Assembly: GCA_000004985.1 (NCBI GenBank)
Contig: GG738850.1
DNA from: Naegleria gruberi
Taxonomy: Eukaryota
Length of the DNA: 64,000 nt
Strand: one strand, 5' to 3'
Shown: positions 1 through 64,000 of the stretch, piece by piece
How positions within the stretch are numbered: the stretch's first letter is position 1
How the letters are laid out: the number at the start of each line of letters is the position of its first letter
Position numbers and translations under genes: made by a program
Notes under the pieces: model-generated
What the model was told of the DNA's origin: nothing
What the model saw: only the letters and a program-made list of their open reading frames with translations
Databases searched by the model: none

Positions 1-489
1 GTTGAGAGATTATTCTCTTGGATTCTGATAATTGGATACAGGAGGTTAACAAGGTGATTAAGAGGAGAATGGAAAAAAGTATGCTTGTTGTTAAGGATTT
101 CATTTTTTTATGTATTGTTTCTTCTGGTTTCTTCTGAATTGCTTTTATTCTGAATCAAGTGAAATGAAATCACTGAGTCAAGGCGGCTCAGTCAATAGTG
201 TGATGCGTGAAGTAAACTATCGAGAGGTCGGTTTTCCTTATAAGGTGGTCATATTCCAGCCAACTTCCTGGAAGTCATTTATTCAAAAGCAATTACATCT
301 GACGCAACAAGATTGAGTTTTATTAAAACATGGAAAGTTCAGAGTAATTAATTTAATTTATGTTTTACAATTGTTTTCTTTCAATATTTATTTACAAACT
401 CTCATTATTCGAATGATTCTTCATCAATTTACTCGAAAATGTTTCACGACTCGATACTTGGAAGGATAATGTCTTCTCTCCTTCCCTGA

Positions 490-1434
490 CTATAGTTCAT
501 TTGAGAAAACATATGGCACACCATGCATGATGGTTGGCACTTGTTCCATTTGGCTTGACTGTTGTTGGTGAGGTGTTTGAAAATAGTGGAATGTCGGTGT
601 ATCAGTGAGTCCAAAGATTTCTTCCATAGAGAGTGGAGTCTCAACAGTTGTTGTGGTGGTAGTTGCAGGTGAGCTCGACACGCTTTCAACATGAAAATGT
701 GCAACTGGTGTGTTCATTATAATTGGAGAGTCATTGCTATTCGAATCTTTCATCATTTCAATGAGGAGAGAAAGTTTTTCTTCCAATTCATTCTTCAATC
801 TCATCTGCTTCTCTAATGTTTGTTCGAATTCAAGCTTTATCTGCTTGACTTGCTCAAAGAGATCATCAGAGTTACTTGATGATTCAAGAGAATGTTTGGT
901 TCCACTCTTTGGTTTACATATTTCATCTCTTGTTGCACTTTGGAATGAGTTACTCTCTACCCAACACAAAATTGTGCCATCTTCCTTTTCCACTTTTCTG
1001 CTTCTGTACTTGTTAAACTTTCTTGTGAAATTCAAGGTGTCTAACACAAGATATTTGGTCGAGACAAGTACTCCTAGTCTAAAGTTTGGTTTGGTTGGTT
1101 TCTTCTCGTTTCTCTCAATCTTTCCCAATTGCTCTTCAACATGATAGGAGTATTCTCCACTCTTAACTTTGATTTGCTTGTGTTTCAGCAAGCAAAACAC
1201 TTCAGAGCCGCAATTCAAGTAGAATTGCAAATAGAGATTTTGTTTCTTCTCATTGATTGCTTCATCAACCAAGTATTGACGTAAGTTGACTATTATTGGG
1301 GAAGGAAGCTTTCTTACTCCCTCCTTGATCATGGATTCACTCCTGCCTGCCATTGAACCAATGATATACTTGTAGTTTGATTCAATAGCTTGCTTGAAAC
1401 TAATGCTAATATTATTACTTTCGAATAATTGCAT
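490..1434 (-). CDS. hypothetical protein, 314 aa, central coiled-coil (…QVKQIKLEFEQTLEKQMRLKNELEEKLSLL…) and Thr-rich C-terminus; single exon
   Basis: Uninterrupted ORF starting at a true ATG (1434–1432), with an in-frame TAA 45 nt upstream. Codon usage matches the other genes in the window. I recognised no confident domain. Confidence 0.5.
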   Translation of the reverse strand: MQLFESNNISISFKQAIESNYKYIIGSMAGRSESMIKEGVRKLPSPIIVNLRQYLVDEAINEKKQNLYLQFYLNCGSEVFCLLKHKQIKVKSGEYSYHVEEQLGKIERNEKKPTKPNFRLGVLVSTKYLVLDTLNFTRKFNKYRSRKVEKEDGTILCWVESNSFQSATRDEICKPKSGTKHSLESSSNSDDLFEQVKQIKLEFEQTLEKQMRLKNELEEKLSLLIEMMKDSNSNDSPIIMNTPVAHFHVESVSSSPATTTTTTVETPLSMEEIFGLTDTPTFHYFQTPHQQQSSQMEQVPTIMHGVPYVFSNEL

Positions 1435-2775
1435 CTCCTTTGATTTCTCTCTGTTGTTCTTGCTGTTTTTTTCTAATTAGAAATATTTCATCGGCTAGCT
1501 CTGGGAGCTCTATTATTATATTAAATCAAATAGTAAACAACATTAGATTAGAAGCTACCTAGAGCCAAATGGATAATGAATGGAAAACAAGTGTTATCAC
1601 AGAATCTTCGTTTTGTTATGGCCAAGTACATTGCAACTTCGCCTCTTTTTCTCTTGGCAAAGCTCTCTCCACAGTCAACTGTCATTACTATTTTTGTGTT
1701 CATTGGGAGCAGAACATGTAATTAACAAGAACTTAAAGTACTAAACACGTATTAAAACCATGTTGTTCTGTCCCTGAAAACATGTCCAGAAACCAAGAAG
1801 AGGAAGGGAGTTGGAAGATAGTACTCGGAAAGACCAATTCTTTCATATTTTGATAGAAAATCTACAGTTTTTCAATGATTATTGCTAGCTTATTAAATAT
1901 TCACCTTCTGATTCTTCTTTGTGTATTACATATCGCTTAATCCATCAACCTAAAAGCCTTCTTCTCAATCCTCTCAATTCTTCTTCTACAAACCTCATCA
2001 CGATTATTTTAATATTTTTTTTTTAATAAAAAATAAAAACCACAATTTACGAGGCGCCACTTTTTGCTCTCCAATTCGAGAGGTAATATCATATATTAGA
2101 TCTTATCCATTGTGAAGGCCCATGCAAACTGCAATGTTATTATTGTTCCTAACATTGTGGCTCAATCGAGTTCTTCTTTAGTAATTCCCTCATCCTTATA
2201 ATCTTGTATCTGGCGGCTCGATCCTCTGCTACACTTGAATCGCTTCGAAACAGGTTATACATCTTACGTTTTTTTATGTTGAAGGTTGGGGCAGGAACAA
2301 AACGTGTTAACTTTGCAAGAAATATCAAACACGTTGTGTGATTAACCAGCCGTTACACAACAGAATTTGATTTAAAATTATTTTTATAATTTTTCAAAAT
2401 TAATTAATTTAAAAAAACAAAGCAATATTGGATAATGTCATCATGAAAAGATTAAATATTTAACAGGTAGTCATGCACTCCTTCACAACAACCACCAAGA
2501 TAAAGGATGATACATTGATGAGCCTGACAATTTACTGCACATGATTGTGAATCTCCATTTTGATGGTTTTATTCTTTCTACCATAGCTGAAGATTAGCAC
2601 CTCCTCTTTTATTGGCAGGACCACGAGCACCTCTCTTGTAACCTCTACCATCTTCTGGTATAGACCATGGCGATGTCATCTGACAATTCAGCAAATATTC
2701 CTCCAACAACAATTTGTTTGATAGCGGTTCAAGAAGGTAGATGCACAAGAATAAACTATGAAACATGATTTTTGT

Positions 2776-4930
2776 TTAATGCTCTTTACAGCAGGCATGT
2801 TTGTGGATTATCCAATCTGCCTTTTGACATTCTGTACTGCAATATCTTACATTTTCACACCTGGAACAAATCTTTGTTCCCTTCTTTCTGCAATTTTGAC
2901 AATTGCTGTCAGGGATAAGATCATTATCATTTCTAACAATGGCATCATCCGTTTTCAACTGGTAACTGCACAAATCTTCAGTAAAACCTCCAGACAAGAG
3001 CTGCTTCATTGTGATGGTATGGAATGTAAAGTCAAAGTATGGAGTGGATTGCTGAGAGCACCAATTAATATATGTCTTTAAAGTTTGGACTGTTGCTGAA
3101 TTATTGAGAATTTCAGTATTGGCATACAGAATTGCTTCAATAAATGTGGTAATAGATTGAATTCCATGCCTGTAATACTTCATAATTCCTTTCAAAATAT
3201 TGATGAAGAGTGATATTCCTATTGGACTCCTCTTGAGTACAAGCTTGAATGAAACACCATCAAAGTCATGGAAATATCTCACAACTGATGAGCAATAAAC
3301 AAAAAAGCTCGCCTCTTGTTCTGAATGTTCTTTAGAACTAGAACTCAAATAAAACATGATATCTGTTATGAGCTCGGTAACTTCCTTGCAATATTCCCTA
3401 GTTAAGAATTGGTGGAAACTCTTGTAACAATAACCTCTCAATAAACATTCCATGGCCTTTTGGAGTACATTGATATTTTCCTTTCTGTAATTTTTCAAGA
3501 GTGGTAAAACTTTAGATTGGTAGTGATTGTCCAATTCCATTTGTAATCTGAATGCTCCAGTTTTGTTAATGGTCGAATATGAAACAATTGCAAGTGCATA
3601 CTCTTTAAACTTGGTATATGAAAGAGTTGGATCCATATAAAGTACAGCAGCTCTGATAATTCCATGTCTATATAAATTATGGTGATGAAAAGAAAAGTAC
3701 ATTAATGCTACAATACAGTACAGAGCTGACGGGCATTCTCTTGTTTCAATATTTGCAGCATATCCTTCCAACATTTTCACCAAGTGTGGTATGATAATTT
3801 GCAATTTCTATTAATTAATTCATTATTGGTATAATTGATTATTAGTTCATATGAATTAATTAAATACTTACCACTGTGATGGCATTCAGAAATTGAGCAT
3901 CCTTTTCGATCAAAGGTGTCATCAAATCTGTTAAATTTCTAATAGCAAATTCCTTCATTGTCATGTCAACATCTTTGTTGATGAAAATGTAAGCAAACAT
4001 GTTAAAGAATGGACCAAACTTGTAATTTGGTAAGGTAACAATCTTATCCATATTTCTCATTGATGAAAGAATTGCAAAGATGGCATACAGTCTCATTGAA
4101 AAACTTTTAGATTCCAATAGAGCATAATCTAATATATTGTTTGGAATATTAAGACCCTTAACTGATTCTCCAATATTTCTACAGCCATAAATAGAATTTC
4201 CAAGTAATCTCAATAATTCAGTAACATTATCATCAGATACACTCTCATACAATGCCAAACAGTCCAAAATAATTTTGGTTGGGTGATAATTGTCTCTAAT
4301 CTTTGCAAAAAGATCATTTTCTGCATAAATATTATTCAATATTCTGCATTCTTCCTTGATAGAAACTTCCTTATCGGTACCTGTCAACTTATTCTTGATA
4401 GTATTGAGTAATGCAGTACTATTCTCAACCACTTGTCCTGCTGAATACTTTTTCCATTCCTTCACAAGTGGTTCATCAAATTCTCTTAATCTAGAATCTC
4501 TAGGAGATTCATTTCTAATACCGTCATCCTTCATCTTTCTCTGAGATAGAGCCATCATGCACTGCACCAATAATTCTTGTAATTTTGTCCTTCCTTCTTC
4601 GGAATCAAATTGACAAACTTCCAAAGCAGTCCTACATGTATTTTCCATTTCACTCAATCGATCGTGTTGCAAATGAGCCAAAGCCAATCTCAAATACCCC
4701 TTCCACCATTTTGGTTTTAATTTGGTACACATTTGAGCGTCATCAATTGCTTCCAACTCTCTTCCCAAGCACAAATTAGTAGCCGATCGATTTGAATAAT
4801 ATTCACCCTTCTTCGGATCAGCTGAAATTGCATTAGAATAGTGTAAGAGTGCTTGATCGTAATTTTGTGAGCGGAAGGCCTTGTTGCCCAACTCTTTTTC
4901 TGCCTCTGCTGTTTCCTTATCTCGTACCAT
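2776..4930 (-). CDS. TPR-repeat plus C-terminal MYND zinc-finger protein (about 696 aa); exon 1 3872..4930, 64-nt intron 3808..3871 (GTAAGT…TAG), exon 2 2776..3807
   Basis: N-terminus MVRDKETAEAEKELGNKAF…YSNRS… is a classic Hop/STI1-type TPR. C-terminus CQNCRKKGTKICSRCENVRYCSTECQKADWIIHKHAC is a MYND Cys/His pattern. The true ATG is at 4930; the track start at 4939 is GTG. The splice keeps phase 0 and removes the in-frame stop. Confidence 0.7.
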
Positions 4931-5104
4931 TTTGCACACAATGGGTGTTTTTTGATTTTTGTGATTTTTTTAATTTGTTACAACGTGCTGCAGAAATGCC
5001 TGTTTTGGAAAGTTACAATTTAATAATAGAATAAAAATGTTGCTTACAATGCAATGTATTCATGATGTGTGAAGACCAAGATGGATGGAGCAAGATCGTG
5101 ATAT

Positions 5105-5182
5105 GGCCGTAGCCATCAATTACATGTGTTTCAATTATTGTAGAGTTCCCTTAATATTTTTCACTCGATATTGATGGAGGTA
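5105..5182. repeat. short dispersed repeat, copy A (upstream of the TPR–MYND gene); copy B at 6933..6967 upstream of the DUF4116 gene
   Basis: ggcc(gtagcc)atcaatt + 34-nt insert + atttttcactcgatattgatggaggta (5105–5182) versus ggccatcaattttcactcgatactgatggaggta (6933–6967). About 35 nt match with 1 mismatch. Confidence 0.5.
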
Positions 5183-5669
5183 ATTAGCAAAATATGGAAT
5201 CAAAGTAGAACACTTTACAGGTGTCTTATAGAATGCAATGGGCAACTCATTGGAGAATGAGAAGTGAACTTAATGATGGTTAAGGAATCATCATCCTCAC
5301 TTTTGGAAGCCTCAAATTGATCCTTTGTTACTGCATTTCCTTCCATACACTCGAGTTGAAGGAAGCATCTTTAGCAAAGGCGTTAATAATACAGAAATTG
5401 CTGTTCACTAAGGAATGTAATTCTTGATTCTATGGCAGAGAATGTATTCTCGAATCTCTCTTTAACAATGAAAAACATTAAATCTTCACTCTCATCCACA
5501 TTATCAATAAAAGCCTTAAATTCGGATAAACTTAAAACCTTTCCATCTTGTACTCTCAAACCAATAAATTTCCCTTTAAATATACTCTTTTGGAGCGAAT
5601 GTCTTGATTAAATTCCAAATATCTGCCACAGAGGAGTTCTTTAGTTGTGGAAAGGTGAATGGATGTCTT

Positions 5670-5873
5670 TTAATGGAGTGAACATTCAGTAGGGAAGAAA
5701 TCATTTTCAGATTTATCGTCTTCCATGTAAATCGTATAACATTGCGGTTTATACTGTGCTTGCTGAGTTGGTATTAAGACAATTTCTTGGCTTGCTTCAT
5801 CGATGATTTTTTCAATCATATGAGAGGTTTTGAGTTTTCTCTTTTTTCCGAAGGAATCGCTGGGATTAGACAT
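5670..5873 (-). CDS. exon of an unresolved multi-exon gene (hypothetical); further coding-like exons lie downstream on the minus strand at about 5230–5560 (…FKGKFIGLRVQDGKVLSLSEFKAFIDNVDESEDLMFFIVKERFENTFSAIESRITFL…)
   Basis: Short ORFs with coding-like composition separated by GT…AG-bounded AT-rich segments. I recognised no domain. Confidence 0.25.
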   Translation of the reverse strand: MSNPSDSFGKKRKLKTSHMIEKIIDEASQEIVLIPTQQAQYKPQCYTIYMEDDKSENDFFPTECSLH

Positions 5874-5968
5874 TGGTATTTTTTTAAGGTATGTTGTGAA
5901 CTTGAGGAATTAACACATATGTATATATTCAATAAATTGATTGTTCTCCATCAGGTTCGTTTTCATGA

Positions 5969-6868
5969 TTATATTCCAAAAGTTCTACAATAACTATTGA
6001 TAATATTAAGGCAATTGTTTGCTTCTTTAACCCATGTATTCGGTTCCTCAATTCTGTAAGTAACTATTCGATAAGGAAGAGCTATTTTGGTGGTATAAAT
6101 TGGAATTTCACAATTAATAATTGAGCAAAAATCCAAAATTTGTTGATTTTTCTTCAATTCATCTGGTACATAATCAATAATGTTTGCATCTTGTTTAAGA
6201 GCACTTATAATAAATTCTCTATCATATCTCAATTCATTACTGGCATATTGAAATGCAGATCTATTTTCTTTAATAGCAGCCATCACAATTTCAGAATTAT
6301 TTCTCAATTCATTACTAGCATATTGAAGTGTAGATCCATTGTGTTTGATGGCTGTCAAAACAATTTCAAAATCATTTTCCCATTTTTCAAAGGCATATTG
6401 AAAGTAAGTACTATCTTTTCCAACAATTCTCAATACAAACGATCTATATTGCCACAAATTCAACCATTCAGCCAAACAATTAATTGCATTAATATTCGAA
6501 AAACAAGAGGGAAATAATTCATGTTCCATGAAAGAAGTAATCAAATCCAAATCTCTAACCACATCAATCCGATTCAAATAATTAACCTCATCATTCAAAT
6601 TAAAATCTTTAACCATATCAAACCGCTCAAAATTAGGATACCTATTATTCAAATAATTATCAAGTTGTTGTTTGATCACTTCATAGGTTGATTTTTTCAT
6701 AATCTTTCCTTTTAATAATTCCGAATAATTTAATGGAGTGTCGCCATTGTTTTGATTACCATGAGTAGTAATTATGATTAAATCCGTTAAATGACAATTC
6801 GTTATTGTTGCTGTGTTTTTTTGTTTCTTATCCCAATAGAGTTGACCACAAGAAACTTTTCTCTTCAT
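5969..6868 (-). CDS. DUF4116-repeat protein (about 299 aa)
   Basis: Three to four tandem repeats of about 30 aa of the form …EIVLTAIKHNGSTLQYASNELRNNSEIVMAAIKENRSAFQYASNELRYDREFIISALKQDANIIDYVPDELK…, matching the DUF4116 consensus (xxLxYASxELRxDxExVxxAVKxNGxAL). The true ATG is at 6868; the track start is TTG. Confidence 0.55.
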   Translation of the reverse strand: MKRKVSCGQLYWDKKQKNTATITNCHLTDLIIITTHGNQNNGDTPLNYSELLKGKIMKKSTYEVIKQQLDNYLNNRYPNFERFDMVKDFNLNDEVNYLNRIDVVRDLDLITSFMEHELFPSCFSNINAINCLAEWLNLWQYRSFVLRIVGKDSTYFQYAFEKWENDFEIVLTAIKHNGSTLQYASNELRNNSEIVMAAIKENRSAFQYASNELRYDREFIISALKQDANIIDYVPDELKKNQQILDFCSIINCEIPIYTTKIALPYRIVTYRIEEPNTWVKEANNCLNIINSYCRTFGI

Positions 6869-7653
6869 TTTTTTGTGTTTTATTGGCAAAGAAGAACAAA
6901 TTAGTGAATATATGGGTGGAATGAATGGATTTGGCCATCAATTTTTCACTCGATACTGATGGAGGTAGATTTATACACATTGAACGTGTCATGAAATCTG
7001 TTAAATTTCTAGTAATTTCAGTAACATGTAAAGAAGATTCTGAAAGAATTGGCTTATACACTCGATATTGATAAGAGATAAAGTCACTCTTTCCATATTC
7101 CATGAATTTCTTCTCGTTGAACAATAAACAGTCCAAAAACAGCTCGATGTCAGATGTGGAATACAAATAAGTAAATTTGAAACACCAATTCGTTGGAATG
7201 GACTTTATCAGAACTTTTATAGATAATAATGAAAAACACTTGTGAAATCTACAAATTCATTCTCTTTTATTCTATATAGAATCTTTTTTACTTCCTTTTG
7301 TGCAATATAGCATCTTTCATATTGTTGTATGTTATCAATTCGATATATTAATGATGATGATCATCTAATGTTGTATGTTTTTCATCATCCCGATCATAGT
7401 GATGATTGAAGGCTTACTGTACCATCCATCAGCCATTACCATTATCTACATTGTTTAATTCCATTCAAGAGAAGATCCTTCTTCTCAACAAGTTGTTTAT
7501 TTCATGTTGCTGATTGATGGAACAATTCTTCTTGTTTGTTCTTTTGGATTTCTGGATTGTGATTCGCGCCTTTTTTAGATGGCACGAAAACTACATTTTG
7601 CTTTTGGATCATACAAAAAAAAAGACACAACACACAACACTCTATAGCATAAA

Positions 7654-8352
7654 ATGGACTTGTGGTTCGCTGAAGAAGAAATAGAGAGGGTTGACCAATT
7701 GCTTGAACAATGGGAAGAGGAGATTGGAAATATTGATTACAAGACGATGAGAAGTGAAATGTTGATTGCTTCTTTGAAAAGTGTTGATGATGAAAAGAAT
7801 GAATATATGGAAAGTTGGGAATGCTGTTCTGATTGTTCTGATGATCAATCAAGTGTTTATTCCTATGACTATGAAGAAGAGTGTGATTCACCAATCAGCA
7901 CTCTATCTACAAGCTCTTGTTACAGCTTCTTTGATGAGGAACAAGAGGAAGAAGCCTTCGAACAAAGATTCGAATGTTGCAATTTCGTCGGAGGCTTGCT
8001 TGGTGACTTTGAAGTCATCGAACAAGATGAAGATGAAGAAGAATCAGATGCTGATGACACAGCCTCTGAATGTACCATAATTACCTGTAATAACAATAAT
8101 AATAATGAGGAAGAACCTCAATGTATAACAATCCATCAATTGTACATTAGTGAAATAAAACGAAAAGAACAAGTTTTAGAAACAATCTGTTTAATATTCA
8201 TTTGCTTTATTAAACTGAACATCAAGCTATGTGTTAACATTAGAATGTTGGTATTGAACAATTCCATAAATGTAAAAAATCAAATCGCTCAAAAAGGTGA
8301 TTTTACAACTTTCCAAAACAGGACAGCAGCGCTAAATAATTTTTGGCTATAA
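7654..8352 (+). CDS. hypothetical acidic (D/E-rich) Cys-containing protein, 232 aa
   Basis: ATG-initiated ORF with typical codon usage. I recognised no domain. Confidence 0.4.
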   Translation: MDLWFAEEEIERVDQLLEQWEEEIGNIDYKTMRSEMLIASLKSVDDEKNEYMESWECCSDCSDDQSSVYSYDYEEECDSPISTLSTSSCYSFFDEEQEEEAFEQRFECCNFVGGLLGDFEVIEQDEDEEESDADDTASECTIITCNNNNNNEEEPQCITIHQLYISEIKRKEQVLETICLIFICFIKLNIKLCVNIRMLVLNNSINVKNQIAQKGDFTTFQNRTAALNNFWL

Positions 8353-8395
8353 ATTACATTAAACTAATTGGAATGATAAAAATCATTTTGGTTTG

Positions 8396-9370
8396 TTAAT
8401 CAAAGTCAAAGTCTTCCTCTACATATGTAATTCCATTAACTAGAATACTTCTACAAATGAACTTAATGTATTGTTCAGAATATTGTTCCTTTTCTGGTAG
8501 TTTCTTATTTAGCTCGATGTAATGTTGTTTTTCATATTCAATTTCTCTCCTTCTCTCATTATTACAACCAAAATTAAAGACTTGAGAAAGTATAGTTTCA
8601 TTTTCATCAATATTTTCAAATTCATTCAAGCTCAAGGATTCGTATTGTAACTTGGCATCGACTTTACCTTGTTCAATTAGTTTAGAATAGAGTGTCTTGT
8701 TGTTCCTACTCAAGTATTCAACAATTTTGCTCCTGCATGGTTTAAATATTTCACAGTTGGTTATTGTTTCACTTTCTGAAAATGAATAATGTCCCTTAAA
8801 TGAAAAGACAATAAAGGTTTCGCCATTTTCGAATAGAACCTTATCCACAACCAAAGTGGCATCACTTTCCTTATGTTGGTACCTTTCTCTTGAAACATCA
8901 AGAACTATTCCATCACATCTTTCCAATATTTGCCTTAATCTGACAAATTCTTCTCCTGTTTCACGTTTTACTTGCTCGAGAGGAATAACCCTTTTTCTAA
9001 CTTGTTCAATTGTTGGTGGGGAAGTAGTGGTGATGAGCTTAATTGAAACCTCTTCATTAGTCTTGTTGTTTGCATCATAATGTTGCACCAGTTTAATCCA
9101 CCAACCTTTTTCCATCAACCTGTATTGTTCATTGTCGTAATCATAGAAAATTTCTCTGTGTGAAGATTTTCCAACCAACACAAAGAAGGGTTTGATCTGA
9201 TTGTCGAAATCTTCCTTGCCCATAACAAACGAATATTTAGTTTTCATGTTGGGATCATGTTTTAGAGATCTACCTTGTAACAAATCTCTAGGACAGCCAT
9301 AATAATAAACTTGGTTGGACAAAGGAGATTGATCCATCAATTTCAATAGGTGATCATTAAGCGTCGACAT
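8396..9370 (-). CDS. hypothetical protein, 324 aa
   Basis: ATG-initiated uninterrupted ORF. I recognised no domain. Confidence 0.45.
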   Translation of the reverse strand: MSTLNDHLLKLMDQSPLSNQVYYYGCPRDLLQGRSLKHDPNMKTKYSFVMGKEDFDNQIKPFFVLVGKSSHREIFYDYDNEQYRLMEKGWWIKLVQHYDANNKTNEEVSIKLITTTSPPTIEQVRKRVIPLEQVKRETGEEFVRLRQILERCDGIVLDVSRERYQHKESDATLVVDKVLFENGETFIVFSFKGHYSFSESETITNCEIFKPCRSKIVEYLSRNNKTLYSKLIEQGKVDAKLQYESLSLNEFENIDENETILSQVFNFGCNNERRREIEYEKQHYIELNKKLPEKEQYSEQYIKFICRSILVNGITYVEEDFDFD

Positions 9371-9446
9371 TTTTTTGTGTTGTTTCGGTTATTGGAAAAT
9401 TCACTTCCACCTTGATGTAAAAACTTGTGTATTATTTATTAATGTA

Positions 9447-11703
9447 TTACTTTTTCTGATAGGAAAGAACATTCTTAATATTTTCAATATTACCATCTGT
9501 TATAGTGGATGGTTTAATTTTGAGTAATTCGGCAATTAAGGAGTGAATATGAATATTTTGTATCATTTCATATGCTTTCACACCTCCTCTCTTCAATTTA
9601 GGTCCAATTCCAGTAAAGAAGGCATACATTTCATCGATATCATTTCTATAGCCATGATCACCTCTTTCATTCCACCAAGCTGAAGAATCCAATCCACTAT
9701 AATATCCAGGGTCTGATATGAGTAAAATATCAGGAATTCTTTCATTCTTATTATAATGATATTGGGCTGGAATTTCATCTCGTTTGTAAATGGTACAATT
9801 CAAAGAATATCTCTTGACAGTTTCTTGAAGATCAGTATAGAGTTGATTAATGGTATTCCTTTTCAATACTGCATCAGTACTATTGACGAGTACATTCATA
9901 TCTACCAATGTTCCAACTGTATTACTGGTCACTACTGATTTGAAATCAACTCGATTGGTTGGTTGGGTTTCATTGTAATATTTTTCCAACATGGTTCTAA
10001 TCCAAACAATTCTATCCGCGCTCAAATTAAGCATTCCATGATCTGAAACTATAAGGAAATTAACTCTCGATTTCATTCCAAGTTCATCAATCTTTTTCAT
10101 AATTCCATCAATGAAACCATCAGTAGTTTTGAGAGCATTATAAAATACAGCACTATCATTAGTGGTGCTATCATCAGTGTCTGGGACACCGTAGTAATGA
10201 GCAGCAGAATCAACCCAACTCACATAGTACATGATGAGAGATGGAGCTCCAGGGACCTTATCCCTCTTCATTTTCAAATATTGTTCAATTTTTCCAAGAC
10301 GTCTCTCAAATCCACTTTCCTTAATATAGACAGGTTCGTAAAATGATGGATAAATTCCTTGAATTTTCACGTTACCTCCTGGATAATCATAGGTAGCAGT
10401 TGAAACATTTTGTTTTTCTGCAGTGATCCAAATAGGTTCTCCCTGAGACCACCAGTAAGGATCAGTCAATGTTTGTTTGAACAATTTGTTAGCAAATGGA
10501 GCATTTCTATCATAGAAGCTATTTGAAACAAGTCCATGATTTTCCACATATTGACCTGTTGCAATACTGTAATGATTAGGGAAGGTCTTTGTTGGAAAGC
10601 AAGGTTGCATTCTACCAACGGTCACTCCCTGCTTTCGGAGCGAGGACAAGGCAGGCATGTATTTTGCAAATTTATCCACAAAGTCATATCTGAAGGCGTC
10701 TATGGATACAAGAATAACAATTGGTTCAGGTGATGAATCAATCTATTTTTCACAAACATAATTTCATACATAATTGGAAATTTTTACATCGTTATGAAAT
10801 AAATGCACAGTCCAACAATGAAAGGTTCACAACAATTTTCCAAACATTAAAATCATCAATTATTCATTACATGTTTCATTATCAAATTGAAATACGCCAA
10901 TTATTATTATTTAACAAATTCCTTCTCTCACTAACAAAACTTACCAACAAGATGCACAAAATCAACGTTAAGAAAGCAATAGCTCCCATCAATATGAACA
11001 GCAATGCAAGGGCCACAAACATTGCAAATGGATTACATTGTCTCACTCCCACTATAAAAGTTTGCAACTTTCCTCTCCTCTTATTCTCTTGATGATGATG
11101 ATGGTGCTGCTGACGATGTGAAATACTCGATGAGGAATCATCCTCCTGACTCATCCTTGAGTAACGAGCATCAACAGCATTCGATGAGTCCAAGGCTGTT
11201 CCACCAACCCCCGAATGACTACCCACGAGGTGTAATTCAATGGACATTTTTGAATTCTTTTTTTCTAATGAAGAATTTCCTCTTATTGAGGAAGAAGTAA
11301 ATCTTCTTGAAGATGATGACGGAGTGGAAGTGAATGGAGGACAGGAGGGATTGTATTCTTCAGAGTAGTAATTGGAATTGAGGGAAGTTTGGGGTTTGAG
11401 ACGAAGAGTTGTTGTTGTTGAGGAATTGTGGTTGTTACTTTGAGAATTGTTGCCTCGGAGAGATGATGAGGAAAGATTAATGGTAAATTCATTATCATCA
11501 TTATCCAATATTATTGAATTATCTATTTCATCATTCCCATTAAATTGATGATGAATTAAATTATTATTTTCCAATAATAATTCATCATCATCTTCATCAT
11601 CATGATCACTTAAATTATTAATTATCGGATCGTAATTTACTCTATCGATTGATGATAATTCTCTTCCTCCACTCCTAATGATGGATTGTAAAAAGTTGAT
11701 CAT
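9447..11703 (-). CDS. ectonucleotide pyrophosphatase/phosphodiesterase (ENPP, type I phosphodiesterase/nucleotide pyrophosphatase family), type II membrane topology; exon 1 10945..11703, 202-nt intron 10743..10944 (TTG|GTAAGT … AAAATAG|ATT), exon 2 9447..10742
   Basis: Exon 2 encodes PIVILVSIDAFRYDF…KTFPNHYSIATGQYVENHGLV…SDHGM…, the ENPP/AP-superfamily metal-site motifs. Exon 1 encodes a long low-complexity cytoplasmic tail and one TM helix (FAMFVALALLFILMGAIAFLTLILCILL). The splice is phase 0. The ORF-track start at 10679 is a GTG inside exon 2. Confidence 0.75.
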
Positions 11704-12135
11704 CACGTTGTAGTTTCAATTTAATATAAAAACTTGCTGATTCAGAAGATGGCTTATCAGAAAAGAAGGAAAATTCAATCCAAACCATGCATGGGTAATG
11801 AATGTAAAAAACAATATCTTGTTTTGTGTTCAGATTGGTAGAGTTTCGAAAGCTTTCACTTTTGGCCTTTTTTTTGATTTGTGAAATTGGATAATCCTTT
11901 GGATTCTCAAATAAATTCAAGCAACAATGATGAAAAATTGAGATGAATTTCTTAAAGTCCACATTAAATTCATTGTAAACTTGTTAAATTTACATCAAAA
12001 AGTGGTTTTGATAATTCGCCTCCAATTTTTTCAAATTATTTAAAAATTTAAATTTGCAATGTTTGAAAAAAAATTCTAAAAAAAAATAGCAAAAACACTA
12101 TCAAAGTAACAAAGCCACTAAGATTACATTAAAGA

Positions 12136-12948
12136 ATGGGATTTTTCGGATTCGGAGCAAAGCCTAAAGTTGAAAATGAAATGTTGGAAAATTTATTTGA
12201 TATTGAAACATTGAATAGAACTTCGTGTTGGTTTATTACTCGTCATTTGTACAAGACAAAGGATAGACAAATGAAGAATTACTATTACTCATGTTTGGAT
12301 ACCATGTTTAGGAAATTGGATTTATATCGAACGGATAAGCAAAAGAGTTACAATTGGCAATGTCAAACTTATCCCGATTACTTTATTGTACATTCGAATT
12401 TGATTGGAAAAAAGACAGTAATTAATCCAGAAACTGGAAAAGAAATGAGTTTGGAGGAAAGATACATTTCGATGGCTGAGTGCCAGACTTGTGAAACATG
12501 TCCAAAGAAAAAACTCAGAAAGGATGTTGTGGACGACAAGCTGAAACCTGCCTTGAGTGGTGCATTTCTCTCAACCTTCCCACAGGAATGGATTAAGGAA
12601 ATGAATGATAATTCCAATACCGATAAAGCCTATCTTCCATTGAATAAGAAGGAGGAATTACTGAACTCTTCTTATTGTAACCAATATCGACCAAGTAATC
12701 CAAACTTTGTGCCCTATGTGCAGAAAAACCCAACAGATTTTTACATTCCAACTAAGGAAAATTTTGAAATGGAGAAACAAGTTTTGAAATATCAATATTG
12801 CATCAATTCAGTTATGTGTGCCAAGACAATTCAAAAGTGTTTGAATAATTTGAAACAACACTCTGAGAATGGAATTATTGAGAACAAACATCTTTCTCAA
12901 TGTATGACCTTTGATCAAGATACTATTAAATGTATAAATTCAATTTGA
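12136..12948 (+). CDS. hypothetical Cys-rich protein, 270 aa
   Basis: ATG-initiated ORF with many Cys residues (…CQTCETCPKK…). I recognised no family. Confidence 0.45.
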   Translation: MGFFGFGAKPKVENEMLENLFDIETLNRTSCWFITRHLYKTKDRQMKNYYYSCLDTMFRKLDLYRTDKQKSYNWQCQTYPDYFIVHSNLIGKKTVINPETGKEMSLEERYISMAECQTCETCPKKKLRKDVVDDKLKPALSGAFLSTFPQEWIKEMNDNSNTDKAYLPLNKKEELLNSSYCNQYRPSNPNFVPYVQKNPTDFYIPTKENFEMEKQVLKYQYCINSVMCAKTIQKCLNNLKQHSENGIIENKHLSQCMTFDQDTIKCINSI

Positions 12949-13140
12949 TTTTATCTAATTCGAATTATTTGTTACAGTTTTAAAAATCAAATTAATGTCA
13001 AACATCTTCCTAGCTCATAATAATAAATTGAATTCTTTTAAGAGAATTAATTTTTTAATATATTTTATATAATTAACTAGGTATTAGATAAAAATTGTGT
13101 GAATGTGTGTGTTGTCGATTGTTGGTAATAAATTGGTCAT

Positions 13141-14126
13141 TTAGAACTTTCCTCCAAATTTGCCACCTCCTCTAGAAAATCCACCTCTGCCACCTCTATC
13201 GCCACCGAATCCACCACGGTCGCCACCGAAACCTCCACGGCCACCACCACGACCACCACCGAAACCACCACGGTCACCACCGAATCCACCACGACCACCT
13301 CTATCTCCACCAAATCCACCACGACCACCACCACGGCCACCTCTATCACCGAAACCACCTCTACCACCACCTCTGGATCCACCACGACCACCGAAACCTC
13401 CACGGCCTCCTCTTCCACCACGACCACCACCACCGGCCTTCTTTTCCTTTGGCATGAGTCTGTATGTGAATAAGGTCAGAAAAAAATTGAACGATTTACA
13501 AAAATACTTACGGATTCTTTGGTTCTGGAGGAATGAAACGATCCAATGGTAACAATCTCTTTGTATTCAGATAAGCTTCAGTACCCTTAGCAACGTTTCC
13601 TCTAAAGTTAGCATCCTTTTCCATAGAGAAATACTGTTGTTGTTGTGATTAGTTAAAACGATCAAATTTGAAACATACCACTTGGTTGATTGGTCCCAAA
13701 ACTTCCTTCAATTTACCGATTAAGGTCTTATCTTTAGTATATACATTGGAGTTACACAATGGAACGAGCTTTTCACCATCGAGAACAGACTTGAACAAGA
13801 ATTCTGTTCCAGCAGGCTTTTCAAATTGACCAGCAACTGTATTTCCACAACCAATAACAATTTACACATTTTGAAACATTTCACAAAATAATTTCATCAA
13901 CATCAACAATAAATTTGAACACATTTTCAAAGATTTGATACTAACACTTAATTTCTTCTGGTGGGAATTCTTCACCTCCTCTTCCACCGGAGCCACCAAA
14001 TCCACCTCTACCACCACCACGACCGCCTCCACGGCCACCACCTCTACCACCAAATCCACCTCTACCACCTCTATCACCACCAAATCCACCACGACCACCT
14101 CCACGAGAACCTCCTCTGAATGACAT
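13141..14126 (-). CDS. GAR1: H/ACA snoRNP protein GAR1 (about 259 aa); exons 13946..14126, 13679..13836, 13512..13633, 13141..13459; introns 102 nt, 45 nt, 52 nt
   Basis: N-terminal GAR domain MSFRGGSRGGGRGGFGG… Core …AGQFEKPAGTEFLFKSVLDGEKLVPLCNSNVYTKDKTLIGKLKEVLGPINQVYFSMEKDANFRGNVAKGTEAYLNTKRLLPLDRFIPPEPK aligns with yeast/human Gar1 (…GKVDEILGPLNEVFF…KLLP+ERFLP). C-terminal GAR domain (RGG/FGG repeats). Junctions use GTTAGT/GTATGT/GTAAGT donors and AG acceptors and keep reading phase. Confidence 0.8.
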
Positions 14127-14630
14127 TTTTTATATTTTTTTTGAAAACGAAAAATGAGAAATTTTTTCTCAAAGAACAAGCAATTTTTTGCTTCAAGAAG
14201 AATTTTGAGAAAAATTTAAAGAAGGCTTTGATTCAAGAAAACATCACATCAATATTATTATTATCATGAAGAATAATAGACAACGTATTGGAGAGTAGGT
14301 TTTTTTTTCAAAGTGAATCATCGGATGATGATGAATTATTGATGATGATTTGATGATAATTTTGATGATGAAATTTGTTGTTGTTGATGTGGTGATGATG
14401 AAATTATTCAGATCGAATATTAATTGGGTGGAAGCTGCTTTGGGAATTGGTAAGAATAGAAGAAAGGTTTGTTATTTCATCTATTTTATCTCTAATCTTT
14501 TCTTTAATAATATATTAAATAATAATATTTAATTATTAAATATAATATAACAATGAGAGGATAGACTGTCGGATTTGGAGCCTACAATAAGAAAACAAAA
14601 GAATATGAGGATGAATTCTACATTCGTGAA

Positions 14631-15299
14631 ATGTCCATCATTGATGCAGGTATTGGATGTGCCTTGTGGGATGCAGCCATCATCATGACTCGATACATTT
14701 ATGAATTTGGAGATTTGATATTCAAGGATCGTAAAGTAATGGAATTGGGAGCTGGTGTTGCATTGTGTGGAGTTTGTGCAGCTCGTTTTGCATCCACTTG
14801 TTATATTACTGATTTGCCTCACTTGATGGATAATATGAAATTCAATTTGAAGGCCAATTCTGATTTTGACGAAACTGATGAGAATACCAAATGTAAAACT
14901 GAGAAAATTAAGGAACAAAAGGAAAATATGCAAAAAAGTGGAAAAGTTGTAGAGCTTGATTGGTACAAGATTTATAATGAAATTCCAAAAGCTATGGAAC
15001 AAATTGCTAGAGGTGAAACACCAATTTTGGAAGTACCAGACAAGTGTGAAATTATTATTGGAAGTGAATTGACCTATACAGGAGATGAAAAGACAGTAGA
15101 GGCATTGATGAAAGTTATTGATACATTTATGGATGAGAAGGGAGTCTTTTTGGAAATTTTGAGTGATGATCGTGATGGTGTTTCATATTTTGTGGATCAA
15201 ATTACAAACCCTGAACGATACAATTATGTAATCAAGGTTTTCAAAGTTCATAGTAGATATATGGGTAATTTTGGAACTGGTCAAAGAGATGAAACATAG
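14631..15299 (+). CDS. class I SAM-dependent protein-lysine methyltransferase, METTL21/FAM86-like (Methyltransf_16)
   Basis: …GIGCALWDAAIIMTRYIYEFGDLIFKDRKVMELGAGVALCGVCAA…YITDL… matches the VWDAA…ELGAGTGLVG signature. The in-frame upstream sequence YEDEFYIRE also looks coding but is preceded by TAG. The start may lie in an upstream exon, with a possible GTAAGA donor at about 14449. Confidence 0.65.
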   Translation: MSIIDAGIGCALWDAAIIMTRYIYEFGDLIFKDRKVMELGAGVALCGVCAARFASTCYITDLPHLMDNMKFNLKANSDFDETDENTKCKTEKIKEQKENMQKSGKVVELDWYKIYNEIPKAMEQIARGETPILEVPDKCEIIIGSELTYTGDEKTVEALMKVIDTFMDEKGVFLEILSDDRDGVSYFVDQITNPERYNYVIKVFKVHSRYMGNFGTGQRDET

Positions 15300-15436
15300 T
15301 AAGTAGTAGAATGTTGATCATTTTTTTGCTAATCAACTATTCCAGTAAATTTTATCTTTTAACTAGAAAGGAAAATGAAAATGGTGAATTATTCCTCAAG
15401 ATGTGTGAGACTCTCCAAAATGATCAATAAATTTAT

Positions 15437-16140
15437 TTACATTCCTTGAGCCTTGAGAATGAGATTATCTTGATTGGCATCTTCGGCAATTTCTCTTAAC
15501 AATCTAATCAAGTTGATGTACTAAATTAAAGAAATGTTTTTAAAGAATGGAAATACATTTTTGGATATAATTTGAGGTTCTTTTTGATTACTTACATTTT
15601 CCTTAGATGTGACACCAACAACTGATGATTATTAATTTTAAATTTCAATATTCAATAATTAATGTCGTCAGCTCGTATTGGATCATGAAATTACTTACAT
15701 TTGGTATCTTCGTCCCATCCATTTCTTTGAATAGAGACTTGCTTTCCTTCCCAAAAGAATACAATGGCAGGACAAGCCTTTACATTGCATTCCAAAGCAA
15801 ATTGAATATTTTCTGTTGGATCCAAAATAAATATTTGAGCATAGCTCACAGAATCTCCCATACGAATTTCCTCAAAGCCTTATATTATTTAAATAAATTA
15901 TTAAATTCCATCATTGATTATTATTTTTAAATTCCAATAATATTAATGATTTTCATCCCATCATTAAATTCTCCAATTTATGGTTCGATATTAAGAAAAC
16001 CTACACTTTGCTAATCCTCTAGAAATTGGAGAGAATGGTTCAGCAAAACAACAAACGATCAATTTCATGTCTGATTTTGAGAGTAGCGAATCCCGAACTA
16101 AATCAGAGACATCCCACCGAATAGAAACACTTTCTGTCAT
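15437..16140 (-). CDS. thioredoxin-fold DIM1/TXNL4-like protein, multi-exon (about 4 exons, approximate structure)
   Basis: Exon …SVSYAQIFILDPTENIQFALECNVKACPAIVFFWEGKQVSIQRNGWDEDTK resembles DIM1 (…FAVIYLVDITEVPDFNKMYELYDPCTVMFFFRNKHIMIDLGTGNNNK). Flanking exons are MTESVSIRWDVSDLVRDSLLSKSDMKLIVCCF… and …FVGVTSKENYINLIRLLREIAEDANQ…GM*. The ORF track shows no long ORF here. Confidence 0.45.
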
Positions 16141-16255
16141 TTTTTATTATTAATTGAGGTTCTTTGAGATGAAAAGTGTACAATTTTGGCGCCAAAATTT
16201 TGGAATGAAGCGTTTTACTAAGGCCAAGTAAGGAATCGATTCGTTCTTAATGTAA

Positions 16256-16318
16256 TCGGGTGTGGTAGCATTCCAGACTGTCACTCTGGCGACCCGGGTT
16301 CAATTCCCGGCACTCGAG
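16256..16318 (+). tRNA. tRNA-Asp(GTC)-like element, only 63 nt, with most of the D-arm missing (possible tRNA pseudogene or tRNA-derived element)
   Basis: Acceptor TCGGGTG/CACTCGA (7 bp incl. G·U). Anticodon arm CCAGA-CTGTCAC-TCTGG with GTC at positions 34–36. T-arm CCGGG-TTCAATT-CCCGG. Discriminator G. Between the acceptor and anticodon stems only GTAGCATT is present, versus about 17 nt in a canonical tRNA. Confidence 0.35.
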
Positions 16319-16678
16319 ATTAATTTTTGACACTATCTACAATATTTAAATTTTAACTTTTTCATAATAGGAGGAATGATATATGATCTAGCTAATTTTC
16401 AATTATCAAAGTTTCAACTTTTAAAACCATCGAGAAAATAATCAAAGATTTGCCACTTTCATTTTCCGTAACAATATCACAACTCGAAACAATTCTATCC
16501 ACCAATCTTTAAATTGTCTCAATCCTACTCTCGATGTGCAAGTTCATTCAATAAAAAAACACAATTTCCAAGAAAACAACTATTATTGATTCAAGAGGGT
16601 ATAAGCTTTATGAAAAACAAATATAATAGGGTTATAATTTTGAAATATTCAATACATTTAGTTTAAACGTTTATTCAA

Positions 16679-19600
16679 TTAAACACTATAACTTAACATT
16701 TCCACTTGAGCGTTAGGATCCCCAACTACTGGAACCTCATAGACAGGACCCTTTCTTCTCTTACAACAATCCCACTTCAATTTTAATAAGACAACAATAA
16801 AAACAAAGACTGTACATAATAAACAAGTGAAACCAAGAATTGTTCCAAGAATTATACCCAAATATCGATCTTCTGCTATTGGTGTGGAAACCTTTACAAC
16901 CTTTTCAAGAATATTTTCAATAATCATAGTGCTTGTTGTAGAGTTGCATTTACAAGTTGCGGTAGAGTTGGAGCTCACCACAACAACACAGGATGGATCA
17001 ACTCCAACAGTGAAATTCTTAAATGTTCTACATAATAATTCTGAAGATCTATACACTTTTGTAATTACATTTTTGTTTGATTGAGTGGATTTAGTTGTGG
17101 AAATCAAAGAGTTGCTTGGATAATTCTTGACGTTAGATATTGTCATATTATAAGTGATTGGAGTCAATACATCTGCAGTGGATTCCAATAATTCAAAGAA
17201 TAAGACATTGCTTCTAAGAAACATGGTAGAAGATATTGATGTTTCAATCTTAGATGTGTTCACAGTGATGGTGCTATCACTTAACACCACCTTAGCGGCA
17301 ACAGTGTCAGAAATACCAAATATATCGTTGGAGGAAATTGAAATAAAGGAAATAGACTTTCTGTTAGATTTTTCGCTCAAGTAGAGAGGCATTTCTGGAG
17401 GCAACAAAACAACAGCACCTTCAAGTGGTGATGTTAATCTTGATTCAAAACCTGCTCTAAAGAGCTTGTTGGATGAAATTGAAGCAAAGACTGTCTTCAA
17501 TTGTAAATCTCTTTCACCAATGTAAATACCTCTCAACATTAAATTAGAAACACGTTTCAGCATTGTGTAGAGAGAACTGAGTTGGTCTGATGCTTGTAAC
17601 TGATTGTATGTAATATAATTGTAGATAGAATTCAAGATATTGGTCAATAACTTGTCAACTCCAAAAGGAACTCTAAGCTCCTTATTATATTCGCAGAATT
17701 TAAGTAAGGTGTTAACAATATCATAGGCCTTTTCCATACTATGTCCATCCAATTCATCATACTTTTCAATCAATGAATCCAAACCGTATGCTTGAAGAGT
17801 CAAGTAGGTTTCTGTAATAATTTCATATGGATTTCTAGCGTCGAATGTTTGAATAAATTCATCCATCAAGGCAACTCTGATTTCCTTATAGGCAGCAAAA
17901 TCTTCCTCTGTAACACTGCAATCTGCCTTTTCAAATCCAGATGCACATGAACATCTATTGGTTTCAGTAATAAGAGTTCCTCCATTTTGACAAACGAGCT
18001 TCACATCTCTTCTTCTTGCACCACTGGTAATCTTTGTTAGCATACCATCAGCGACTCTTGAAATTGTTGCAGAGTTGAAAACCATCTTGGCTGTATCACC
18101 ATCTTTGAGTGAATTTTGAATTGTACTGTAAGAGGCAACCTTCTTTTTAACTTCCACGACACTCTTTACAGCTGCAAGATCAATGGTAATGTCCTTTTTG
18201 ATTTCAGTGTAGGCACCAGTGGATTTATCTGTTATTCTAATGTATGTGGTGACGATCTTGTTAGAAAGTGGTGTGTATGAACATGGCAGCTTGGTTGAAT
18301 AGACTTCTCCGTTTTGATAAAGTGGAATATTAGCACCTGATTTGTCATCAATAAAACCATAGACCACTTGAAGGGTCTTTTGAGCGTTTTGACAATTGGT
18401 ACATGCGAATGAGAAACTAGTTTCTAAGGCAATACCTGATGAAGGAGAAACAGTGCATGGACAAGCTTGAGGTGGAGCAGCAATTTGGAAAGAGTATGAA
18501 TAGACAGCACTCAATCCATTTCTAATATCAGTTACCTTCAAGGACAAGACATAGGTAGCTCCATCTTCCAACGTTGCAGGATCAATAACAACAGAGTTGG
18601 ATAGTGTTGGGCTGGAAGTCATTTTAGAGATAACTGCTTCACCATTTGAAAGTATCTTTGAATTCAAAGTCCATTCTCTGCTAATATACTGATCAATTCC
18701 AACAGATTCTCCATTGGCAGTGACTGCAAGTTGCAAGTTAACAATATCTTGTTTCAAAATGACAGTCTTAGTTGGGACAACTGAAATAAGTGTAACGGTT
18801 GGAGGAACTTTCTTACTTTCAGGGAAAACAAAATCAAGAGTAGTTTGAACTGATCTTATTCCCTTAACAACCGAGAGGGTTAATTTAAGAGTTGGCATCG
18901 AGTTGTAAACTTTGAGGTCAGCTGAGGAAATTAAAGGTCTAACAGTTCTATCATTTGAATACGAGATAAGGGCAGAATCAATAGTTGTTCCACACCCAAC
19001 ATTATTAGTTGCATCGAAGCAAGACCATGTCCATGTTTCAGCCTCAGATGTGACATCAGGATCAACAAGATTGACAACAATAGTACCCATATCGGAAGAT
19101 ACTTCATCACTATATAAAATTAAGCTCAAAGGGCTTGGTCTAACAGTAATCTTAATGGTGTCGGATGCAGTCGAAAGAGGATTCACCACTGAAGTTACAG
19201 TGATTTTGAATTCATAGACGGCTTCAACCAGACCAGAAAAGTGGGTGACTGCCAAGTTGTTAAACTTGTCTGTTTCAAAAGTTGTAACTGGACCTGATAA
19301 TTGTTCCCAGACAATGTTTAATTGTTGGTTTGGATAGAAGCAACTTGGAAGCTCCAAATGCTTCTTAATGACAACAGGAGATTCATACTTGATAATAGTT
19401 CTGTCATTGAAACCAATAATGTATAGCACTGGAAGTGGAACGGCTGCCTTTGAAACACTCCAAATACTCATAGTACTGACCTTTCCAGATATTGAGCTTT
19501 CTACTTGAAGACCGAACTTGTACTCACCAGGATATTGCATTGCAATGTAATCAAGAGACAAAACTGAGGTGTTAGGCATAGAGACAGAAAGGAAATTACT

Positions 19601-22600
19601 TGGAGAAGAAACAATTGTCCAATAATATTTCAATGGCTTTCTATCTCCAGAATAAGAAGCAGAGGCATCCAGACTAAAGTTATCGCAAGTACCAATATTA
19701 TTCAGACCAGAAAAGACGACAACTGGTATTGCTGGATTATCGGCATTCAAAACATATACATCTTGTAAATCAGTACCACTGGCATCAAATACCAGTCTAT
19801 TCATTCCAACAACTGCTCCTGGCATTAAGGAATAATCATCTCCAAAGAGAATTGTAAATTCACCACTACCTCTATTTGTCCACATGCATACAGGACCAGT
19901 ACCAAACAAGGATAATTGGGAGCTTGAAATTAATCTTGAACAATCAACTTTTGATTGAGTATAAGAAGCAGGACCAATAACTTTGAAAACAATGCCATTA
20001 AACATGTCCAAGAATTTGGCAGGACCGAATATTTGAGTTGAACATTGTGAACCATAATAACCAGTTTGACACTTGTTACAATTGGATCCTTCCCAATACC
20101 CTTCAGTTGGACTAGCATAACAAGAGCATGTTCCATTATTGGTACAATCTCCATGGTTAGAACATGTTGTTGATTTTTCACAAAATGTTCCACAATCAGA
20201 ATTAGGATTGTAATAGTTGGTCTTGCAAACGGAACAGAACTTTCCGTCCCAATTACCATTGCAAACACATTGGAGAGCTGAATTACAATAGCCATGTTGG
20301 TTACAAGTAGTAGCAGGATCACACTTGAGCTTCTTACATCCTGTTAATTCAGTTTCATAGTCAAGTCTACAAACATCACAATAGGTTCCTTGCCAATAAC
20401 CATCTTGATTATTTTGATTGCAAGAACATGTGTTGTAATCTGTACAATTACCCTGTCCACTGCAGACACCAGATTGATCGAACCTAATATTATTACAAGT
20501 GTAATATTGACAATAATCACCAGAGTATCCTGTACTGCATTGGCATCCAGTGGAACTACAAATACCCTTTCCATTACATACTCTTGAGTCTGTTGAAACA
20601 ACAAATGTATTCTCCTTACTCAAACATTGAAGATATTGACATTGATTTCCAGTGACTTTAGAAAGAGCAGTTGGAGCTGGGCAATTACATACATTAGGTG
20701 ATGAACAGACACCTTTTCCACTACAAACATTGGAATCATTTGCAGGCTTTCCAAAACAAACTGGAATTTCACATGTGGCTCCAATGTATCCATTATTGCA
20801 AGAGCAAGTATTTGGAGCTGTGCAGGTTCCATTTGAGCTTGAACAAACTTTTGAATTATTAGCTAAAATTCCAAAACAGATTGGAATATCACAAGTAAAG
20901 CCAGTATATCCTGAAATGCATTGGCAAGAATCTGGAGCTGAACAAATCCCTTTTCCTGAACAAACTGAACTTGAATTTGACAGAATGTCATAACATTTTT
21001 TGTGTTCACAGGCCTCTCCTGCATAACCTTGTTTGCAGGTGCAATTGTTTTGACCTACACAATAGCCATTACCTGAACAAGCTTGAGGGTTCAAGCTTGC
21101 GATTCCGTAGCAAGTAAAAGTACCTGGAATGATAAACTCACAATTATCTCCATAAAATCCTGCGAGACAACTGCAATTATTGACAGATACACATGCACCT
21201 CTGGATGAGCAAACAGAAGAAGAATTGAACATGGTTCCATTGCAGGTATGATGTTGGCAGTCATTACCAGTGTAGTTCTTGTTGCAAGAACAAACACCAG
21301 ATAGACAAATACCATTAAAGGAACAAACTGATGGATCTTCGGCTGTTTTACCATTGCATTTCACATTTTGGCAATCATTTCCGTATGTTGAGGAATTACA
21401 ATTACAAACTCCTGAAATGCATTGACCTGCATAAGAACAAACAGATGGATCTTCAGCAGTCTTTCCATTACATTTGATAAATTGACAGTCATTACCATAG
21501 TTGGAGGAAGAGCAGGTACAAGCTCCTTGATAACAAGTGCCATTGGAGGAACAAACACTTGGATCGACTGCTGTTTTTCCATTACATTTCATGAGTTGAC
21601 AGTCAGATCCGTAAGTGGTGGCGTTACAGCTACATGTTCCAGAAATACATTGACCTGCATAAGAACAAACAGAGGGATCTTCAGCAGTTTTACCATTACA
21701 TTTGATAAATTGGCAATCATTACCGTAGTTAGTTGAAGAACAGGTACAAACACCTGAGGAGCATGTTCCATTCGATGAACATACTGTTGCGTTTTCTGCT
21801 GTTTTTCCATTACATTTCAAGAATTGACAATCGTTACCATATGTAGTTGAATTACAATTACACACTCCAGAAATACATTGACCAGATGAGGAGCAAACAG
21901 TGGAATCATTAATCATCTTTCCATTGCACTTCAACATTTCACATTGGTTACCATAAACAGTTGAGTTTACACAGGAACAAACGTCCTGAGCAATGCAAGA
22001 ACCCATTCCACTGCAAACACTTTGACTACCGGCAGAAATTCCAAAACATGTAAAGAGACTTCCTGAACAATCATTTCCAAAGAATCCTGTATTGCAAGTG
22101 CAATTATCAGTTGAAATGCAAGAACCATGGCCAGAGCAAACTAGAGTTTCATTGCTCATGACACCACTACATTTCCAAACTTCACAATCAGATCCATAAA
22201 AACCAGAAGAACAATTACAAGTGCCAGTTAATGCATTACAATCACCACGTGAATGACAAACTGAAGAATCATTGGCAAACTTTCCATTACACTTGGAAAA
22301 CTCGCATTCATTACCGTAGAAATCAGATCTGCAAGCACAAGTGTCCAATCTGATGCAATCACCTCTGGAATTACAAACTGAAGAATCATTGGCAAGCTTT
22401 CCAAAGCAAGATGGCTTATCACAGAGAGGACCTGTCCATCCTGGCTCACATTGACACTTATCAGTGCCAACACAAGAGCCATGTACACAACCTGGATTAC
22501 AAGACAAACTACAATTTGCAGTTATGATACCATCTTCACATTGACACAAATTATTGCCAGCACAAATACCATGACCACTGCAATAATTCAAAGCGCTGCA

Positions 22601-23723
22601 ATCAAATTGATCACCAACATAGAGAGACGCAGTTGTAAAAGCAGCATTTTCACAAGCATACTTGTAGGCAAGTTTTCTTCTTGGATGGGAGCAAACATTT
22701 GTTCCCTTTCCACCCATTCCATGATAGGCACCTGTTTGACTTCCACCAATACCAATGTAGGCATCAAGTTTTCCACTCTCAACACAAGAGGCATTTGAAG
22801 AGGTTACAACACCAAATCTCACTTTCAAATAATTACTATTTCCCATGTTGAATCCAATTAATTTGTTGGCACAATATTTGGCAGATGTGTAATCTGGAGC
22901 TAGAGAATAGAAATTTCTAGCAGTTCTCAAAGATCCTGGAACTACTCTGGATTGATAAGTTTCATCAGAGAACGCTTCTAACAATGACTTTTTGTTAACT
23001 GTAAAAACAGCAGTATTGGTCTTGTTAGACTCGACAATGAATCCGTCATGATCCAAAACAAAAGCTGTCTTAACTGTTGTCATTTTCAAAGAGTGAGCAA
23101 CATGTTTAGTAAAAGCCAAAGTCTTCAAATTAGTATATTGATATCCAATACTTCCAACTGTGGCGTTATTGGTCCAATATTGACTAGAATAGGAGAAGGT
23201 TGCATCAGATCCATCCTTCAAATCCAAAGCAAGAGCCCAAGCACCTATATTTTAACACAAAGGAGCCTTGTTAAATATGAAGAAGGAATAATAACATACC
23301 CTTTGATGAAACATCAAACAAGCACTTGGTTTGATAAGTAACCTTATTGTTATTTCCATCCAAAAGGAACAAGTAGAACAAGTTTCCAGAGATACTTGAC
23401 ACTGACTCTCCCTTACTCAAATAATAATCTCTGATGGCACCACAACTTACAGCAGCGGTATCAGCAGAAGATCCATTAGAGACTTTCAATTTGAGTGTAG
23501 TAAAAGAATCAATCATCCACTGACCCAAATTATCGGAAGGAGAAGAAGCAGCAATTATAGAACAGTTAAATAAAACAATTAATGCAATAATGGCCATAAT
23601 CATGGAGGCGCTTAATAAATTGGAGAATGATTTCTTCAACCTATTGAAACCACCATCATCATCACAGCGTTGAACTTTGTTGCTCAAATGAGGACACGTA
23701 AAATGTCCCCTCATTGAATTCAT
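16679..23723 (-). CDS. giant type I membrane protein (about 2329 aa): signal peptide, about 30 tenascin-type EGF-like repeats, about 900-aa extracellular module with a degenerate GPS-like Cys motif, one C-terminal TM helix, short cytoplasmic tail; exon 1 23300..23723, 55-nt intron 23245..23299 (AAGG|GTATGT…ATATAG), exon 2 16679..23244
   Basis: Exon 1 has a hydrophobic signal (MIMAIIALIVLFNCSIIAASS). Exon 2 has dozens of CxxxxxCxCxxGYxGxxC units. Near the C-terminus there is …CRTFKNFTVGVDPSCVVVVSSNSTATCKCNSTTST… and the TM segment LGIILGTILGFTCLLCTVFVFIVVLL, then KLKWDCCKRRKGPVYEV…. The splice is phase 1 on both sides and removes an in-frame stop. Confidence 0.8.
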
Positions 23724-24101
23724 TTTTTTTTACACTTGAATCTTTGCAATTTGCGCGGGAGGAAAGGATGCAAATGTTTTTGGTCTTAATTTCCCAAAGG
23801 AAACATACTTGCTGAATATAAAGCATGGAGACGAAGAAAGATTCTGAAAAAGTTAAGGCTGTCTTGTTTCTTGCTTCGTAATAATCGTTGAAAAAATAAC
23901 AACTTTTTTCCTTAATTATTTTGTGTACAATTAAGAACTGAAGGTGATTAAGGTAAGCTTTACTTTTATAATGGACCCTCCTCATCCCGCCAAAATACTC
24001 TCTAATGAAAAGTCATCATATGCGAGTCTTAATTAAAAAAAATACCTCTGAGAGAGTACACCCACCACAATCAATAATATATTTTCATACCTCGCGAAAT
24101 T
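23724..24101. promoter_or_regulatory. 378-bp shared intergenic region between the two divergently transcribed EGF-repeat genes (putative bidirectional promoter)
   Basis: ATG of the minus-strand gene is at 23723 and ATG of the plus-strand gene is at 24102. The intervening sequence is AT-rich and non-coding. Confidence 0.4.
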
Positions 24102-27100
24102 ATGCAAATATCATCACGGAATGTGTTTGTTGTGGTATTGTTGGTAATTGGTTTATTGTCCAATAATGTTTATTCCTTTAATGCTTCAGTGTGCCCCACT
24201 TTCAATAGCCAAGCGTGTAATGGTGCCGCCTTATTGAATCCGTGTGCTTCTGGTGGTGAAGAAACAAATTATTGTGACTGTTTTGGATTTGGGAGTGGCG
24301 GGTTTTCAGCCTTTTATGGAGGTGTTGCATGTGAAACCTTTCAATGCTATAAAGTAGACATGCATATTGGAATTGGTCTGTACGACCAATATATTTGTTC
24401 AAATAATGGAGATTGCATTGGACCCAATAGTTGTCAGTGTAATCAAGGTTATACTGGTTACAAATGTCAATACTCTATTGCAGATATTTCTTGTTTTAAC
24501 TTACCCGCAAATAGTTCTACTGTCTGTAGTGGAAAAGGAAAGTGTACACATCCGAATGAATGCCTTTGTAATAAGGGATATGAAGGTTTAAATTGTGAAA
24601 AGTTTAGATGTTATGGTCATTTGAACTCGGATTCGAATGCTTGTAGTGGGAAAGGAAAGTGTATAGATTGGAATGTCTGCGATTGTGACAACGGAAATTC
24701 TGGAAAAAATTGTGAACTAGTGTCCACTGTTGGTAGCTCCATTCAAAGAGTATGTTTTGGAATACCTAACACTAACAATTCGGTCTGCAATAACCGTGGT
24801 GTTTGTGTTGGACCTGATTCCTGTGTATGTAATCCAGGATATTTTGGATCTGAATGTGAACATTCCTTCTGTTTTTCTATTCCTCAAAATGACTCATCTG
24901 TTTGTAATGGCAGAGGCTTTTGTAATGAAAAAGATTCATGTAATTGCCTTTCTCAACTCTCAAATGTTCTGATTTCAGGAAGTGAATGTGAATATTTACA
25001 GTGCAAGGGAACTTTTGGCCAATACTATTTCTCTACAGATAGTACCAATGTATGCTCTGGAAATGGAATTTGCACCCTAAACGGTTGTAACTGTACTGAA
25101 GGGTACTCTGGAGAATTTTGTCAAGATTATTTCTGTGGTGGTGTCCCAAATTACAGTCCATCGTCATGCTCTGGACATGGTAACTGTATTGCTCCAGATG
25201 ATTGTTCTTGCTATACTAATTCAACTCATGGTTTTTGGATAGGATCTGATTGCAGTGTTTGTGATTCATCTCACCATGGATCTGACTGTTTGTCCAGTGT
25301 CAACTGTGACAGATATGAAACTTGTAATGGCCAGGGAAATTGCTCTTCAAATCATACATGCCTTTGTGATGATGGATTCGAGGGAGAATTCTGTGATGAA
25401 TGCTCAAATGATAGATATGGTTGGGATTGTAAGCAGTTTTGTTCAAGAATTTCAAGCTGCTATGGTCACGGTGAGTGTTCCAGAGATGGCCAGGTATGTG
25501 AATGTGATTATTCCCAAAGCACTGGTTTTTGGAAAGGAAATAATTGCTCCTCTTGTGCTGATGGTTTTTTTGGAGACGATTGTTTGACAAAGGTTGGATC
25601 AACCTTTGAGTTTAATTCCCTAGGAAATGAGATTTACTTTGATTTGAATGGTCCTTCAACCTATCTTGGTGGTGTTGTTGATTGTTCAACCCTCTTATCC
25701 TCTTCCTCTTACTCATCTATTGGAAGTTCATTAGCTAAATGTATTTTCAAAACTCCTTTAATTCCATCAAGAATTTCTATAGAGCTTGCAAGCACATCAA
25801 CTATTAAGCCAGGCGACTCCTTGGAGGTTAATTTGAAAGTTTTTGATGCACAACATCTACCAAGATCTCTCTCCACACTCTCATGTTCAGCATCTAATAT
25901 ATCTTCTCCTATTGCTGAAATTGTTTACCACAACACCTTAGTGAGATATTCTGAAAATTTGGTTCTTACAGGAAGAAATAGATTAGGTATTCCTCGTGAA
26001 CGCGTATTGTTCTATGAGTGGACTTTAATTTCAAGTACCTCTTCTTTTAATTCTCTTTCTAGTGTTGTGTCGTCAGGATCAGGTCTAGGAAAATCAGTTC
26101 TCAATATTTCTAACACGGATTTACCAGATAACAATGCATTTGCAATTCAACTTAAAGTGAAACACCCAGACTTTAACTTGTGGAGTAATTATGTAATCGT
26201 TAACTTTACAAAAGAAGATCAACCAATAGTTCAATCACCGTACAAAAAATATGAAGTGTATATATATCCTCCTTTAGACCCCTATTATGTGACAGAGTTT
26301 GTTTTTCCAATCACTGTTCCGTATCAAGTTTTGGAAGATGGTGTTCCAGTGGATACTTCTTCATTTACTGCAATTAGTTGGACATTTGATCCAGATATTC
26401 AAGCAAGTGGGCAGAGTATTTTTACAGTGGATACAACAACAAATGGTGTACTTTCTTTTGATGCAACCATTAGTGAAATGGAAAATACTATTGTCACAGT
26501 TAAATGTGACGTTATAGAAAACAATGTTGTATTAACATCCAGTTCTTTCAAAATCAAATCTGTTGCAGAGTATAAACCTTCTCTCAAAACAAATGAGACA
26601 GATTATGGGGTTTTCTTTAATATTGGATCTTTGAAGGGAATGCCATTACAGCAGAGCTATTGGGAATGTCACGCACCAACACAGCACCAGGGAAAATGTG
26701 AACCTGAAATCGAGGCTTTCTTCAAAGATGCAACTAACAAGAAAAGCGTCTTTATTCCTAATGAATATTTATACAAGTACAAAGTACTTTATTATGCTCG
26801 TGTTTCAATGGTTGTTAATGGGGCTCATTATAAGGGACAAGCGGATGCTTTTGGTAAAAAGGGTTTAGAAATCTTAAAGATTGGAAATGAAGATGTAAAG
26901 CATTATGTCTATTTGAGTAGAACGCAACAAACTAACTACATTTTGTACTATGACAACACAAGACAATCAATGACAAGCCCTCCTTCATATTCAATGTTTG
27001 ATGAGCTTGGAAATAACATTACAGATATTCTTGTTTTGGATGCAACAAACAAACGTATTATAATCAATCCTACCGCAATACCATCTCAATCAACTTTATT

Positions 27101-27674
27101 AACCTTGTCCCTTACTGACACTTATGGAAGCATGATTTATAAGAAAAACCTTCATGCATTTGTTGACATGCTCCCTAAATCAAATTGTACTGTTAAAATT
27201 GCTGAACATCCGGTTACAGTTAGTGTTTTTAATGGAATACTCTACTTTTACAATATTACAGTAGCATGTGTAACTTCTTCAAAATTGCCAACAGTTAAAG
27301 TGTATTTGAAGAACCAAAATACCGAACTATTCGTATGTGATTTTGATCCACTATTGCTTCCAAGTCAATCTTGCTACATTCTACTTCCAGAATTGATTGG
27401 ACCAACAGATGTGTTTGCCAATGTTACTCATGCAACCCAGGAATTGGTTGCCCTATTACCTGTTGCAGAAGTAAGTGAATTGATTCCTATTGGAAGTCTA
27501 AGAGAAAGACAAACAACTCCCTCAGCAGATATTGATTCTCTTCAACAAATGTTCTACCAATATTTTGCCAATCCAAGAGATGTTGAAAACACATCTATGT
27601 TACTTCAAACTCAAATCAAAAAACTGCTCTACTTACACTACCCAGAAAAGGAGCTTTCGTATCCAAATCTCTAA
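24102..27674 (+). CDS. secreted paralogue of the neighbouring giant protein (1190 aa): signal peptide, about 12 tenascin-type EGF-like repeats, about 700-aa C-terminal module, no TM
   Basis: MQISSRNVFVVVLLVIGLLSNNVYS is a signal peptide, followed by repeated CxxxxxCxCxxGYxGxxC units. The post-EGF region shares motifs with the minus-strand paralogue (VDCSTLLSSS / VDCSRLISSS; FYEWTLISSTSSFNS / KYYWTIVSSPSNFLS). Confidence 0.8.
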   Translation: MQISSRNVFVVVLLVIGLLSNNVYSFNASVCPTFNSQACNGAALLNPCASGGEETNYCDCFGFGSGGFSAFYGGVACETFQCYKVDMHIGIGLYDQYICSNNGDCIGPNSCQCNQGYTGYKCQYSIADISCFNLPANSSTVCSGKGKCTHPNECLCNKGYEGLNCEKFRCYGHLNSDSNACSGKGKCIDWNVCDCDNGNSGKNCELVSTVGSSIQRVCFGIPNTNNSVCNNRGVCVGPDSCVCNPGYFGSECEHSFCFSIPQNDSSVCNGRGFCNEKDSCNCLSQLSNVLISGSECEYLQCKGTFGQYYFSTDSTNVCSGNGICTLNGCNCTEGYSGEFCQDYFCGGVPNYSPSSCSGHGNCIAPDDCSCYTNSTHGFWIGSDCSVCDSSHHGSDCLSSVNCDRYETCNGQGNCSSNHTCLCDDGFEGEFCDECSNDRYGWDCKQFCSRISSCYGHGECSRDGQVCECDYSQSTGFWKGNNCSSCADGFFGDDCLTKVGSTFEFNSLGNEIYFDLNGPSTYLGGVVDCSTLLSSSSYSSIGSSLAKCIFKTPLIPSRISIELASTSTIKPGDSLEVNLKVFDAQHLPRSLSTLSCSASNISSPIAEIVYHNTLVRYSENLVLTGRNRLGIPRERVLFYEWTLISSTSSFNSLSSVVSSGSGLGKSVLNISNTDLPDNNAFAIQLKVKHPDFNLWSNYVIVNFTKEDQPIVQSPYKKYEVYIYPPLDPYYVTEFVFPITVPYQVLEDGVPVDTSSFTAISWTFDPDIQASGQSIFTVDTTTNGVLSFDATISEMENTIVTVKCDVIENNVVLTSSSFKIKSVAEYKPSLKTNETDYGVFFNIGSLKGMPLQQSYWECHAPTQHQGKCEPEIEAFFKDATNKKSVFIPNEYLYKYKVLYYARVSMVVNGAHYKGQADAFGKKGLEILKIGNEDVKHYVYLSRTQQTNYILYYDNTRQSMTSPPSYSMFDELGNNITDILVLDATNKRIIINPTAIPSQSTLLTLSLTDTYGSMIYKKNLHAFVDMLPKSNCTVKIAEHPVTVSVFNGILYFYNITVACVTSSKLPTVKVYLKNQNTELFVCDFDPLLLPSQSCYILLPELIGPTDVFANVTHATQELVALLPVAEVSELIPIGSLRERQTTPSADIDSLQQMFYQYFANPRDVENTSMLLQTQIKKLLYLHYPEKELSYPNL

Positions 27675-27684
27675 TCATAAAATT

Positions 27685-30600
27685 TTAATTGAATTCATTA
27701 TTGATTTTTCTCTTTCTTGAGAATATTTCTGCATCTCTGGAAACAAATGGAAAAACAGCAAACCAAATCATACACAATAAACAACTAGAAACCAAACACC
27801 ACCCAAGACCTAAACTGAATGCAATCTCATTATTATCACTAACAATACTATCGTCATCATTGAAAGAGAATGGGAATCTGAATATGGTCTCAGTAATCAT
27901 GGTAGAAATCAACATGGCCGAGAGAAGCAGAGGGGCAAAGTATTTGACTAAAAAGCACCAAACCCACAAAACTGTCTGTGTTGCCAAATCAGTGCATTTG
28001 TAAACAAATGTATTCTCAGTGAAAATATTTTCCTCTCCATCTTCATTCTCCTCAGTAGCATACTTTTGAATAATCTTTTGTTTTTTAGCAAGAATGTGGT
28101 TTTTAAATCTCTCAACAGAGAAGAAGGCCGCTCCTTTCCAATATTTCTTTGGGTTGTTTTTCAGTTTTCTGAATGCATGTGTGAGATTAGGGCAGTGAAT
28201 CAAATATTTGAAAAATACCACAAAGTGGGTGGCCATGATTTTACAACGTTTTGTAAATCTTGCACACACAGAGGTGTCTCCCTCCAAAACCATATCAACT
28301 ATTCCCTCCTCTGATGGCTCTATCATTTGAATCATTTCTTCTTGCCATTTTTCATGGTTAGCTGCCAAAGCTTCATTAATCTTGTTAACGATATCCTTCT
28401 CTTCCAATTCACTGCATTGACTTTCAAACATTTTACTTCCAAATGCAAAATATCCAACAACTATACACTCAGCCAATCCCATCAAAACTAGACAATAATT
28501 TGAAATGTAGTGATCCACAATTCTAATCAAGTAGTATCCATTATTAAGAGTGAACGGCAATCCTAAAATGAAGCCAACAAGGCAAACAATAAAAGTTGCC
28601 ACGTTTCTGTTAGTCAACATTTTGTAAGTGAATGGCATGTCTGGTACATTGTCCTCATGAAGCAAATCTTGCTTCTCTGGAGGAAGATTAATAGTCTCCT
28701 TCTTAATAGCCACAGGAGAAGATGAAATCACATTGGATGAATCGATGGTATCCTCCAGTGGTACTTCATGTTGAGCATCAACTGCTTGTTCTGTCATTTC
28801 ATGTTCATTGTGGAAATTCTGCATGTAAATCTTTTGAACATACTTCCAACGTTGAACTTTGAGATTCCACTGCATTGAGAAGTGATCCATCAGGGCACTT
28901 GTTACACATTCCACACAAGCAAAGGCACTATCTAATCCCATTGAAAATATAGTGGCAATCAGTAAGAGAGCAGAAAAGTGAGGAACTGGCAAATAGGAAA
29001 CAGCTTGGAAGTAGACAATAAAAGCCAATCCCAATCCTGAACGAACTGTATCACTAGTAAAGAGCTTGTCAAAATCTGCAAGAGCTGTTTTCAAATAATA
29101 TTATATGAATATTAAGGTAAAAATTAATATTAAAAAAGGTTTGTGAAAAAACTTACCATTCTCACCAAACTTGTCATGAGCCATAACACCCAAAATTGAA
29201 AAGATAGTAAAGCCACTCAAAAAGGCAATAAAGCAATTGGCTGCCACCACAACAACTGAAGCAATGATAATATTTGATTTTCTACTCAAATATGAAGAAT
29301 AGGTAGAGTTGGTTCCATTTCCAACACCAACACTGAAGAATACCTGACCAGCAGCCGCCAACCAAATTTCAGTTTTCAGCAAGACACTGAAATCTGGTTT
29401 GAAAAAGTAGTACAAACCAGAGCTACTTCCCACTTCGAACAATATAGTTCTCAACAAGTAAATGGCCAATAAACAAATTGGCAAAGGTACTGAAATGAAA
29501 ACTACAAATTTGATACTGCTCACACCCTTAAAAACGCACAAAAAGTTGAAAAATACCACAACCAGTAAGCCCAATAAAATTGGCATGGAAACAAAGTCTA
29601 CTCCATAAAAATTCGATGGATAATTGCTTATCAATGTAGTTGGTCCAGTGGATTTTCTCAAAACTACAGAATTGAAGAACTCTTCAGCCTTCCCAATCCA
29701 TGGTAATTCAGCTTGGAATAAGTTTACAAAATAAACACAAGTCCAACTCAGAATTACATTATAATAACTCAAAATTAATAAACTTCCAAAAACTGTCATG
29801 GCCAAACCAACTCCACAAGCTCTTCTATTCCACTTTGAAATGGATAATATGGAAGATCTTCTCGACATGACACCAAGTGAAAATTCCAACAAGGTCAATG
29901 GCAATCCCAAAACAACCAAACAGAAAATGTAAGGAATGAGAAATCCACCACCTCCATACGTATAAACAAGATATGGAAAACGAATCAAATCTCCCAAACC
30001 AACACTCGAACCAATGGCTGCAAATAAAAAGCTAATAACTGATCCAAAATGTTGTCTCTTATCATCTTCCAATCCATTCGATCCATCATCCACAAATTTG
30101 AAACATTTCTCATTGGCAATACTTGCCAAATCCAAAGAACTCGTCTCTGAAACATTATCTGCATAATAATCCATACTAGAAGTGGCAGATAAACTTTCCT
30201 CTTCAGTTGTTGTACCTTCCTCTGATTCGAATGCTTGCTCTTCACTCTCAACTTTTGGACCCAAATCTGAATGTCTATGAATGTGATGAGAAATCTTTGG
30301 CTTGTGATTTGGTTTTCTATGGTGATGTCCATGATGACGATGATGAGAAAGTCCCCTTGTGGCATTAAGTTGTTGTTGCTGATGATGACCACGAAGATTA
30401 TTACGAGAACTTCTTCGAGAGGAATCTCTCTTCACTTCTTCCATCATTCCAGCCTGATGTTCCCTCTCAACATCTTCCATCATGATTGTTTCCTCCAACT
30501 CTTCTGGATGATGATTATGAGTGCCTTGTTGTTCTTCTCCTTCTCCAATCATTCCTCTCTTATCAAAGGCTAGAGATGATAAAGTTGTTGGAGCAGCTCC

Positions 30601-31077
30601 TACTCCGTAATGATGAATGTGTTGGGAGTAGATGGATTTGAGTGCTGAATTATTTACAACTCCAATCCTGTTGCCAATCAATTGGCTATTATCCAAACTT
30701 CTTCTCATATTATTATTGTTAATTATATTTAAATTATTTAAAGTTTTGGAGGGTGGATCCTCTCCACTACTACTACTCATCGATTGTTGTTGTTGTTGAA
30801 TGAGAAGTGTGGATGGAAGTTTGGGCGAAGAGGGTGAATTGTTATTTGTATTAGAAAATTGTTGCTGTTGTGATTGTAAAATTCTGGGTGATGACGATGA
30901 CTGAGAAGAAACTCTCGGAGAAGATGTACCTGAATTATTGTTCATCATTTCCTTCTCAAAATTGCTGTGAAAATCTTCACAATGGTTTGTTTTCAATTTT
31001 TTGGTTGTTGTCCAACAACTGAAAATTTGGTCACAACTCTGAGATGAGAATTGGTTTTGGTTAGTACTTGATTCCAC
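27685..31077 (-). CDS. SLC6/NSS-family sodium:neurotransmitter-type symporter with long His/Gln/Ser-rich N-terminal extension; exon 1 29157..31077 (5' end uncertain, possibly a further upstream exon around 31101..31270), 72-nt intron 29085..29156, exon 2 27685..29084
   Basis: …FGSVISFLFAAIGSSVGLGDLIRFPYLVYTYGGGGFLIPYIFCLVVLGLPLTLLEFSLG… is the TM1 NSS signature. Later …AAAGQVFFSVGVGNGT…FLSGFTIFSILGVMA… and …LGLAFIVYFQAVSYLPV…FSMGLDSAFACVECVTSALMDHF… follow. The GTAAGT/CAG splice is phase 1. The track start at 31077 is GTG. Confidence 0.75.
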
Positions 31078-31324
31078 AAGAGTAACAATAAGAGAGTTCC
31101 TTACGAACAGTTGAGGGTAAGAGAGCAGATTGATAAGGAGATTGATCTGTATTCATCTTCTTCAATCTTGGATGATTCCTTGGTAATCCATTCCTTATTA
31201 CGGACGAGGATTTCATCAGGATTCAATCTGGTAGCCTTGATTTGGGCAGTGTAGTGATTCAGATTTTTCATAATAAAGGGTATGTACAATTTAATAATGT
31301 GAGTAAAATCAATGTGTGTGAAAA

Positions 31325-32170
31325 TTAATTCTTCTTATTGTCTTTAAGGTCTTGATTATTCTTTCCACTTCCAAAGAGTTTTGACCAAATGTTATCATGA
31401 AGAATCCACAATAAGGTTGAGGTGAATTTAAAATAGAGAGCTGCAATGTATGGAGGTTTCATTTTGGATAAATGTGTCACAATCATGACCAATGCAGGGA
31501 AAATAAATAGTGGAATAATGCATGCAGCAAATGAGAATCGTCCTGCATTTCTCAATGAAAGACCACCCACAGGGTTATAAGGTTCCAAAATTAAATTCAA
31601 ATGATCTTGCCAAACCTTTGCAACACCATACTCTCTAGCTCCCTCTCTCAAAATATTCAAATATCTAGCACTTGGCAATGCATCAACAATATCCGGTTGA
31701 ACTGCTTGCAATGCAATTGCATCAATAGTTTGTCCAAACCATGAAGCATCCTCAGATGCCTTTCTATACTTATCTACAAAACCATCATTCGGATAGAATG
31801 GTTCATAAATCTGAGCCTGAACAATAATTTCTCTATATCCCAAATCATCATGTCCATTTCCTCCCTCTGTTCTTCTAATATGATCCATTTGTTCTCTCGT
31901 AATTTTATGCACAACACCATGACAATAACCAATCGATCCAATAGCCTTCTCCGATTTTGAAATTGAAGCAAAAGCAGGTTCAAAGTAAGGAAGACCCTTC
32001 ATATCAAATTGAAGGTCATATCCATTAACAATGCAAGGATAGGACTCGATTGGTTGTACCTGTCTTCTTCCAATAAGAACTTTAGATGCCATATTAGCAC
32101 CAAAAGCAAAATACCAAACAATTTTATCTTTTGCCGATGATGATGAATCTGTTGCAGAGTTTGAAGCCAT
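31325..32170 (-). CDS. gamma-glutamyl cyclotransferase-like (GGCT/AIG2 fold) protein with C-terminal hydrophobic segment, 281 aa
   Basis: N-terminal …IVWYFAFGANMASKVL… matches the YFAYGSNM motif of GGCT-like enzymes. ATG-initiated single ORF. Confidence 0.6.
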   Translation of the reverse strand: MASNSATDSSSSAKDKIVWYFAFGANMASKVLIGRRQVQPIESYPCIVNGYDLQFDMKGLPYFEPAFASISKSEKAIGSIGYCHGVVHKITREQMDHIRRTEGGNGHDDLGYREIIVQAQIYEPFYPNDGFVDKYRKASEDASWFGQTIDAIALQAVQPDIVDALPSARYLNILREGAREYGVAKVWQDHLNLILEPYNPVGGLSLRNAGRFSFAACIIPLFIFPALVMIVTHLSKMKPPYIAALYFKFTSTLLWILHDNIWSKLFGSGKNNQDLKDNKKN

Positions 32171-32787
32171 TTTTTTGATTGTTGTTTTTCAAAGAGAATG
32201 GATAATACAATCTTTAAGAGCAAGAGTAGAAATACTCCACCAAGTGTTGATGGACTTTTTAAAGTGCGCTTCTAAGAAATAATAAGCATGCTCGTTGAAA
32301 CACGCAATAGAAACAAGCGGGCGTATTAAAGCAACTTGATTGAACCTCATTGAAAATATGACCGTTTCATGATTTTTAATATTTTTTTAATTAAAAAATT
32401 ATATTGTGAATTTTATTGAAAAAAAATAACCCGATGTTTACAGGGAGCGCCTCATGAGTCTGTGAACTGTGCTCCTCTGCGATATCAAGTACTGCTTGCC
32501 ATAGATGACGAAGAATATTACTCCCCAAAGAACAGTAATAATTTACTGGAGAAATGAACCAGCTAGAAGAACCATTCATGATCTATAAGGCTCCAGTAAT
32601 CTGACTCAATGATCGTGAAGCCTCCTTTGCCCATTCATGATGCTTCCTTTTCTCTCCCTTGTTCCCTACTAGTAACATTTCCAAGCATTTCGGGCACATA
32701 ATCATCATCATCTTCCTTGTGTCTATCATCAGTGATGATAATCATACGCAAATGTGCACTTACCAATTCTGAAAACACGCTCAAAAA

Positions 32788-35414
32788 ATGAAAGAAGACA
32801 CAACAGAACCCACCGCTGCTGGACGGTCATCATTAATTAATCAAACCATAGTTGGCTCGTGGAGAAGGTTGCTTTCAACAATGTCGTTGGGAGGGAACAA
32901 TAAACAATCTACTACTACTACTACTACAACAACAATACCGAATGAGAGTAATAGTAACAATATGATTACTTCTCCACTTACAGTACAGGAAGATTCTGTG
33001 GAGCACTGCTCTGCAAGTGACTCATTGGCTTCTTCAGTGAGTACTTTTCCTACAGTATCCTCCTCCTCCTCGGTAGGAGGAATTGAAGGAACAATAATAT
33101 CATCATCAGCTACTTTGAATAATAATAATAATCAACAAGGAGGGGGATCTGTTGGTGGTGTTACCACTAGTTCTGGTTTAGTAGATCATTCAGCCGCTGT
33201 TATTAGTAATAGTCAGCCATTTAATGTTCCATCATCATCATCAGAATACCATCACTTTAATAACAATGTTTTTAAAAGTAGTAGTTATTGTAATGAGAGC
33301 GTGGGATATCCATTACATGACCACTACGGCCCAGTTAATACTAATGCATCGTCGTCTGTGGAAGGAAACGTAAGGAAGAAACCAAATGCTATCATGATGA
33401 GGAGAAGAAGATCTCCAAAGAGAAAATCGAATGCCATGATGGATATATCAGATGATGAGGAACAAACATCACCACCAACAAATTCAACAACAACTGCCAG
33501 AAATCAACCAACAACTAGTCATTCACCACAGGGTCAACGTACCAACAATATGAGAACTAGATTGGAACCACTCTTTAGACCTAATATTGGCAATCATCAA
33601 CCAGTACAACATCAACAACTTTTATCTACTTCACCAAATAGTCAACAACCATCAACCTCTCCAAAGAGTGACGAAGACACAATGATGAATGATCCAAGCA
33701 GTTACTTTTCGGATACAGAAATGTACGTCAAGAAGAAGGATGTTTTGGAATATTCAAAACCAATCCCAGCACACTTTTCTGGTGCTAACACTGCTGCAAC
33801 TCCATTCCAAAAAGTATTTCAAAAATCAACAAATTTCAAACCAGCAACACCATGTCCATCACCGACAAATCAGACCGAGTTTCCATCATCACACAATTTT
33901 ACTTCTTCAGGAAGAAGAAACAATGATATTCCAACAGCTTTTCATAATTTAGGGCTTGTTGGTAAATTGAAGGAGTTTTGTGCATCAATACCCTCATATT
34001 CAATGACATCACCAGTTATCTATTCACCTTTGGATTTATCTGCTAGTTTGGATTCTCTGGATACTGTCTACACATGTTGTGGTAATAATCTTCTTGGTCA
34101 ATTGGGTTGTGGTGATAAGCAGAAAAAGACTCTTGCTTTTCAGAGAAAAGCCAAAGGTTCAGTCAAATTTATTGCAGGAGGAAATGGGTTCGTTCTCATA
34201 GCAACCGTTAATAATGAGCTGTACAGTTGTGGAGATAATTCATATGGTCAATGTGGAGTTGGTCCTATTACTAAAAAGCATTGCCCAAATTTTATGAAAT
34301 CTGTTTGGGATAAGAAATTGGATATTAAGAAAATTGCTTGTGGTTATCATCACAGCATGATTTTGACAACCTGCGGAAAGGTATATAGTTGTGGAGCTGG
34401 ATGTGCAGGTGCTCTAGGTAGGTTTTTTTAATTGATTATTTATCAATATGTTTCTTATACTAATTAATAGGGCTTGGAGATTTTTTAAATAGAAATACTT
34501 TCCAGAGAGTGAATATTATATTTTTTGGAGATGAAGTTGATAATATTGTATGTGGAATGCATTATTCAGCCATCATTTCAAAGAGTGGCAGACTGTTTGT
34601 CACTGGTGTAAATATTGCAGGCGAATTGGGTGTAGGAGATTATGTGAATAGAAATTTATTTACATATGTGAGTGAGATACCTCTCCAAGCTAACCCTCAA
34701 GTTGATTTGATTTCTTTCAGACCAGGATTTTCAATAATTTACACAAAATACAAACAGGCTCTTATTGCTGGAAGGACGTTGGGAAATAGATATGCCTATG
34801 TGAATGGTTTTCCTAACAATGTAAAAAAGATAATTTTCGAAGGTTTACACACTATTATACTGTGTGAAAATGGTATTCTATACAAGTGTAATGATGATGA
34901 TGTAGAATTTGACTCCTTTCAAATGCCATTTTTCAATTTTAAACAGGTTCCAATACCCTCTCGAGTTGTTGAAATTTACAATGGTATTGGATATGCTGTT
35001 GCAGTTACGGAAGATAACAAATTCTATGCTATTGGGGATAAGTCTTGGATATTTGCTGTCTTGAATGGAAAAGATAAGACTGATGAACATCCAAATCTTG
35101 ATGAGTTTACAAAGATTAGAGTTGATAATTTCCATAATTCGGTAGCATGTGGAGGAACTTTCACTTACTATTACACCAAATCAAATAAGATTGTGAATAA
35201 TAATTCCCTAATTGATAGAATTCAACCACTCGATCCATACCAAGACATTGTCATCAAGTTTGATACCAATAAGAGAGTCAAAACATGGTCTTTAACAAGT
35301 GTAGTTTCTGATTATATATCAAATCAAAAGAAAAAGAGAAAAGTGGAAAGTAGTGATAGTGATAGTGATAGTGATAGAGGTGATTTGGAAGATCTTGAGG
35401 AATTTAGTAATTAG
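32788..35414 (+). CDS. RCC1-repeat protein with long low-complexity (T/S/N/Q-rich) N-terminal region; exon 1 32788..34417, 92-nt intron 34418..34509 (G|GTAGGT…AGAGAG|TG), exon 2 34510..35414
   Basis: RCC1-like repeats …CGNNLLGQLGCGD…, …SCGDNSYGQCGVG…, …SCGAGCAGALG…, …VTGVNIAGELGVGD…. The phase-1 splice joins the two ORFs in frame. C-terminus has an (SD)n tract. Confidence 0.7.
35354..35378 (+). repeat. (GATAGT)n hexanucleotide microsatellite encoding (SD)n inside the RCC1-repeat gene
   Basis: agtgatagtgatagtgatagtgatag read directly. Confidence 0.6.
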
Positions 35415-35471
35415 CATTACTGAGAAAATATACTACAAGTGTAAATATTTAAAGATTAAAATAAAAGAGAT

Positions 35472-36950
35472 TTACTTGTATTGCTTCATGAACTTGTCGT
35501 GGAATTTGGCCAAAGTTTGGACAACACCTTCAATTTGTTCTTCGCTTGGTAAAATGGTAGTTCTAAAGTGATAAGTACCTGGCTTTTGTTGGAAACCAGA
35601 ACCTGGAACGACACAGATACCAGTTTCTTCCAACAATTCCAAAACGTACATCAAATCTGGAGCAACACCCATTTCCTTAGCCTTTTGAATGGCCTTTTCT
35701 GGGAGAGTAATTTGTGGGAAAGCATACATGGCACCTTCAACTGGTTGGCAACTAACACCTTCCAAACTGTTCAACATCTTGACCAACTTTTCAGCTCTTC
35801 TCTTCAAGCTATTCAAAATATTGTCTCTTTCAGCAACATATTCTTGGTATGAGGCTTCACCTTGAGATGGTGGACGAACCATCAAATCAACCATAATTTG
35901 ACCATCAGCATTTGGACAGAGATTGACACTACTAATCTTGTACAATTCTTCCTTAACAGCTGGATCAATAGCTTCACTCAATTGGAAGTAACCACCTCTT
36001 CTACCACATTCACCAATGAAACCCTTAGAAACACTGTGGAAACTGACCATTTCCAATTCCTTTTGAAGTCCCATTTCATAGGCAATCTTGTTGAATGAGT
36101 AGAATGGCTTCTTACCATTAGTGTAGTTATTTTCTTGATAAACTTCATCAGCCAACAAGACAACTCCCTTATTGACACAGAATTGAATAATTTGTTCCAT
36201 ATCCTTTCTTTCCAAAACTTGACCAGTTGGATTACCTGGGTTAATAATGACCAAAGCACGAACATTTTGACCATTCTTAATAGCTTGTTCATAAGCTCTT
36301 TCCAATTCTGGCATACCCAAACCCCATCCTTTTTCTTCTTCAAGATAGTATGGAACTTGAGAACCACCACACAAATCAATAGTGGCAGAGTAGAGTGGAT
36401 ATTGTGGAATTGGAATCATGATACCGTCCTTTTCATTTCTAATGAGCATCTTCAAGCACAATTGAACACCTGGAGAAGCACCATCAGTCAAGAAGATTCT
36501 ATCAGTTTGAATGGTTCCCTTAGCAAGTCCATCTCTATTTTCAATGAATTCAACAACATCATCACGAACAAATTCGTAACCTTGAGAGTGAGTATAAGCA
36601 CCAGTTGACTTGGCATCAATGTGGCTCATAATTCTTTGAGCTCTATCCAAAACATCAGCATTGAACAATTGAGACAATTGGCTTGACTTGGAAGAATCAC
36701 CCATCAAGTGAGAAGCAGTCAACAATGAGAGAACATTACGATGGAAAGACAATGGCTTTTGCTTCAATTGTTGTGGATTACCAATGTTGCAGTAGACAAT
36801 TCCTTGGAATGGGAATTTGGATGGATTTGTCTTTAATTCGTGTTCAATTTGATTAGCACGAATGACGACCTTACCACGGACAGCATAGGAAGTCTTCAAA
36901 ATGTTTTGATTGATATTTGAGGTAGAGAGGGCTTTCTTAATACCTTGCAT
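35472..36950 (-). CDS. alanine aminotransferase (ALT/GPT), PLP-dependent class I aminotransferase, 492 aa, single exon
   Basis: …ILKTSYAVRGKVVIRANQIEHEL…FPFQGIVYCNIGNPQ…LVIINPGNPTGQVL…SFHSVSKGFIGECGRRGGY… is collinear with eukaryotic ALT. ATG at 36950. Confidence 0.85.
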   Translation of the reverse strand: MQGIKKALSTSNINQNILKTSYAVRGKVVIRANQIEHELKTNPSKFPFQGIVYCNIGNPQQLKQKPLSFHRNVLSLLTASHLMGDSSKSSQLSQLFNADVLDRAQRIMSHIDAKSTGAYTHSQGYEFVRDDVVEFIENRDGLAKGTIQTDRIFLTDGASPGVQLCLKMLIRNEKDGIMIPIPQYPLYSATIDLCGGSQVPYYLEEEKGWGLGMPELERAYEQAIKNGQNVRALVIINPGNPTGQVLERKDMEQIIQFCVNKGVVLLADEVYQENNYTNGKKPFYSFNKIAYEMGLQKELEMVSFHSVSKGFIGECGRRGGYFQLSEAIDPAVKEELYKISSVNLCPNADGQIMVDLMVRPPSQGEASYQEYVAERDNILNSLKRRAEKLVKMLNSLEGVSCQPVEGAMYAFPQITLPEKAIQKAKEMGVAPDLMYVLELLEETGICVVPGSGFQQKPGTYHFRTTILPSEEQIEGVVQTLAKFHDKFMKQYK

Positions 36951-37729
36951 TTCTGTTTAATTTAACATTATTGTTAGTATTATGATGAATTGATTGCATA
37001 TGTGAGAGTATCAAGTTCATGCAGTATTATCAAGTGCAATGCAATTTAAATACAATTAGTGTTCGGGATGAAATTTAAAGAATGAACAAGATGATTAATA
37101 CATTCACTATTACACGAACAATCAGCTACATACCTATCGTATTTGCAGAATAATTCATATTTCAATCAATATATTAATAACCAATAACAACAATTTTTTT
37201 CAATCATAATTGTTAATCATCATCATCCGATATTAAATATTTAAAAGTATAAAAATAACATCATATCCATCGCACCATACATTTCAAAAACCATCGGATC
37301 ATCAGTAAAATTAGACGATGCAAAGAAGCAGCGAAAATTGTTTATCGTACAAGATCGAAAAAAATTTATCATCATCAAACCATGAATAAAAAAATCGCAA
37401 AAAGATACAGTACCTTCTTTGGTGTATTTTTTTTAACGCTTTTCTTGTTTGTCCGCTGATTTGTTGGTGCAAATATTGGCTGTGAATCTGGCATGAAGAT
37501 TACAAAAAGTTAAAGAGGCAAAGTCGGAAAGGAAAGGATCCGTTACAAGATGTGAAACTGTAGTGTCGGATTTTTTGGATTTGATTGGATGTAGAGTACC
37601 GTTCGAGTCAATTGAAACCGAGTTAGTGATCTATGTCAAATTTTAACAAATTGTAAAACAATGTGAAAATCAGCTTTTTAAATTGATTATTACTAAAATT
37701 TGTATTATTTTGTTATTTCTTATAATTAT

Positions 37730-38688
37730 TTACATTAAAAGACACTTTTCGTCCTTTCCACCTGATTTTTTAACTTTTGCAAAAACTTGAGAGGCACAAT
37801 CATTAAAGATTTCTTCCACATTCATTCTAGTCTTGGCACTTGCTTCATAGAATTGAATTCCTCCAAAACGTTGACATAGTTCAGTAGATTCCTCTTTTGT
37901 AACAGCTCTGTCACTTTCCAAATCTGATTTATTTGCAACCAGAATAATGGCAATGCTATTCTTGGCATTGGAATATTCAGATTCCTCAAGTCCTTTAGTT
38001 TGTAAAATGTGATCAATAAATTGGTAAGCTTCTTCAAAACTGGAACGATTTGTAATACTGTAAACAATTATGTATCCTTCTCCTTGTCTGATATACTATT
38101 TGTTTCGAATATGTAAGAATATGTAAAAAAACAGGGAAATTAATAAAAAACAATAAATTGAAAGAATTTTTCATGAAAATTACCTGATCTCTCAAAGTGT
38201 GAAATTCTCTATATTGTTGTTGTTATTGTTGTTGTGATTTAAATTATGAAAATTAAAGAAGAAAGGTCATGGTTTCATATCCGATAATATTGTCCAATTA
38301 GTTTCATCACATGATGATGAATTTAAAACTTACTCCTGACCAGCAGTATCCAAAATATCCAAAATTACTTCCTTTTTATCAATTATAGCATCTTTACGAT
38401 AACTTTCATTATTCGAAACTTTATCCTTCCATTAAATTACTTACGAATCTTCCAAGGTTGGGTCATAATGTTCAACAAAAACATTTTGAATCTTTGCAAA
38501 ATTAAATTATTTTCTAATTGATGAATGATAACTAACCAACTGAACAACATTCGTATAAATTATTATTCGAAACTTACTTGTACAATTAGAGCACTTTTCC
38601 CCACACCACCCGAACCGAAGACTACGATTTTAACTTCTTCCTTGCTTTTTTCCTTCTTCTTCTTTTCTGCCTTTTTGACAGGTGGCAT
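37730..38688 (-). CDS. Ras-family small GTPase, Rap/Ras-like (205 aa) with Lys-rich N-terminal extension and C-terminal CAAX box (CLLM); 5 exons 38578..38688, 38445..38491, 38334..38402, 38184..38208 (25-nt micro-exon), 37730..38095; introns 86, 42, 125, 88 nt
   Basis: Spliced product MPPVKKAEKKKKEKSKEEVKIVVFGSGGVGKSALIVQ|IQNVFVEHYDPTLEDS|YRKDAIIDKKEVILDILDTAGQE|EFHTLRDQ|YIRQGEGYIIVYSITNRSSFEE…ILVANKSDLE…EASAKTRMNVEEIF…KCLLM aligns along its whole length with Rap1/Ras (G1 GSGGVGKS, switch I YDPTIEDSY, G3 DTAGQE, G4 NKxD, G5 SAK). All junctions are GTAAGT/GTAATT…AG and keep phase. Total CDS is 618 nt. Confidence 0.8.
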
Positions 38689-39403
38689 TTTTTATTTGTT
38701 TTTGTTTGGCAAATTCACAGAAGGAAACTTGACTGTTGGATGCACCGACTTGTCAAACGATTGAATCACAATATCTTGTTGTATTAATTTCATTATCTTC
38801 TATTGAAAATCATACATTCGAACAATGTTTCCAATAATTTTGAGAAGATTGTTTACAATAAACAATTTATTCTTTTTTTTAGACTTGCTCCTTTGTTAAA
38901 ACATTCAAATCATCAATTACTCGTTTTTCAAACTCCAATAGAGGCACAACTGCCAAATGTCGTTAGCAATCCTTTTTGTTCATGTCTCCATCATGAATTT
39001 ACTTTTCCAATTCTAAATGAATCTTCTCCAAAACAGAATCATCTTTTCTTTATATAAACAAGAAATGGGCAATCTCGAAAGATAAAATCAAATAATTATT
39101 AAGTGCGAAGTTGCTGTCTCACAATAAACCATTCAAACTATTAAAAAAACAACAACTCACGAATTGCAAGATTTTCTTGTTACTCTAATCTGATTCTCTC
39201 TACCTGCCACCTTGCAAGGTACTAAAACACATCACTGACAGTTGGCAGTTTTCACGTTACTTATTCAAAGAGAGATCTCCAGTTACACAACTTGCTACTA
39301 CTAACCAGATAGGTTCATCAAGACACATTGTGAAAGTAAGTGTTTTTCTTCATTTTGTTAAAGAAAAAAACCTCAAACTATTCTTCATCAAACTTGCACA
39401 CAA

Positions 39404-40720
39404 ATGAAAACTTCAATAAGAAAGGAAGCAAAATTTCCCGCCTCTTTCTTAACAAGTAGAAATCATCATCATCACCAACCCAAAGGAAAGGAAGAATTAT
39501 CTTCAAGAAGCAAAAGACAACGAAGAATATCTGAGGGTAGTAATACTTATAATAATAATTGTATTCTTCAAATATCAACAGTATACAAGAAGAGTGAAGA
39601 ACCTCCGCTCTTATTAACAAGCCTTTCGAGTGATCAATTACTTGCAGACAACGCAAAAAAGCCTGCAATTTCTTCATCATTAACAATTGAAAACAATTTG
39701 GAGGACAATATAATATCCAAATATAGTCATCAGGAAAATATTCAAGAAACCAGTAATAATCGTTCAACCCTTAATCATCAACAACCCATTGCAAGTTTGC
39801 ATCATCATCAAGAAGAAGAAGATCATTTCCAATTTTCATCAGCCTTGCAAAATCTCTCTCTTCCACAACCTCCTTATCAACAATATCAATATAATATTAA
39901 TAATAATATCAATAATAATATTGAAAATTCTCAACTATCAAATAGTGTATCATATTCAAATCAAGAAGAAGAATATCAACAACCAATACTTGTATTCACT
40001 TCAGCTTCACCTCCTGTAAATTTTCAATCTTTAGATCTGTATCATCAATATCAATATTATCATAATCAACAACAGAGATTAAGATCACAATCCTTACCAC
40101 TTCCAAGACAGCAACATCGACAAGTAATTAAAACTTTTCAATTAACTTCAACTCTAGACGAAAGAAATATTCAACAATTTCAACAAGAACAAAAACTTCC
40201 AACCCAATTACTACTACCTTTGAAAATCATGTCCAATACTACTGATACCCATTCGAATCTTGAAGTTATTCAACAACATGACAATTCATCAGTTTCGGTG
40301 AGTCCACTGTCGCCAATGCCTCTACTTGCAGATAGTGGAAATCTAGATAATTATAAGGATCAATTTATAGCAATTATAAAAGAGGGCTCTTCTGAATTGT
40401 TAGATAGTGAGAAAGAATGCTTTGACATTCTTGGAACGTGCCCAAAATCTAATACGAAAGCTGCCTATTGGTATGGTAAATATGGTGGCCCATTCACATG
40501 GAAATATACTGGTGTGCCAATAGACGATTTAGATTTGGTGTGTAGAATGCACGACCAGAGATTACCATTGAAATTTGTAAAGAAACTTGTAAATCTTATT
40601 CGAAAGCATTATGGAGACAAACAGTTAAGCAAAGATGCCCTGAGCTACATTAAAAAGATAGATGGCATAGGCTTTAGAATAATAGAACCAATTTACATGA
40701 CATTCTTTGGCTGTTTCTAA
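39404..40720 (+). CDS. N/Q/H-rich low-complexity protein (438 aa) with C-terminal secretory phospholipase A2-like domain (plant/group XI–XII type, Cys-depleted)
   Basis: C-terminal …CPKSNTKAAYWYGKYGGPFTWKYTGVPIDDLDLVCRMHDQRL… resembles the sPLA2 Ca-loop YGKYCG and catalytic PCDxLDACCMxHDxC, with HD retained and several Cys replaced. N-terminal 300 aa are poly-Q/N/H low complexity. Confidence 0.5.
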   Translation: MKTSIRKEAKFPASFLTSRNHHHHQPKGKEELSSRSKRQRRISEGSNTYNNNCILQISTVYKKSEEPPLLLTSLSSDQLLADNAKKPAISSSLTIENNLEDNIISKYSHQENIQETSNNRSTLNHQQPIASLHHHQEEEDHFQFSSALQNLSLPQPPYQQYQYNINNNINNNIENSQLSNSVSYSNQEEEYQQPILVFTSASPPVNFQSLDLYHQYQYYHNQQQRLRSQSLPLPRQQHRQVIKTFQLTSTLDERNIQQFQQEQKLPTQLLLPLKIMSNTTDTHSNLEVIQQHDNSSVSVSPLSPMPLLADSGNLDNYKDQFIAIIKEGSSELLDSEKECFDILGTCPKSNTKAAYWYGKYGGPFTWKYTGVPIDDLDLVCRMHDQRLPLKFVKKLVNLIRKHYGDKQLSKDALSYIKKIDGIGFRIIEPIYMTFFGCF

Positions 40721-41384
40721 CTTGAGCTCAATGTTTCGTCCTTGCATTATTCGAAACGAAACTATGAAACTTCCACAATAAATTCACAAGATCACTTGAT
40801 AAAATATCTTTCATTTGCCACTAAATGGAACCTTCTTATCAAAAACAAAATATGTCTGTACAGACAACTAACATGTTTCCAAATTTATAATTACATCATC
40901 CGTTGTTGGGAACTGAAGTTTGAGCAATCTCCCTGCACGTAAAACTTTCATAAAAAAATTGAAAGAATCATCATCAACAATCTCTCACTTGTTATTGTGT
41001 CAAGTTTCGAATACACATTCTATACAACAATCTATTATTCGAAACAATAGTATTGTATCACATTGTGTTCATCCAACAAGAAACAAAATCACTCACCACT
41101 CTAAAAAAAAACCGCCAATTTCGAACTGTAAATTTCCGTATTTTTTTCTCTTGTTGGAAAAATAGATAACTTCATCATCGAGCGCGAAAAAGATTTTACA
41201 ATCAATTTTGTTGTACTTTGAAAAAGCATCTTTATCATCATTATATATTTTGGATATTATATTGGATCGGGAAGAAGGCTAAGATTCTACCTCTTTCTCT
41301 CTGATCAATTTTTCATCTTCATATATTGAATTAATTTTTGCCTGAATGATTTTGTAATCCTCAATAATAATAATAATCAGAATT

Positions 41385-43553
41385 ATGGAAAATCCAGAAC
41401 ATTTAACTATTAATCGAATTAATAATAATAATAATAGAGGCTCATTGATGATGATGAGGGTAAATTCATCCCCATTATCGCCCAATACTACTACTGGCTC
41501 AACAGCTTCAGCAACATCACCATCGACGACGTTGAACGATTCGAATTTATCTTTGGATGAACTTGATTCGTTAAGTAGTGCATCTTCGATGCATTCGAAT
41601 ACAATACTATTGAATCAATTTGTGGCAGCCGCTTCTAAAAAGACAAGAAAGAGTAGACCTACTAGTAATGACAGTATTGATGGGTTACCTCAAATTGGAA
41701 TTACTAATGAATTTGGAAATGTAAAGAGAGTAGCAAGTCCTCAGGAGGATGAAGAAAGTTTTGTGATGAGTGATTCTTCAAAGAGTGGAATGACCAGTAA
41801 TACATCGAGGTCTTCCTTCTCTTCAATGAATTCTTCATTCTTTGAGGAGTTGGAGGCACAATTTATGAATACATCGAGGTCAATACACTTGATTCATTTA
41901 TTATTGCATCCAGTGACAAAGGAATTATTCAGACAATACTGTATCAAGACGAGGGTTTGCGAGCTCTTTGATTGCCTGGAGGAAATTAGATTGTATTATG
42001 TGGCAATCGATACATTTAAAACACAATCTCATAAGAGAAAGATTGAGGAAATGAAACATTTACTCAACACGAATCAAAATTCTCCCAAGATCAGTGCCTC
42101 CTCTGAGAATATGTCTGTTTCTTCTAGTACTGATTCTCTTAAAAGGAAGAATAGAATGTCATTATCAGCGAGTGGTACCAAACTCTTTTCAAACAAACGT
42201 CAATCAGTAGCTCTCCTCTTTAATAATAATAGTAATTTGATGGAATTATTGCAGGAGAAAATTCATCAGGATAAGAATATGGATGAGGAAATTTCATTTA
42301 TGGGATTATTTTCACTTGGAACACAGGAAAAGGATCAAATTACAATAGAAGATATATCAAAAGAGGAGAGGGATTCCCTCAAGGAAAAGGCACAGAAAAT
42401 ATTCGACTCTTTTCTCTCTCCCAAATCAAATAGAGAAGTCAACATTGATAGCACACTCCGTTCTTCAATAGAGACCAACTTGAAAAATCTCGATTCAGAC
42501 CACTCTCTGTTTGAGAAACTTTATGAGGAATTACGTCTATTAATTCTAAGACAACTCAAAACTGACGTGTTGTTCAGGTTTGAAAAATCATCAGATTGGA
42601 CCACCTTCCTCTCTGATACTCATAATGTTTCAGTGGTGGAACAAGTTATGGATTATAGTAACTCTGTTTGGTCAGCCAATGCAGATTTTGGAGGATTTAA
42701 ACGAATGACCAAGAGGGATTGTGTCAGAGATTATGTCAAAAAGGAAGACTTTTCATTCATGAAACATGTTTTATTTGCACCTCTTCCACATTGGAAAAAT
42801 CTTACAAATACCAAAGCAACCAATTCTCCCTTCTCAACATCCTACTCGAAGGGAAAGTACTTCATTGATCAAGAATCAATTCGATTGAAATTTGGATGTC
42901 TCAAAGAAACAGCCACTCTTCCTTTCAGTGCTGAGGAAGTTTTTGCAGCCATTCACTCTAAACTCTTCCAATCCATCACAGATGACACTCTCAATGTCGA
43001 TGACTCGATATTTTGTCTCAAGAGCTTCTCTCACCGTGTAGTAGAAGGTATTCTACCAACTGACATAAGCAAGTTTTCTTTCAATTTGCCAATTCCACTT
43101 TCAAATCAAAGAGGTTGTTATCAAGCTCACTCTACAATTTATGAACCAGAGTCGAAACGATATTATTATTTCAGCAAACCAATTCTATTCAATGAAAATT
43201 ACTCTTTCGAAAAAGAGTCTGTACAGTGCTATTCATTCAATATGGTTTGTGTGGAAAAGGTTGATGACAGAAATTGTAAATACTACAGTGCTTTTATATC
43301 CAACTTTGGAGGAATTTTGAAACACTTCTCCACCAAGGTTTTTAAGAGAATTGCTTGGAAACGATCGAGTCAAACTCGAAAGTCTATGATAGAAAAGCTC
43401 ACTGAAAATCGAGATAGTTTATACAATAATACTAGAGATGGCTACGACACTTGTCTGGATAATCTCAAGAGGTATCAATCATGCTCCAATATTTCACTAG
43501 ATTTCCCAAAAACCTTTTCAGAGTTTCAAGAACGATTTTGCAAATACTATTAA
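41385..43553 (+). CDS. RGS (regulator of G-protein signalling) domain protein, 722 aa, Ser/Asn-rich N-terminus
   Basis: RGS domain is split by an insert: …LLHPVTKELFRQYCIKTRVCELFDCLEEIRLYY… and …KEKAQKIFDSFLSPKSNREVNIDSTLRSSIETNLKNLDSDHSLFEKLYEELRLLILRQLKTDVLFRFEKSSDW… (A..IY..FL…A..EVN+D…R..I…L..P…LF+…..+..LM..D.Y.RF..S). Confidence 0.6.
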   Translation: MENPEHLTINRINNNNNRGSLMMMRVNSSPLSPNTTTGSTASATSPSTTLNDSNLSLDELDSLSSASSMHSNTILLNQFVAAASKKTRKSRPTSNDSIDGLPQIGITNEFGNVKRVASPQEDEESFVMSDSSKSGMTSNTSRSSFSSMNSSFFEELEAQFMNTSRSIHLIHLLLHPVTKELFRQYCIKTRVCELFDCLEEIRLYYVAIDTFKTQSHKRKIEEMKHLLNTNQNSPKISASSENMSVSSSTDSLKRKNRMSLSASGTKLFSNKRQSVALLFNNNSNLMELLQEKIHQDKNMDEEISFMGLFSLGTQEKDQITIEDISKEERDSLKEKAQKIFDSFLSPKSNREVNIDSTLRSSIETNLKNLDSDHSLFEKLYEELRLLILRQLKTDVLFRFEKSSDWTTFLSDTHNVSVVEQVMDYSNSVWSANADFGGFKRMTKRDCVRDYVKKEDFSFMKHVLFAPLPHWKNLTNTKATNSPFSTSYSKGKYFIDQESIRLKFGCLKETATLPFSAEEVFAAIHSKLFQSITDDTLNVDDSIFCLKSFSHRVVEGILPTDISKFSFNLPIPLSNQRGCYQAHSTIYEPESKRYYYFSKPILFNENYSFEKESVQCYSFNMVCVEKVDDRNCKYYSAFISNFGGILKHFSTKVFKRIAWKRSSQTRKSMIEKLTENRDSLYNNTRDGYDTCLDNLKRYQSCSNISLDFPKTFSEFQERFCKYY

Positions 43554-44614
43554 AAATCCAACAATCTTCCAAAATCATGAATTCTTCTTACAAGCAGAGC
43601 CATCAAGGATCTTCCTCTCATGAACACAGATGTATCGTTTTGACAATTTGAAATGATGAGATATCTATTATCTGCCACAGTTGCCAAGAGTCTGAACTCT
43701 TCGTCTCCAACATTAAAAGTAGCTCTCCACACTGAATATTGATCGTAGCCCTTCTTTAGGAGCATTAAAACCATTTCCTTCTCTTCTGGAATTGTACATT
43801 CATGACCAAGAAGTGTTACTGTTGCAGGAGAATTTCCCTCGTGTGGTCTTAGATGTATTGTATTGAATAACTTGGTAAGATCTTCTTCGGAGGGTATTTG
43901 TTTCTCCTCTTCTGCATTTAATGGTTTTGGCCAATAGCCTAAAATTGCATGTTCCTTAGAATCGAATATGAGAGCTTGCTTAGCTCCACTAAAATCACCT
44001 GATTTGATCAAGTGATTCTTGAGGAAGATTGGATATCTTGAATGAGCTTTGGCATCATATTGGTCTACAGAAAATGACTTTTCCAAAGTTAATTTTACAC
44101 TCACTGCCTCATTAGGATTAGAAACAAGTTTTGGATCACCATCTTCTGCTCTTCCCAAGAAAACATGAGGTCTCACATCATTTCCATCACCAATTCTAAA
44201 TATCAAATCTTCAGTATTTGAGAGATTGATATCTTCTGAACAATTTTCAAAAGGCTTTGATCTCCTCACAATATAAACTTCCTCCTCTCCCTTAGCACAA
44301 ACATAATCATGAACACAATCCAAAGTATGTCCTTGTTGCCCTGCAACAACCATAAAATCTTCCGATCGTATCTCCCTAAAGCAAACAGCTTCTCCATACC
44401 TAACACTTCTCAAGCCATCAGAAAGCAAGCCTCCAGGCAAGGTGATAGAAAAGCACAAACCCTTAAAGTTGATGGTATCATAACGTTCAAAGAAATACAA
44501 CTGCTCGCCTCCCTTACCAAATACAAAATCATTTCCTAGGTTTGGTTCCTTACCGGGAGCTTCAAAGAATTTGAGATGGACACTTGAGCCAATTAAGAGT
44601 TCTTGTGGAGACAT
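43550..44614 (-). CDS. hypothetical protein, 354 aa; stop codon overlaps the stop of the convergent RGS gene on a TTAA palindrome (43550–43553)
   Basis: ATG-initiated uninterrupted ORF. I recognised no domain. Confidence 0.45.
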   Translation of the reverse strand: MSPQELLIGSSVHLKFFEAPGKEPNLGNDFVFGKGGEQLYFFERYDTINFKGLCFSITLPGGLLSDGLRSVRYGEAVCFREIRSEDFMVVAGQQGHTLDCVHDYVCAKGEEEVYIVRRSKPFENCSEDINLSNTEDLIFRIGDGNDVRPHVFLGRAEDGDPKLVSNPNEAVSVKLTLEKSFSVDQYDAKAHSRYPIFLKNHLIKSGDFSGAKQALIFDSKEHAILGYWPKPLNAEEEKQIPSEEDLTKLFNTIHLRPHEGNSPATVTLLGHECTIPEEKEMVLMLLKKGYDQYSVWRATFNVGDEEFRLLATVADNRYLIISNCQNDTSVFMRGRSLMALLVRRIHDFGRLLDF

Positions 44615-44804
44615 TTTTTTTAAAGTTTAATAAAGAAGTTTTCCCGCCAAAATCGTAAATCAACAAAATATTTAAAGAGATTTCTATCTGCCTAGTAATA
44701 ATAAATTCTTGTAAAATCCCACTAAAATTGAATTTCAAACAATTAAACTCAATTTCCTCCTCGTTTATTACATGGTTTCATTAGTTTCGAAAAATCAATG
44801 TAAA

Positions 44805-44877
44805 GCCGTCATAGCTCAGTTGGATAGAGCACAGGACTTCTAATCCTGGGGTCGTGGGTTCGAGCCCCATTGTCGGT
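44805..44877 (+). tRNA. tRNA-Arg (anticodon TCT)
   Basis: GCCGTCA-TA-GCTC-AGTTGGATA-GAGC-A-CAGGA-CTTCTAA-TCCTG-GGGTC-GTGGG-TTCGAGC-CCCAT-TGTCGGT-A. Canonical D-arm, 5-bp anticodon stem, U33, anticodon UCU, A37. The acceptor stem has one T·T mismatch (5–68) and a G·U at 1–72. Confidence 0.7.
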
Positions 44878-45185
44878 ATCTGATTTTTGTGCATTTGTTT
44901 TTAAGTTTTCAAAATATCTTATTATTTTAATTTCTTTTTCATATGATTATTATTCAACTTCACTAATATTGAGTGGTTCTAGCCATTATTAGCCAATTTT
45001 TTCTTTTTTTTATGAAAGAAACAAGAAGCAGCATGGAAGCTAACAAAAGGATTCCTCTCCAGTTGGTTTCCAATATTAGTTCGCCCAACTGTTCTTCACC
45101 CATAAGACACCAAAGGTTACCTTTAATGAGTGTTCAATAATAAGGGCTTAGGTTCGTTCTCTTCTCATAAAAAGATGTTAAACAA

Positions 45186-46958
45186 ATGCTTAGCCAAGCA
45201 GCTTTGAAAAAAACAATGCAACTCAATTACCTTTTGTTTGGAAAGCAAAGTGGTGTTGACTTGCATCCACTCAAAGTTGTTACCAGCGATGGTTTCATTC
45301 AGTTTAATTCTGCATCACTTTCTAATAACAATGCTCATCATTCGAATAGACTATTCTTCTCTTCACTCAACAAAACCAGAATAATAGTTTCAATTCTAAT
45401 AGTTGTCATCCTCTTTATTCTTCTGAGACACTTCACCTCTCCAAAACATCAACAACATGCCATCTTTCTAGAGTTTGCCAAATTATTAACAAATCCTTCA
45501 AACTCAATTGACCAAACCAGAGAAGGAACCTACGCTTGGTACAGGTACCAGTTAGAAAAGAACAATAGATTGGGTAACACACTCTTCAAAGACCCAATCA
45601 TGACAAGATTAGGTTTCCAGTCAACCTCCACAACAAGTAAAGAGTTGTTTCACTACTTTCGAACATTTAAAACCAAAGAAAAGTGTTCGAAACAACATAC
45701 ATGTAAAATTTATGCAGACAAGACAGCTGGTGAGTTCTTAGAAGAAGGTGTACCATTGGATGCTGTTCTTCATCATTGTTTCTATGGAGAACCTTTCTTT
45801 TTGAATTCACTATTGGATGAAGCATCAATTGTGAAGGAATTTCAACATGAAATTGTGGATTCGAATGGAAAATTGAAACGAAACGAAATGTTTACTCATG
45901 CGCAGGATATTCTATTACATTCCCATAGGATGGACGAAAGCCAAGGCGAGAAAATGTGGAGAGGAATGAGAAGATTGTCACTTCTCATGTGCAGTGAAGC
46001 TGTCGTTGTGAATCAACTTGAAAAATTATCACAAAATCCAAATTCACTCCTTCCTCAAATGTCAATGGAAAAATTTGCCCAGTCAACTGCAGATATCTCA
46101 ATTTGTTTTCTTTCTACATGCTCTGTTTGGGTTAATTATCAATATAATTACATGTCTCTTTCAAATTCTGATAAATTTGGTACGAAACCCTTCTCCAAAA
46201 ATAAGGGAATTTGCTCCTTCATTTCCAATTGTGATAGAGGAGGAACAGAACTCAAACAACGTTATGAACTATTGCAATATCTTTCCAAGTACATTCCAGT
46301 GAAACAATTTGGCAAATGTGGCAAGAATTCACAAGAAGGAAAAGGCGGGAAACCTTTCGAATTGGAAAATAATTGTCGATTCTATTATGCAGCTGAGAAT
46401 TCCATTACAAAAGATTATGTCACTGAGAAATTCTTTGAAGGAATCAAAGCACTGGAAAATGGAGCTAGAATGATCATGTTGTATCGTGGGGCTCCAAATT
46501 TGAGAATTGATTTCGGATTTCCAAAGAGTTTGTTTATTGACCAATCGGATTTCCAATCTGTTGATGAATTGGGAAGATTTTTGAAGAAACTAAATGAAGA
46601 TGATCAAGCATTTGAGGAATATTTCAATAGAATGATTATTCAGGAAAGAAGCAAAGTCGATAGTGCACTTGCTGGTTTCGAATATCGTTTAGGTTCGAAT
46701 ATTCCATGTAGAATTTGTAAGATAATAGGACAAATGAAATTGGCAAGATATCTATTATTCAAAATTGGATTCCAATCAACAAATAGACCAAAAATTAATT
46801 TGAAAGAATGGAATAATTTCAAATATCAAAGATTTTCATCTTTTTCAGCCGAACGATTGAAAATTCTTGATGAAATTTATTATTATGGATACGAAATCTT
46901 TCATAAGGAGAATAACAATCAGAATGAGTTTGGTCGTGGTTGGAACTTTGATAATTAA
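45186..46958 (+). CDS. alpha-1,3-fucosyltransferase (glycosyltransferase family GT10), type II membrane protein, 590 aa
   Basis: N-terminal signal-anchor IIVSILIVVILFILL. C-terminal …CSFISNCDRGGTELKQRYELLQYLSKYIPVKQFGKCG…CRFYYAAENSITKDYVTEKFFEGIKALENGARMIMLYRG… matches the FucT motifs (FVVSNC…R…L…VDxYGxCG; YKFYLAFENS.C.DYITEKFW..L..G.VPVV.G). Confidence 0.7.
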   Translation: MLSQAALKKTMQLNYLLFGKQSGVDLHPLKVVTSDGFIQFNSASLSNNNAHHSNRLFFSSLNKTRIIVSILIVVILFILLRHFTSPKHQQHAIFLEFAKLLTNPSNSIDQTREGTYAWYRYQLEKNNRLGNTLFKDPIMTRLGFQSTSTTSKELFHYFRTFKTKEKCSKQHTCKIYADKTAGEFLEEGVPLDAVLHHCFYGEPFFLNSLLDEASIVKEFQHEIVDSNGKLKRNEMFTHAQDILLHSHRMDESQGEKMWRGMRRLSLLMCSEAVVVNQLEKLSQNPNSLLPQMSMEKFAQSTADISICFLSTCSVWVNYQYNYMSLSNSDKFGTKPFSKNKGICSFISNCDRGGTELKQRYELLQYLSKYIPVKQFGKCGKNSQEGKGGKPFELENNCRFYYAAENSITKDYVTEKFFEGIKALENGARMIMLYRGAPNLRIDFGFPKSLFIDQSDFQSVDELGRFLKKLNEDDQAFEEYFNRMIIQERSKVDSALAGFEYRLGSNIPCRICKIIGQMKLARYLLFKIGFQSTNRPKINLKEWNNFKYQRFSSFSAERLKILDEIYYYGYEIFHKENNNQNEFGRGWNFDN

Positions 46959-47004
46959 AGTTTAGTATTAACTATTTCACAAACGAAAGCTCAATAATAT
47001 TAAT

Positions 47005-48714
47005 TCAGATTACGTTTGCTTTCGAAATTTGTGTTACACTTTCTAATCTTGTCAATGTTTGAAAATCAACTCGTCCCTCTCTTTCTCTCCACTCCTCCAA
47101 TACTATTCGAATCTTTTCATTCGACTGCCTCAATCGCTCTAAAACATCCTTCAAAGTGAGAAGAGTTTGAATTTGAACCTCCTCAAACAATTCATCAGAT
47201 AATTCATCATCACACATGGCACTATTAATTTTCAGCAAGATATCCTCCCTAATTGCATTCATATTTGGTAAATTCAATTCGTACACTCCTCCAGGTGTCA
47301 AGTAACAATTGATTATTTCCAGAGCCACTAATTTCCTCTTCTTAAAGTTATTGGCCTGTTTAAACTTGGAAATGTCCTTGTATACGAGAACTCCTTCAGG
47401 ACAGAATGATCTCCTCGAATATTCCAATAACATTTCACAAGTTTCATTCTTATTGAGAATGAACTCCAATTCATTACTAAATATTTCAACTTTTCTCAAA
47501 TCTTTTGCAATGGCATACAGAACTGGTAAGGTCACCGTTATGAAAATCTCAATCGTACAATACGAAACCATAACCAATCCTGATGGAAACACATGATCAA
47601 TCATTTTGAAGAAATCCATAGCCAAACACGTATAAATAATAGCTGCACTAATTTGAAGAACCATTGTAACAATAGTCTCCACTTTGATATAGTAGGTATC
47701 CTTTTCAGTTTTCAACAACCAAAAGAACGCAAACAGTTCAATTGCTATGTAAATCACATATAGAATGAGGATGGTTATGGTGGTTGGAAATAATGTGTAA
47801 CAACCTCTTAGGGAGATCATGGCAGCTTCTTGCATGATAAATCTTGCATTTGAAAAGAAAGATTCCTCAATCACTGCAAAAACAAACCAAATCAAAGTTT
47901 GAATTCCGTAAATGGTAATAAATATAAAAATTGACCACTTTTTTGAATGTACTATATAATGTGCCTTTCTAAGTAAGAGTTCTCTCTTGTCAATATTATT
48001 GTGTAAATCCAAATATTGTTTAAATTCCTTCAGTTTCTGTTGAGGTACTGAGATTAGTCCAGTTGGACTTGTAGGTGAACTTGTGAGCGAAGATGGACTA
48101 GTTGGAGATCGTGATAGACTTTCCACCGAAGGTATACTATTCAATTCTTCATTATTCCTATTCGATTCCTTACAATTTTCATCCAGTTCATTTTTTCTCA
48201 ATTCATTTTCCTTAAAATTTTGAGCTTTAAACCAATTTACTCTCCACTGTGTATAAACTCTCACATTTCTCAAAGTATTTGGTACTGTATAACTTGCTGG
48301 CATTACAAAAAACATTAAACTATAAACTAAACATGGAAACAAATCTCTGCCAATCATGTATCTCAACGAATAAACACTCACTATTGAAATACTCGATGCA
48401 ATTGTGAAATACATGCCTGCTGTTGATCGTGCAATGATGTGAGTCGAATTTCTCTTCCATATGAACCCAAAAATTGAAAGAGTCACTAAGCAAATGTAAA
48501 ATACGAAAGCAAACCCTGCAAGAATGGGAACCGAAATGGCATCCGGGCATTGGTTAGGAATGTTTCGTTGTCGAGGGACAAGAGTAAGGGAAAGTAACCA
48601 TGATTCGCATTCTGTAGCATTGCTGTTGTTTATAATTGTATTATTGGTTTGTTGCCTTGTAGAATTGATTTCGTATATTGTTTCTAATAATTTGCTTGCA
48701 TGTTGATTCATCAT
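47005..48714 (-). CDS. seven-transmembrane receptor with C-terminal RGS domain (7TM–RGS fusion), 569 aa
   Basis: About seven hydrophobic helices between residues 60 and 400. C-terminal …EMLLEYSRRSFCPEGVLVYKDISKFKQ…LVALEIINCYLTPGGVYELNLPNMNAIREDILLKINSAMCDDELSDELFEEVQIQTLLTLKDVLERL… fits the RGS fold consensus. The architecture is that of plant AtRGS1 and fungal class-VI GPCRs. Confidence 0.65.
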   Translation of the reverse strand: MMNQHASKLLETIYEINSTRQQTNNTIINNSNATECESWLLSLTLVPRQRNIPNQCPDAISVPILAGFAFVFYICLVTLSIFGFIWKRNSTHIIARSTAGMYFTIASSISIVSVYSLRYMIGRDLFPCLVYSLMFFVMPASYTVPNTLRNVRVYTQWRVNWFKAQNFKENELRKNELDENCKESNRNNEELNSIPSVESLSRSPTSPSSLTSSPTSPTGLISVPQQKLKEFKQYLDLHNNIDKRELLLRKAHYIVHSKKWSIFIFITIYGIQTLIWFVFAVIEESFFSNARFIMQEAAMISLRGCYTLFPTTITILILYVIYIAIELFAFFWLLKTEKDTYYIKVETIVTMVLQISAAIIYTCLAMDFFKMIDHVFPSGLVMVSYCTIEIFITVTLPVLYAIAKDLRKVEIFSNELEFILNKNETCEMLLEYSRRSFCPEGVLVYKDISKFKQANNFKKRKLVALEIINCYLTPGGVYELNLPNMNAIREDILLKINSAMCDDELSDELFEEVQIQTLLTLKDVLERLRQSNEKIRIVLEEWREREGRVDFQTLTRLESVTQISKANVI

Positions 48715-48867
48715 TCAAGAGATGTTGTCGTATTTTATTTTAAACTTATGATATCATTGATAGTATATCTCTAAGCTTCCAATAAAAAAGGAGTCTGATT
48801 TACTCCATCAAGAAACACATCAATTCACGTAATGAGTTTTTGACGTTTTTATCTCTTATTCGAAACA

Positions 48868-50170
48868 TTGAAAAAAATGTTTCCACATTCACCCTCAAAA
48901 ACAGTCATGGCCATGATTCAAGGGGGTGATTTAAAGCCAAAGAGTCCTCCTCCATCAACGTTAAGAGGTTTAGTTTCTAATAATTTTGAAAATGAAGTTC
49001 AGGAGGTCACTGCAAAATTCATTCAATCTTTGCAAGTTATTCGAAATGAAACTATTGAGCAAGCTAAACAGCAAATTGAAGTGGAGAGACAAGAATTGGA
49101 AATGGAAAAGAAAGAATGGGAAATGGAAAAGGAAAGATTATTGAAAATGAATCCAATTCAAGATGAAATTGTTTATTTAGATGTTGGCGGGAAATTGTTT
49201 ACAACAAGTATTCAAACTTTAAAGAATTGTTATCCAATTCTGGATTGGAAAGTGAATTGAAAGGTAATTTCTTTACCAGTATGTTTTATGGAAGGTTTTC
49301 CTTATCAAAAACGAATGAGGGAAGAATTTTCATTGATAGAGATGGTCAACTCTTTGAATATATTATGGAATACTTGAGGAATGGTGAAATTCTATTGGAT
49401 GATAACTTGCCAGAGCATCAAATATTGAAAAAGAAGATTCTGAGAGAGGCTATGTTTTATAGAATGGAAGATTTGATTATTTATCTGAGTGGAGATTCAT
49501 CACAGCTTGATTCGAATAACTTGAAAATTGTGGAAGTGAACCAAAAATTTAAGTATGTGAGTGATTTTGATGAGAATGGGTTGTTTTATTGGATTGGAAA
49601 GAAGCATTCTCAAAGAACAAAGAAAGATTCTTGGTCAAATCCGTATGAAGGTAAGTGTGAAAATTAACAATTTGTAAAAACTTCAAATTCTTCTTGCAGC
49701 TGGATTGGTAAATATCATAACAGATGCCAATTATTACTGTGTGCCAATTCGGGGTGATTTAAATTCCAATAATTTGGCCTATATATTTGAAAGACAAAGT
49801 GTCAAATTCAACCATTGCCTCAGCAATTGGTTCTTCATTTGTAATTGACTTGAAAACATTTGAATTTCAGCTTGAAAGAGTGACCCTATCATGTAATTAT
49901 ATGCCAGCTCACTGGTTTAGAGAGATTACAATAGGAGGATCAAACGATGGTGTAGTTTGGAAGTATGCTCGATTGAGGAGAGTTTCGTCCACCTTATTAG
50001 ATTCCTCTACTTTAGATTCTCAACCAATTAAGAACTGGATCATCGAACCAAGTTCAAATACGGAGTCAGCCTTCAGTTACAGATATTTCAACATTCGTTC
50101 ATTGTCTCAATCACAAACACTCCTCTCCTCCATTGAATTTTATGGAAAGATTACTACAGTATTACAGTAA
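48868..50170 (+). CDS. BTB/POZ (KCTD-type K+-channel tetramerisation domain) protein with C-terminal beta-sandwich-like domain; gene model unresolved (frame discontinuity at about 49228–49262; introns 49651..49699 and probably 49801..49870)
   Basis: …IVYLDVGGKLFTTSIQTLKNCYP (frame 1) continues as …NSGLESELKGNFFTSMFYGRFSLSKTNEGRIFIDRDGQLFEYIMEYLRNGEILL…EAMFYRMEDL in another frame (BTB_2 consensus V.LNVGG..F.TS..TL…MFSGR…FIDRDG..F..IL.YLR.G). Downstream exons encode …CNYMPAHWFREITIGGSNDGVVWKYA…IEFYG…. Confidence 0.5.
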
Positions 50171-50410
50171 CTACGCCTCCAACTAACTTCCAACTTACTT
50201 CCATTACAATAAAAATCCAAGTATTAACAATGTCATCAACAGCCCTTCACAAAACCACCCCCAAAATACATCCTCTCTATATTATCGAACTTTCCATTTG
50301 ATTTCCTCAACAATTCACTTCACACAAAGCCTCCTCTCAACTCGATGTCAAATCCAATAAATATCCACCAACAAAAACCTCAATTTCAAAAAATATCCGA
50401 TTAAAAAAAA

Positions 50411-51325
50411 ATGTTGTACGGTATTGGCACCTCACCTTCATACGGCACAACCTCCTCACAATATCAAGTCAGTTTTGACTCGATGAGTGAGAAGTTTAAT
50501 GAAAACTTCCCGATCATTTTGCAACAACGTATTCATCCGCAAAATTTCTCTGAAACGATGAATCATTGTTCAAAGATTATGAAGGAACAAATGGCAAATA
50601 TTCAAACCTCTAGATGGATGGGATTGTTGGTCTTTTTTGTTGTTTTCTTCTGTACTCTTGCATTGACTGGTATTCCATTGTTGGTTTATTTCTTGGCCTA
50701 TGCTAATAATGATAATAGTGATCCGACTGGTGGTATTGTAAGTTGATTATTTGTTGATCTGATGATGAAATTAATTGAATTTAATATTGACTTTAATATT
50801 GAAATAATGATGATGATGATTGTAATTTGATGAAATATAATATATTGTGGAAATTAGTGGGTATGGATTCTCTTCCCACTCTTGTATGTCTTTTTTATTA
50901 TTGTCCTCATTATGTGGTCAGTTAGAAGAAGACGTCAAATCATCAATTCACATGCTCAATGTAAAACTGCTCTTACTAATTATTTGGAACATGAAAATCA
51001 AACAATTTATAATAGAGCTGGAGTTCAATTAGTATTGAGATATGATACCAGAATTATTATGACAAATCGTTATACTATTGCTTTGACTTACAAGTATTTG
51101 ATGGTATTGCCTTGTATTGATGTTTATATTGCTGGAAACACACCTGTTGTTGTTAATCAAATTCAACCTGTTATCCAACAACCTATTGTCCAACAACCAA
51201 TTATCACTCAACCAGTTACTTATGATCCAAATGCTTATGGTGGTTATCAACAAGCTACTACTGTTTACTCTCAACCAACTCATCAATATGAAAAGGTTGA
51301 CAATCCTAACCAACCATTATTGTAA
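50411..51325 (+). CDS. small two-TM membrane protein with Pro/Gln-rich C-terminal tail (about 264 aa); exon 1 50411..50737, 120-nt intron 50738..50857 (ATT|GTAAGT…AAATTAG), exon 2 50858..51325
   Basis: Hydrophobic segments GLLVFFVVFFCTLALTGIPLLVYFLAY and WVWILFPLLYVFFIIVLIMW. Tail …PVIQQPIVQQPIITQPVTYDPNAYGGYQQATTVYSQP…. Splice is phase 0. Confidence 0.4.
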
Positions 51326-51445
51326 ATTATTAATAATACATTTTTATTATTGATTTACAATTTTAGTAATTTTCCTTAAATATATGAAACCCAGATCTAC
51401 GTAGATTCAACAGTATTGAAAAGGTGAAATTTCATTGTTAGAAAA

Positions 51446-54055
51446 ATGTTTGGAAATGAAACCGTTTCGAGTATGGAGGACATGAATGGCAGCTCAACCA
51501 ACAAACCAACAGTCGCACAAGCATCATCATCAACTGATAAGAAGTTTTCAATTATTGTAACGAATGAGGAATCAAAAACCTCAACAGATGTGAATCTAAT
51601 GGTGGATCCGCCACTTTATGAAATTGCAAATGAGAATAACCATCTACATACTACCAATATTGTCAACTCGAGAAGACCCTCTAATAACAGCACTACCTCA
51701 TCAATGATACATCCCATTCATGCCAAACCACATCCAATCTATGGCAGAAGGGATACCATCTTTACCTTTGATGAGGTAATCACTCATTTGCCAGAAGGAA
51801 CTAATCAAACTAATCAGCAGCAGCAACTGCCAAGCATTGAAGTGAATGAAAAGCAAAATCCCACACCAGGCAGCAACAATAGTGGGAATTTATTATTTGG
51901 ATATTGTGGGAGAGGAGTGAGGATTAGTCATGTACTATTAATTCTGTTCATCATTCAAGGATTGGTTGGATTGGTTCCATCCCTCATTCTCATGTACACG
52001 AGTGGAAATAGTATTTTGGAAAGAGTTTCTAAATTCCAGGCACAACAAACTCAAACCTATGTGAATTTTGAGATTAGTCGAATTGTTAATACTTCACAAT
52101 TAGTCATTCAACATATCAGATTTGAGTTGGAGAATGGATTTACACTTTCAAACCTCACAGAAATGACTTTATTTGCAACTTATTTGAGGAATCTTTATGT
52201 GAATAGATCTCCACTCACGGCTGTTCAATTTGGCATGTTTATGGATAATTATGTTGGTACATTAGATATTCCTCCAATTTATCCACCAGTAATTGAATAT
52301 TTGAATGGGACTGGAGATTTATTGTATCACTATAGATTAGAAGAAGATAGCATCGAAAATCCCTTGCAAGATCGATACCTTTACAATGTTGAACCTTTCA
52401 GATTCAAACCATCCCATAGACCTTGGTATGTGCCATTTACTCTCCCAAATGCAACAGAAAGAAGATGGTCAGAAATTTATGTTTCCACATTTGGACAGCT
52501 CTCTATCAATACTGCAATGCCTGTCTTTGTAAAGGAGAATATTACAGCTGCAGTATTGTCAGGGAAACCAATTGATCAGTTTAATTTTCAAATATGTGAT
52601 TGTAACCACCCTGATCACTTGTATGGAGTATTTGGAGCTCTGTTCGCACTCAAAGGACTCAATTCATTCCTCAATGACACTTCAAGACCTTACAGCTTTA
52701 TTAGTTACAGTTTTATTATGCAAAGAAATGGATCTGTCATTGCATCGAGTAGACATAACACGACCACATCCAGTAGCATTCTAGAAGAAGAGGAAGAGAT
52801 TGATCAAGTTGCAGCCTATATTATCAATCTAGGTCTATTCAAAAATAGTACAATTCCAGGTGAATGCACTTTCAAATTTAGAGGAAAGAATGTAGCCATA
52901 ACACCAGTCTATGATAATTATGGACTTTCTTGGGCTATTGTCATTGGATCTAAGGATGCAGATATTTTAAAAGAGCTACTATCGAGTGGAATGACTTCAG
53001 TTGTGGTTTTTATTGTCATTTTAGTTGCAGGATCCTTAGCATTATTTGTGACTGTACAGTTGTTTGCTCAGCCATTAAATAACGTGCACAGAAAGCTTTC
53101 TAAAATTTTGAGTGACAAGAATCTATCAAAGGATTTGTCAAATCCAAAAATTACAACTGCTGGACTGATTTTCTTTGATATTGGAGAAATGGAAAATGGA
53201 ATTAATTCGCTCAAGAGAGGAGTTTCAGCATTTTCTAAATTTATTTCACCAACAATAATGAAAAAAGTTATTAGAAATGAACATTATTTGGATGTTGGAA
53301 TGATAATTCAAAACATGTCAATTTTGGTTTTAAGTATTAGTAATTTCTCTCAATTAGCAGAACAAACTGATATTTCTACATTTGTTTCATTAATGACTGA
53401 TTATTTTGGAAGTTTGACAAAGGTGATGGAAGATCATCGTGGATTAATTGACATGATTACAGGCGAAAGATTGCAAGTAGTGTGGAATGACTCATCCATG
53501 CCTGTTGAAGAACATGAAGTGAGAGCATGTAAAGCTGCAATGGAAGCTATAGAAGTTGTTGAAGAATTGAATAACACCTGGATAAAGGAGAAACATTTGG
53601 AGATGGATTTTTCAGTGTGTATGAGTATTTCGAGTGGAAATATGATGTATGGTAGCATTGGAAGTGAGCATCGATTGAATTTCACAGCCATGGGAGATGA
53701 TGTCAATATAGCAGTAAAGTTGGCAAATCTCAATCCACATTATGAGGCCGATATTCTCATTACTGAAAATACCTATCAACATGTAAAGAATGAATTTGTT
53801 TGTTACTTTGTGGACTATATAATATTGAATGGAAAGGAAAGTCCAACCATGATCTACAGTTTGGAATGTGAAAGAAGTGTTGCTAGTGACCTTCAGGTAA
53901 AAGTAGCAACAGATTTGGAATTGGCACGTAACTATTGGTTCCAAAACAATTATAGAGCCATGTACGATATTTGTGAAAGATTGAGTCTCATTTCTCATTC
54001 AAAAATAATTAATAATTTATTGTTAAAAGCAAAAAGAAAAATTACACATAATTAA
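51446..54055 (+). CDS. receptor-type class III adenylyl/guanylyl cyclase-like protein (869 aa): TM1, about 340-aa extracytoplasmic sensor domain, TM2, cyclase-homology domain with non-canonical metal-binding residues
   Basis: TM helices ISHVLLILFIIQGLVGLVPSLILMY and MTSVVVFIVILVAGSLALFVTV. C-terminal …MSILVLSISNFSQLAEQTDISTFVSLMTDYFGSLTKVMEDHRGLIDMITGERLQVVWN…CMSISSGNMMYGSIGSEHRLNFTAMGDDVNIAVKLAN… aligns with VTILFSDIVGFT…KTIGDAYM…G.VN.A.R of class III cyclases. The two metal-binding Asp positions are Ser (LSISNF) and Glu (ITGERL). Confidence 0.7.
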   Translation: MFGNETVSSMEDMNGSSTNKPTVAQASSSTDKKFSIIVTNEESKTSTDVNLMVDPPLYEIANENNHLHTTNIVNSRRPSNNSTTSSMIHPIHAKPHPIYGRRDTIFTFDEVITHLPEGTNQTNQQQQLPSIEVNEKQNPTPGSNNSGNLLFGYCGRGVRISHVLLILFIIQGLVGLVPSLILMYTSGNSILERVSKFQAQQTQTYVNFEISRIVNTSQLVIQHIRFELENGFTLSNLTEMTLFATYLRNLYVNRSPLTAVQFGMFMDNYVGTLDIPPIYPPVIEYLNGTGDLLYHYRLEEDSIENPLQDRYLYNVEPFRFKPSHRPWYVPFTLPNATERRWSEIYVSTFGQLSINTAMPVFVKENITAAVLSGKPIDQFNFQICDCNHPDHLYGVFGALFALKGLNSFLNDTSRPYSFISYSFIMQRNGSVIASSRHNTTTSSSILEEEEEIDQVAAYIINLGLFKNSTIPGECTFKFRGKNVAITPVYDNYGLSWAIVIGSKDADILKELLSSGMTSVVVFIVILVAGSLALFVTVQLFAQPLNNVHRKLSKILSDKNLSKDLSNPKITTAGLIFFDIGEMENGINSLKRGVSAFSKFISPTIMKKVIRNEHYLDVGMIIQNMSILVLSISNFSQLAEQTDISTFVSLMTDYFGSLTKVMEDHRGLIDMITGERLQVVWNDSSMPVEEHEVRACKAAMEAIEVVEELNNTWIKEKHLEMDFSVCMSISSGNMMYGSIGSEHRLNFTAMGDDVNIAVKLANLNPHYEADILITENTYQHVKNEFVCYFVDYIILNGKESPTMIYSLECERSVASDLQVKVATDLELARNYWFQNNYRAMYDICERLSLISHSKIINNLLLKAKRKITHN

Positions 54056-55086
54056 ACCTTATTAGATTTGGAAAGTAGTGTTTGATTTTCATGAGATTCT
54101 TCCTCAGAACCATACGATAACTCAGAGTCATCTGTGTGATGGTTATTGTTACTGGTACTGTATTGAGAAGATACAGGACGACGAGCCATTTGAATATCCA
54201 TCTTTCCAATTCTATTTCTTTCTTGTTCAAATTTCTTCTCAGCACGATATGCATTCACATTATCAACAATGGCCTTGATGAGCAGGGAAATCAACATGAT
54301 AGCAATAATGGGTCCAAACATTGTAACCATAGCAACTGGAACATTAGGATTATGAATGGTTGTCTTGCAATATTGGAAAATCATATTGGTTGCAGTGAAT
54401 CCAGGAGTAAATGTTTGCATACTTTTCAGTTCAGCACCATTCTTGAATAGAATTGTTGTTTCAGGACCTTCGGAACTTGATTTAGCTGATCCACCTCCAA
54501 AAGTTTTGACATTTGAAAGTAAACTTGTTGGATAAATGACTGAAACTGAAATGTCCTTAATTACTTGAGCAGGATCATTGCCTACAGACCATAGGAATTT
54601 TGTTGAATTTTTAAACGAGAAGAAAGGTCCTCTAATCGAATATTTGTATTCGATTGTAAAAATTTGCATAGTATCAACTTGTTTTGAAAAATCTATCTGA
54701 ATGTAGTGATTCTTGCTGTTTGTTGTCGATTTATACACGTCAACATCAACTATTTTGTTACTTGTTGTTGAGACTATTATTGCCGAAACTTGTTCCACAT
54801 TATTTCCAAATGGCATACCCACAGGCAGATTTCTAGTAATTGTCTTGGTTTTACTATCAAAAATATAAGAAACTCTTTCTGTTACTTTCGCAACACACAA
54901 CAAATCACTATTCAATTTAATTTCGGATTCAAATTTTGTTATTGAATAATCTTGTTGTGTAGAATCTTGTACGAAAAGTAAAATAATTACTAGTATAATA
55001 CAAAGAGAGAGAAAACCTCTTGTTCTTCCAATGATCCGATCATCATATTTTGAAAAATGTCGTCCCCTGATGATGATTGTAGACAT
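54052..55086 (-). CDS. hypothetical membrane glycoprotein, 344 aa (N-terminal signal anchor, C-terminal TM); stop codon overlaps the stop of the convergent cyclase-like gene on TTAA (54052–54055)
   Basis: ATG-initiated ORF. Hydrophobic segments FLSLCIILVIILLF and VAMVTMFGPIIAIMLISLLI. Many NxS/T sites. I recognised no family. Confidence 0.45.
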   Translation of the reverse strand: MSTIIIRGRHFSKYDDRIIGRTRGFLSLCIILVIILLFVQDSTQQDYSITKFESEIKLNSDLLCVAKVTERVSYIFDSKTKTITRNLPVGMPFGNNVEQVSAIIVSTTSNKIVDVDVYKSTTNSKNHYIQIDFSKQVDTMQIFTIEYKYSIRGPFFSFKNSTKFLWSVGNDPAQVIKDISVSVIYPTSLLSNVKTFGGGSAKSSSEGPETTILFKNGAELKSMQTFTPGFTATNMIFQYCKTTIHNPNVPVAMVTMFGPIIAIMLISLLIKAIVDNVNAYRAEKKFEQERNRIGKMDIQMARRPVSSQYSTSNNNHHTDDSELSYGSEEESHENQTLLSKSNKV

Positions 55087-55535
55087 TTTTTTAAAATGAT
55101 GAAATTTCAGTGACTTGTCCTGACATGATTTTTGGAGGTAATTTGATGAAAAACTCTCAAATCACTCCTCATTAGTCAGTTGGTAATTTTGGCTACAATG
55201 CGAATATCAAATTTAATTCATCATGTTTTTATTAATATTAAACTGAATTGTAGTGTAAAGTGTTGTTTTTGTTGGATGGTGCTACAATAATAATCAAATA
55301 TTTTCATCATCAAATGATTATTATTATTTTAATTAAAAAATTAAATATTTTAATCATCGGGATGAAATAATCAATCAAACGATAAATTGATCAAACCTCA
55401 TATCCGTGAAAGACAAATCAAGTCCAAATAAGAACAATGGATATGCGTTCTTCACAGCTTCAACCTTTGAAAAAAACAAGACGATTTGCTTGCTGAAAAT
55501 CTTCTTTGCTCACGGAATCTTTAATTTATTATTTA

Positions 55536-56300
55536 TTATGGCATCACATTGGCAACAATATATTGAAAGGTAAGGAATATTTGAATTCTATGATGATGGA
55601 TGAATATTGTAAAATTATTACAAAATATTTAATATAATATTATAGTAATATTGTAAAATCTAGGTTTTTTACTCATGGAGCAATACACGGACTGAATGGA
55701 GCTAAATGGGCACAATCAGATGGATTGGAAATTACTAAAAAACAAGTGAAGGAATTGTTAAAGATTTTACAAGATGAAAAGTTGTCATCACCACGATTGA
55801 TTAATAGTTTGGTTTCGAATTCACAAGCACTTACTAATGTATCAGAGAAATCTTCCATCTTTTCAAATTCAGGTGATTTATCATTAGTGGTGGAAAATGA
55901 TGAATTGAAACGAAAATTATCAAATCTGTCACAGATCAGTACATCACTGGGTAATGTGGGATTGGAAATTAATTTCAATGGAAATCAAATGTTTAGAGTT
56001 GTAAATGTTGACAAGTATTGTGCCTTATTAGCTTGTTGGAATTTTGGAGATTCGGATAATGCTTCGTCAATTCCATTTTGTAAAGTATTTAATGTAGAAA
56101 AGGGAGAGTTCTTAATACCTCCAACTCATGTATTTTATTGTGTAACCACTAGTATGTGTATTCTGATAGGTTTGGTGAATAATTCATGTGTATTACCAGA
56201 AGATCATCATAATAATCAAGCCATAGAATTGACAAATTTTGATGTGGCTATGAAAACATTGGACAAGTTTGCAGATTACTTATTGGAATCTGGGTACTAA
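55536..56300 (+). CDS. profilin-like protein, enlarged (about 222 aa); exon 1 55536..55567 (MASHWQQYIE-), 96-nt intron 55568..55663 (AAAG|GTAAGG…ATCTAG), exon 2 55664..56300
   Basis: N-terminus MASHWQQYIER-FFTHGAIHGLNGAKWAQSDG… matches profilin MSWQTYVD…AAIIGHDGSVWAQS. C-terminus …VAMKTLDKFADYLLESGY matches …VERLGDYLIDQGY. The central region contains an insertion relative to canonical 130-aa profilins. Confidence 0.5.
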
Positions 56301-56810
56301 AACAATTTGGTACACTACTAGGAAACTAATTTATTAAAACGACAATTATTTGTTGTAGTTTGATGCAAGATCACATTAGGTTTTTTAGCAATTACAATAA
56401 TTACAATGTATTGTGTCCAAGAATTCTAATGGACAACCACGGTTGATTTTTACTAACACTTAAAGATCTAGATTACTCCCTCTGTCCAGAGCTGCCTGCA
56501 TAGCACATTCACTGTCAGTTTTCAATTGTTGATGGTATTTATTGTTCGAATATGGCAGGGCATTCAAAAATTGTAATTTGACGATTCGAAGGGTCCTTTA
56601 GAAAGTCTTATCCATCAAGAAAAAAACGAGAAAAGATCTGTCACAAGGTTTTGCTTATCAACCATATCACAAGCAGTACAGTCGAAATTTTCACAACTGT
56701 AGGTTGGCCAACCATGATTTTTTGTTGTTAATAATATTTGATGGTTTCTTTCGGATATAATTTGACAATGTGGATATTGACAATCTCTCTTCATGGATTA
56801 ACAGTTGGAA

Positions 56811-58289
56811 ATGATGAGAACACCATCATCTCCACCGACCAACAGCAACTCACCACAACAAGCTAGTATTCTTCTCAACAACAATATTTCTACAAATGTT
56901 TCCTCTTCGAATAAGAAAGTTACTATTTCATCATCAGCAGAGCCAATAGCAATGAACCAATCACAAGTTAATCTTGCCAATCCGAGTGAAAGTGGCAAGT
57001 CAGGAAGTTCGTTTAGTCAAAGTAAGATTACATTTCGTACATGTTGTGGTGTAATTGAGCTGACTTCTATGAAGTTGGCTTGTTTATTTGGAATGTTAGT
57101 CACTGTTATTGGATTATTAGTTTTGGCTGGTGTTGCAGTTGCAGCCTTTATTACTGCAACTTCCAAGTCGACTGAAATTTTAATTTCTGTTGGCAGAGTT
57201 ACTTCACAATTCGAAGGTGCTAATGCCATAATTGTCAGATATGTTTTCGCAGGAACAGCTGAAACATATTCAACAACTTTGGCTACTTATAAGAAATCCT
57301 ATCTTGCTCTTCAACAAAATTTGACAAACATTCTGGCAAATCTTAATGATCCTCAAATAGAGACAATTTTCAATTCCACAGCCATAACTGCTGTAAATAA
57401 TGTGGATTCCCTAAACACTATGATGATGTATATGGCTGGTGGAGTAACTAACACTCAGCGATCTGATGCAATTGAAAAACTCAATAGTGAAGTTTACAAA
57501 AATTATTTTACTACTTTCCGTTCAGGTTTGGATGAATTAGTGACCTATGTGCAAGAAAAGGAACAGGTAAAAGATCAGAATATTTTGGCAATCACATTGG
57601 TGCAGCTCATTATTATTGTACTTTCATTATTTGTCATTTTGCCTATCATTATATTTGTGTTTACATATGCCATTAATCGTGACTCGTTATATTTGGAAAA
57701 GATTCGTCGTGCTAATGCAGTCATGTTGATGGATACAATTGAGGATGAAGGTTTGAGAGCTCTTTTCAAGGTTCATTGTGAAAAGGAAAAGTCGAGTGAA
57801 AATTTCCTACTCCTTGAAAAGATTCAATATTATCGTTCTTTGTGTGAACGTTCTATAGATTTACAAATGAGATTATTTGGTCAGGATGCCGCTATAAGTG
57901 ATGCTCTGAGTGATATTTCGGCAGATTCATCTCACTCCTCAAAGAAAAAGAAGGAATCTCCATTAGAAAGAGAATATAACGAATTGGAGGCAAAGAAGTA
58001 TGAAGTTGCTTTTGAAATATTTACTGAATTTTTGGAAGTAACTGGTGATATGGCTGTCAATGTTTCAAAGGTTCTTACAGATTTTGTGAAGGATAAACTT
58101 GACAAGTTCAATGACAAACAAATTGATACCCTGCCAGAGGACATGTTTGATATTTTAGGAAAAGAAACATGTCTTGTCATGATGGATACTCACCATAGAT
58201 TCAAACAATCTCTTGCATTCCAACGTGAAATGAAGATTGACAAGATAAAGGTAGACCAGATAAAAAAGAAAAGGAATATAGAATTTTAA
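56811..58289 (+). CDS. two-TM membrane protein with extracytoplasmic helical sensor-like domain and C-terminal RGS domain (about 492 aa)
   Basis: TM1 LACLFGMLVTVIGLLVLAGVAVAAFI and TM2 ILAITLVQLIIIVLSLFVILPIIIFVF. RGS region …LRALFKVHCEKEKSSENFLLLEKIQYYRSL…AFEIFTEFLEVTGDMAVNVSKVLTDFVKDKL…LPEDMFDILGKETCLVMMDTHHRFKQS…. The track start at 56805 is TTG; the first ATG is at 56811. Confidence 0.6.
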   Translation: MMRTPSSPPTNSNSPQQASILLNNNISTNVSSSNKKVTISSSAEPIAMNQSQVNLANPSESGKSGSSFSQSKITFRTCCGVIELTSMKLACLFGMLVTVIGLLVLAGVAVAAFITATSKSTEILISVGRVTSQFEGANAIIVRYVFAGTAETYSTTLATYKKSYLALQQNLTNILANLNDPQIETIFNSTAITAVNNVDSLNTMMMYMAGGVTNTQRSDAIEKLNSEVYKNYFTTFRSGLDELVTYVQEKEQVKDQNILAITLVQLIIIVLSLFVILPIIIFVFTYAINRDSLYLEKIRRANAVMLMDTIEDEGLRALFKVHCEKEKSSENFLLLEKIQYYRSLCERSIDLQMRLFGQDAAISDALSDISADSSHSSKKKKESPLEREYNELEAKKYEVAFEIFTEFLEVTGDMAVNVSKVLTDFVKDKLDKFNDKQIDTLPEDMFDILGKETCLVMMDTHHRFKQSLAFQREMKIDKIKVDQIKKKRNIEF

Positions 58290-58348
58290 AGAAATTATTA
58301 GTTGTACAAATTTAGAGCTAGGAGTTTTGATAAATCAATTGACCATAA

Positions 58349-59239
58349 TTAATTAATTCTAGTTTCATTATGAAGTTCTCTCAGTGCATCCCACCAATTT
58401 GTAAATGGTGTATCCATCTTGTCAGCATTGAATTGAGGAATATTATCCTTGATTATTTTTTGCATATGATTAAACATGATTTGATTTCCAAGAGGAGACA
58501 TGTGAAGCCCATCACTGAAAGGATGTCCAGTTGTCCACTCATGCATATCAGTCCACAAATCACACAAGTATACATTTCCTCTTTGGTCATTATTATTTCC
58601 ACTTGTAACAATTTCTCTAACAGCTTGAGCATACATGGCAGTGTGCTTGTTATCTCTGAAACCTCCTTGAGGTCCAGAAGTTTGATTCCATTGAGTTGCA
58701 TTCATTGGTGGTGGAGTGGTGAGAATAATGTCAATTCTTGATGACACCATTTTCTTCTTCATAATTGAAATCATTTCCTTAATATTCTCAGTGTATCTCT
58801 CCACAGGAACGTGTTGTTGTGTTGGAGAGTCTGCGAAACAAGCATCATTAGCTCCCATAGTAAAGATGACCAAAACTGGTTGATTCCAACTCTGGGTTGG
58901 TTGTAAAAATGTCTGTTCAAAATCATTCTCCATAATATTCACCAAAAGGTCAGTATTCCATCCAGAAAATCCACGATTAATAATATCTACCATATTAATA
59001 TACCATCCCAAGAATAAATGTTGAAAACCGTTCGGTAATGATGAAAATTGAGTAATCGAATCACCAACAATATACAACATTGGACGATCCCTAACAAAAT
59101 GATAATCCTTTGATGTTACTATTGTTGATGGTTTGACCTTTCCGATGTGAATCGCACCAATGCATGGTTGAAAATTCATCATCATGATGATCATCAACAG
59201 TGCTGTTATTACTAACATAAAACTCTTCAGTTGTTGCAT
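58349..59239 (-). CDS. secreted SGNH/GDSL-family hydrolase (IAH1-like esterase), 296 aa
   Basis: Signal peptide MQQLKSFMLVITALLMIIMMMNF. Block I LYIVGDSITQF, block III GANDAC, block V DGLHMSPLGN (DxxH) are present. Confidence 0.7.
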   Translation of the reverse strand: MQQLKSFMLVITALLMIIMMMNFQPCIGAIHIGKVKPSTIVTSKDYHFVRDRPMLYIVGDSITQFSSLPNGFQHLFLGWYINMVDIINRGFSGWNTDLLVNIMENDFEQTFLQPTQSWNQPVLVIFTMGANDACFADSPTQQHVPVERYTENIKEMISIMKKKMVSSRIDIILTTPPPMNATQWNQTSGPQGGFRDNKHTAMYAQAVREIVTSGNNNDQRGNVYLCDLWTDMHEWTTGHPFSDGLHMSPLGNQIMFNHMQKIIKDNIPQFNADKMDTPFTNWWDALRELHNETRIN

Positions 59240-59805
59240 TTTTTTTGTCGTATTGTAATTTTGTAAAAAAAAAACCTTTTGGCTTAATGGAGAAAATTCG
59301 GGGAATTCATTGTTGCAAATAATTCCTTATTAATATTTGGAGGTTAATTTAATAACAAAAAAATGGCGAAAAGTCAAGTCAGGAGTACATCATGCCTCTG
59401 TTGATTCTTGGTGTAATTTCACATCTATTAACTCCAAGAATTTCACCACATCATCTCATCATGATTTAAATAATAGTATTAATAGTAATTTTTGGAATTC
59501 AATCCTTCAATCATGATTTGAAATAATGTTATTTTTTGGAAAAATTCAAGTTGGTACATCATCATAGGAACAACCAACCATCATCATTGTTATTTATCAT
59601 ACACCATTATAATAGCAATATTTGTGGAAATAAATCTGATAATAGTAATATTTTAGTGAAATTTAATATTTTCACTAAAATCATCACAGCCAATCTTCTT
59701 AAACATTAAACTTTTGTCCATTCCATAAACATTCGGAATGAATTCAACATCTTTTCCCTTAAAACCAGCTAATTTTACAATCTTCATTAAGGAACCTTAA
59801 AAAAA

Positions 59806-61089
59806 ATGAGATTCGTCAGAGAGCGTCTTGAAGTCGTTACCTGTTACATTCCTTTCAATGGTGAGGCGGTTGGTGATAACACTTCTCAAAGTTTACAGAA
59901 GACTCCTGGTAAGAACCATTATCCATCCAATGCTTGCTTTAACGTTTTTTGGTATCAACAACCAACATGGACACCACCTTTCTGCAAGTATCTAATAGAA
60001 TATTATGATACTCTCAAATCATTACCAAGTGCTTCGGAAGGTGCTAGTGCTGTTGTTAGATTAAGTTCCACGAGGCAAACTGGTAACAACTCTTTTGTTC
60101 GAAGTTCAGGCTCTGGATTTTACCTTCTTCCCAACACAATTATTACAACTAGTCATGTTGAAGCTGAACTTGAGAGAATTGGTGGTAAAATAACTGCATT
60201 CAGCAATGCATGGAACAATAGCAATTCAACAATTTTGCCTACCAGGATCAGAACCTTGCATTCTGGGAAAACTATCAAAGATTCCCAATTGGGTAATTTA
60301 TTTCCGGTCACTTATAGTTGGGTTGGAAGAGATCCTATCACTACCAAAGTAGGAGACTTTGATTACTTTGATGTCACCGCAATGGACTTTACTACTGGTT
60401 CTCTTGGTAATAAGGTTTTTTTCATTCCTTCTCCAAGAATTTTGCAACCTAATGATGAAATTATTTCTCTTTCTTATCCAGGAGACAAGCATCAACAACC
60501 TCCTTATTCTAGTAGCCTTACTTATGTTGATTGGGCTCCAAGTGAATCCTTTTTGAAGGACAATATCTTTAATGGCTACGGAAAGTTATGTGCAAGTGTT
60601 GGGACGATTATGCACCCATACAAATTGTCAGAAAATGGATTTGTAGAAAAAGATGAAAACTTTCGTTACGATTCGTCTAATCAAGAATGTTTGGCAAGCT
60701 CTGAATGCTTAATATATGGAAGTTCTGGTGGTGTTATGATTTCAAAATTCTCACAAGTGTATCAAATTGGAGAGTATACATTAGTTGAGTTTAATGCTAT
60801 CCACACTGGTGGAGAGTTTGTTCGATGTTCAGATTGTTTGAAAGAAAGTTCATCTGCTTACATAATTTCTCCACCAGATTCTTGGAGATTGTGTGGAACT
60901 TGTGTTAATAATGTAAACATTTCTTTCAATAATGCAATTACATACTCTACAAGTATTTCAGTTCATTCAAAGCCATTTGTTGAATTTTATTCAAGTGTTA
61001 TTCTTCCACAACTTTGTAAACTTCCACTCACAACAATTCCTGATTCACTTATTGAATACTGTCAAATGCATCAAATTAATATCAAATAA
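59806..61089 (+). CDS. trypsin-like (chymotrypsin-fold, Trypsin_2-type) serine peptidase domain protein, 427 aa
   Basis: …GSGFYLLPNTIITTSHV… (His region) and …LIYGSSGGVMISKF… (GxSxG nucleophile region) are spaced as in S1/S1-like peptidases. No obvious signal peptide. Confidence 0.5.
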   Translation: MRFVRERLEVVTCYIPFNGEAVGDNTSQSLQKTPGKNHYPSNACFNVFWYQQPTWTPPFCKYLIEYYDTLKSLPSASEGASAVVRLSSTRQTGNNSFVRSSGSGFYLLPNTIITTSHVEAELERIGGKITAFSNAWNNSNSTILPTRIRTLHSGKTIKDSQLGNLFPVTYSWVGRDPITTKVGDFDYFDVTAMDFTTGSLGNKVFFIPSPRILQPNDEIISLSYPGDKHQQPPYSSSLTYVDWAPSESFLKDNIFNGYGKLCASVGTIMHPYKLSENGFVEKDENFRYDSSNQECLASSECLIYGSSGGVMISKFSQVYQIGEYTLVEFNAIHTGGEFVRCSDCLKESSSAYIISPPDSWRLCGTCVNNVNISFNNAITYSTSISVHSKPFVEFYSSVILPQLCKLPLTTIPDSLIEYCQMHQINIK

Positions 61090-61248
61090 ATAAACATATT
61101 TTAAAGCTCTCAAAGACAATTCCGAACAATACTTTAGGATCCACATAGCATTGTTTCTTGTGGCAATACAAACAGAGAGGAATCATTTTTTAATTAATAA
61201 TTCGAAATGTTTAGTTTATAATTGTTAAAAGTGGAATCTAAGAATAAA

Positions 61249-61848
61249 CTACATTTTGGAAAGGTCTCTTTCGAATACTCTTTCGCATAACATTCTTCCA
61301 TTAAATCTGCTCACTCTATTAGTTTGATAGGTGAGATAATTTCTCGAATCTCTCAATTCGAAACCATTATTTCCCAACAATTCCCACAAGGCATGAGTAC
61401 TATCAGTCATGGCATAAGGAACTGCATACGAATCATCAGTTTGACTCATATCCCTCGCCCAAATCAAATTTAATTCGAAATCTTCAAAGACAACTTGAGC
61501 AATTTGTTGACCTTCCAAATATTCTGAATTATTTGGATAAGAAACTCCAAATAATTCCTTAAAAACTGATGGAGCAATTCTTAATGCTTGGAAAACATCT
61601 TTTGGTCCAATAATTTCTCTCACATTAATGTACTGTTTCGTTGACTTTTTTGCCTGAATCTTATTGACCTTTCCTCCAATCACTGGAATGGAAACTGGAT
61701 CTTGAATCATTGGAGAGAATGATCCAGGAGGTGGTGGAGTGCCTCCTCCTACTTTGAAAGAACTGTTTATTCCAGGAGGTGGTGGTGGAGTAAATCCTTG
61801 AGAAGTACTAATATTGCTATTATTGCTTGGTGGAGGTGGTGGAGGCAT
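61249..61848 (-). CDS. hypothetical protein with poly-Pro N-terminus (MPPPPPPSNN…PPPPPG…), 199 aa
   Basis: ATG-initiated ORF. I recognised no domain in the C-terminal 140 aa. Confidence 0.4.
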   Translation of the reverse strand: MPPPPPPSNNSNISTSQGFTPPPPPGINSSFKVGGGTPPPPGSFSPMIQDPVSIPVIGGKVNKIQAKKSTKQYINVREIIGPKDVFQALRIAPSVFKELFGVSYPNNSEYLEGQQIAQVVFEDFELNLIWARDMSQTDDSYAVPYAMTDSTHALWELLGNNGFELRDSRNYLTYQTNRVSRFNGRMLCERVFERDLSKM

Positions 61849-63098
61849 TTGTTGGTTGACTTGTTTTTTTGAAGTTGGTTTTCGGTTGTGTCATGTTATT
61901 GGACTCGTATTTATAGAGTTTAGTTTATCATGATAACATGGTACAGTTGGTAAAATGGAATCAGAAATCACGGTTAAATGAACTCCAAGGTTCTTTTGTT
62001 ACTTTGAGTTGAACTGGAAAGAAGAAGAAAAGAGGTGCAACACGGCAATGGACTTGGATCTATCCTACCATTTCAATGAATCGTGTTACGAAATTACTAT
62101 AAAAGGTGCACTACTTTTATTTCTATTGTTTTTCACAATATTTTCCCATTTCTTTAAAAAATTTAAAATATTAAAATGAATTCGAAATTTAACAAATTAT
62201 TAAATATCCAATTTCCATAAATGAGACGAACAATCCAAACACACACATACCAGTTAGCAGAACTCAGTTAAAGCACTAGTTCTCACACATTTCACTCTAT
62301 CACCAACAATTAATTGTGGTAATTCTACGCCATTGCCATCACTCAAATTCTTATCACTTTGTTTGAAAATGTACATTTTCAAATTGGTCAATATAATTTT
62401 CTTCTGTGATGCAATTTTCTTGTTGATTATTCTTTCGTTTGGAGAAAAGAGTTTCGTATTGGTATAAGAAATTGTTTGTAAGAGAAAATCCGAATTGTCG
62501 ACAGGATCATAAAATATATCCATTGATGGATAATAGAAAAGAATGGATGAATGTTGATTGCGCAAAAATCAGGAATTGCCATCTATGGTTTTTTTGAGAT
62601 ATTGAAATCTTTAGAAATATCCAGAGGTTATTCACCAAATAAATATAACTCCTCTTTATATGAAACAAGGAGGAATTCATGCTATTATTATTTGGAAGAG
62701 CCACATTGATTGTGGATACTATCTGAACTGAAATGAGGTAGAAAGAAGGCTAACAATATTTAGACAAACGGACATCCATTTGTTAATGACAAGTCAACAG
62801 CTGGCGAAAAGAACTGTATTCCGAGAGATGACAAAACTCCCATCAACATCTGTATCTATTGAACATTATTTGCATGTACATTTTCCTCTTGTTATTTAAT
62901 GGCAAATGACAAGTCCAGATGCTACAATTGTATTGTTCAATTAAGGACTTTACTAAATATCTCTTGGTCTAATGACCGAAAAAATTTAAACGAGATGCAT
63001 TTAGTATTTCATCAACCTATTCTTAATACTGGCAACTAAAAATGCATGATGATTGAGCATCAAACAAGCTCAATACCCAATAGAAAAAATCATAAAAA

Positions 63099-64000
63099 AT
63101 GAAAGAAACGACACAAGTCATTCCTGTCAGATCCAAGCACGATGCAGAAGATAATACTCAATCTATCGAAGATACTTCAAGCGATAATTTTCAACAAGAA
63201 GACGCAAGAAAGGTTGCATTCTTTGGTTCAATTAAAATGTGGTTGATTCTAATTATTTCTGTAATTGTATTATTGACAGTTTTTATTCTGTCAGCAATTT
63301 GGTTGAGTAGTTTCATTCCTTCAGTTGTTGAATATAGCAAGGAACTAAGAGATTTTGAATTTGATAATATTGTTGCATTTGTCAAACAAACAATTAGAGA
63401 AGTAAAAATGACAAGTGAAACTGGTAAACATTTAATGATGAAAACACTTGATTTTTCGAATAGAGATCAGATAGAAGTGTTGATTTATCAGTTTTTGAAA
63501 CAGCAGTGGACCTATCTTAAAGGTTTAGTTGTTACAAATCACATTGGTGACAATGAAGGAAGGTAAATACTTTACAACAGTTTTAATCTTTACAATATTG
63601 CATTAATTTCTTTAGACAATATGGAATTATGGATTGGGGAGGAAAACCTACATTATTCAACATCACCACAAAAGATCAACAACTTTATTATTGTAATAAT
63701 TTTGATGAACTTGATTATTGTAATAGAAGTTCAACTCCAGACATTCAATTAGGATTTTTTGATTTGACAATTTTGATTAATGCTGGAAATGCACATCCAG
63801 GAAAACCAACCATCACTAATAGTTTCATAGATGCATCACAACCACAGTATACTTTCATTACAATGGTTAATTCTATTGAGTTACCTCAACCAGATTTGAA
63901 AGGAAACAAATTTAAATATTACTTAGGAACAGATTTGTCTGCTGAGACTATTTCTCAATATTTGGCACATGTAACGTTGAAATTGAGTGGTTCTAAGAGT
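63099..64000 (+). CDS. type II membrane protein with extracytoplasmic sensor-like domain, partial (continues beyond window end); exon 1 63099..63563, 58-nt intron 63564..63621 (AG|GTAAAT…TCTTTAG), exon 2 63622..>64000
   Basis: TM MWLILIISVIVLLTVFILSAIWL. Exon 2 continues in phase (…NEGR|QYGIMDWGGKPTLFNITTKDQQLYYCNNFDELDYCNRS…) to the end of the window. Confidence 0.45.

What the first reader, a model, noticed from the sequence alone, without database searches (positions are those of the whole stretch)
13141..38688. Ultrashort introns (42–55 nt) and a 25-nt micro-exon; several genes are invisible to ORF-based calling
Hand-resolved junctions give introns of 42 nt (Rap-like gene, 38403..38444), 45 nt and 52 nt (GAR1), 49 nt (KCTD locus), 55 nt (giant EGF gene), 58 nt (63099 gene) and 64 nt (TPR–MYND). 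They also give a 25-nt exon (38184..38208, AGAATTTCACACTTTGAGAGATCAG) encoding the EEFHTLRDQ switch-II segment of the Rap-like GTPase. All use GTAAGT-like donors (GTAAGT/GTATGT/GTTAGT/GTAATT) and AG acceptors in AT-rich context. Whole genes (the DIM1-like gene at 15437..16140, profilin-like, GAR1, Rap) have no long ORF. The ORF track also reports M for GTG/TTG codons, so many apparent starts are wrong.
Basis: seen in the sequence. Interest (0 to 1): 0.5.

Follow-up and report, generated by a model that had tools for sequence, protein, structure and literature searches.

The report
Short introns in annotated Naegleria genes

Summary
Observation confirmed; it is already known biology. Eight proteins encoded in the window are 100% identical to RefSeq proteins of Naegleria gruberi NEG-M (707,703-bp scaffold). 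So do the DIM1-like and profilin-like models.

The 45- and 52-nt GAR1 introns, the 42-nt Rap intron and both micro-exons (25 nt; 26 nt in the DIM1-like gene) are also supported by environmental Naegleria-like contigs. There the exons are conserved, introns diverge or are exactly absent, and GT/AG boundaries sit where predicted.

Eighteen resolved introns span 42–126 nt (median 73.5), so 42–64 nt is the lower half of the local norm.

Corrections:
- The "58-nt" intron is 53 nt.
- The profilin-like gene has a 218-codon exon.
- The KCTD locus has two further frame breaks, and at least one is not an intron.

Extras:
- GAR1 and the KCTD locus are missing from the public protein set.
- The annotated Rap model lacks a Leu/Phe that all 12 homologues keep. 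Its first intron contains CAG|TTG|GTTAGT, a possible 3-nt exon that needs RNA-seq.

No transcript data could be reached.

The parts
37730..38688 (-). Rap-like Ras-family GTPase gene, 5 exons, 205 aa, CAAX end CLLM
   Evidence: Spliced product is in frame. It is 100% identical over its full length to the annotated N. gruberi Ras-family small GTPase P0001. Pfam Ras 167 bits.
38403..38444 (-). 42-nt intron (GTAAGT..AAG), phase 2 in the Ser codon of LEDS|YRK
   Evidence: read-through gives a stop at codon 2. Relative L006 has a 42-nt intron at the same position with divergent interior. The N. fowleri homologue P0003 has an intron at the same position and phase (170 nt).
38184..38208 (-). 25-nt micro-exon encoding (E)EFHTLRDQ of switch II
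   Evidence: DTAGQEEF..LRDQY is invariant or nearly so in 13 aligned homologues. In relative L006 the downstream intron is absent, so this exon is fused to the last exon.
38492..38577 (-). Rap intron 1 (86 nt) as annotated. It leaves a one-residue gap (missing Leu/Phe) relative to all homologues.
   Evidence: In W. magna and in L006 the intron lies after the Leu codon.
38537..38539 (-). Candidate 3-nt exon TTG (Leu) flanked by CAG| and |GTTAGT. It would split intron 1 into 38 + 45 nt. Hypothesis only.
   Evidence: An AG-Leu/Phe-GT site is expected 0.007 times in the 13 allowed positions. Only 3 AG-NNN-GT sites in 128 kb score as well. Both site scores are second lowest among real sites.
38209..38333 (-). 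Rap intron 3, 125 nt (GTAAGT..TAG)
   Evidence: The relative has a 42-nt intron 2 nt away.
38096..38183 (-). Rap intron 4, 88 nt (GTAATT..TAG)
   Evidence: Exactly absent in relative L006 (an 88-column gap).
13141..14126 (-). GAR1 (H/ACA snoRNP) gene, 4 exons, 259 aa. Not found in the public N. gruberi protein set.
   Evidence: Pfam Gar1 52.6 bits. PDB GAR1 hits E 3e-29 and 2e-24. No exact or near-exact annotated protein.
13634..13678 (-). GAR1 45-nt intron (GTATGT..CAG)
   Evidence: Exactly these 45 nt are absent from the related contig L003, whose ORF reads GPVNKVYFSVEK across the site.
13460..13511 (-). GAR1 52-nt intron (GTAAGT..CAG)
   Evidence: In the relative the exon flanks are conserved up to GTAAGT and from AG|ACTCATGCC. 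The relative's intron is longer and unalignable.
13837..13945 (-). GAR1 first intron, 109 nt (GTTAGT..CAG)
15437..16140 (-). DIM1/TXNL4B-like gene, 4 exons, 141 aa; introns 126, 77, 75 nt
   Evidence: Exact match to XP_002681558.1. TXNL4B structures E 7e-5.
15596..15621 (-). Second micro-exon, 26 nt, encoding FVGVTSKEN
   Evidence: Aligns to KFVGSFKTKQDF of human TXNL4B. It is 26 nt long with flanking AG and GT in relative L005.
23245..23299 (-). 55-nt intron (GTATGT..TAG) of the giant EGF-repeat gene
   Evidence: frame restored over 2,329 codons. My full model is not an exact match to any public protein, so this rests on structure only.
3808..3871 (-). 64-nt intron (GTAAGT..TAG) of the TPR-MYND gene
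   Evidence: TPR and zf-MYND domains lie on either side. My full model is not an exact match.
49651..49699 (+). 49-nt intron-like segment (GTAAGT..TTGCAG) in the KCTD/BTB_2 locus
   Evidence: Structure only. The locus is unannotated and has two further frame breaks.
63563..63615 (+). Intron of the gene starting at 63099: 53 nt (GTAAAT..TAG), not 58 nt
55570..55645 (+). 76-nt intron of the profilin-like gene (exons 55538-55569 and 55646-56300)
   Evidence: Exact match to XP_002681427.1. Pfam Profilin 51.7 bits, N-terminal half only.
34418..34470 (+).
   Evidence: The spliced 857-aa product equals XP_002681421.1.
50738..50857 (+). 120-nt intron of the gene at 50411-51325
   Evidence: The product equals XP_002681425.1.
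29085..29156 (-). 72-nt (or 81-nt, acceptor at 29076) intron of a large membrane-protein gene
   Evidence: Not verified against annotation.

Best explanation
The window is nuclear DNA of Naegleria gruberi strain NEG-M. The segments are ordinary U2-type GT-AG spliceosomal introns of a compact, AT-rich protist genome.

Inferred mechanism:
- Each short intron (42-126 nt here) is recognised as a unit, with the donor paired to U1 snRNA and a nearby branch site and AG acceptor (intron definition).
- Under that mode the length of the neighbouring exon matters little, so exons of 25-26 nt between two short introns are spliced normally.
- There is little or no polypyrimidine tract. The information lies mainly in the strong GTAAGT-like donor, the AG, and the AT-rich interior.

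Because exons are split this way, small genes show no single long ORF.

Shown here: the junctions, their identity with the published annotation for five genes, and their agreement with homologues and related genomes.

Inferred, not shown: actual removal in RNA and the mode of recognition.
For: Organism:
- Eight window-encoded proteins match N. gruberi RefSeq/GenBank entries exactly.
- Window GC of 30-38% fits the published 33% (PMC8296547, Table 2, read).

Junctions:
- Ten introns in five genes reproduce RefSeq products exactly: Rap 4, DIM1-like 3, profilin-like 1, RCC1-like 1, 50411 gene 1.
- GAR1 aligns without junction gaps to solved yeast and human GAR1.
- The DIM1-like micro-exon aligns to TXNL4B.
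- The Rap switch-II motif is restored.

Comparative evidence:
- In three loci aligned to environmental relatives, exons are 70-77% identical. The few exon gap columns lie mostly in the GAR1 glycine-arginine repeats and at the alignment end.
- Introns are 51-60% identical in aligned columns and mostly gaps.
- The 45-nt GAR1 intron and the 88-nt Rap intron are exactly absent in relatives.
- The 42-nt intron is conserved in position and length.
- The 26-nt exon is conserved in length.

Other:
- All termini are GT..AG, and no donor is U12-like.
- Read-through meets stops or shifts the frame.
Against: - No transcript evidence was accessible. No RNA-derived copies of the spliced proteins exist in the protein collection, and two scans of metagenome contigs found nothing.
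- No clear branch-point motif emerged from 22 introns.
- The GTAAGT count in the window is not above chance.
- The EGF, TPR-MYND, 63099-gene and KCTD junctions rest on frame logic alone. My full EGF and TPR-MYND models do not equal any public protein.
- The annotated Rap exon 1/2 junction leaves a one-residue gap against all homologues.
Confidence: 0.93

Rival explanations
1. The annotated (and the reader's) Rap model is wrong at its first junction. Intron 1 is really two introns of 38 and 45 nt around a 3-nt exon TTG (38539-38537). This restores the Leu of ALIVQ-L-IQNVF in helix alpha-1.
For: - All 12 aligned homologues have Leu or Phe there, and the model alone has a gap exactly at the junction.
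- The close relative encodes ALIVQL, with Leu as the last codon of a 16-nt micro-exon.
- In W. magna and the relative the intron lies after Leu, the position that intron '1b' would occupy.
- CAG|TTG|GTTAGT lies where both sub-introns would exceed 35 nt.
- Expected number of AG-Leu/Phe-GT sites in the 13 allowed positions: 0.007 from window rates and 9e-4 in simulation.
- Only 3 AG-NNN-GT sites in 128 kb score as well, and this is the only one with a Leu/Phe codon.
- GTTAGT is a donor used by GAR1 intron 1.
- Exons of 1-3 nt are documented elsewhere and are often missed by annotation (PMC12940212, read; PMC8831610 and PMC6314551, abstracts listed).
Against: - A 38-nt intron would be shorter than any verified here (minimum 42 nt).
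- Both site scores are second lowest among 22 real sites.
- The idea was formed after seeing the gap.
- A simple 3-nt deletion at the exon end also explains the data.
- The Leu-containing protein is in no public collection.
- No RNA data were available.
Confidence: 0.3
2. Some of the claimed 'introns' are not introns but frame disruptions of a decaying gene or assembly errors. This concerns the KCTD locus in particular.
For: - The KCTD locus needs two frame changes besides the 49-nt intron.
- The first break lies inside the conserved BTB_2 stretch. Both frames match a homologue there (TTSIQTL.. then ..FFT..GRIFIDRDG). A 56-nt 'intron' there would delete conserved residues.
- No annotated N. 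gruberi protein covers the locus.
Against: - The 49-nt segment itself has a perfect GTAAGT donor, a T-rich tract and a CAG acceptor, and it restores an open frame.
- For the other cited genes the junctions are confirmed by annotation identity or by comparison with relatives.
- The frame breaks could not be checked in an independent assembly.
Confidence: 0.6
3. The short segments are mostly retained in mature mRNA, giving truncated products. An example is Rap ending at the TAA inside the 42-nt segment.
For: Intron retention is the commonest form of alternative splicing in non-animal eukaryotes, and it was detected in N. gruberi RNA-seq (PMC6142364, read).
Against: - Retention of the 42-nt segment would stop Rap after about 53 residues, before switch II and the NKxD and SAK motifs.
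- The downstream exons are nevertheless conserved in frame with a relative (72% nucleotide identity) and with 12 homologues.
- The same holds for GAR1 and the DIM1-like gene.
Confidence: 0.03

Closest known systems
Published gene models of Naegleria gruberi NEG-M (JGI/RefSeq annotation; genome paper Fritz-Laylin et al. 2010, Cell, recalled from memory and cited in PMC3488318)
   Same: The products of the Rap-like, DIM1-like (XP_002681558.1), profilin-like (XP_002681427.1), RCC1-like (XP_002681421.1) and 50411-51325 (XP_002681425.1) genes are identical to my hand-spliced models. This includes the 42-nt intron and the 25- and 26-nt exons.
   Different: GAR1 and the KCTD locus have no counterpart in the public protein set. 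My EGF and TPR-MYND models differ somewhere from whatever is annotated. The published mean intron length is 203 bp (PMC8296547, Table 2), well above the median of 73.5 nt in this window.
Intron-definition splicing of short introns in compact eukaryotes such as fungi, Dictyostelium and nematodes (own knowledge); human 'ultra-short' introns under 66 nt (PMC4463651, abstract)
   Same: GT-AG termini, a strong donor consensus, lengths of tens of nucleotides, AT-rich interiors, and a weak or absent polypyrimidine tract.
   Different: The mode of recognition was not tested here. In humans such lengths are rare exceptions, whereas here they are the norm.
Micro-exons (30 nt or less) of animals and plants, often missed or misannotated (PMC7821500, PMC8831610, abstracts)
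   Same: Internal coding exons of 25 and 26 nt (16 nt in a relative) encode conserved protein segments. They are invisible to ORF scans.
   Different: Here they are constitutive-looking parts of housekeeping genes, flanked by introns under 130 nt, and two of them are correctly annotated. Nothing suggests regulated inclusion as in animal neurons.
One-nucleotide exon of Fusarium CYP621A genes (PMC12940212)
   Same: The inference has the same logic as for the candidate 3-nt exon. A conserved motif cannot be assembled from the annotated exons, and an AG-N-GT candidate lies in the intron of a short-intron organism.
   Different: The Fusarium case is supported by 24 orthologues and SRA reads. The Naegleria candidate rests on one locus and statistics only.

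Membership tests
U2-type (major) spliceosomal intron | GT at the 5' end and AG at the 3' end | tested here: met
   All 18 window introns and 4 in relative L006.
U2-type (major) spliceosomal intron | Extended donor complementary to the U1 snRNA 5' end (GTAAGT-like) | tested here: met
   GTAAGT in 12 of 22 introns; the rest differ from it at one position, or two for GTAATT.
U2-type (major) spliceosomal intron | Branch-point motif at a short distance upstream of the acceptor | tested here: inconclusive
   YTNAY-like pentamers occur in most introns, but at variable distances. They are absent from three.
U2-type (major) spliceosomal intron | Removal restores a continuous, homologous coding sequence | tested here: met
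   Read-through gives stops or frameshifts.
U2-type (major) spliceosomal intron | Excision observed in RNA | not testable with these tools
   No transcript data were reachable. RNA-seq exists as PRJEB23822 (PMC6142364).
U12-type (minor) intron | Donor [AG]TATCCTT | tested here: not met
   No donor among the 16 tested has this motif.
Micro-exon (internal exon of 30 nt or less) | Short internal exon bounded by an acceptor and a donor, in frame with its neighbours | tested here: met
   38184-38208 (25 nt) and 15596-15621 (26 nt). Both are part of exact RefSeq products.
Micro-exon (internal exon of 30 nt or less) | Conservation of the exon or its coding content in relatives | tested here: met
   The 26-nt exon is conserved in length in L005. 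The content of the 25-nt exon is fused to the next exon in L006.
Naegleria gruberi NEG-M nuclear genome | Encoded proteins identical to the reference proteome | tested here: met
   Eight exact matches, all on one 707,703-bp contig.
Ras/Rap small GTPase | Ras-family domain with P-loop, DTAGQE, NKxD and SAK motifs and a C-terminal CAAX | tested here: met
   Pfam Ras 167 bits against a cut-off of 21.6. Motifs are visible in alignment A1. One residue of helix alpha-1 is missing in the annotated model.
Gar1 (H/ACA snoRNP) | Gar1/Naf1 RNA-binding core flanked by glycine-arginine-rich domains | tested here: met
   Pfam Gar1 52.6 bits against a cut-off of 29.3, profile positions 2-92 of 92. PDB GAR1 E 3e-29.
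DIM1 / TXNL4 | Match to the DIM1 profile above the curated threshold | tested here: not met
   Pfam DIM1 18.1 bits against a cut-off of 27. phmmer to TXNL4B structures gives E 7e-5 over residues 19-123. It is a thioredoxin-fold, DIM1-like relative, and membership is not established.
Profilin | Full-length match to the profilin domain | tested here: inconclusive
   Pfam Profilin 51.7 bits against a cut-off of 25, but only profile positions 2-55 of 127. The protein is 228 aa.
KCTD (BTB_2) protein gene | Intact ORF encoding a BTB_2 domain | tested here: not met
   BTB_2 scores 53.5 bits only on a frameshift-corrected conceptual translation. The genomic sequence needs a frame change inside the domain.

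The most novel reading that the evidence does not exclude
Intron 1 of the Rap-like gene holds a 3-nt exon (TTG, 38539-38537) between a 38-nt and a 45-nt intron. The RefSeq protein would then be one residue short. Naegleria would splice exons as small as one codon by intron definition. As far as I know this would be the first such case described in Heterolobosea/Discoba. With the 16-, 25- and 26-nt exons seen here and in relatives, it would suggest that tiny exons are a regular and under-annotated feature of these genomes.
Probability: 0.3. Interest if true: 0.4.

Novelty: already known. Interest (0 to 1): 0.15.

Why it matters
As stated, the finding matters little. The genome was published in 2010, short GT-AG introns are a known property of it, and the key junctions are already in RefSeq.

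Its practical value is for method.

Three small points may be useful to curators of Naegleria annotation:
- A conserved H/ACA snoRNP gene (GAR1) appears to be missing from the public protein set.
- A BTB/KCTD locus looks like a frameshifted pseudogene or an assembly error.
- The Rap-like model may lack a one-codon exon.

Each can be settled with existing RNA-seq.

Tried and rejected
1. GTAAGT hexamer enrichment as evidence of introns: 28 observed against 22 +/- 4.9 expected, so not informative.

2. The 58-nt intron in the 63099 gene: no GT..AG pair of that length joins the two frames. The only short solution is 53 nt.

3. Resolving the first KCTD frame break as a 56-nt intron (GTATTC..AAG): rejected. 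It would delete IQTLKNCYP.., and TTSIQTL is conserved in homologue P0129 and fits KCTD structures. The second break could be a 40- or 46-nt intron with a GTGATT donor; this is unresolved.

4. Canonical alternatives for the Rap exon 1/2 junction that would restore the missing Leu: none exists apart from the 3-nt exon (reading).

5. Search for transcript evidence:
- Exact look-up of spliced proteins in contig collections found nothing for Rap.
- No RNA-derived members exist in the protein clusters.
- A scan for the spliced exon 1/2 junction in JGI metagenome contigs gave 0 hits.
- A second scan for more relatives of Rap exon 2 gave 0 hits, although L006 should have matched. That collection is therefore evidently incomplete for this purpose.

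6. Independent assemblies of the KCTD locus: none found.

7. The Fritz-Laylin 2010 paper is not held in the library, so genome-wide intron-length medians are not cited.

8. U12-type introns were considered and rejected.

9. Five single-exon coordinates guessed (proteins 6-10) gave no match. The start codons were not checked, so this says nothing.

Full report
**What the window is.** Hand-splicing the Rap-like gene on the minus strand gives a 205-residue in-frame product. A search of the public protein collection returned a protein of the same length, 100% identical over 100% of the query. It is named 'ras family small GTPase [Naegleria gruberi]' and lies on a 707,703-bp contig. Seven more window-encoded proteins are exact matches to N. 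gruberi RefSeq/GenBank entries on the same contig:
- DIM1-like, XP_002681558.1
- profilin-like, XP_002681427.1
- alanine aminotransferase, XP_002681562.1
- a gamma-glutamylcyclotransferase-like protein, XP_002681561.1
- a 1,190-aa protein, XP_002681420.1
- an RCC1-repeat protein, XP_002681421.1
- XP_002681425.1

The window GC content of 30-38% fits the published 33% for the 41-Mb NEG-M genome. That genome has 15,708 genes and 1.7 exons per gene (PMC8296547, Table 2). The window is therefore nuclear DNA of the heterolobosean amoeba N. gruberi, not of a dictyostelid. The genome was published and annotated in 2010 (reference taken from PMC3488318; the paper itself is not held).

**Check of the observation.** I re-derived every junction from the sequence.

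Rap-like gene (minus strand):
- Exons are 38688-38578, 38491-38445, 38402-38334, 38208-38184 and 38095-37730.
- Introns are 86, 42, 125 and 88 nt.

GAR1 (minus strand):
- Exons are 14126-13946, 13836-13679, 13633-13512 and 13459-13141.
- Introns are 109, 45 and 52 nt.

DIM1-like gene (minus strand):
- Exons are 16140-16005, 15878-15699, 15621-15596 and 15520-15437.
- Introns are 126, 77 and 75 nt.

Other introns:
- giant EGF gene, 55 nt (23299-23245)
- TPR-MYND gene, 64 nt (3871-3808)
- KCTD locus, 49 nt (49651-49699)

The '58-nt' intron of the gene starting at 63099 could not be reproduced. The only short GT..AG solution is 53 nt (63563-63615).

I resolved four further introns:
- profilin-like gene, 76 nt
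- RCC1-like gene, 53 nt
- a membrane-protein gene, 72 or 81 nt
- the 50411 gene, 120 nt

Across 18 window introns the range is 42-126 nt and the median is 73.5 nt. Intron GC is 16-29%. All are GT..AG. Counting the 4 introns of relative L006 as well (22 in all), GTAAGT is the donor in 12 and the acceptors are TAG, CAG or AAG. Read-through meets a stop in 15 of 16 tested introns, and the remaining one shifts the frame.

**Is it more than chance?** The donor hexamer alone is not enriched in the window: 28 observed against 22 +/- 4.9 expected. That is as expected at about one intron per 3.5 kb, so motif counts prove nothing. The evidence comes from three other sources.

1. Identity with annotation. 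Ten introns in five genes give products identical to RefSeq proteins.

2. Homology across junctions.
- Spliced GAR1 aligns with yeast and human GAR1 from solved H/ACA and telomerase structures, with no gap at any junction (E 3e-29 and 2e-24).
- The 26-nt exon of the DIM1-like gene encodes FVGVTSKEN, which aligns with KFVGSFKTKQDF of human TXNL4B (E 7e-5).
- The 25-nt exon supplies the EEF..LRDQ part of switch II. This segment is invariant or nearly so in 13 aligned Ras-family proteins.

3. Comparison with environmental relatives found through the protein searches.
- An ENA contig syntenic with the GAR1/methyltransferase/DIM1-like region (L003/L005) lacks exactly the 45 nt of GAR1 intron 2. It keeps the donor and acceptor positions of the other two introns, with different lengths and unalignable interiors.
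- The same contig keeps the 26-nt DIM1-like exon at 26 nt, with flanking AG and GT.
- A JGI contig carrying the Rap orthologue (L006) assembles into a 206-residue protein with introns of 45, 78, 42 and 42 nt and a 16-nt micro-exon.
- L006 has a 42-nt intron at the same codon position as the N. gruberi 42-nt intron. It has no intron after the block that is the 25-nt exon in N. gruberi; the 88 nt are an exact gap.
- The N. fowleri homologue also has an intron at the position and phase of the 42-nt intron (170 nt).
- Over the three loci, exons are 70-77% identical. The few exon gap columns lie mostly in the GAR1 repeats and at the alignment end. Introns are 51-60% identical in the aligned columns and mostly gaps.

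**What the genes are.**
- Ras, 167 bits
- Gar1, 52.6 bits
- profilin, 51.7 bits, but only the N-terminal half of the domain in a 228-aa protein
- zf-MYND plus TPR
- BTB_2, 53.5 bits, on a frameshift-corrected translation

The DIM1 profile is below threshold (18.1 against 27 bits). 'DIM1-like thioredoxin-fold protein' is therefore the safe name.

The statement that whole genes have no long ORF needs qualifying:
- It is right for the DIM1-like gene (longest open stretch 62 codons).
- It is partly right for Rap (121-codon last exon without a start) and for GAR1 (a 104-codon ATG ORF in the true frame appears).
- It is wrong for the profilin-like gene, whose second exon is 655 nt.

**How it most likely works.** These are ordinary major-spliceosome introns. 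The strong GTAAGT-type donor pairs with U1 snRNA. The acceptor is a bare AG in AT-rich sequence with little polypyrimidine tract. Introns of 42-126 nt are short enough to be recognised across the intron. Exon length is then not limiting, which explains why exons of 16-26 nt sit happily between short introns. This mechanism is inferred from general knowledge of short-intron eukaryotes. I could not find a consistent branch-site motif, and no RNA data were reachable. RNA-seq for the species exists as PRJEB23822 (PMC6142364) and would settle every junction.

**Where the finding needs correction: the KCTD locus.** Besides the clean 49-nt intron, the coding signal changes frame near 49233 and near 49790.
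- The first break lies inside the BTB_2 domain. The upstream frame encodes TTSIQTLKNCYP and the downstream frame encodes NSGLESELKGNFFTSMF...GRIFIDRDG.
- Both parts match a homologue (P0129: TTSIQTLTRVPRSMLGIMFSGQFFTH...GRIFIDRDG) and KCTD16 structures.
- It is therefore a frameshift in coding sequence, not an intron. A 56-nt GT..AG 'solution' would delete conserved residues.
- The second break could be a 40- or 46-nt intron with a weak GTGATT donor. This is unresolved.
- No N. gruberi protein covers the locus. The run of GenBank identifiers for plus-strand genes (EFC48677 to EFC48681) leaves no slot for it.
- A pseudogene or an assembly error is likely. I could not find an independent assembly.

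**Things the annotation may have missed.**

1. GAR1. Neither the full product, nor a truncated variant, nor any near-identical protein is in the collection. Yet the gene is intact, conserved in a relative, and clearly GAR1.

2. The Rap exon 1/2 junction. The annotated product reads ALIVQ-IQNVF, whereas all 12 aligned homologues read ALIVQ[L/F]IQ. The close relative also encodes ALIVQL. In W. magna and in the relative the intron lies after the Leu codon.
- Inside the 86-nt N. gruberi intron lies ...TGTTGTTCAG|TTG|GTTAGT.... A 3-nt exon there (38539-38537), between introns of 38 and 45 nt, restores the Leu and puts the second intron at the conserved position.
- Site scores are at the low end of real sites: acceptor 2.9 and donor 7.3 bits, each second lowest of 22.
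- The coincidence is nevertheless rare. An AG-Leu/Phe-GT site is expected 0.007 times in the 13 allowed positions from window-wide rates and 9e-4 in simulation.
- Only three AG-NNN-GT sites in 128 kb reach these scores.
- Exons of 1-3 nt are documented elsewhere. A 1-nt exon in Fusarium was inferred by the same logic and confirmed with SRA reads (PMC12940212).
- Against the idea: 38 nt is shorter than any verified intron here, the hypothesis is post hoc, a 3-nt deletion is a simpler alternative, and the Leu-containing protein is in no database.
- I put it at about 0.3.

**Comparison with what is known, and verdict.** The finding is a correct manual re-discovery of known gene structure in a published genome. 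It is a member of the class 'U2-type GT-AG introns': termini, donor consensus and ORF restoration were tested and met, the branch site is inconclusive, and RNA was not testable. It is not U12-type. The micro-exons fit the usual definition (30 nt or less) but are constitutive-looking and mostly already annotated. Lengths of 42-64 nt are the lower half of the local distribution, not outliers. Novelty: already known. Interest is low (0.15). The only parts that go beyond the annotation are the apparently unannotated GAR1, the broken KCTD locus and the possible one-codon exon.

Noticed in passing
window 38537-38539 (minus strand), within Rap intron 1 (38492-38577): CAG|TTG|GTTAGT sits inside the annotated 86-nt intron. 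A 3-nt exon here would restore the Leu/Phe that all 12 homologues have and the RefSeq model lacks. Expected by chance about 0.007 or less.
   Followed up: partly
window 13141-14126 (minus strand): An intact, conserved GAR1 (H/ACA snoRNP) gene with three introns has no exact or near-identical counterpart among public N. gruberi proteins. It appears to be unannotated.
   Followed up: partly
window 48877-50170 (plus strand): A BTB_2/KCTD-like locus has a clean 49-nt intron plus two frame breaks, near 49233 and 49790. The first lies inside conserved domain sequence, so it is a frameshift (pseudogene or assembly error). The second might be a 40- or 46-nt intron with a GTGATT donor. The locus is not annotated.
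   Followed up: partly
window 15596-15621 (minus strand): A second micro-exon of 26 nt in the DIM1-like gene, conserved at 26 nt in an environmental relative. The Rap orthologue of another relative (L006 2269-2284) needs a 16-nt micro-exon.
   Followed up: yes
window 16256-16318 (plus strand): A 63-nt tRNA-Asp(GUC)-like sequence scores 43.4 bits on the Rfam tRNA model but has a D-arm cut to 3 nt in place of 11. ARAGORN does not call it. It is probably a tRNA pseudogene, lying between the DIM1-like and EGF genes. A normal tRNA-Arg(TCT) is at 44805-44878.
   Followed up: partly
whole window; examples at 38408-38419, 38562-38573, 40746-40757, 41034-41045, 44784-44795: The palindrome TTCGAA occurs 54 times against 16 +/- 3.7 expected and accounts for 6.6% of all CpGs, in both coding and non-coding DNA. 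The longer motif GTTTCGAATAAT occurs 4 times exactly and 10 times with at most 1 mismatch, against 0.67 expected. Two copies lie in Rap introns 1 and 2, two are intergenic, and one is 10 nt upstream of tRNA-Arg. The flanks are not similar, so it is a short motif, not a repeat element. Its function is unknown.
   Followed up: partly
L003/L005 (ENA ERZ2098899), L004 (Logan SRR29240419), L006 (JGI 3300002220), L007/L008 (ERR1078381): Environmental metagenomes contain Naegleria-like contigs. Some are about 70-77% identical in exons and syntenic with this window, showing intron presence/absence differences (the GAR1 45-nt and Rap 88-nt introns). One dataset (ERR1078381) encodes an alanine aminotransferase identical to the N. 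gruberi protein.
   Followed up: partly
window 16679-23723 and 2776-4930 (minus strand): My single-intron models of the giant EGF-repeat gene (2,329 aa) and the TPR-MYND gene (696 aa) are not exact matches to any public protein. The annotated models must differ in start codon or in additional introns.
   Followed up: no

Follow-up and report, generated by a model that had tools for sequence, protein, structure and literature searches.

Adjacent divergent EGF-array proteins of Naegleria gruberi as probable members of a large polycystin-1/REJ surface glycoprotein family

The sea-urchin protein suREJ1 has one C-terminal membrane segment and contains C-type lectin modules. It shares a large REJ module with polycystin-1 (PKD1) and also has EGF module(s) (PMC2120838). 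In the ectodomain of polycystin-1, PKD-type domains are followed by REJ and then by GAIN/GPS, which lies directly before the first of eleven membrane segments; the protein further has a PLAT domain and a channel-like C-terminal half, whereas in adhesion GPCRs, such as BAI3 (4DLO), latrophilin-1 (4DLQ) and CELSR1 (8VY2), the GAIN domain goes together with a 7-TM domain. Within the genus Naegleria, the 7TM-RGS proteins of N. fowleri combine EGF-rich ectodomains and GPS motifs with seven membrane passes and a cytoplasmic RGS domain (PMC9283941). A literature search found nothing specific on REJ, GAIN or polycystin proteins of Naegleria. A different kind of system, similar in gene layout only, is represented by tgrB1 and tgrC1 of Dictyostelium, adjacent divergent genes for large surface proteins; Tgr proteins are built of IPT/TIG domains, and both partners are membrane-anchored.

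Here we describe a locus of N. gruberi that consists of two divergently oriented genes, A (2329 aa) and B (1190 aa), within a window of 64,000 nucleotides, i.e., the whole stretch of DNA that was analysed. The arrangement proposed in the first-pass annotation, a divergent pair with start codons 378 bp apart, is confirmed by the open reading frames and by the spliced coding sequence of A. We propose, with a probability of about 0.8, that A and B are adjacent divergent members of a large Naegleria (heterolobosean) family of EGF-array polycystin-1/REJ surface glycoproteins. The features assigned to gene A are the following:

16679..23723, minus strand: whole coding region of gene A, 2329 aa (ORF list and sequence reading).
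23300..23723, minus strand: exon 1 of gene A.
23245..23299, minus strand: predicted intron of gene A, 55 nt, GT..AG (GTATGT...ATAG), read from the sequence.
16679..23244, minus strand: exon 2 of gene A.
23541..23618, minus strand: N-terminal hydrophobic segment of A, aa 36-61 (Kyte-Doolittle scan).
22634..23540, minus strand, with the intron inside: orphan N-terminal ectodomain of A, ~280 aa, aa 62-345.
20033..22633, minus strand: array of 22 six-Cys EGF-like units of A, aa 346-1212 (Pfam and 132 Cys).
21290..21925, minus strand: tandem 114-bp repeats, one EGF unit each, in the EGF region of A (Tandem Repeats Finder).
19322..20032, minus strand: post-EGF module of A common to B (VDCSRLISSS...) and K319L-type PKD domain with KYYWTIVSSP, aa 1213-1449.
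18101..19321, minus strand: second K319L-type PKD domain and REJ domain of A, aa 1450-1856 (Pfam).
17918..17992, minus strand: single membrane-proximal EGF unit of A, aa 1893-1917 (weak Pfam EGF_2 match, E 0.01).
16880..17917, minus strand: modelled GAIN domain of A, helical subdomain followed by beta-sandwich subdomain, aa 1918-2263.
16919..17032, minus strand: degenerate GPS motif of A, C-x14-C-x11-CKC-N-S-T-T, aa 2213-2250 (hmmalign).
16781..16861, minus strand: single transmembrane helix of A, aa 2270-2296 (hydrophobicity scan).
16682..16780, minus strand: short Cys/basic cytoplasmic tail of A, 33 aa (KLKWDCCKRRKG...), aa 2297-2329 (translation).
16679..16681, minus strand: stop codon of gene A.

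The two ORFs of gene A, joined in silico, give a coding sequence of 6990 nt that is in frame and contains one terminal stop; the positions of the intron and of the start codon are predictions. The public N. gruberi protein set appears to lack gene A, and accordingly this locus deserves re-annotation. A charged stretch of 35 aa precedes the hydrophobic segment of A, which, given that it begins only at aa 36, might be a signal anchor rather than a cleaved signal peptide. It had been claimed that in both proteins a signal peptide leads into the EGF arrays; this is the case in B, whereas in A a 280-aa non-EGF domain intervenes. This head domain (aa 62-345) has no Pfam match, no PDB sequence match and no metagenome relative, and is absent from all ~150 family members compared. 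The EGF arrays themselves are recognised by Pfam EGF_2 in both A (E 1.9e-62) and B (E 5.7e-19), with additional matches to EGF_TEN and EGF_Teneurin in each, and A contains 11 copies of the strict motif CxxxxxCxCxxGYxGxxC, compared with five in B.

The suggestion that the module downstream of the EGF array is REJ-like proved correct for A, where the Pfam REJ model (PF02010) matches aa 1480-1856 with 101.4 bits (cut-off 25; E 5.8e-29) and K319L-like_PKD matches aa 1450-1509 (E 2.4e-9). The first PKD domain, which contains KYYWTIVSSP, was assigned through the Pfam K319L-like_PKD match on the aligned stretch (aa 551-618) of a paralogue, P0002. The position equivalent to the weakly matching membrane-proximal EGF unit is occupied in a relative, P0026 (aa 635-673), by an EGF domain that is recognised by both EGF_TEN and EGF_Teneurin. 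From the N-terminus, A would thus consist of a signal sequence or anchor, a 280-aa head, 22 EGF units, two K319L-type PKD domains, REJ, EGF, GAIN, a transmembrane helix and a 33-aa tail.

A single-pass EGF–PKD–REJ–GAIN protein, A most resembles sea-urchin REJ1 in its layout. The two have in common that they are surface glycoproteins of modular build, with EGF and REJ modules and one transmembrane helix at the C-terminus, a likeness that does not imply orthology; A differs in its 22+1 EGF units, orphan head domain and degenerate GPS, and has no Pfam Lectin_C match. The order of domains in the ectodomain is also that of polycystin-1, although A has one transmembrane helix versus eleven and S-T-T in place of the cleavage triad H-L-T. 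The GAIN domains of the adhesion GPCRs listed above have ~10% sequence identity with that of A, which lacks the 7-TM domain and continues after GAIN with a single helix and the short tail. Unlike the N. fowleri 7TM-RGS proteins, with which it shares the genus and the EGF-rich, GPS-containing type of ectodomain, A is single-pass, contains REJ and has a non-canonical GPS.

When A alone was searched against 1.84 billion proteins, 329 relatives were retrieved, including P0026, which is colinear with A over aa 1247-2295 (E 2e-39) and has a Pfam GPS match (E 5e-10). In N. gruberi itself, there are at least 19 paralogues on many scaffolds. A large family of single-pass EGF–PKD–REJ–GAIN proteins is thereby placed at a great distance from animals, in a heterolobosean amoeba. 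The other gene of the pair has a simpler organization:

24102..27674, plus strand: gene B (P0001), single exon, 1190 aa (ORF).
24102..24176, plus strand: classical signal peptide of B (MQISSRNVFVVVLLVIGLLSNNVYS), aa 1-25 (sequence and hydrophobicity scan).
24177..25592, plus strand: 11 six-Cys EGF-like units of B, aa 26-497 (Pfam and 66 Cys).
25593..26216, plus strand: post-EGF module of B, homologous to A aa 1203-1363 (VDCSTLLSSS ... FYEWTLISS), aa 498-705.
26217..27671, plus strand: orphan C-terminal region of B, ~485 residues, aa 706-1190.

The product of gene B is 100% identical to the NCBI entry 'predicted protein [Naegleria gruberi]'. The paralogy of A and B that had been noticed in the sequence, post-EGF modules included, is supported by alignment far above chance level: in BLASTP, B 98-653 and A 819-1363 are 35% identical over 565 aa (E 4e-95); when the post-EGF part is taken by itself, 168 aa align with 28% identity (E 9e-11), and hhalign assigns a probability of 96% to the match of the post-EGF regions. 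Furthermore, aa 498-705 of B score 99.9 bits against the family profile; there is no Pfam match in this region, its PKD-like stretch being below Pfam detection. A protein search with the post-EGF part of B returned B only and one with the GAIN alignment returned no protein, the word prefilter probably having been saturated by low-complexity words.

The detectable similarity to A ends near B aa 653-700, and the region from aa 706 to the C-terminus has no relative among 5.8 billion proteins, no Pfam match and no metagenome relative. Pfam detects no REJ in B even at E values up to 10, so that by this test B is not a member of the REJ-domain family. A recognisably divergent REJ domain at B aa 654-1190 was considered and dropped, as a 123-sequence profile of the family post-EGF/REJ region scored this segment no higher than 200 shuffled sequences; a family-profile match that reaches B aa 893 owes nothing to the extension, which carries no score by itself. 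The stop codon of B lies 10 bp from that of a convergent SNF transporter gene and no REJ- or GAIN-like coding sequence was found elsewhere in the window, which indicates that B is truncated, not mis-modelled. In agreement with the original description of A as membrane-anchored and B as not, the hydrophobicity scan finds the segment at aa 2270-2296 in A and, in B, nothing past the signal peptide, neither a membrane segment nor a hydrophobic C-terminus. Given the absence of REJ, GAIN and a membrane segment, the predicted B protein is most likely secreted.

B is a shortened paralogue: its signal peptide and 11 EGF units are followed by the first post-EGF module, as in A, and then by ~485 unrelated residues. 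Most likely, it would have been derived from a full-length member of the family via local duplication, with the C-terminal half lost or replaced. B finds its nearest relative on a metagenome contig, in the N-terminal half of a REJ protein of full length, and in a crude neighbour-joining tree, B and the metagenome protein P0027 form a sister group to the clade of A and P0002. Among the N. gruberi proteins retrieved, B is closest to A and P0002, so that these genes may have a shared origin and some retained functional link. It is unlikely that B is a decaying, functionless duplicate in which the 3' half of a full-length gene has drifted past recognition. The C-terminal residues of B that match nothing, the family REJ profile included, the lack of a detected orthologue and the full-length type of the closest relative would all be expected of such a remnant, but the ORF is unbroken over 1190 codons in DNA of ~36% G+C, the signal peptide is intact, the 11 six-Cys units contain exactly 66 Cys, and frame-shifted REJ remnants are absent in all frames.

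The two genes are separated by the following region:

23724..24101, no strand: divergent intergenic region between the start codons of A and B, 378 bp.

The first-pass annotation interpreted this region as a shared bidirectional promoter of a possible receptor-partner pair within a cell–cell recognition or matrix system like tgrB1/tgrC1. In a dedicated pair of this kind, A and B would be co-transcribed, and secreted B would bind to or compete with membrane-anchored A. The head-to-head orientation and start codons only 378 bp apart, the EGF and post-EGF modules common to both proteins, and the sister-group position of B with P0027 relative to A with P0002 are compatible with such a pair; nevertheless, we consider it improbable. 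The gap is ordinary because divergent ORFs 378-785 bp apart are the norm within the window, and the 378 bp contain no meaningful repeats or palindromes, only short repeats at chance level. With at least 19 paralogues scattered over many scaffolds, the nearest relative of A is not B but P0002 (42% identity), encoded elsewhere on the scaffold. In N. fowleri, the best homologue of A has genes for cytochrome b5 and a guanylate cyclase as neighbours; a B-like gene is absent from the surrounding 10 kb, there is no synteny with the window, and the unique half of B has no detectable orthologue. The likeness to the Dictyostelium system does not extend beyond layout either: A and B are made of EGF/PKD/REJ/GAIN-type modules with no IPT/TIG domain in either protein (Pfam), B has no transmembrane helix and is unanchored, and neither gene is a homologue of tgr. 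Nor is aggregation known from Naegleria. The comparison with allorecognition genes of Dictyostelium, attractive as it is, is unsupported and can be set aside. The pair looks like an ordinary local gene duplication; at least two other pairs of paralogues have consecutive accessions (EFC38199/EFC38200 and EFC41041/EFC41042). Under the family-expansion reading, the head-to-head layout of A and B would be an outcome of that expansion, with no built-in receptor-ligand circuit.

The degenerate GPS-like Cys motif that had been pointed out in A is a genuine but catalytically degenerate GPS within a modelled GAIN fold. In the hmmalign alignment, its four Cys fall on those of the canonical CxCNHLTxF motif of relatives, and they are invariant in 20/20 aligned sequences. 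Both conserved Trp of the GAIN domain are replaced in A, and in place of the His-Leu-Thr/Ser cleavage triad there is S-T-T, with Ser at -2 for His, Thr at -1 for Leu, and Thr kept at the +1 nucleophile position. AlphaFold2 run on a 20-sequence alignment, which included six canonical-GPS relatives that may have steered the model towards a GAIN fold, yields the two-subdomain GAIN fold directly before the membrane, with a complete final beta-strand; this model was obtained only with the alignment, the single-sequence prediction for the C-terminal region of A having a pLDDT of 34. Neither the GPS nor the GAIN model of Pfam matches A, direct phmmer comparison with PDB gave no match, and a profile of Naegleria sequences alone reaches PDB GAIN domains at no better than E 0.01. 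A profile of the closest relatives of A in the retrieved set, none of which has a canonical GPS, matches proteins that do have one, and does so over the full length of the profile (E 1e-15 to 1e-9 against ~155 sequences).

Least probable of all is an autoproteolytic, tethered-agonist mechanosensor like polycystin-1 and adhesion GPCRs, i.e., an A protein that is cleaved at the GPS and signals once the extracellular fragment is pulled off: the GAIN fold with its complete final beta-strand and the Thr at +1 would fit, but Ser and Thr occupy the positions at which H836S and L837A abolish autoproteolysis of latrophilin-1 (PMC3321182), a single transmembrane helix with a 33-aa tail offers no 7-TM or 11-TM bundle as a tethered-agonist target, and neither PLAT nor PKD_channel is among the Pfam matches. 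A missing His is not a strict proof of missing cleavage given that BAI3, with Arg instead of the GPS His, is yet cleaved in brain (PMC3321182).

Judging from its architecture, A is most likely an uncleaved adhesion or contact-sensing molecule, with a head domain that the EGF rod would keep at a great distance from the membrane and a REJ–GAIN stalk that would be a structural base, not an autoproteolytic switch. A much more speculative and rather improbable extension is that A and B are a lineage-specific co-regulated pair, with secreted B binding or masking the EGF/PKD ectodomain of A and tuning cell-substrate or cell-cell recognition, and, more broadly, that the Naegleria subfamily (~20 N. gruberi genes) employs a triad-less GAIN on its single-pass proteins solely for structural purposes, as a stalk. 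If so, the GAIN fold would be used independently of both cleavage and multi-pass receptors. All members of the A subfamily that were inspected, including every one traced to Naegleria, have one transmembrane helix and lack the GPS His, whereas more distant relatives keep H-L/T-T, some of them with up to seven or more predicted transmembrane helices. The absence of His in the inspected subfamily members, set against the retention of H-L-T in distant protist relatives, provides modest but useful information on the evolution of the polycystin-1/adhesion-GPCR ectodomain toolkit and on whether GAIN has cleavage-independent roles.

At the DNA level, the EGF region of A has a tandem organization, with periods of 114 bp (4.9 copies) and 228 bp (2.8 copies, 76% matches) reported by Tandem Repeats Finder.

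The two genes that lie head to head in this region are best interpreted as a pair that arose by local duplication in an expanding family of single-pass EGF–PKD–REJ–GAIN surface proteins, which in this respect can be likened to sea-urchin REJ1. Under this scenario, duplication within the family would have produced the minus-strand gene A and the plus-strand gene B, and one copy (B) would have been truncated to a secreted form. The main features are the following:

16679..23723, minus strand: gene A, whole, two exons, spliced product of 2329 aa
23723..23300, minus strand: gene A, exon 1, 424 nt
23299..23245, minus strand: gene A, intron, 55 nt, GT..AG
23244..16679, minus strand: gene A, exon 2, 6.5 kb
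22634..23540, minus strand: gene A, orphan ectodomain (aa 62-345, ~280 aa) between the hydrophobic segment and the first EGF unit
24102..27674, plus strand: gene B, open reading frame, 1190 aa
26217..27671, plus strand: gene B, orphan C-terminal region (aa 706-1190, 485 residues) without detectable relative

Splicing of the two exons of A, in a window of ~34% G+C, yields the 2329 aa product in frame, and the ATG codons of A and B are 378 bp apart, so that the ORF and splice reading agrees with the lengths and spacing given in the first-pass annotation. B matches an NCBI "predicted protein [Naegleria gruberi]" at 100% identity, which identifies the source as this amoeboflagellate. Neither large protein collection contains an entry identical to A or sharing >50% identity with it, although the neighboring B is present at 100% identity; A seems not to be among the public N. 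gruberi proteins.

The colinear alignment of B (aa 98-653) with A (aa 819-1363) shows 35% identity (E 4e-95), and the stretch past the last EGF unit, aligned alone, still shows 28% identity over 168 aa (E 9e-11; 96% probability in hhalign), which bears out the proposal that the two are paralogs with a common post-EGF module. In A, Pfam identifies EGF_2 in 16 stretches (E 2e-62) along with EGF_TEN and EGF_Teneurin. It also places a K319L-type PKD domain at aa 1450-1509 and, in line with the earlier guess of a REJ-like module, a REJ domain at aa 1480-1856 (101.4 bits, cut-off 25). The KYYWTIVSSP motif of A is located in an additional K319L-type PKD domain, for which the Pfam match is on the aligned stretch of the paralog P0002. 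By cysteine count, aa 346-1212 comprise exactly 22 six-Cys units, 5 or 6 of which form a 114-bp tandem array (21290..21925, minus strand) that indicates recent intragenic amplification and is a likely source of length variation. In this array, every 114 bp encode a single EGF unit of 38 aa, and a super-period of 228 bp is also present (76% matches).

The description of A as a signal peptide followed by EGF arrays holds for the arrays but overlooked the ~280 aa that separate them from the N-terminal hydrophobic segment (aa 36-61). This domain, at the tip of A, has no match in Pfam, PDB sequences, ~150 family members or metagenomes, and is a candidate ligand-binding head. At the other end, a single TM helix (aa 2270-2296) is followed by a 33-aa tail.

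The Cys motif preceding this helix is, on the evidence of sequence and predicted structure, a degenerate GPS within a real GAIN domain, as the first-pass annotation had suspected for the motif. Neither the Pfam GPS and GAIN models nor direct PDB sequence searches detected this region. An exhaustive HMMER search with aa 1200-2329 yielded 329 relatives (28 at E <= 1e-30), including P0026, which is colinear with A aa 1247-2295 (E 2e-39) and has a Pfam GPS match (E 5e-10). A profile of the closest relatives of A in the retrieved set, all of them lacking a canonical GPS, aligns along its full length with canonical-GPS proteins (E 1e-15 to 1e-9, against ~155 sequences). The C-x14-C-x11-CKC-NSTTSTMII of A aligns with the canonical C-xxW-x..W-x-C-x..-CxC-NHLTxF, and the four GPS cysteines, in register, are the only invariant columns in a 20-sequence alignment. 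The mixed profile of these 20 sequences matches adhesion-GPCR GAIN domains in PDB (ADGRL3, E 3.7e-7), whereas with a 14-sequence profile restricted to the subfamily of A, those GAIN proteins rank first but reach only E 0.01. With the 20-sequence alignment, and not with the single sequence, AlphaFold2 predicts five helices followed by ~13 strands for aa 1918-2263 (pLDDT 85.5, pTM 0.78), and each of the 10 best Foldseek matches of this model (E 4e-11 to 1e-4) is a GAIN domain.

At the cleavage site, A has Ser-Thr-Thr in place of the His-Leu-Thr of cleaving domains. Given that H836S and L837A abolish cleavage of latrophilin-1 (PMC3321182), we predict that A does not self-cleave, with the caveat that BAI3, in which Arg replaces His, is nevertheless cleaved in brain (PMC3321182). 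The architecture of A would be compatible with adhesion or contact sensing via an uncleaved stalk; any role of B can likewise be surmised from its architecture.

B opens with a classical signal peptide and continues with 11 six-Cys EGF units, the post-EGF/PKD-like module common with A and ~485 orphan residues; it has no hydrophobic segment beyond the signal peptide. Similarity to A stops near B aa 653-700; past this point, the match of B to a family profile of 123 sequences is no stronger than that of shuffled copies, and aa 706-1190 have no relative in protein, Pfam or metagenome searches. A gene-model artefact can be dismissed: the stop codon of a convergent SNF-family transporter gene is only 10 bp from that of B, and no REJ- or GAIN-like coding sequence was found elsewhere in the window, so the truncation is real. 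The SNF-family (sodium:neurotransmitter symporter) gene (27685..31077, minus strand) contains a GTAAGT..AG intron of ~70 nt near 29092..29163.

The first-pass annotation went further, proposing A and B as a possible receptor–partner recognition or matrix system comparable to tgrB1/tgrC1 of Dictyostelium. Its observations and domain guesses hold. This functional hypothesis is unsupported: nothing positive beyond the layout speaks for the likeness, and A and B fail the tgr domain tests. The 378-bp spacing is ordinary for the compact N. gruberi genome, since other divergent gaps in the window, by a rough ORF-based estimate, measure 432, 566, 571, 617 and 785 bp, with some longer. The A–B intergenic DNA contains no notable repeats, and the genes that flank the pair in the window are unrelated and of housekeeping type.

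The locus in N. fowleri that best matches A (4297..12864 of locus L002, VFQX01000003.1) is annotated as two genes, NHL+EGF (1788 aa) and REJ (903 aa, P0155), which are colinear with the single protein over A aa 603-2263 (43%, 32% and 35% identity) and are probably one gene split in annotation. Its neighbors encode cytochrome b5, cytochrome c1 and guanylate cyclase; within 10 kb there is no gene resembling B, and the locus is not syntenic with the window. Orthology to A is uncertain because the N-terminus is an NHL domain rather than the orphan domain of A.

The pair belongs to a family that numbers at least 19 proteins in N. gruberi, encoded across many scaffolds, and has further relatives in N. 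fowleri ("PKD/REJ-like domain-containing protein"), N. lovaniensis and Willaertia magna. The accession numbers EFC38199/EFC38200 and EFC41041/EFC41042 are consecutive, which suggests adjacency of other members too. The closest relative of A is P0002 (42% identity, same scaffold, outside the window); that of B is the metagenome protein P0027 (939 aa, EGF + PKD), and in a crude neighbor-joining tree A and P0002 group with B and P0027. On its contig (JGI metagenome 3300002220; 28..4812 of locus L001), P0027 is followed after 28 bp, on the same strand, by a 645-aa REJ gene, so that the two are probably parts of a single full-length family member, divided by an intron or frameshift, with P0027 as the front half.

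No paper was found on the single-pass Naegleria family of A, nor one explaining the name "basal body protein NBP family" that NCBI and UniProt give to P0049 (EFC47318), an N. gruberi member. GAIN domains occur in Dictyostelium and Tetrahymena (PMC3321182), and 7TM-RGS proteins of N. fowleri bear GPS motifs (PMC9283941). In a comparison of the A subfamily (P0004-P0024, P0155, P0018) with distant relatives (P0026-P0099), all inspected subfamily members, including all those traced to Naegleria, have one TM helix and lack the GPS His, whereas the distant relatives from environmental protists retain CxC-x-H-L/T-T-x-F, and their predicted TM helices number from 1 to 7 or more. In one of these distant relatives, a RhoGAP domain is located past the first TM helices.

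What the first reader, a model, noticed from the sequence alone, without database searches (positions are those of the whole stretch)
37730..58289. Signalling island with three RGS-domain genes (including a 7TM–RGS fusion), a Rap-like GTPase and a receptor cyclase within about 20 kb
RGS domains are recognisable in three separate genes: 41385..43553 (soluble, RGS split by an insert), 47005..48714 (seven TM helices directly fused to a C-terminal RGS) and 56811..58289 (two TM helices around an extracytoplasmic helical domain, then an RGS). A Rap/Ras-type GTPase (37730..38688) and a receptor-type cyclase homologue (51446..54055) lie in the same stretch. 7TM–RGS fusions (AtRGS1-like, fungal class VI GPCRs) are self-contained receptor-GAP modules. 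A TM-sensor–RGS with a bacterial-chemoreceptor-like periplasmic topology is unusual.
Basis: partly seen in the sequence, partly recalled or inferred. Interest (0 to 1): 0.55.

Follow-up and report, generated by a model that had tools for sequence, protein, structure and literature searches.

The report
Three RGS genes in Naegleria gruberi
This stretch of the amoeba Naegleria gruberi does carry three G-protein "off-switch" (RGS) genes, a Ras-type GTPase and a cyclase-like receptor, but the genome holds about 229 RGS genes, so the grouping is about what chance gives; the one modestly new item is a receptor family that joins a bacterial-chemoreceptor-like outer domain to an RGS domain.

Summary
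The window is Naegleria gruberi NEG-M: three products are identical to XP_002681426.1, XP_002681428.1 and XP_002681563.1.

- **RGS domains:** all three genes have one. They keep the equivalents of RGS4 E87, N128, D163 and R167.
- **41385..43553:** a soluble protein whose RGS box is split by an insert of about 100 aa.
- **47005..48714(-):** a true 7TM-RGS. It appears to be missing from the annotated proteome.
- **GTPase:** generic Ras family, with Q61, so not specifically Rap.
- **Cyclase homologue:** five of six catalytic residues are replaced, so it is probably a pseudo-cyclase.

The "island" reading is not supported.
- N. gruberi has 229 RGS genes, and random placement gives about one such triplet per genome.
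- The three RGS domains are at most 29% identical to each other, and unrelated genes lie between them.
- Three related loci share no neighbours. A fourth, a metagenome contig, places a cyclase next to a 2TM-RGS homologue.

7TM-RGS receptors are already characterised in N. fowleri. The 2TM-ectodomain-RGS family (at least eight N. gruberi paralogues, plus N. lovaniensis and Willaertia) is the only modestly new item.

The parts
37730..38688 (-). Ras-family small GTPase gene. Five exons: 38578..38688, 38445..38491, 38334..38402, 38184..38208 and 37730..38095. All introns are GT-AG. The 205-aa product ends in the CAAX box CLLM.
   Evidence: Splicing was reconstructed. The product is identical to XP_002681563.1 / D2V3R1. 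Pfam Ras scores 167 bits. Best PDB matches are R-Ras2, Rap1b and KRas at nearly equal scores.
41385..43553 (+). Soluble 722-aa protein with a split RGS box. RGS helices 1-3 lie at about aa 165-215 (nt 41877..42029). A low-complexity insert covers aa 216-318. RGS helices 4-9 lie at aa 319-403 (nt 42339..42593). The C-terminal part of about 290 aa matches no known family.
   Evidence: PF00615 rises from 41.4 to 52.4 bits when the insert is removed in silico. RGS17 is the best PDB match. No TM segment is found. Equivalents of the RGS4 contact residues are E193, N353, D394 and R398. The C-terminal part has no Pfam or PDB match.
44805..44878 (+). tRNA-Arg(TCT), lying between the RGS genes. It is not part of any signalling function.
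   Evidence: ARAGORN.
47005..48714 (-). 7TM-RGS receptor gene, 569 aa, a single ORF. The N-terminal tail carries four N-x-S/T sequons. Seven TM helices span aa 61-406 (nt 47497..48534). A disordered loop of about 100 aa lies between TM3 and TM4, and a beta-hairpin lies between TM4 and TM5. The RGS domain spans aa 412-566 (nt 47017..47481).
   Evidence: C128 (top of TM3) is nearly invariant and C305 (hairpin) is invariant in the family alignment.
51446..54055 (+). 2TM receptor-type cyclase homologue, 869 aa (XP_002681426.1 / D2V3R6). TM1 is at about aa 156-186, the ectodomain at about aa 187-506, and TM2 at about aa 507-544. The cyclase-homology domain spans aa 622-802 (nt 53309..53851) and has degenerate catalytic residues: S630, M670, E674, N745 and K758, with only N754 kept.
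   Evidence: The ectodomain has no Pfam or PDB match.
56811..58289 (+). 2TM-ectodomain-RGS receptor gene, 492 aa (XP_002681428.1 / D2V3R8). A conserved T-C-C-G motif lies at aa 77-80. TM1 is at about aa 84-111 (nt 57060..57143). The predicted four-helix ectodomain is at about aa 112-262 (nt 57144..57596). TM2 is at about aa 263-288 (nt 57597..57674). The RGS spans aa 300-478 (nt 57708..58244) and contains a disordered Ser/Asp-rich insert at aa 357-383. The tail is polybasic.

Best explanation
This is an ordinary stretch of the Naegleria gruberi NEG-M genome. It happens to hold three unrelated members of the organism's very large RGS repertoire, plus one member each of its large Ras and cyclase families.

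Each RGS gene most likely encodes a GTPase-accelerating protein for some of the roughly 44 Galpha subunits.
- **Soluble protein (41385..43553).** A cytosolic GAP with a split RGS box and an unassigned C-terminal domain.
- **7TM-RGS (47005..48714).** A receptor-GAP of the Naegleria 7TM-RGS family. It sits N-terminus out and RGS in the cytoplasm. It would hold self-activating Galpha in the GDP state until a ligand changes its GAP output or its location. This is the AtRGS1 paradigm and is inferred here.
- **2TM-RGS (56811..58289).** A second, separate kind of receptor-GAP. A fast-evolving extracellular four-helix bundle is continuous, through TM2 and one long helix, with a slow-evolving cytoplasmic RGS. 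A change in the ectodomain could therefore re-orient the GAP domain (inferred).

The cyclase homologue is probably catalytically dead. The Ras GTPase is not an RGS substrate. The co-location is best explained by gene-family size, not by a functional island.
For: - **Identity of the genome:** three products match NEG-M proteins exactly.
- **Family sizes:** 229 RGS proteins in N. gruberi (PMC3971589) and 44 Galpha (PMC8584482). N. fowleri has 28 7TM-RGS, 79 other RGS proteins and 80 cyclases, with GAP activity shown for three 7TM-RGS domains (PMC9283941).
- **RGS domains:**. The Galpha-contact residues E87, N128, D163 and R167 (RGS4 numbering) are kept in all three, and are invariant or nearly so within the two TM families.
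- **7TM:**. The family has 835 hits at E<=1e-3 and 90 at E<=1e-30, many full-length. The named ones I looked up are from Naegleria and Willaertia.
- **Conservation:** among N. gruberi paralogues the ectodomain is 41-52% identical, against 77-91% for TM2 and the RGS.
- **Chance expectation:** about 1 triplet per genome.
- **No recent duplication:**
- **No shared neighbours** in three related loci.
- **Cyclase residues:**
Against: - For a single random 64-kb window the triplet is rare (P about 0.0012).
- A cyclase and a Ras GTPase in the same 20 kb add a nominal factor of about 0.005, although that is a post hoc count.
- In one related metagenome contig (L003) a 2TM receptor cyclase lies directly beside a 2TM-RGS homologue. 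That hints at some linkage.
- No GAP activity, ligand, topology or expression has been measured for any of these proteins.
- The third RGS is 1 bit under Pfam's gathering score.
- N88 of RGS4 is replaced in two of the three domains (L194 and G441).
- Genome size and gene number (41 Mb, 15,727 genes) and the N. gruberi cyclase and GTPase counts (108, 182) come from my memory of Fritz-Laylin et al. 2010, not from a tool.
Confidence: 0.7

Rival explanations
1. The five genes form a functional, co-regulated signalling neighbourhood. Two receptor-GAPs, a soluble GAP, a receptor cyclase-like protein and a Ras GTPase would be kept together because they act in one pathway.
For: Local enrichment: P is about 0.0012 for one window. 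In the Naegleria-like contig L003, a 2TM receptor cyclase with intact catalytic motifs lies tail-to-tail next to a 2TM-RGS homologue. Its C-terminus is 37% identical to the window cyclase (E 3e-18).
Against: - The genome-wide chance expectation is about 1-2 such triplets.
- The genes lie on both strands and are separated by unrelated genes and a tRNA.
- No Galpha, Gbeta or Ggamma gene was found among the ORFs of the 64-kb window that were scanned against Pfam.
- No shared neighbours appear in N. lovaniensis, N. fowleri or Willaertia loci.
- With about 100 cyclase genes, one of four 20-kb loci holding a cyclase has a chance of about 0.2.
- The window's cyclase looks inactive.
Confidence: 0.12
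2. One or more of the three RGS domains is not a GAP. It would be a binding or scaffold module, as in GRKs, axin or sorting nexins. The soluble protein with the split box is the likeliest case.
Against: The residue that inserts into the Galpha active site (N128) and the D163/R167 pair are kept in all three. They are invariant or nearly invariant across the two TM families. Equally divergent N. fowleri 7TM-RGS domains are active GAPs (PMC9283941).
Confidence: 0.15
3. The ectodomain of the 2TM-RGS family is only a structural or dimerising helical bundle and does not bind a ligand. The resemblance to chemoreceptor sensors would then be generic four-helix-bundle geometry.
Confidence: 0.3

Closest known systems
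Naegleria fowleri 7TM RGS proteins (Bosch, Jeck and Siderovski 2022, PMC9283941) and Arabidopsis AtRGS1
   Same: Seven TM helices are fused to a C-terminal RGS domain. The organism has many Galpha subunits, some shown to be self-activating in N. fowleri. The nearest N. fowleri homologue (P0003, 'RGS domain-containing protein') aligns across both the TM and RGS regions, covering 63% of the query.
   Different: - Only 26% identity to the nearest N. fowleri protein.
- A short N-terminal tail with no EGF, lectin or GPS modules, unlike Nf 7TM RGS2-4.
- A disordered loop of about 100 aa between TM3 and TM4.
- The 7TM part matches no Pfam GPCR family, and by fold is closest to class C 7TM domains only weakly (TMt 0.44-0.50).
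- Homology of the 7TM part to AtRGS1 was not tested.
- This particular gene seems to be unannotated.
Bacterial 4HB sensor domains of chemoreceptors and histidine kinases (Tar/Tsr, MCP2201, Vc1313, TorS, HK9; Pfam TarH and 4HB_MCP_1)
   Different: - The protein is eukaryotic.
- The output is an RGS domain, not HAMP plus a kinase-control or kinase module.
- No HAMP domain was detected.
- Sequence identity is 7-13% and there is no significant profile match, so common descent is not shown.
R4/RZ-type soluble RGS proteins (RGS17, RGS10, RGS4)
   Same: The RGS fold and the E87/N128/D163/R167 contact set are present. RGS17 is the best PDB match of the soluble protein.
   Different: The RGS box is interrupted by an insert of about 100 aa between helices 3 and 4. 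The protein has a long low-complexity N-terminus and an unassigned C-terminal region of about 290 aa.
Bacterial-type class III receptor adenylyl cyclases (P. aeruginosa CyaB, Spirulina CyaC)
   Same: The cyclase-homology domain is the best PDB match (CyaB E 1.5e-15). It follows a 2TM receptor-like N-terminal half.
   Different: Metal-binding Asp 1 is Ser, Asp 2 is Glu, the substrate Lys is Met, the substrate Asp is Asn, and the transition-state Arg is Lys. Only the Asn is kept. It is likely a pseudo-enzyme.

Membership tests
RGS domain (PF00615) | Profile match at or above Pfam's gathering score (23.9 bits) | tested here: met
   41385 gene: 41.4 bits, rising to 52.4 bits with the insert removed. 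47005 gene: 28.9 bits. 56811 gene: 22.9 bits, which is 1 bit short, but 13 of its 23 homologues carry PF00615.
RGS domain (PF00615) | All-helical RGS fold | tested here: met
RGS domain (PF00615) | Galpha-contact residues (RGS4 E87, N128, D163, R167) | tested here: met
   All four are kept in all three proteins. N88 is kept only in the 2TM-RGS.
RGS domain (PF00615) | GAP activity on a Galpha subunit | not testable with these tools
   This needs a biochemical assay. It has been shown only for N. fowleri relatives (PMC9283941).
7TM-RGS receptor-GAPs (AtRGS1 / Nf 7TM RGS) | Exactly seven TM helices N-terminal to the RGS domain | tested here: met
   Seven segments by family-averaged hydropathy over 34 sequences. 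Seven TM helices in the AF2 model, pTM 0.73.
7TM-RGS receptor-GAPs (AtRGS1 / Nf 7TM RGS) | N-terminus outside and RGS cytoplasmic | tested here: inconclusive
   Four N-x-S/T sequons lie in the N-terminal tail. Conserved Cys residues sit at the top of TM3 and in the TM4-TM5 hairpin, consistent with a GPCR-type disulfide. There is no experimental topology.
7TM-RGS receptor-GAPs (AtRGS1 / Nf 7TM RGS) | Full-length homology to described family members | tested here: met
   The exhaustive profile search gives 90 proteins at E<=1e-30, many aligned over profile positions of about 12-545. The named ones I looked up are N. gruberi, N. lovaniensis and Willaertia RGS proteins. An N. fowleri homologue is P0003. 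Whether P0003 is one of the 28 listed by Bosch et al. was not checked.
4HB_MCP / TarH periplasmic sensor domains | Significant sequence-profile match | tested here: not met
   TarH E 0.022 (15 bits, cut-off 25.2) for the window protein. Only 1 of 19 family ectodomains hits TarH and 1 of 19 hits 4HB_MCP_1, among equally weak unrelated hits. The PDB profile search is negative.
4HB_MCP / TarH periplasmic sensor domains | Antiparallel four-helix bundle bracketed by two TM helices | tested here: met
4HB_MCP / TarH periplasmic sensor domains | Ligand binding that controls a cytoplasmic output | not testable with these tools
   The only indirect evidence is fast divergence of the ectodomain relative to the output domain.
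Class III nucleotidyl cyclases | Cyclase-homology domain | tested here: met
   PF00211 scores 37 bits. CyaB E 1.5e-15.
Class III nucleotidyl cyclases | Two metal-binding Asp, substrate Lys and Asp, transition-state Asn and Arg | tested here: not met
   The residues are S630, E674, M670, N745, N754 (kept) and K758 in the alignments to CyaB and CyaC.
Rap subfamily of Ras GTPases | Thr at position 61 and a closer match to Rap than to Ras or R-Ras | tested here: not met
   The motif is DTAGQE, i.e. Gln61. Scores are R-Ras2 157.5, Rap1b 153.3 and KRas 151.1 bits. It is annotated 'ras family small GTPase'.
Functional gene cluster ('signalling island') | Clustering beyond chance at genome scale | tested here: not met
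   Simulation with 229 RGS genes in 41 Mb gives 0.75-0.93 triplets expected, with P(>=1) of 0.51-0.59. It uses literature counts, not real coordinates.
Functional gene cluster ('signalling island') | Conserved gene order in related genomes | tested here: inconclusive
   No shared neighbours in L001 (N. lovaniensis), L002 (N. fowleri) or L004 (Willaertia). A cyclase lies next to the RGS homologue in L003. True orthologous loci and N. clarki could not be fetched.
Functional gene cluster ('signalling island') | Co-expression | not testable with these tools
   No expression data are available here.

The most novel reading that the evidence does not exclude
The 2TM-RGS family (at least eight paralogues in N. 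gruberi, plus N. lovaniensis, Willaertia and uncultured relatives) would be a so far undescribed class of eukaryotic receptor-GAP. Its ectodomain would be truly homologous to bacterial chemoreceptor or histidine-kinase 4HB sensors, perhaps acquired from bacteria. It would then be a bacterial-style small-molecule sensor wired directly to the switching-off of heterotrimeric G proteins. It might work alongside bacterial-type 2TM receptor cyclases, as the adjacency in contig L003 hints.
Probability: 0.15. Interest if true: 0.55.

Novelty: new variant of a known kind. Interest (0 to 1): 0.3.

Why it matters
Naegleria has one of the largest G-protein toolkits known, and receptor-GAPs rather than classical GPCRs seem to be its main input layer.

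If the 2TM family really senses ligands through a chemoreceptor-like bundle, it would be a second route from the outside of the cell to Galpha inactivation, independent of the 7TM route. It would also be a simple and tractable model for how a two-helix receptor controls an RGS domain. The close relative N. fowleri is a lethal pathogen, so its counterparts would be candidate drug targets.

The rest of the finding matters mainly as a caution. In a genome with 229 RGS genes, about 100 cyclases and about 180 small GTPases, a local group of signalling genes is expected by chance. A cyclase-homology domain also does not imply cyclase activity.

Tried and rejected
- **Dictyostelid origin.** I guessed this first from the poly-Asn tracts and low GC. 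It was rejected when the homologues turned out to be Naegleria and three products proved identical to NEG-M proteins.
- **Word-indexed profile search with the 7TM-RGS alignment.** It returned only the three proteins already known, so a capped search was wasted. The exhaustive search was needed to see the family.
- **Tandem duplication as the cause of the grouping.** Rejected: the three RGS domains are at most 29% identical over 89 aa, or show no significant match.
- **Other RGS genes in the window.** I asked whether the giant EGF/REJ ORF (16679..23227) is an adhesion-type 7TM-RGS like Nf 7TM RGS2-4. It is not: it has one TM and a short tail, then a stop. No other RGS was found among the ORFs scanned against Pfam: those of at least 140 aa in 37000..59500, at least 150 aa elsewhere (with three exceptions), and four smaller ones.
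- **Unassigned domains.** The C-terminal 290 aa of the soluble RGS protein and the 320-aa ectodomain of the cyclase gave no Pfam hit (E up to 10) and no PDB sequence match.
- **Sequence homology of the 2TM ectodomain to TarH or 4HB_MCP.** Noise level only.
- **AFDB fold search.** The library was not installed, so AtRGS1 and fungal class VI receptors could not be compared by fold.
- **N. gruberi genomic context of the paralogues.** The N. gruberi proteins tried (P0004, P0001) are not on record in the contig index.
- **Literature.** Anantharaman et al. 2011 (PMC3396428) and Bradford et al. 2013 (PMC4871593) are not held. No supplements are held for de Mendoza et al. 2014. A full-text search for 'RGS domain' together with '4HB_MCP' found no paper, and the broader search returned only two unrelated histidine-kinase reviews.


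Full report
**Source of the window**

The window has about 34% GC, long mostly intron-poor ORFs and short GT-AG introns. I first suspected a dictyostelid. That was wrong.

- The best homologues of the 47005 ORF are Naegleria proteins.
- The product of 56811..58289 is 100% identical to N. gruberi XP_002681428.1 on a 707,703-bp scaffold.
- The cyclase ORF is identical to XP_002681426.1.
- My five-exon reconstruction of the GTPase is identical to XP_002681563.1, 'ras family small GTPase'.

The window is therefore N. gruberi strain NEG-M.

**Checking the observation**

*Soluble protein, 41385..43553.* It matches only profile positions 34-112 (41.4 bits, aa 321-403). When aa 216-318 are removed in silico, the match runs from position 3 to 112 and rises to 52.4 bits. 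The RGS box is therefore really split by a low-complexity insert of about 100 aa. The protein has no TM segment.

*7TM-RGS, 47005..48714(-).* It scores 28.9 bits. A profile of 34 family members hits RGS10 at E 7e-14.

*Contact residues.* An alignment with RGS4 shows that all three keep the equivalents of E87, N128, D163 and R167:
- E193/N353/D394/R398 in the soluble protein;
- E440/N481/D523/R527 in the 7TM-RGS;
- E330/N417/D459/R463 in the 2TM-RGS.

In the two membrane families these positions are invariant or nearly invariant. N88 is kept only in the 2TM-RGS.

**The 7TM-RGS**

A single-sequence hydropathy scan at a strict threshold saw only five strong segments. Hydropathy averaged over 34 family members gives exactly seven: about aa 62-82, 100-118, 126-149, 258-281, 309-332, 348-369 and 377-399.

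The AlphaFold2 model (mean pLDDT 82.3, pTM 0.73) has:
- seven TM helices;
- a disordered loop of about 100 aa between TM3 and TM4;
- a beta-hairpin between TM4 and TM5;
- a helical RGS domain.

By Foldseek the RGS part matches RGS16, RGS8 and RGS4 (TMt 0.77-0.83). The 7TM part matches class C GPCR transmembrane domains weakly (mGlu5, TMt 0.44-0.50). Four N-x-S/T sequons lie in the N-terminal tail. Conserved cysteines sit at the top of TM3 (C128) and in the hairpin (C305). Both features fit an N-out, GPCR-like topology with the RGS inside the cell.

An exhaustive profile search finds 835 relatives at E<=1e-3 and 90 at E<=1e-30, many aligned over both the 7TM and RGS parts. Of the ten I looked up, the five that carry names are from N. 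gruberi, N. lovaniensis and Willaertia magna.

The window's own protein has no identical or near-identical entry in the protein collection; the best match is a 70% paralogue. The gene therefore looks unannotated in NEG-M.

**The 2TM-RGS**

Two strong hydrophobic segments (about aa 84-111 and 263-288) bracket about 150 residues. The AF2 model (pLDDT 72.6 overall, 72-89 in this region) folds this stretch into four long antiparallel helices. The first continues from TM1. The last runs through TM2 as one helix (aa 227-311) up to the RGS domain.

- **Sequence evidence.** It is at noise level. TarH gives E 0.022 for the window protein. One of 19 family ectodomains hits TarH and one hits 4HB_MCP_1. 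A PDB profile search finds nothing.

I therefore say it works like, and is shaped like, a 4HB sensor. I do not file it as a member of that family.

The family is not rare in this lineage. There are at least eight N. gruberi paralogues (five at 65-68% identity and three at 32%), plus N. lovaniensis, Willaertia and environmental sequences. Among the close paralogues the ectodomain is only 41-52% identical, while TM2 and the RGS are 77-91% identical. That is the pattern expected if the outer domain diversifies for different signals while the output stays fixed.

Other conserved features are a T-C-C-G motif just before TM1, which is a possible acylation site (my inference), and a polybasic C-terminal tail.

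**GTPase and cyclase**

The GTPase is a standard Ras-family protein with a CAAX box. It scores almost equally against R-Ras2, Rap1b and KRas. It has Gln, not Thr, at position 61, so 'Rap-like' is too specific. RGS proteins act on heterotrimeric Galpha, not on Ras or Rap, so there is no direct biochemical link to the RGS genes (established knowledge).

The cyclase homologue has a clear cyclase-homology domain (CyaB E 1.5e-15) behind a layout of TM, ectodomain and TM. In the alignments to the active enzymes CyaB and CyaC, five of the six catalytic residues are replaced:

| Role | Active cyclases | Window protein |
|---|---|---|
| Metal-binding Asp 1 | D | S630 |
| Substrate Lys | K | M670 |
| Metal-binding Asp 2 | D | E674 |
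| Substrate Asp | D | N745 |
| Transition-state Asn | N | N754 (kept) |
| Transition-state Arg | R | K758 |

 It lacks both the C1-type and the C2-type residue sets. It is therefore most likely inactive even in a heterodimer (my inference).

**Is it an island?**

Published counts are:
- 229 RGS proteins in N. gruberi (PMC3971589);
- 44 Galpha in N. gruberi (PMC8584482);
- 28 7TM-RGS, 79 other RGS proteins and 80 cyclases in N. fowleri (PMC9283941).

This gives 0.75-0.93 triplets with this span per genome, with P(>=1) of 0.51-0.59. In gene-order terms it gives 1.7-2.4. For one pre-chosen 64-kb window the probability is 0.0012. The grouping is locally striking but expected somewhere in the genome.

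Further points against an island:
- The three RGS domains are mutually at most 29% identical, so they are not tandem duplicates.
- The five signalling genes lie on both strands. Between them are a PLA2-like ORF, an unknown ORF, tRNA-Arg(TCT), a GT10 fucosyltransferase, a BTB_2 gene, a weak Erf4-like ORF, a DUF2207 membrane protein and further unknowns; a GDSL lipase lies just beyond the 2TM-RGS.
- No G-protein subunit gene was found among the scanned ORFs of the window.
- Loci of about 20 kb around the nearest homologues in N. lovaniensis (L001), N. fowleri (L002) and Willaertia (L004) share no other gene with the window.

There is one exception. In a 14-kb Naegleria-like metagenome contig (L003), a multi-exon 2TM receptor cyclase lies tail-to-tail next to a 2TM-RGS homologue. 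That cyclase has intact catalytic motifs (FTDVVDFT, KFIGD, VNTAGRLE), and its C-terminus is 37% identical to the window cyclase. With about 100 cyclase genes per genome, the chance that one of four loci holds a cyclase within 10 kb is about 0.2. This is a lead, not evidence.

**Mechanism**

What is shown here: domain content, topology predictions and conservation of the contact residues.

What is shown elsewhere: isolated RGS domains of N. fowleri 7TM-RGS proteins bind the transition state of several Nf Galpha subunits and accelerate their GTP hydrolysis. Some of those Galpha subunits are self-activating (PMC9283941).

What is inferred: the two membrane proteins in this window are receptor-GAPs that keep Galpha switched off until an extracellular signal changes their GAP output or location, as proposed for AtRGS1. 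In the 2TM family the signal would travel along the continuous helix from ectodomain through TM2 to the RGS, as in bacterial two-helix receptors.

**Novelty**

- 7TM-RGS receptors in Naegleria are already known and partly characterised.
- RGS proteins with TM segments in many lineages were counted by de Mendoza et al..
- I found no paper in the held library describing an RGS behind a chemoreceptor-like four-helix ectodomain. The most relevant comparative paper, Anantharaman et al. 2011, could not be read.

I rate the whole finding as a new variant of a known kind, with low to moderate interest.

Noticed in passing
window 47005..48714 (-): The intact 569-aa 7TM-RGS ORF has no identical or near-identical entry in the protein collection; the best match is a 70% paralogue on another scaffold. 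Neighbouring genes are present as NEG-M RefSeq proteins. It looks like a gene missed by the N. gruberi annotation.
   Followed up: partly
window 51446..54055 (+), aa 630, 670, 674, 745, 758: The receptor-type cyclase homologue (XP_002681426.1) has five of the six canonical class III catalytic residues replaced (D>S, K>M, D>E, D>N, R>K). It is probably a pseudo-cyclase.
   Followed up: yes
L003 5392..7224 (+) and about 7580..11432 (-): In a 14-kb Naegleria-like metagenome contig, a 2TM-RGS homologue lies tail-to-tail beside a multi-exon 2TM receptor cyclase with intact catalytic motifs. The cyclase is related to the window's cyclase at the C-terminus (37% identity, E 3e-18). This could reflect recurrent cyclase/RGS linkage, or it could be chance (about 0.2).
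   Followed up: partly
window 57039..57050 (aa 77-80 of the 2TM-RGS): A T-C-C-G motif just before TM1 is invariant or nearly invariant across 21 family members. AF2 places it in a short beta-hairpin. It may be an acylation site, but its function is unknown.
   Followed up: no
window 42657..43550 (+): The C-terminal part of about 290 aa of the soluble RGS protein matches no Pfam family and no PDB sequence. It is an unassigned domain attached to an RGS.
   Followed up: partly
window 51992..52990 (+): The 320-aa ectodomain of the cyclase homologue, rich in N-x-S/T sequons, matches no Pfam family and no PDB sequence.
   Followed up: partly
window 44805..44878 (+): A tRNA-Arg(TCT) gene lies between the soluble RGS gene and the 7TM-RGS gene.
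   Followed up: no
window 16679..23227 (-) and 24102..27674 (+): Two large divergently oriented genes encode EGF-repeat surface proteins. The first is 2182 aa, with teneurin-type EGF repeats, PKD and REJ domains, one TM and a short tail. It resembles the ectodomains of N. fowleri adhesion-type 7TM-RGS proteins but has no 7TM or RGS part.
   Followed up: partly
window 27685..29094 (-) and 29101..31077 (-): Two adjacent same-strand ORFs each match part of the sodium:neurotransmitter symporter family (profile 321-391 and 156-314 in the best stretches). They are probably one gene interrupted by a short intron or a stop. Similarly, RCC1-repeat ORFs at 32788..34431 and 34509..35414 look like one split gene.
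   Followed up: no
window 49227..49667 (+) and 50411..50746 (+): Between the 7TM-RGS and the cyclase lie a BTB_2 (KCTD-like) ORF (37 bits) and a weak Erf4/GOLGA7-like ORF (21 bits, below the cut-off). Erf4 is the Ras palmitoyltransferase subunit family. The gene models here are unresolved.
   Followed up: no

What the first reader, a model, noticed from the sequence alone, without database searches (positions are those of the whole stretch)
51446..54055. ACG-like receptor cyclase whose two catalytic metal-binding aspartates are replaced (D→S and D→E)
The domain order is TM, large extracytoplasmic domain, TM, then class III cyclase-homology domain. This is the order of the osmosensing adenylyl cyclase ACG of social amoebae. 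In the cyclase-homology alignment the first metal-binding Asp (VTILF-D-IVGFT) is Ser (LVL-S-ISNFS). The second (KTIG-D-AYM) aligns with Glu (MITG-E-RL). Canonical two-metal catalysis would be impaired. This could be a pseudo-cyclase acting as a sensor or regulatory subunit, a heterodimer partner, or an enzyme with altered metal use.
Basis: partly seen in the sequence, partly recalled or inferred. Interest (0 to 1): 0.55.

Follow-up and report, generated by a model that had tools for sequence, protein, structure and literature searches.

The report
Naegleria dCache receptor with dead cyclase domain
This Naegleria gruberi gene encodes a membrane receptor of bacterial type whose cyclase domain keeps its fold but has lost most residues needed to make cAMP or cGMP. 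It is very probably a non-catalytic "pseudo-cyclase" sensor, and its closest amoeboflagellate relatives are mostly degenerate in similar ways.

Summary
ORF 51446-54055 (+) encodes 869 aa and is identical to N. gruberi NAEGRDRAFT_63463. Its order is disordered tail, TM, ectodomain, TM, linker, class III cyclase-homology domain (CHD), short helical C-terminus.

Four independent alignments put Ser630 and Glu674 at the two metal-Asp positions.
- Substrate Lys is Met670 and transition-state Arg is Lys758.
- Several other near-invariant positions are changed, including F628V, R725C, G727S and N737S.
- Only Thr747 and Asn754 of the six canonical residues remain.

The "ACG-like" label is topological only. 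The ectodomain is a divergent dCache_1, not CHASE. The nearest relatives are bacterial-type class IIIb dCache-HAMP-CHD-TPR cyclases.

The N. gruberi paralog NAEGRDRAFT_53695 shares Ser, Met and Lys. The two proteins are more alike in the CHD (73%) than in the ectodomain (56%), so this is not a decaying relic. In the closest heterolobosean clade, about 20 of 23 representatives are degenerate in various patterns.

Best reading: a conserved receptor pseudo-cyclase, inactive as a homodimer. It probably modulates active paralogs or signals non-catalytically; that output is inferred. No partner CHD lies in the window. Moderately interesting; a new member of a known kind.

The parts
51446..54055 (+). 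Whole single-exon ORF, 869 aa plus stop; NAEGRDRAFT_63463 / XP_002681426.1 / D2V3R6
51446..51931 (+). Cytoplasmic N-terminal tail (aa 1-162). Predicted disordered (pLDDT <50 for aa 1-149). Holds two RRx[S/T] motifs (RRPS 76-79, RRDT 101-104), each in an island conserved with the paralog.
51932..52000 (+). TM1 (aa ~163-185)
   Evidence: hydropathy; helix 160-229 in the AF2 model
52001..52999 (+). Extracytoplasmic divergent dCache_1 domain (aa 186-518) with 10 N-glycosylation sequons. Keeps R325-P-W327-Y328, but the residue aligned with PctA Asp173 is Leu.
53000..53068 (+). TM2 (aa ~519-541)
53069..53227 (+). HAMP-like two-helix linker. The Pfam HAMP of relatives P0087 and P0047 maps to aa ~535-594. 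Pfam does not detect HAMP in the query itself.
53309..53860 (+). Class III (IIIb-type) cyclase-homology domain, aa 622-805. Fold intact: pLDDT ~95; TM 0.90 and rmsd 2.6 A to CyaB 3r5g.
53333..53335 (+). Codon AGT = Ser630 at metal-binding Asp 1
53453..53455 (+). Codon ATG = Met670 at the substrate-specifying Lys
53465..53467 (+). Codon GAA = Glu674 at metal-binding Asp 2
53618..53620 (+). Codon TGT = Cys725 at the Arg of the R-I-G-I strand (94% Arg in canonical relatives)
53717..53719 (+). Codon AAG = Lys758 at the transition-state Arg of the NxxxR motif. Asn754 is kept (53705-53707) and Thr747 is kept (53684-53686).
53861..54052 (+). C-terminal three-helix TPR-like segment (aa 806-869). Aligns with the Pfam TPR_14 region of bacterial-type relative P0087.

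Best explanation
The gene encodes a receptor of bacterial-type architecture: dCache_1 ectodomain, TM, HAMP-like linker, class IIIb cyclase-homology domain, TPR-like tail. Its cyclase domain has become a pseudoenzyme.

Shown:
- The CHD fold is intact.
- On the 'C1 side' of the pocket, both metal Asp and the strand Arg are lost (Ser630, Glu674, Cys725).
- On the 'C2 side', the pocket is eroded (Lys to Met670, Arg to Lys758). Only Thr747 and Asn754 remain.
- The same derived residues (Ser, Met, Lys, and 16 of 28 derived states at conserved positions) are kept in the N. gruberi paralog.
- The CHD and linker are the best-conserved parts of the two proteins.

Inferred:
- A homodimer cannot carry out two-metal cyclisation of ATP or GTP (my estimate: about 0.85).
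- A ligand binds the dCache domain. It is probably not an amino acid, because the amino-group Asp of the AA motif is Leu.
- The signal passes through TM2 and the HAMP-like linker to the CHD dimer.
- The output is non-catalytic. Most likely the protein forms CHD heterodimers with catalytically competent paralogs. Naegleria has roughly 80-100 cyclases. Such a heterodimer would have one dead site and one crippled site, so the query would act as a ligand-controlled attenuator or allosteric subunit (about 0.35).
- Otherwise it acts as a scaffold through the remodelled pocket or the TPR tail (about 0.3).
For: - Residue assignments are consistent in four alignments.
- 28 of 63 positions conserved at 75% or more in 108 canonical relatives are changed. 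These include F628, D630, K670, D674, G727 and R758, all 100% conserved.
- The fold is intact.
- P0001 versus P0002 identity: CHD 73%, linker 79%, ectodomain 56%, N-tail 52%. The paralog signature is SMDTNK against SMETNK in the query.
- An environmental fragment, P0027 (58% identical), also has T-N-K.
- The ORF is an intact 2.6 kb in a 34% GC genome.
- The closest clade is mostly degenerate across N. gruberi, N. fowleri, N. lovaniensis and Willaertia magna.
- The ectodomain is dCache_1.
- Precedent for non-catalytic CHD subunits regulating a single active site: tmAC, sGC and the chytrid NeoR/RGC pairs. NeoR also has Lys in place of the NxxxR Arg and is inactive alone (PMC12264004).
Against: - No biochemical, expression or interaction data exist.
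- No partner CHD lies in the 64-kb window.
- No heterodimer could be modelled here.
- dN/dS could not be computed because the paralog DNA was not retrievable. Purifying selection is therefore inferred from protein-level domain contrasts only.
- From memory: some atypical mycobacterial cyclases (Rv0386, Rv1900c) stay active with non-canonical substrate-specifying residues. Met670 alone would therefore not prove inactivity; the argument rests on Ser630 plus the combined losses.
- Glu can coordinate metals.
Confidence: 0.62

Rival explanations
1. It is a complementary half of an obligate heterodimeric cyclase, like C2 of mammalian tmAC or one sGC subunit. It would supply the substrate and transition-state side (Thr747, Asn754, Lys758). 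A partner would supply the two metal Asp, giving one fully active site.
For: - Thr747 and Asn754 are kept, and Arg to Lys at 758 is conservative.
- Relatives with clean C2-like signatures exist in the same clade: GKGTNR in P0019, P0021 and P0022, and SKGTNR in P0025. Division of labour may therefore occur in this family.
- Heterodimeric class III cyclases are well known (PMC12264004).
Against: - The C2-side Lys is Met670. Lys764, aligned with a 91%-conserved Lys, is Pro.
- The NxxxR Arg is Lys. In NeoR the same motif is T...K, that domain is inactive alone, and restoring N...R did not rescue it.
- The site formed with any partner would lack base recognition and the transition-state Arg.
- No partner is linked in the window.
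Confidence: 0.15
2. It is an enzyme with residual or altered chemistry. Examples: single-metal or Glu-coordinated catalysis, a different nucleotide substrate, or a different reaction.
For: - Glu674 retains a carboxylate; Asn754 and Thr747 remain.
- The derived pocket residues are conserved between the paralogs, which could reflect selection for a new ligand or reaction.
Against: - Ser630 removes one of the two bridging carboxylates.
- Phe628, Arg725, Gly727, Asn737 and Arg758 are also changed.
- I know of no class III cyclase active with this combination of changes (from memory).
Confidence: 0.08
3. It is a recently inactivated, functionally irrelevant relic of the huge Naegleria cyclase expansion, drifting neutrally.
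For: - Naegleria has 80-100+ cyclase genes (PMC9928731; PMC9283941), so redundancy is high.
- Glu674 is unique to this gene and one base from Asp.
Against: - The 869-codon ORF is intact.
- The AF2 fold is high-confidence in all domains.
- The derived states are shared with a paralog that is only 58-62% identical overall. The CHD is more conserved than the sensor domain. The loss is therefore old, and the domain has been maintained since.
Confidence: 0.1

Closest known systems
Bacterial-type class IIIb dCache_1-HAMP-CHD(-TPR) adenylate cyclases. Solved catalytic domains: P. aeruginosa CyaB 3r5g and Spirulina CyaC 1wc0.
   Same: - Same domain order.
- The ectodomain profile matches dCache_1 ligand-binding domains.
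- Relatives carry Pfam dCache_1, HAMP, Guanylate_cyc and TPR.
- Thr at the substrate position, typical of class IIIb.
- The CHD superposes on CyaB at TM 0.90.
- A Cache-containing 'bacterial-type adenylate cyclase' was already noted in Naegleria (PMC4822843).
   Different: - Four of six canonical catalytic residues are replaced, plus further pocket residues.
- Pfam does not detect dCache or HAMP in the query itself.
- The host is eukaryotic, with N-glycosylation sequons and a long disordered N-tail.
Dictyostelium adenylyl cyclase G (ACG)
   Same: TM / extracellular sensor / TM / single cytosolic class III CHD topology, in an amoeboid protist.
   Different: - ACG has a CHASE ectodomain and is confined to Dictyostelia (PMC4399386). 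The query has dCache_1.
- ACG is an active, osmotically stimulated enzyme. The query lacks the catalytic set.
- No specific sequence affinity appeared: the best hits are heterolobosean and bacterial-type dCache cyclases.
Non-catalytic CHD subunits of heterodimeric class III cyclases: tmAC C1/C2, sGC alpha/beta, chytrid NeoR with RGC1/2.
   Same: - A CHD that is inactive alone, with an altered NxxxR motif. NeoR has T...K; the query has N...K.
- A degenerate pseudo-symmetric site that can serve as a regulatory site.
   Different: - Those subunits are degenerate on one side only and complement the partner.
- The query is degenerate on both sides: no metal Asp, no substrate Lys, no transition-state Arg.
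- No partner is identified. NeoR genes are clustered with their partners, whereas the window holds no second CHD.
Fully degenerate CHDs in other proteins, for example mycobacterial LuxR-type or orphan CHD proteins lacking catalytic residues (from memory; the Actinobacteria survey PMC2447327 was retrieved for the term 'inactive cyclase domain' but was not read).
   Same: The class III fold is retained while the catalytic residues are lost.
   Different: Different architecture (cytosolic regulators versus a dCache membrane receptor) and a different kingdom.

Membership tests
Class III nucleotidyl cyclase homology domain (PF00211) | Sequence and fold of the CHD | tested here: met
   Pfam E 3.4e-9. 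Canonical-relative HMM E 3.4e-59. Foldseek to CyaB TM 0.90, rmsd 2.6 A.
Catalytically competent class III cyclase | Six canonical residues: two metal Asp, substrate Lys and Asp/Thr, transition-state Asn and Arg | tested here: not met
   The query reads S-M-E-T-N-K against D-K-D-T-N-R in 108 of 150 homologs. Only Thr and Asn are kept.
Class IIIb subclass | Thr or Ser instead of Asp at the second substrate-specifying position (definition from memory); closest to CyaB, CyaC and PAC-type domains | tested here: met
   Thr747. The best PDB sequence and fold hits are CyaB, CyaC and OaPAC.
ACG (Dictyostelium adenylyl cyclase G) family | CHASE ectodomain flanked by TM segments | tested here: not met
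   The ectodomain is dCache_1 by profile and by fold. There is no CHASE hit. The ACG definition is from PMC4399386.
ACG (Dictyostelium adenylyl cyclase G) family | TM / ectodomain / TM / single CHD topology | tested here: met
ACG (Dictyostelium adenylyl cyclase G) family | Osmotically stimulated cAMP synthesis | not testable with these tools
   A biochemical property. The catalytic residue set argues against any cAMP synthesis.
dCache_1 sensor domain | Double PAS-like module on a long N-terminal helix; profile similarity to dCache_1 ligand-binding domains | tested here: met
   Family profile A4 against PDB: 7k5n 1.7e-14, PctA 3.3e-14. All 50 listed Foldseek PDB hits of the ectodomain model are sensor ectodomains, nearly all described as dCache/Cache ligand-binding domains, probability 1.00. 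Pfam dCache_1 is detected in relatives but not in the query alone.
dCache_1AA (amino-acid-binding subtype) | AA_motif Y121, R126, W128, (Y129), Y144, D173 in PctA numbering | tested here: not met
   R325, W327, Y328 and the Y144-equivalent Tyr are kept. The first Tyr is Phe and the D173-equivalent is Leu (GVFGALFAL), from the alignments. D173A and D173N abolish binding (PMC8915833).
HAMP linker | Two amphipathic helices with a connector after TM2; Pfam PF00672 | tested here: inconclusive
   No Pfam hit in the query. The HAMP of P0087 and P0047 maps to aa 535-594. AF2 shows helices 515-556 and 577-597.
Complementary heterodimeric class III cyclase subunit (C1/C2-like) | One side of the site intact (metal side, or substrate/transition-state side), to be completed by a partner | tested here: not met
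   Both sides are degenerate: S630/E674/C725 and M670/K758/P764.
Complementary heterodimeric class III cyclase subunit (C1/C2-like) | An identified partner subunit | not testable with these tools
   No second CHD in the window. The rest of the genome was not searchable as DNA. No multimer prediction was available.

The most novel reading that the evidence does not exclude
Heterolobosea (Naegleria, Willaertia) may have turned a horizontally acquired bacterial dCache-HAMP-cyclase into a lineage-specific family of receptor pseudo-cyclases. About 20 of 23 representatives in the closest clade are degenerate. These proteins would signal without making cyclic nucleotide. For example, they could form combinatorial CHD heterodimers in which ligand-bound dead subunits gate or silence active cyclases. 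That would be a cyclase counterpart of pseudokinase receptors such as HER3. The query and its paralog would be the doubly degenerate extreme of this network.
Probability: 0.3. Interest if true: 0.65.

Novelty: new member of a known kind. Interest (0 to 1): 0.4.

Why it matters
Naegleria species carry 80-100+ cyclase genes, which are usually counted as enzymes. If a whole receptor clade is non-catalytic, those counts overstate cAMP/cGMP-producing capacity. They would also hide a layer of regulation by dead subunits.

The protein also offers a clean test case for three questions:
- What a class III cyclase fold does once both half-sites are lost.
- How dCache receptors were re-used in a eukaryote.
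- Whether ligand-controlled pseudo-cyclases attenuate active paralogs. This is relevant to sensing and differentiation in the genus that includes the pathogen N. fowleri.

Tried and rejected
- The word-index homolog search, on the whole protein and on aa 156-869, returned only the query, one paralog and a few bacterial cyclases. It evidently missed the 34-40% identical heterolobosean relatives that the exhaustive HMMER search found. I did not use it to judge the presence or absence of orthologs.
- The P0002 DNA needed for dN/dS is not on record.
- Alignment A2 was too large for structure prediction, and A3 was too large for a member-wise Pfam scan. Smaller sets were used instead.
- The Foldseek search of the full-length model returned only cyclase domains, so a separate ectodomain model was made.
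- The Naegleria genome paper (PMID 20211133) is not held.
- Literature searches for pseudo-cyclases or degenerate cyclases in Naegleria found nothing specific.
- Considered and rejected: CHASE/ACG homology, a shifted alignment restoring Asp, sequencing error (AGT is two bases from an Asp codon and is shared with the paralog), a disrupted pseudogene, and an amino-acid-sensing dCache_1AA.
Full report
**1. What is there**

The ORF 51446..54055 (+) is a single uninterrupted 869-codon frame in sequence of about 34% GC. Its product is 100% identical, end to end, to the NCBI 'predicted protein' of Naegleria gruberi: XP_002681426.1, NAEGRDRAFT_63463, UniProt D2V3R6, on a 707,703-bp scaffold. The organism is therefore a heterolobosean amoeboflagellate, not a social amoeba.

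Hydropathy gives two TM segments at about aa 163-185 and 519-541. Ten N-glycosylation sequons lie in the roughly 330-aa stretch between them. Pfam detects only Guanylate_cyc (PF00211) at aa 622-802, E 3.4e-9.

An AlphaFold2 model built on 78 homologs has mean pLDDT 79.7. Its features are:
- a disordered tail (aa 1-149, pLDDT <50);
- a confidently folded ectodomain (about 90);
- a two-helix linker;
- a CHD (about 95);
- three C-terminal helices.

**2. The residue correspondences**

Four alignments agree and are ungapped around each site:
- phmmer against the solved CyaB (3r5g) and Spirulina CyaC (1wc0/1wc1);
- MAFFT with bacterial cyclases;
- MAFFT of the 150 best homologs;
- an HMM built only from 108 canonical relatives, with the query left out. 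It aligns the query at E 3.4e-59 with maximal posterior probability at every site.

| Canonical residue | Query | Codon (window) |
|---|---|---|
| Metal Asp 1 | Ser630 | AGT 53333-53335 |
| Substrate Lys | Met670 | ATG 53453-53455 |
| Metal Asp 2 | Glu674 | GAA 53465-53467 |
| Substrate Thr | Thr747 (kept) | ACA 53684-53686 |
| Transition-state Asn | Asn754 (kept) | AAT 53705-53707 |
| Transition-state Arg | Lys758 | AAG 53717-53719 |

The damage is wider than reported. Of 63 positions conserved at 75% or more in the 108 canonical relatives, 28 differ in the query. These include:
- Phe628 to Val, Gly727 to Ser (both 100% conserved);
- Asn737 to Ser (97%);
- Met677 to Gln (96%);
- Arg725 to Cys (94%). 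This is the Arg of the R-I-G-I strand. By my recollection it is the triphosphate-binding Arg equivalent to Arg484 of mammalian C1;
- Glu760 to Ala (94%);
- Lys764 to Pro (91%).

The fold itself is intact. The CHD superposes on CyaB with TM 0.90 and rmsd 2.6 A, and on CyaC with TM 0.87.

**3. The sensor domain is dCache_1, not CHASE**

The exhaustive HMMER search found 37,450 homologs. Many cover the query from about aa 158 to about 860. Relatives in that set carry Pfam dCache_1, MCP-like PDC, HAMP, Guanylate_cyc and TPR.

A profile of 19 ectodomains (A4) hits solved dCache_1 ligand-binding domains:
- 7k5n, 1.7e-14;
- PctA, 3.3e-14;
- PctB, Mlp24/37, alpha2delta-1 and CACHD1.

All 50 listed Foldseek PDB hits of a separate ectodomain model (pLDDT 78, pTM 0.78) are sensor ectodomains, nearly all described as dCache/Cache ligand-binding domains, with probability 1.00.

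Mapping through the alignment gives these positions in the query:
- HAMP of relatives: aa 535-594;
- their TPR: aa 825-858.

ACG proteins are defined by a CHASE domain and are restricted to Dictyostelia (PMC4399386). 'ACG-like' is therefore a resemblance of topology only.

[quoted passage not shown] The present family seems to be a much larger, divergent set that Pfam does not recognise.

The amino-acid-binding AA_motif (PMC8915833) is only half kept:
- R325-P-W327-Y328 and the following Tyr are present;
- the residue aligned with PctA Asp173 is Leu (GVFGALFAL);
- the bacterial-type relatives in A4 keep Asp.

**4. Family context**

The closest protein is an N. gruberi paralog, NAEGRDRAFT_53695 (58-62% identical). 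Its signature is S-M-D-T-N-K. It shares Ser, Met and Lys with the query, and 16 of the query's 28 derived states at conserved positions.

Identity between the two paralogs, by domain:

| Domain | Identity |
|---|---|
| Linker | 79% |
| CHD | 73% |
| C-terminal helices | 67% |
| Ectodomain | 56% |
| N-terminal tail | 52% |

The catalytic residues were therefore lost before the duplication. The dead domain has since been kept more strictly than the sensor. That argues against a decaying relic.

An environmental fragment (P0027, 58% identical) also has T-N-K.

In a neighbour-joining tree of the CHD plus flanks, the query sits in a clade of 23 representatives. Only P0012 and P0013 (Willaertia) are fully canonical. 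The named members come from N. gruberi, N. fowleri, N. lovaniensis and Willaertia magna. The rest show varied losses:
- GKGTNR: P0019 (N. gruberi), P0021 (N. lovaniensis), P0022 (N. fowleri);
- SKGTNR: P0025;
- DKASEK: P0018 (N. fowleri);
- EKNSDN: P0015 (N. gruberi);
- EQDTPA: P0035, in the same 90%-identity cluster as N. gruberi NAEGRDRAFT_73850;
- SEETDK, SHESTN, KQETNK: Willaertia.

The sister clade of 34 is almost entirely canonical. Some individual signatures may be affected by gene-model errors; P0011 and P0020 have local indels.

**5. Mechanism**

In class III cyclases each active site is built across the dimer (established knowledge; restated in PMC12264004). One protomer gives the two metal Asp. 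The other gives the base-recognising pair and the Asn/Arg.

The query lacks everything on the metal side: Ser630, Glu674, Cys725. On the other side it keeps only Thr747 and Asn754, with Arg conservatively replaced by Lys.
- A homodimer has no site with a metal-binding pair. I consider it inactive (about 0.85).
- A heterodimer with a canonical paralog would have one dead site and one site lacking the Lys and the transition-state Arg. The query is therefore more plausibly an attenuating or allosteric subunit than a complementary half.
- NeoR of chytrids is a useful precedent. Its NxxxR motif is T...K, it is inactive alone, and it forms heterodimers with one active and one regulatory site. NeoR, however, keeps its metal Asp.

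How the output is produced is inference. Candidates are heterodimerisation, scaffolding through the remodelled pocket or the TPR-like tail, and regulation through the N-terminal tail. No second CHD lies in the 64-kb window.

**6. Verdict**

- pseudo-cyclase: yes;
- ACG relative: no;
- complementary partner or altered metal use: unlikely.

Degenerate CHDs are a known kind. This is an uncharacterised eukaryotic receptor example that is degenerate on both half-sites, conserved in a paralog pair, and embedded in a largely degenerate heterolobosean clade. I found no description of this in the held literature.

Interest is moderate (0.4). The family-level pattern is the more interesting lead.

Noticed in passing
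window 51671-51682 (RRPS, aa 76-79) and 51746-51757 (RRDT, aa 101-104): The disordered N-terminal tail has two RRx[S/T] motifs, the consensus for PKA/AGC-type kinases. Each sits in a short island conserved with paralog P0002 (RRPS, RRNT), while the rest of the tail diverges. This could be feedback phosphorylation of a pseudo-cyclase by a cyclic-nucleotide-dependent kinase. That is speculative.
   Followed up: partly
window 41385-43553 (+), 47005-48714 (-), 56805-58289 (+): Three ORFs with RGS domains lie within about 10 kb on either side of the gene: Pfam E 2e-10, 2e-6 and 1e-4, the last just below the gathering score. Naegleria has a large seven-transmembrane RGS family (PMC9283941). I did not test whether this local concentration of signalling genes means anything.
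   Followed up: no
window 54052-55086 (-): A convergent 344-aa ORF has a DUF2207 N-terminal domain (a predicted membrane protein family, E 5e-12). Its 3' end overlaps the cyclase-homolog stop codon by 4 bases.
   Followed up: no
window 52400-52420 and about 52700 (ectodomain aa 320-328 and the GVFGALFAL strand): The dCache amino-acid motif is half kept: R-P-W-Y and the following Tyr are present, but the Asp173 equivalent is Leu. In the closest heterolobosean relatives it is Gln or Ser, whereas the bacterial-type relatives keep Asp. The clade has probably changed ligand class.
   Followed up: partly
Related proteins P0014-P0038 (N. gruberi, N. fowleri, N. lovaniensis, Willaertia magna): About 20 of 23 representatives of the closest clade have non-canonical catalytic signatures in several distinct patterns. 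These include clean 'C2-like' GKGTNR forms found in three Naegleria species. This is a family-wide phenomenon rather than a single odd gene. Gene-model errors were not excluded for every member.
   Followed up: partly
P0002 (NAEGRDRAFT_53695) aligned against query aa ~320-370: The paralog's protein model lacks 49 ectodomain residues, including the RPWY motif. This could be a real deletion or a mis-called intron. Its DNA was not retrievable.
   Followed up: no
window 45186-46958 (+) and 58349-59239 (-): Neighbouring ORFs encode a GT10 fucosyltransferase domain (E 2e-27) and a GDSL lipase/acylhydrolase (E 1e-15). These are ordinary genes with no evident link to the finding.
   Followed up: no
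query aa 806-869 (window 53861-54052) and relatives: The C-terminal TPR-like helices carry a motif shared across the heterolobosean clade: A-[ST]-D-[LI]-Q-x-K...D-L-E, seen in P0001, P0012, P0014, P0017 and P0021. It is conserved whether or not the CHD is canonical, so it may be a clade-specific interaction surface.
   Followed up: no
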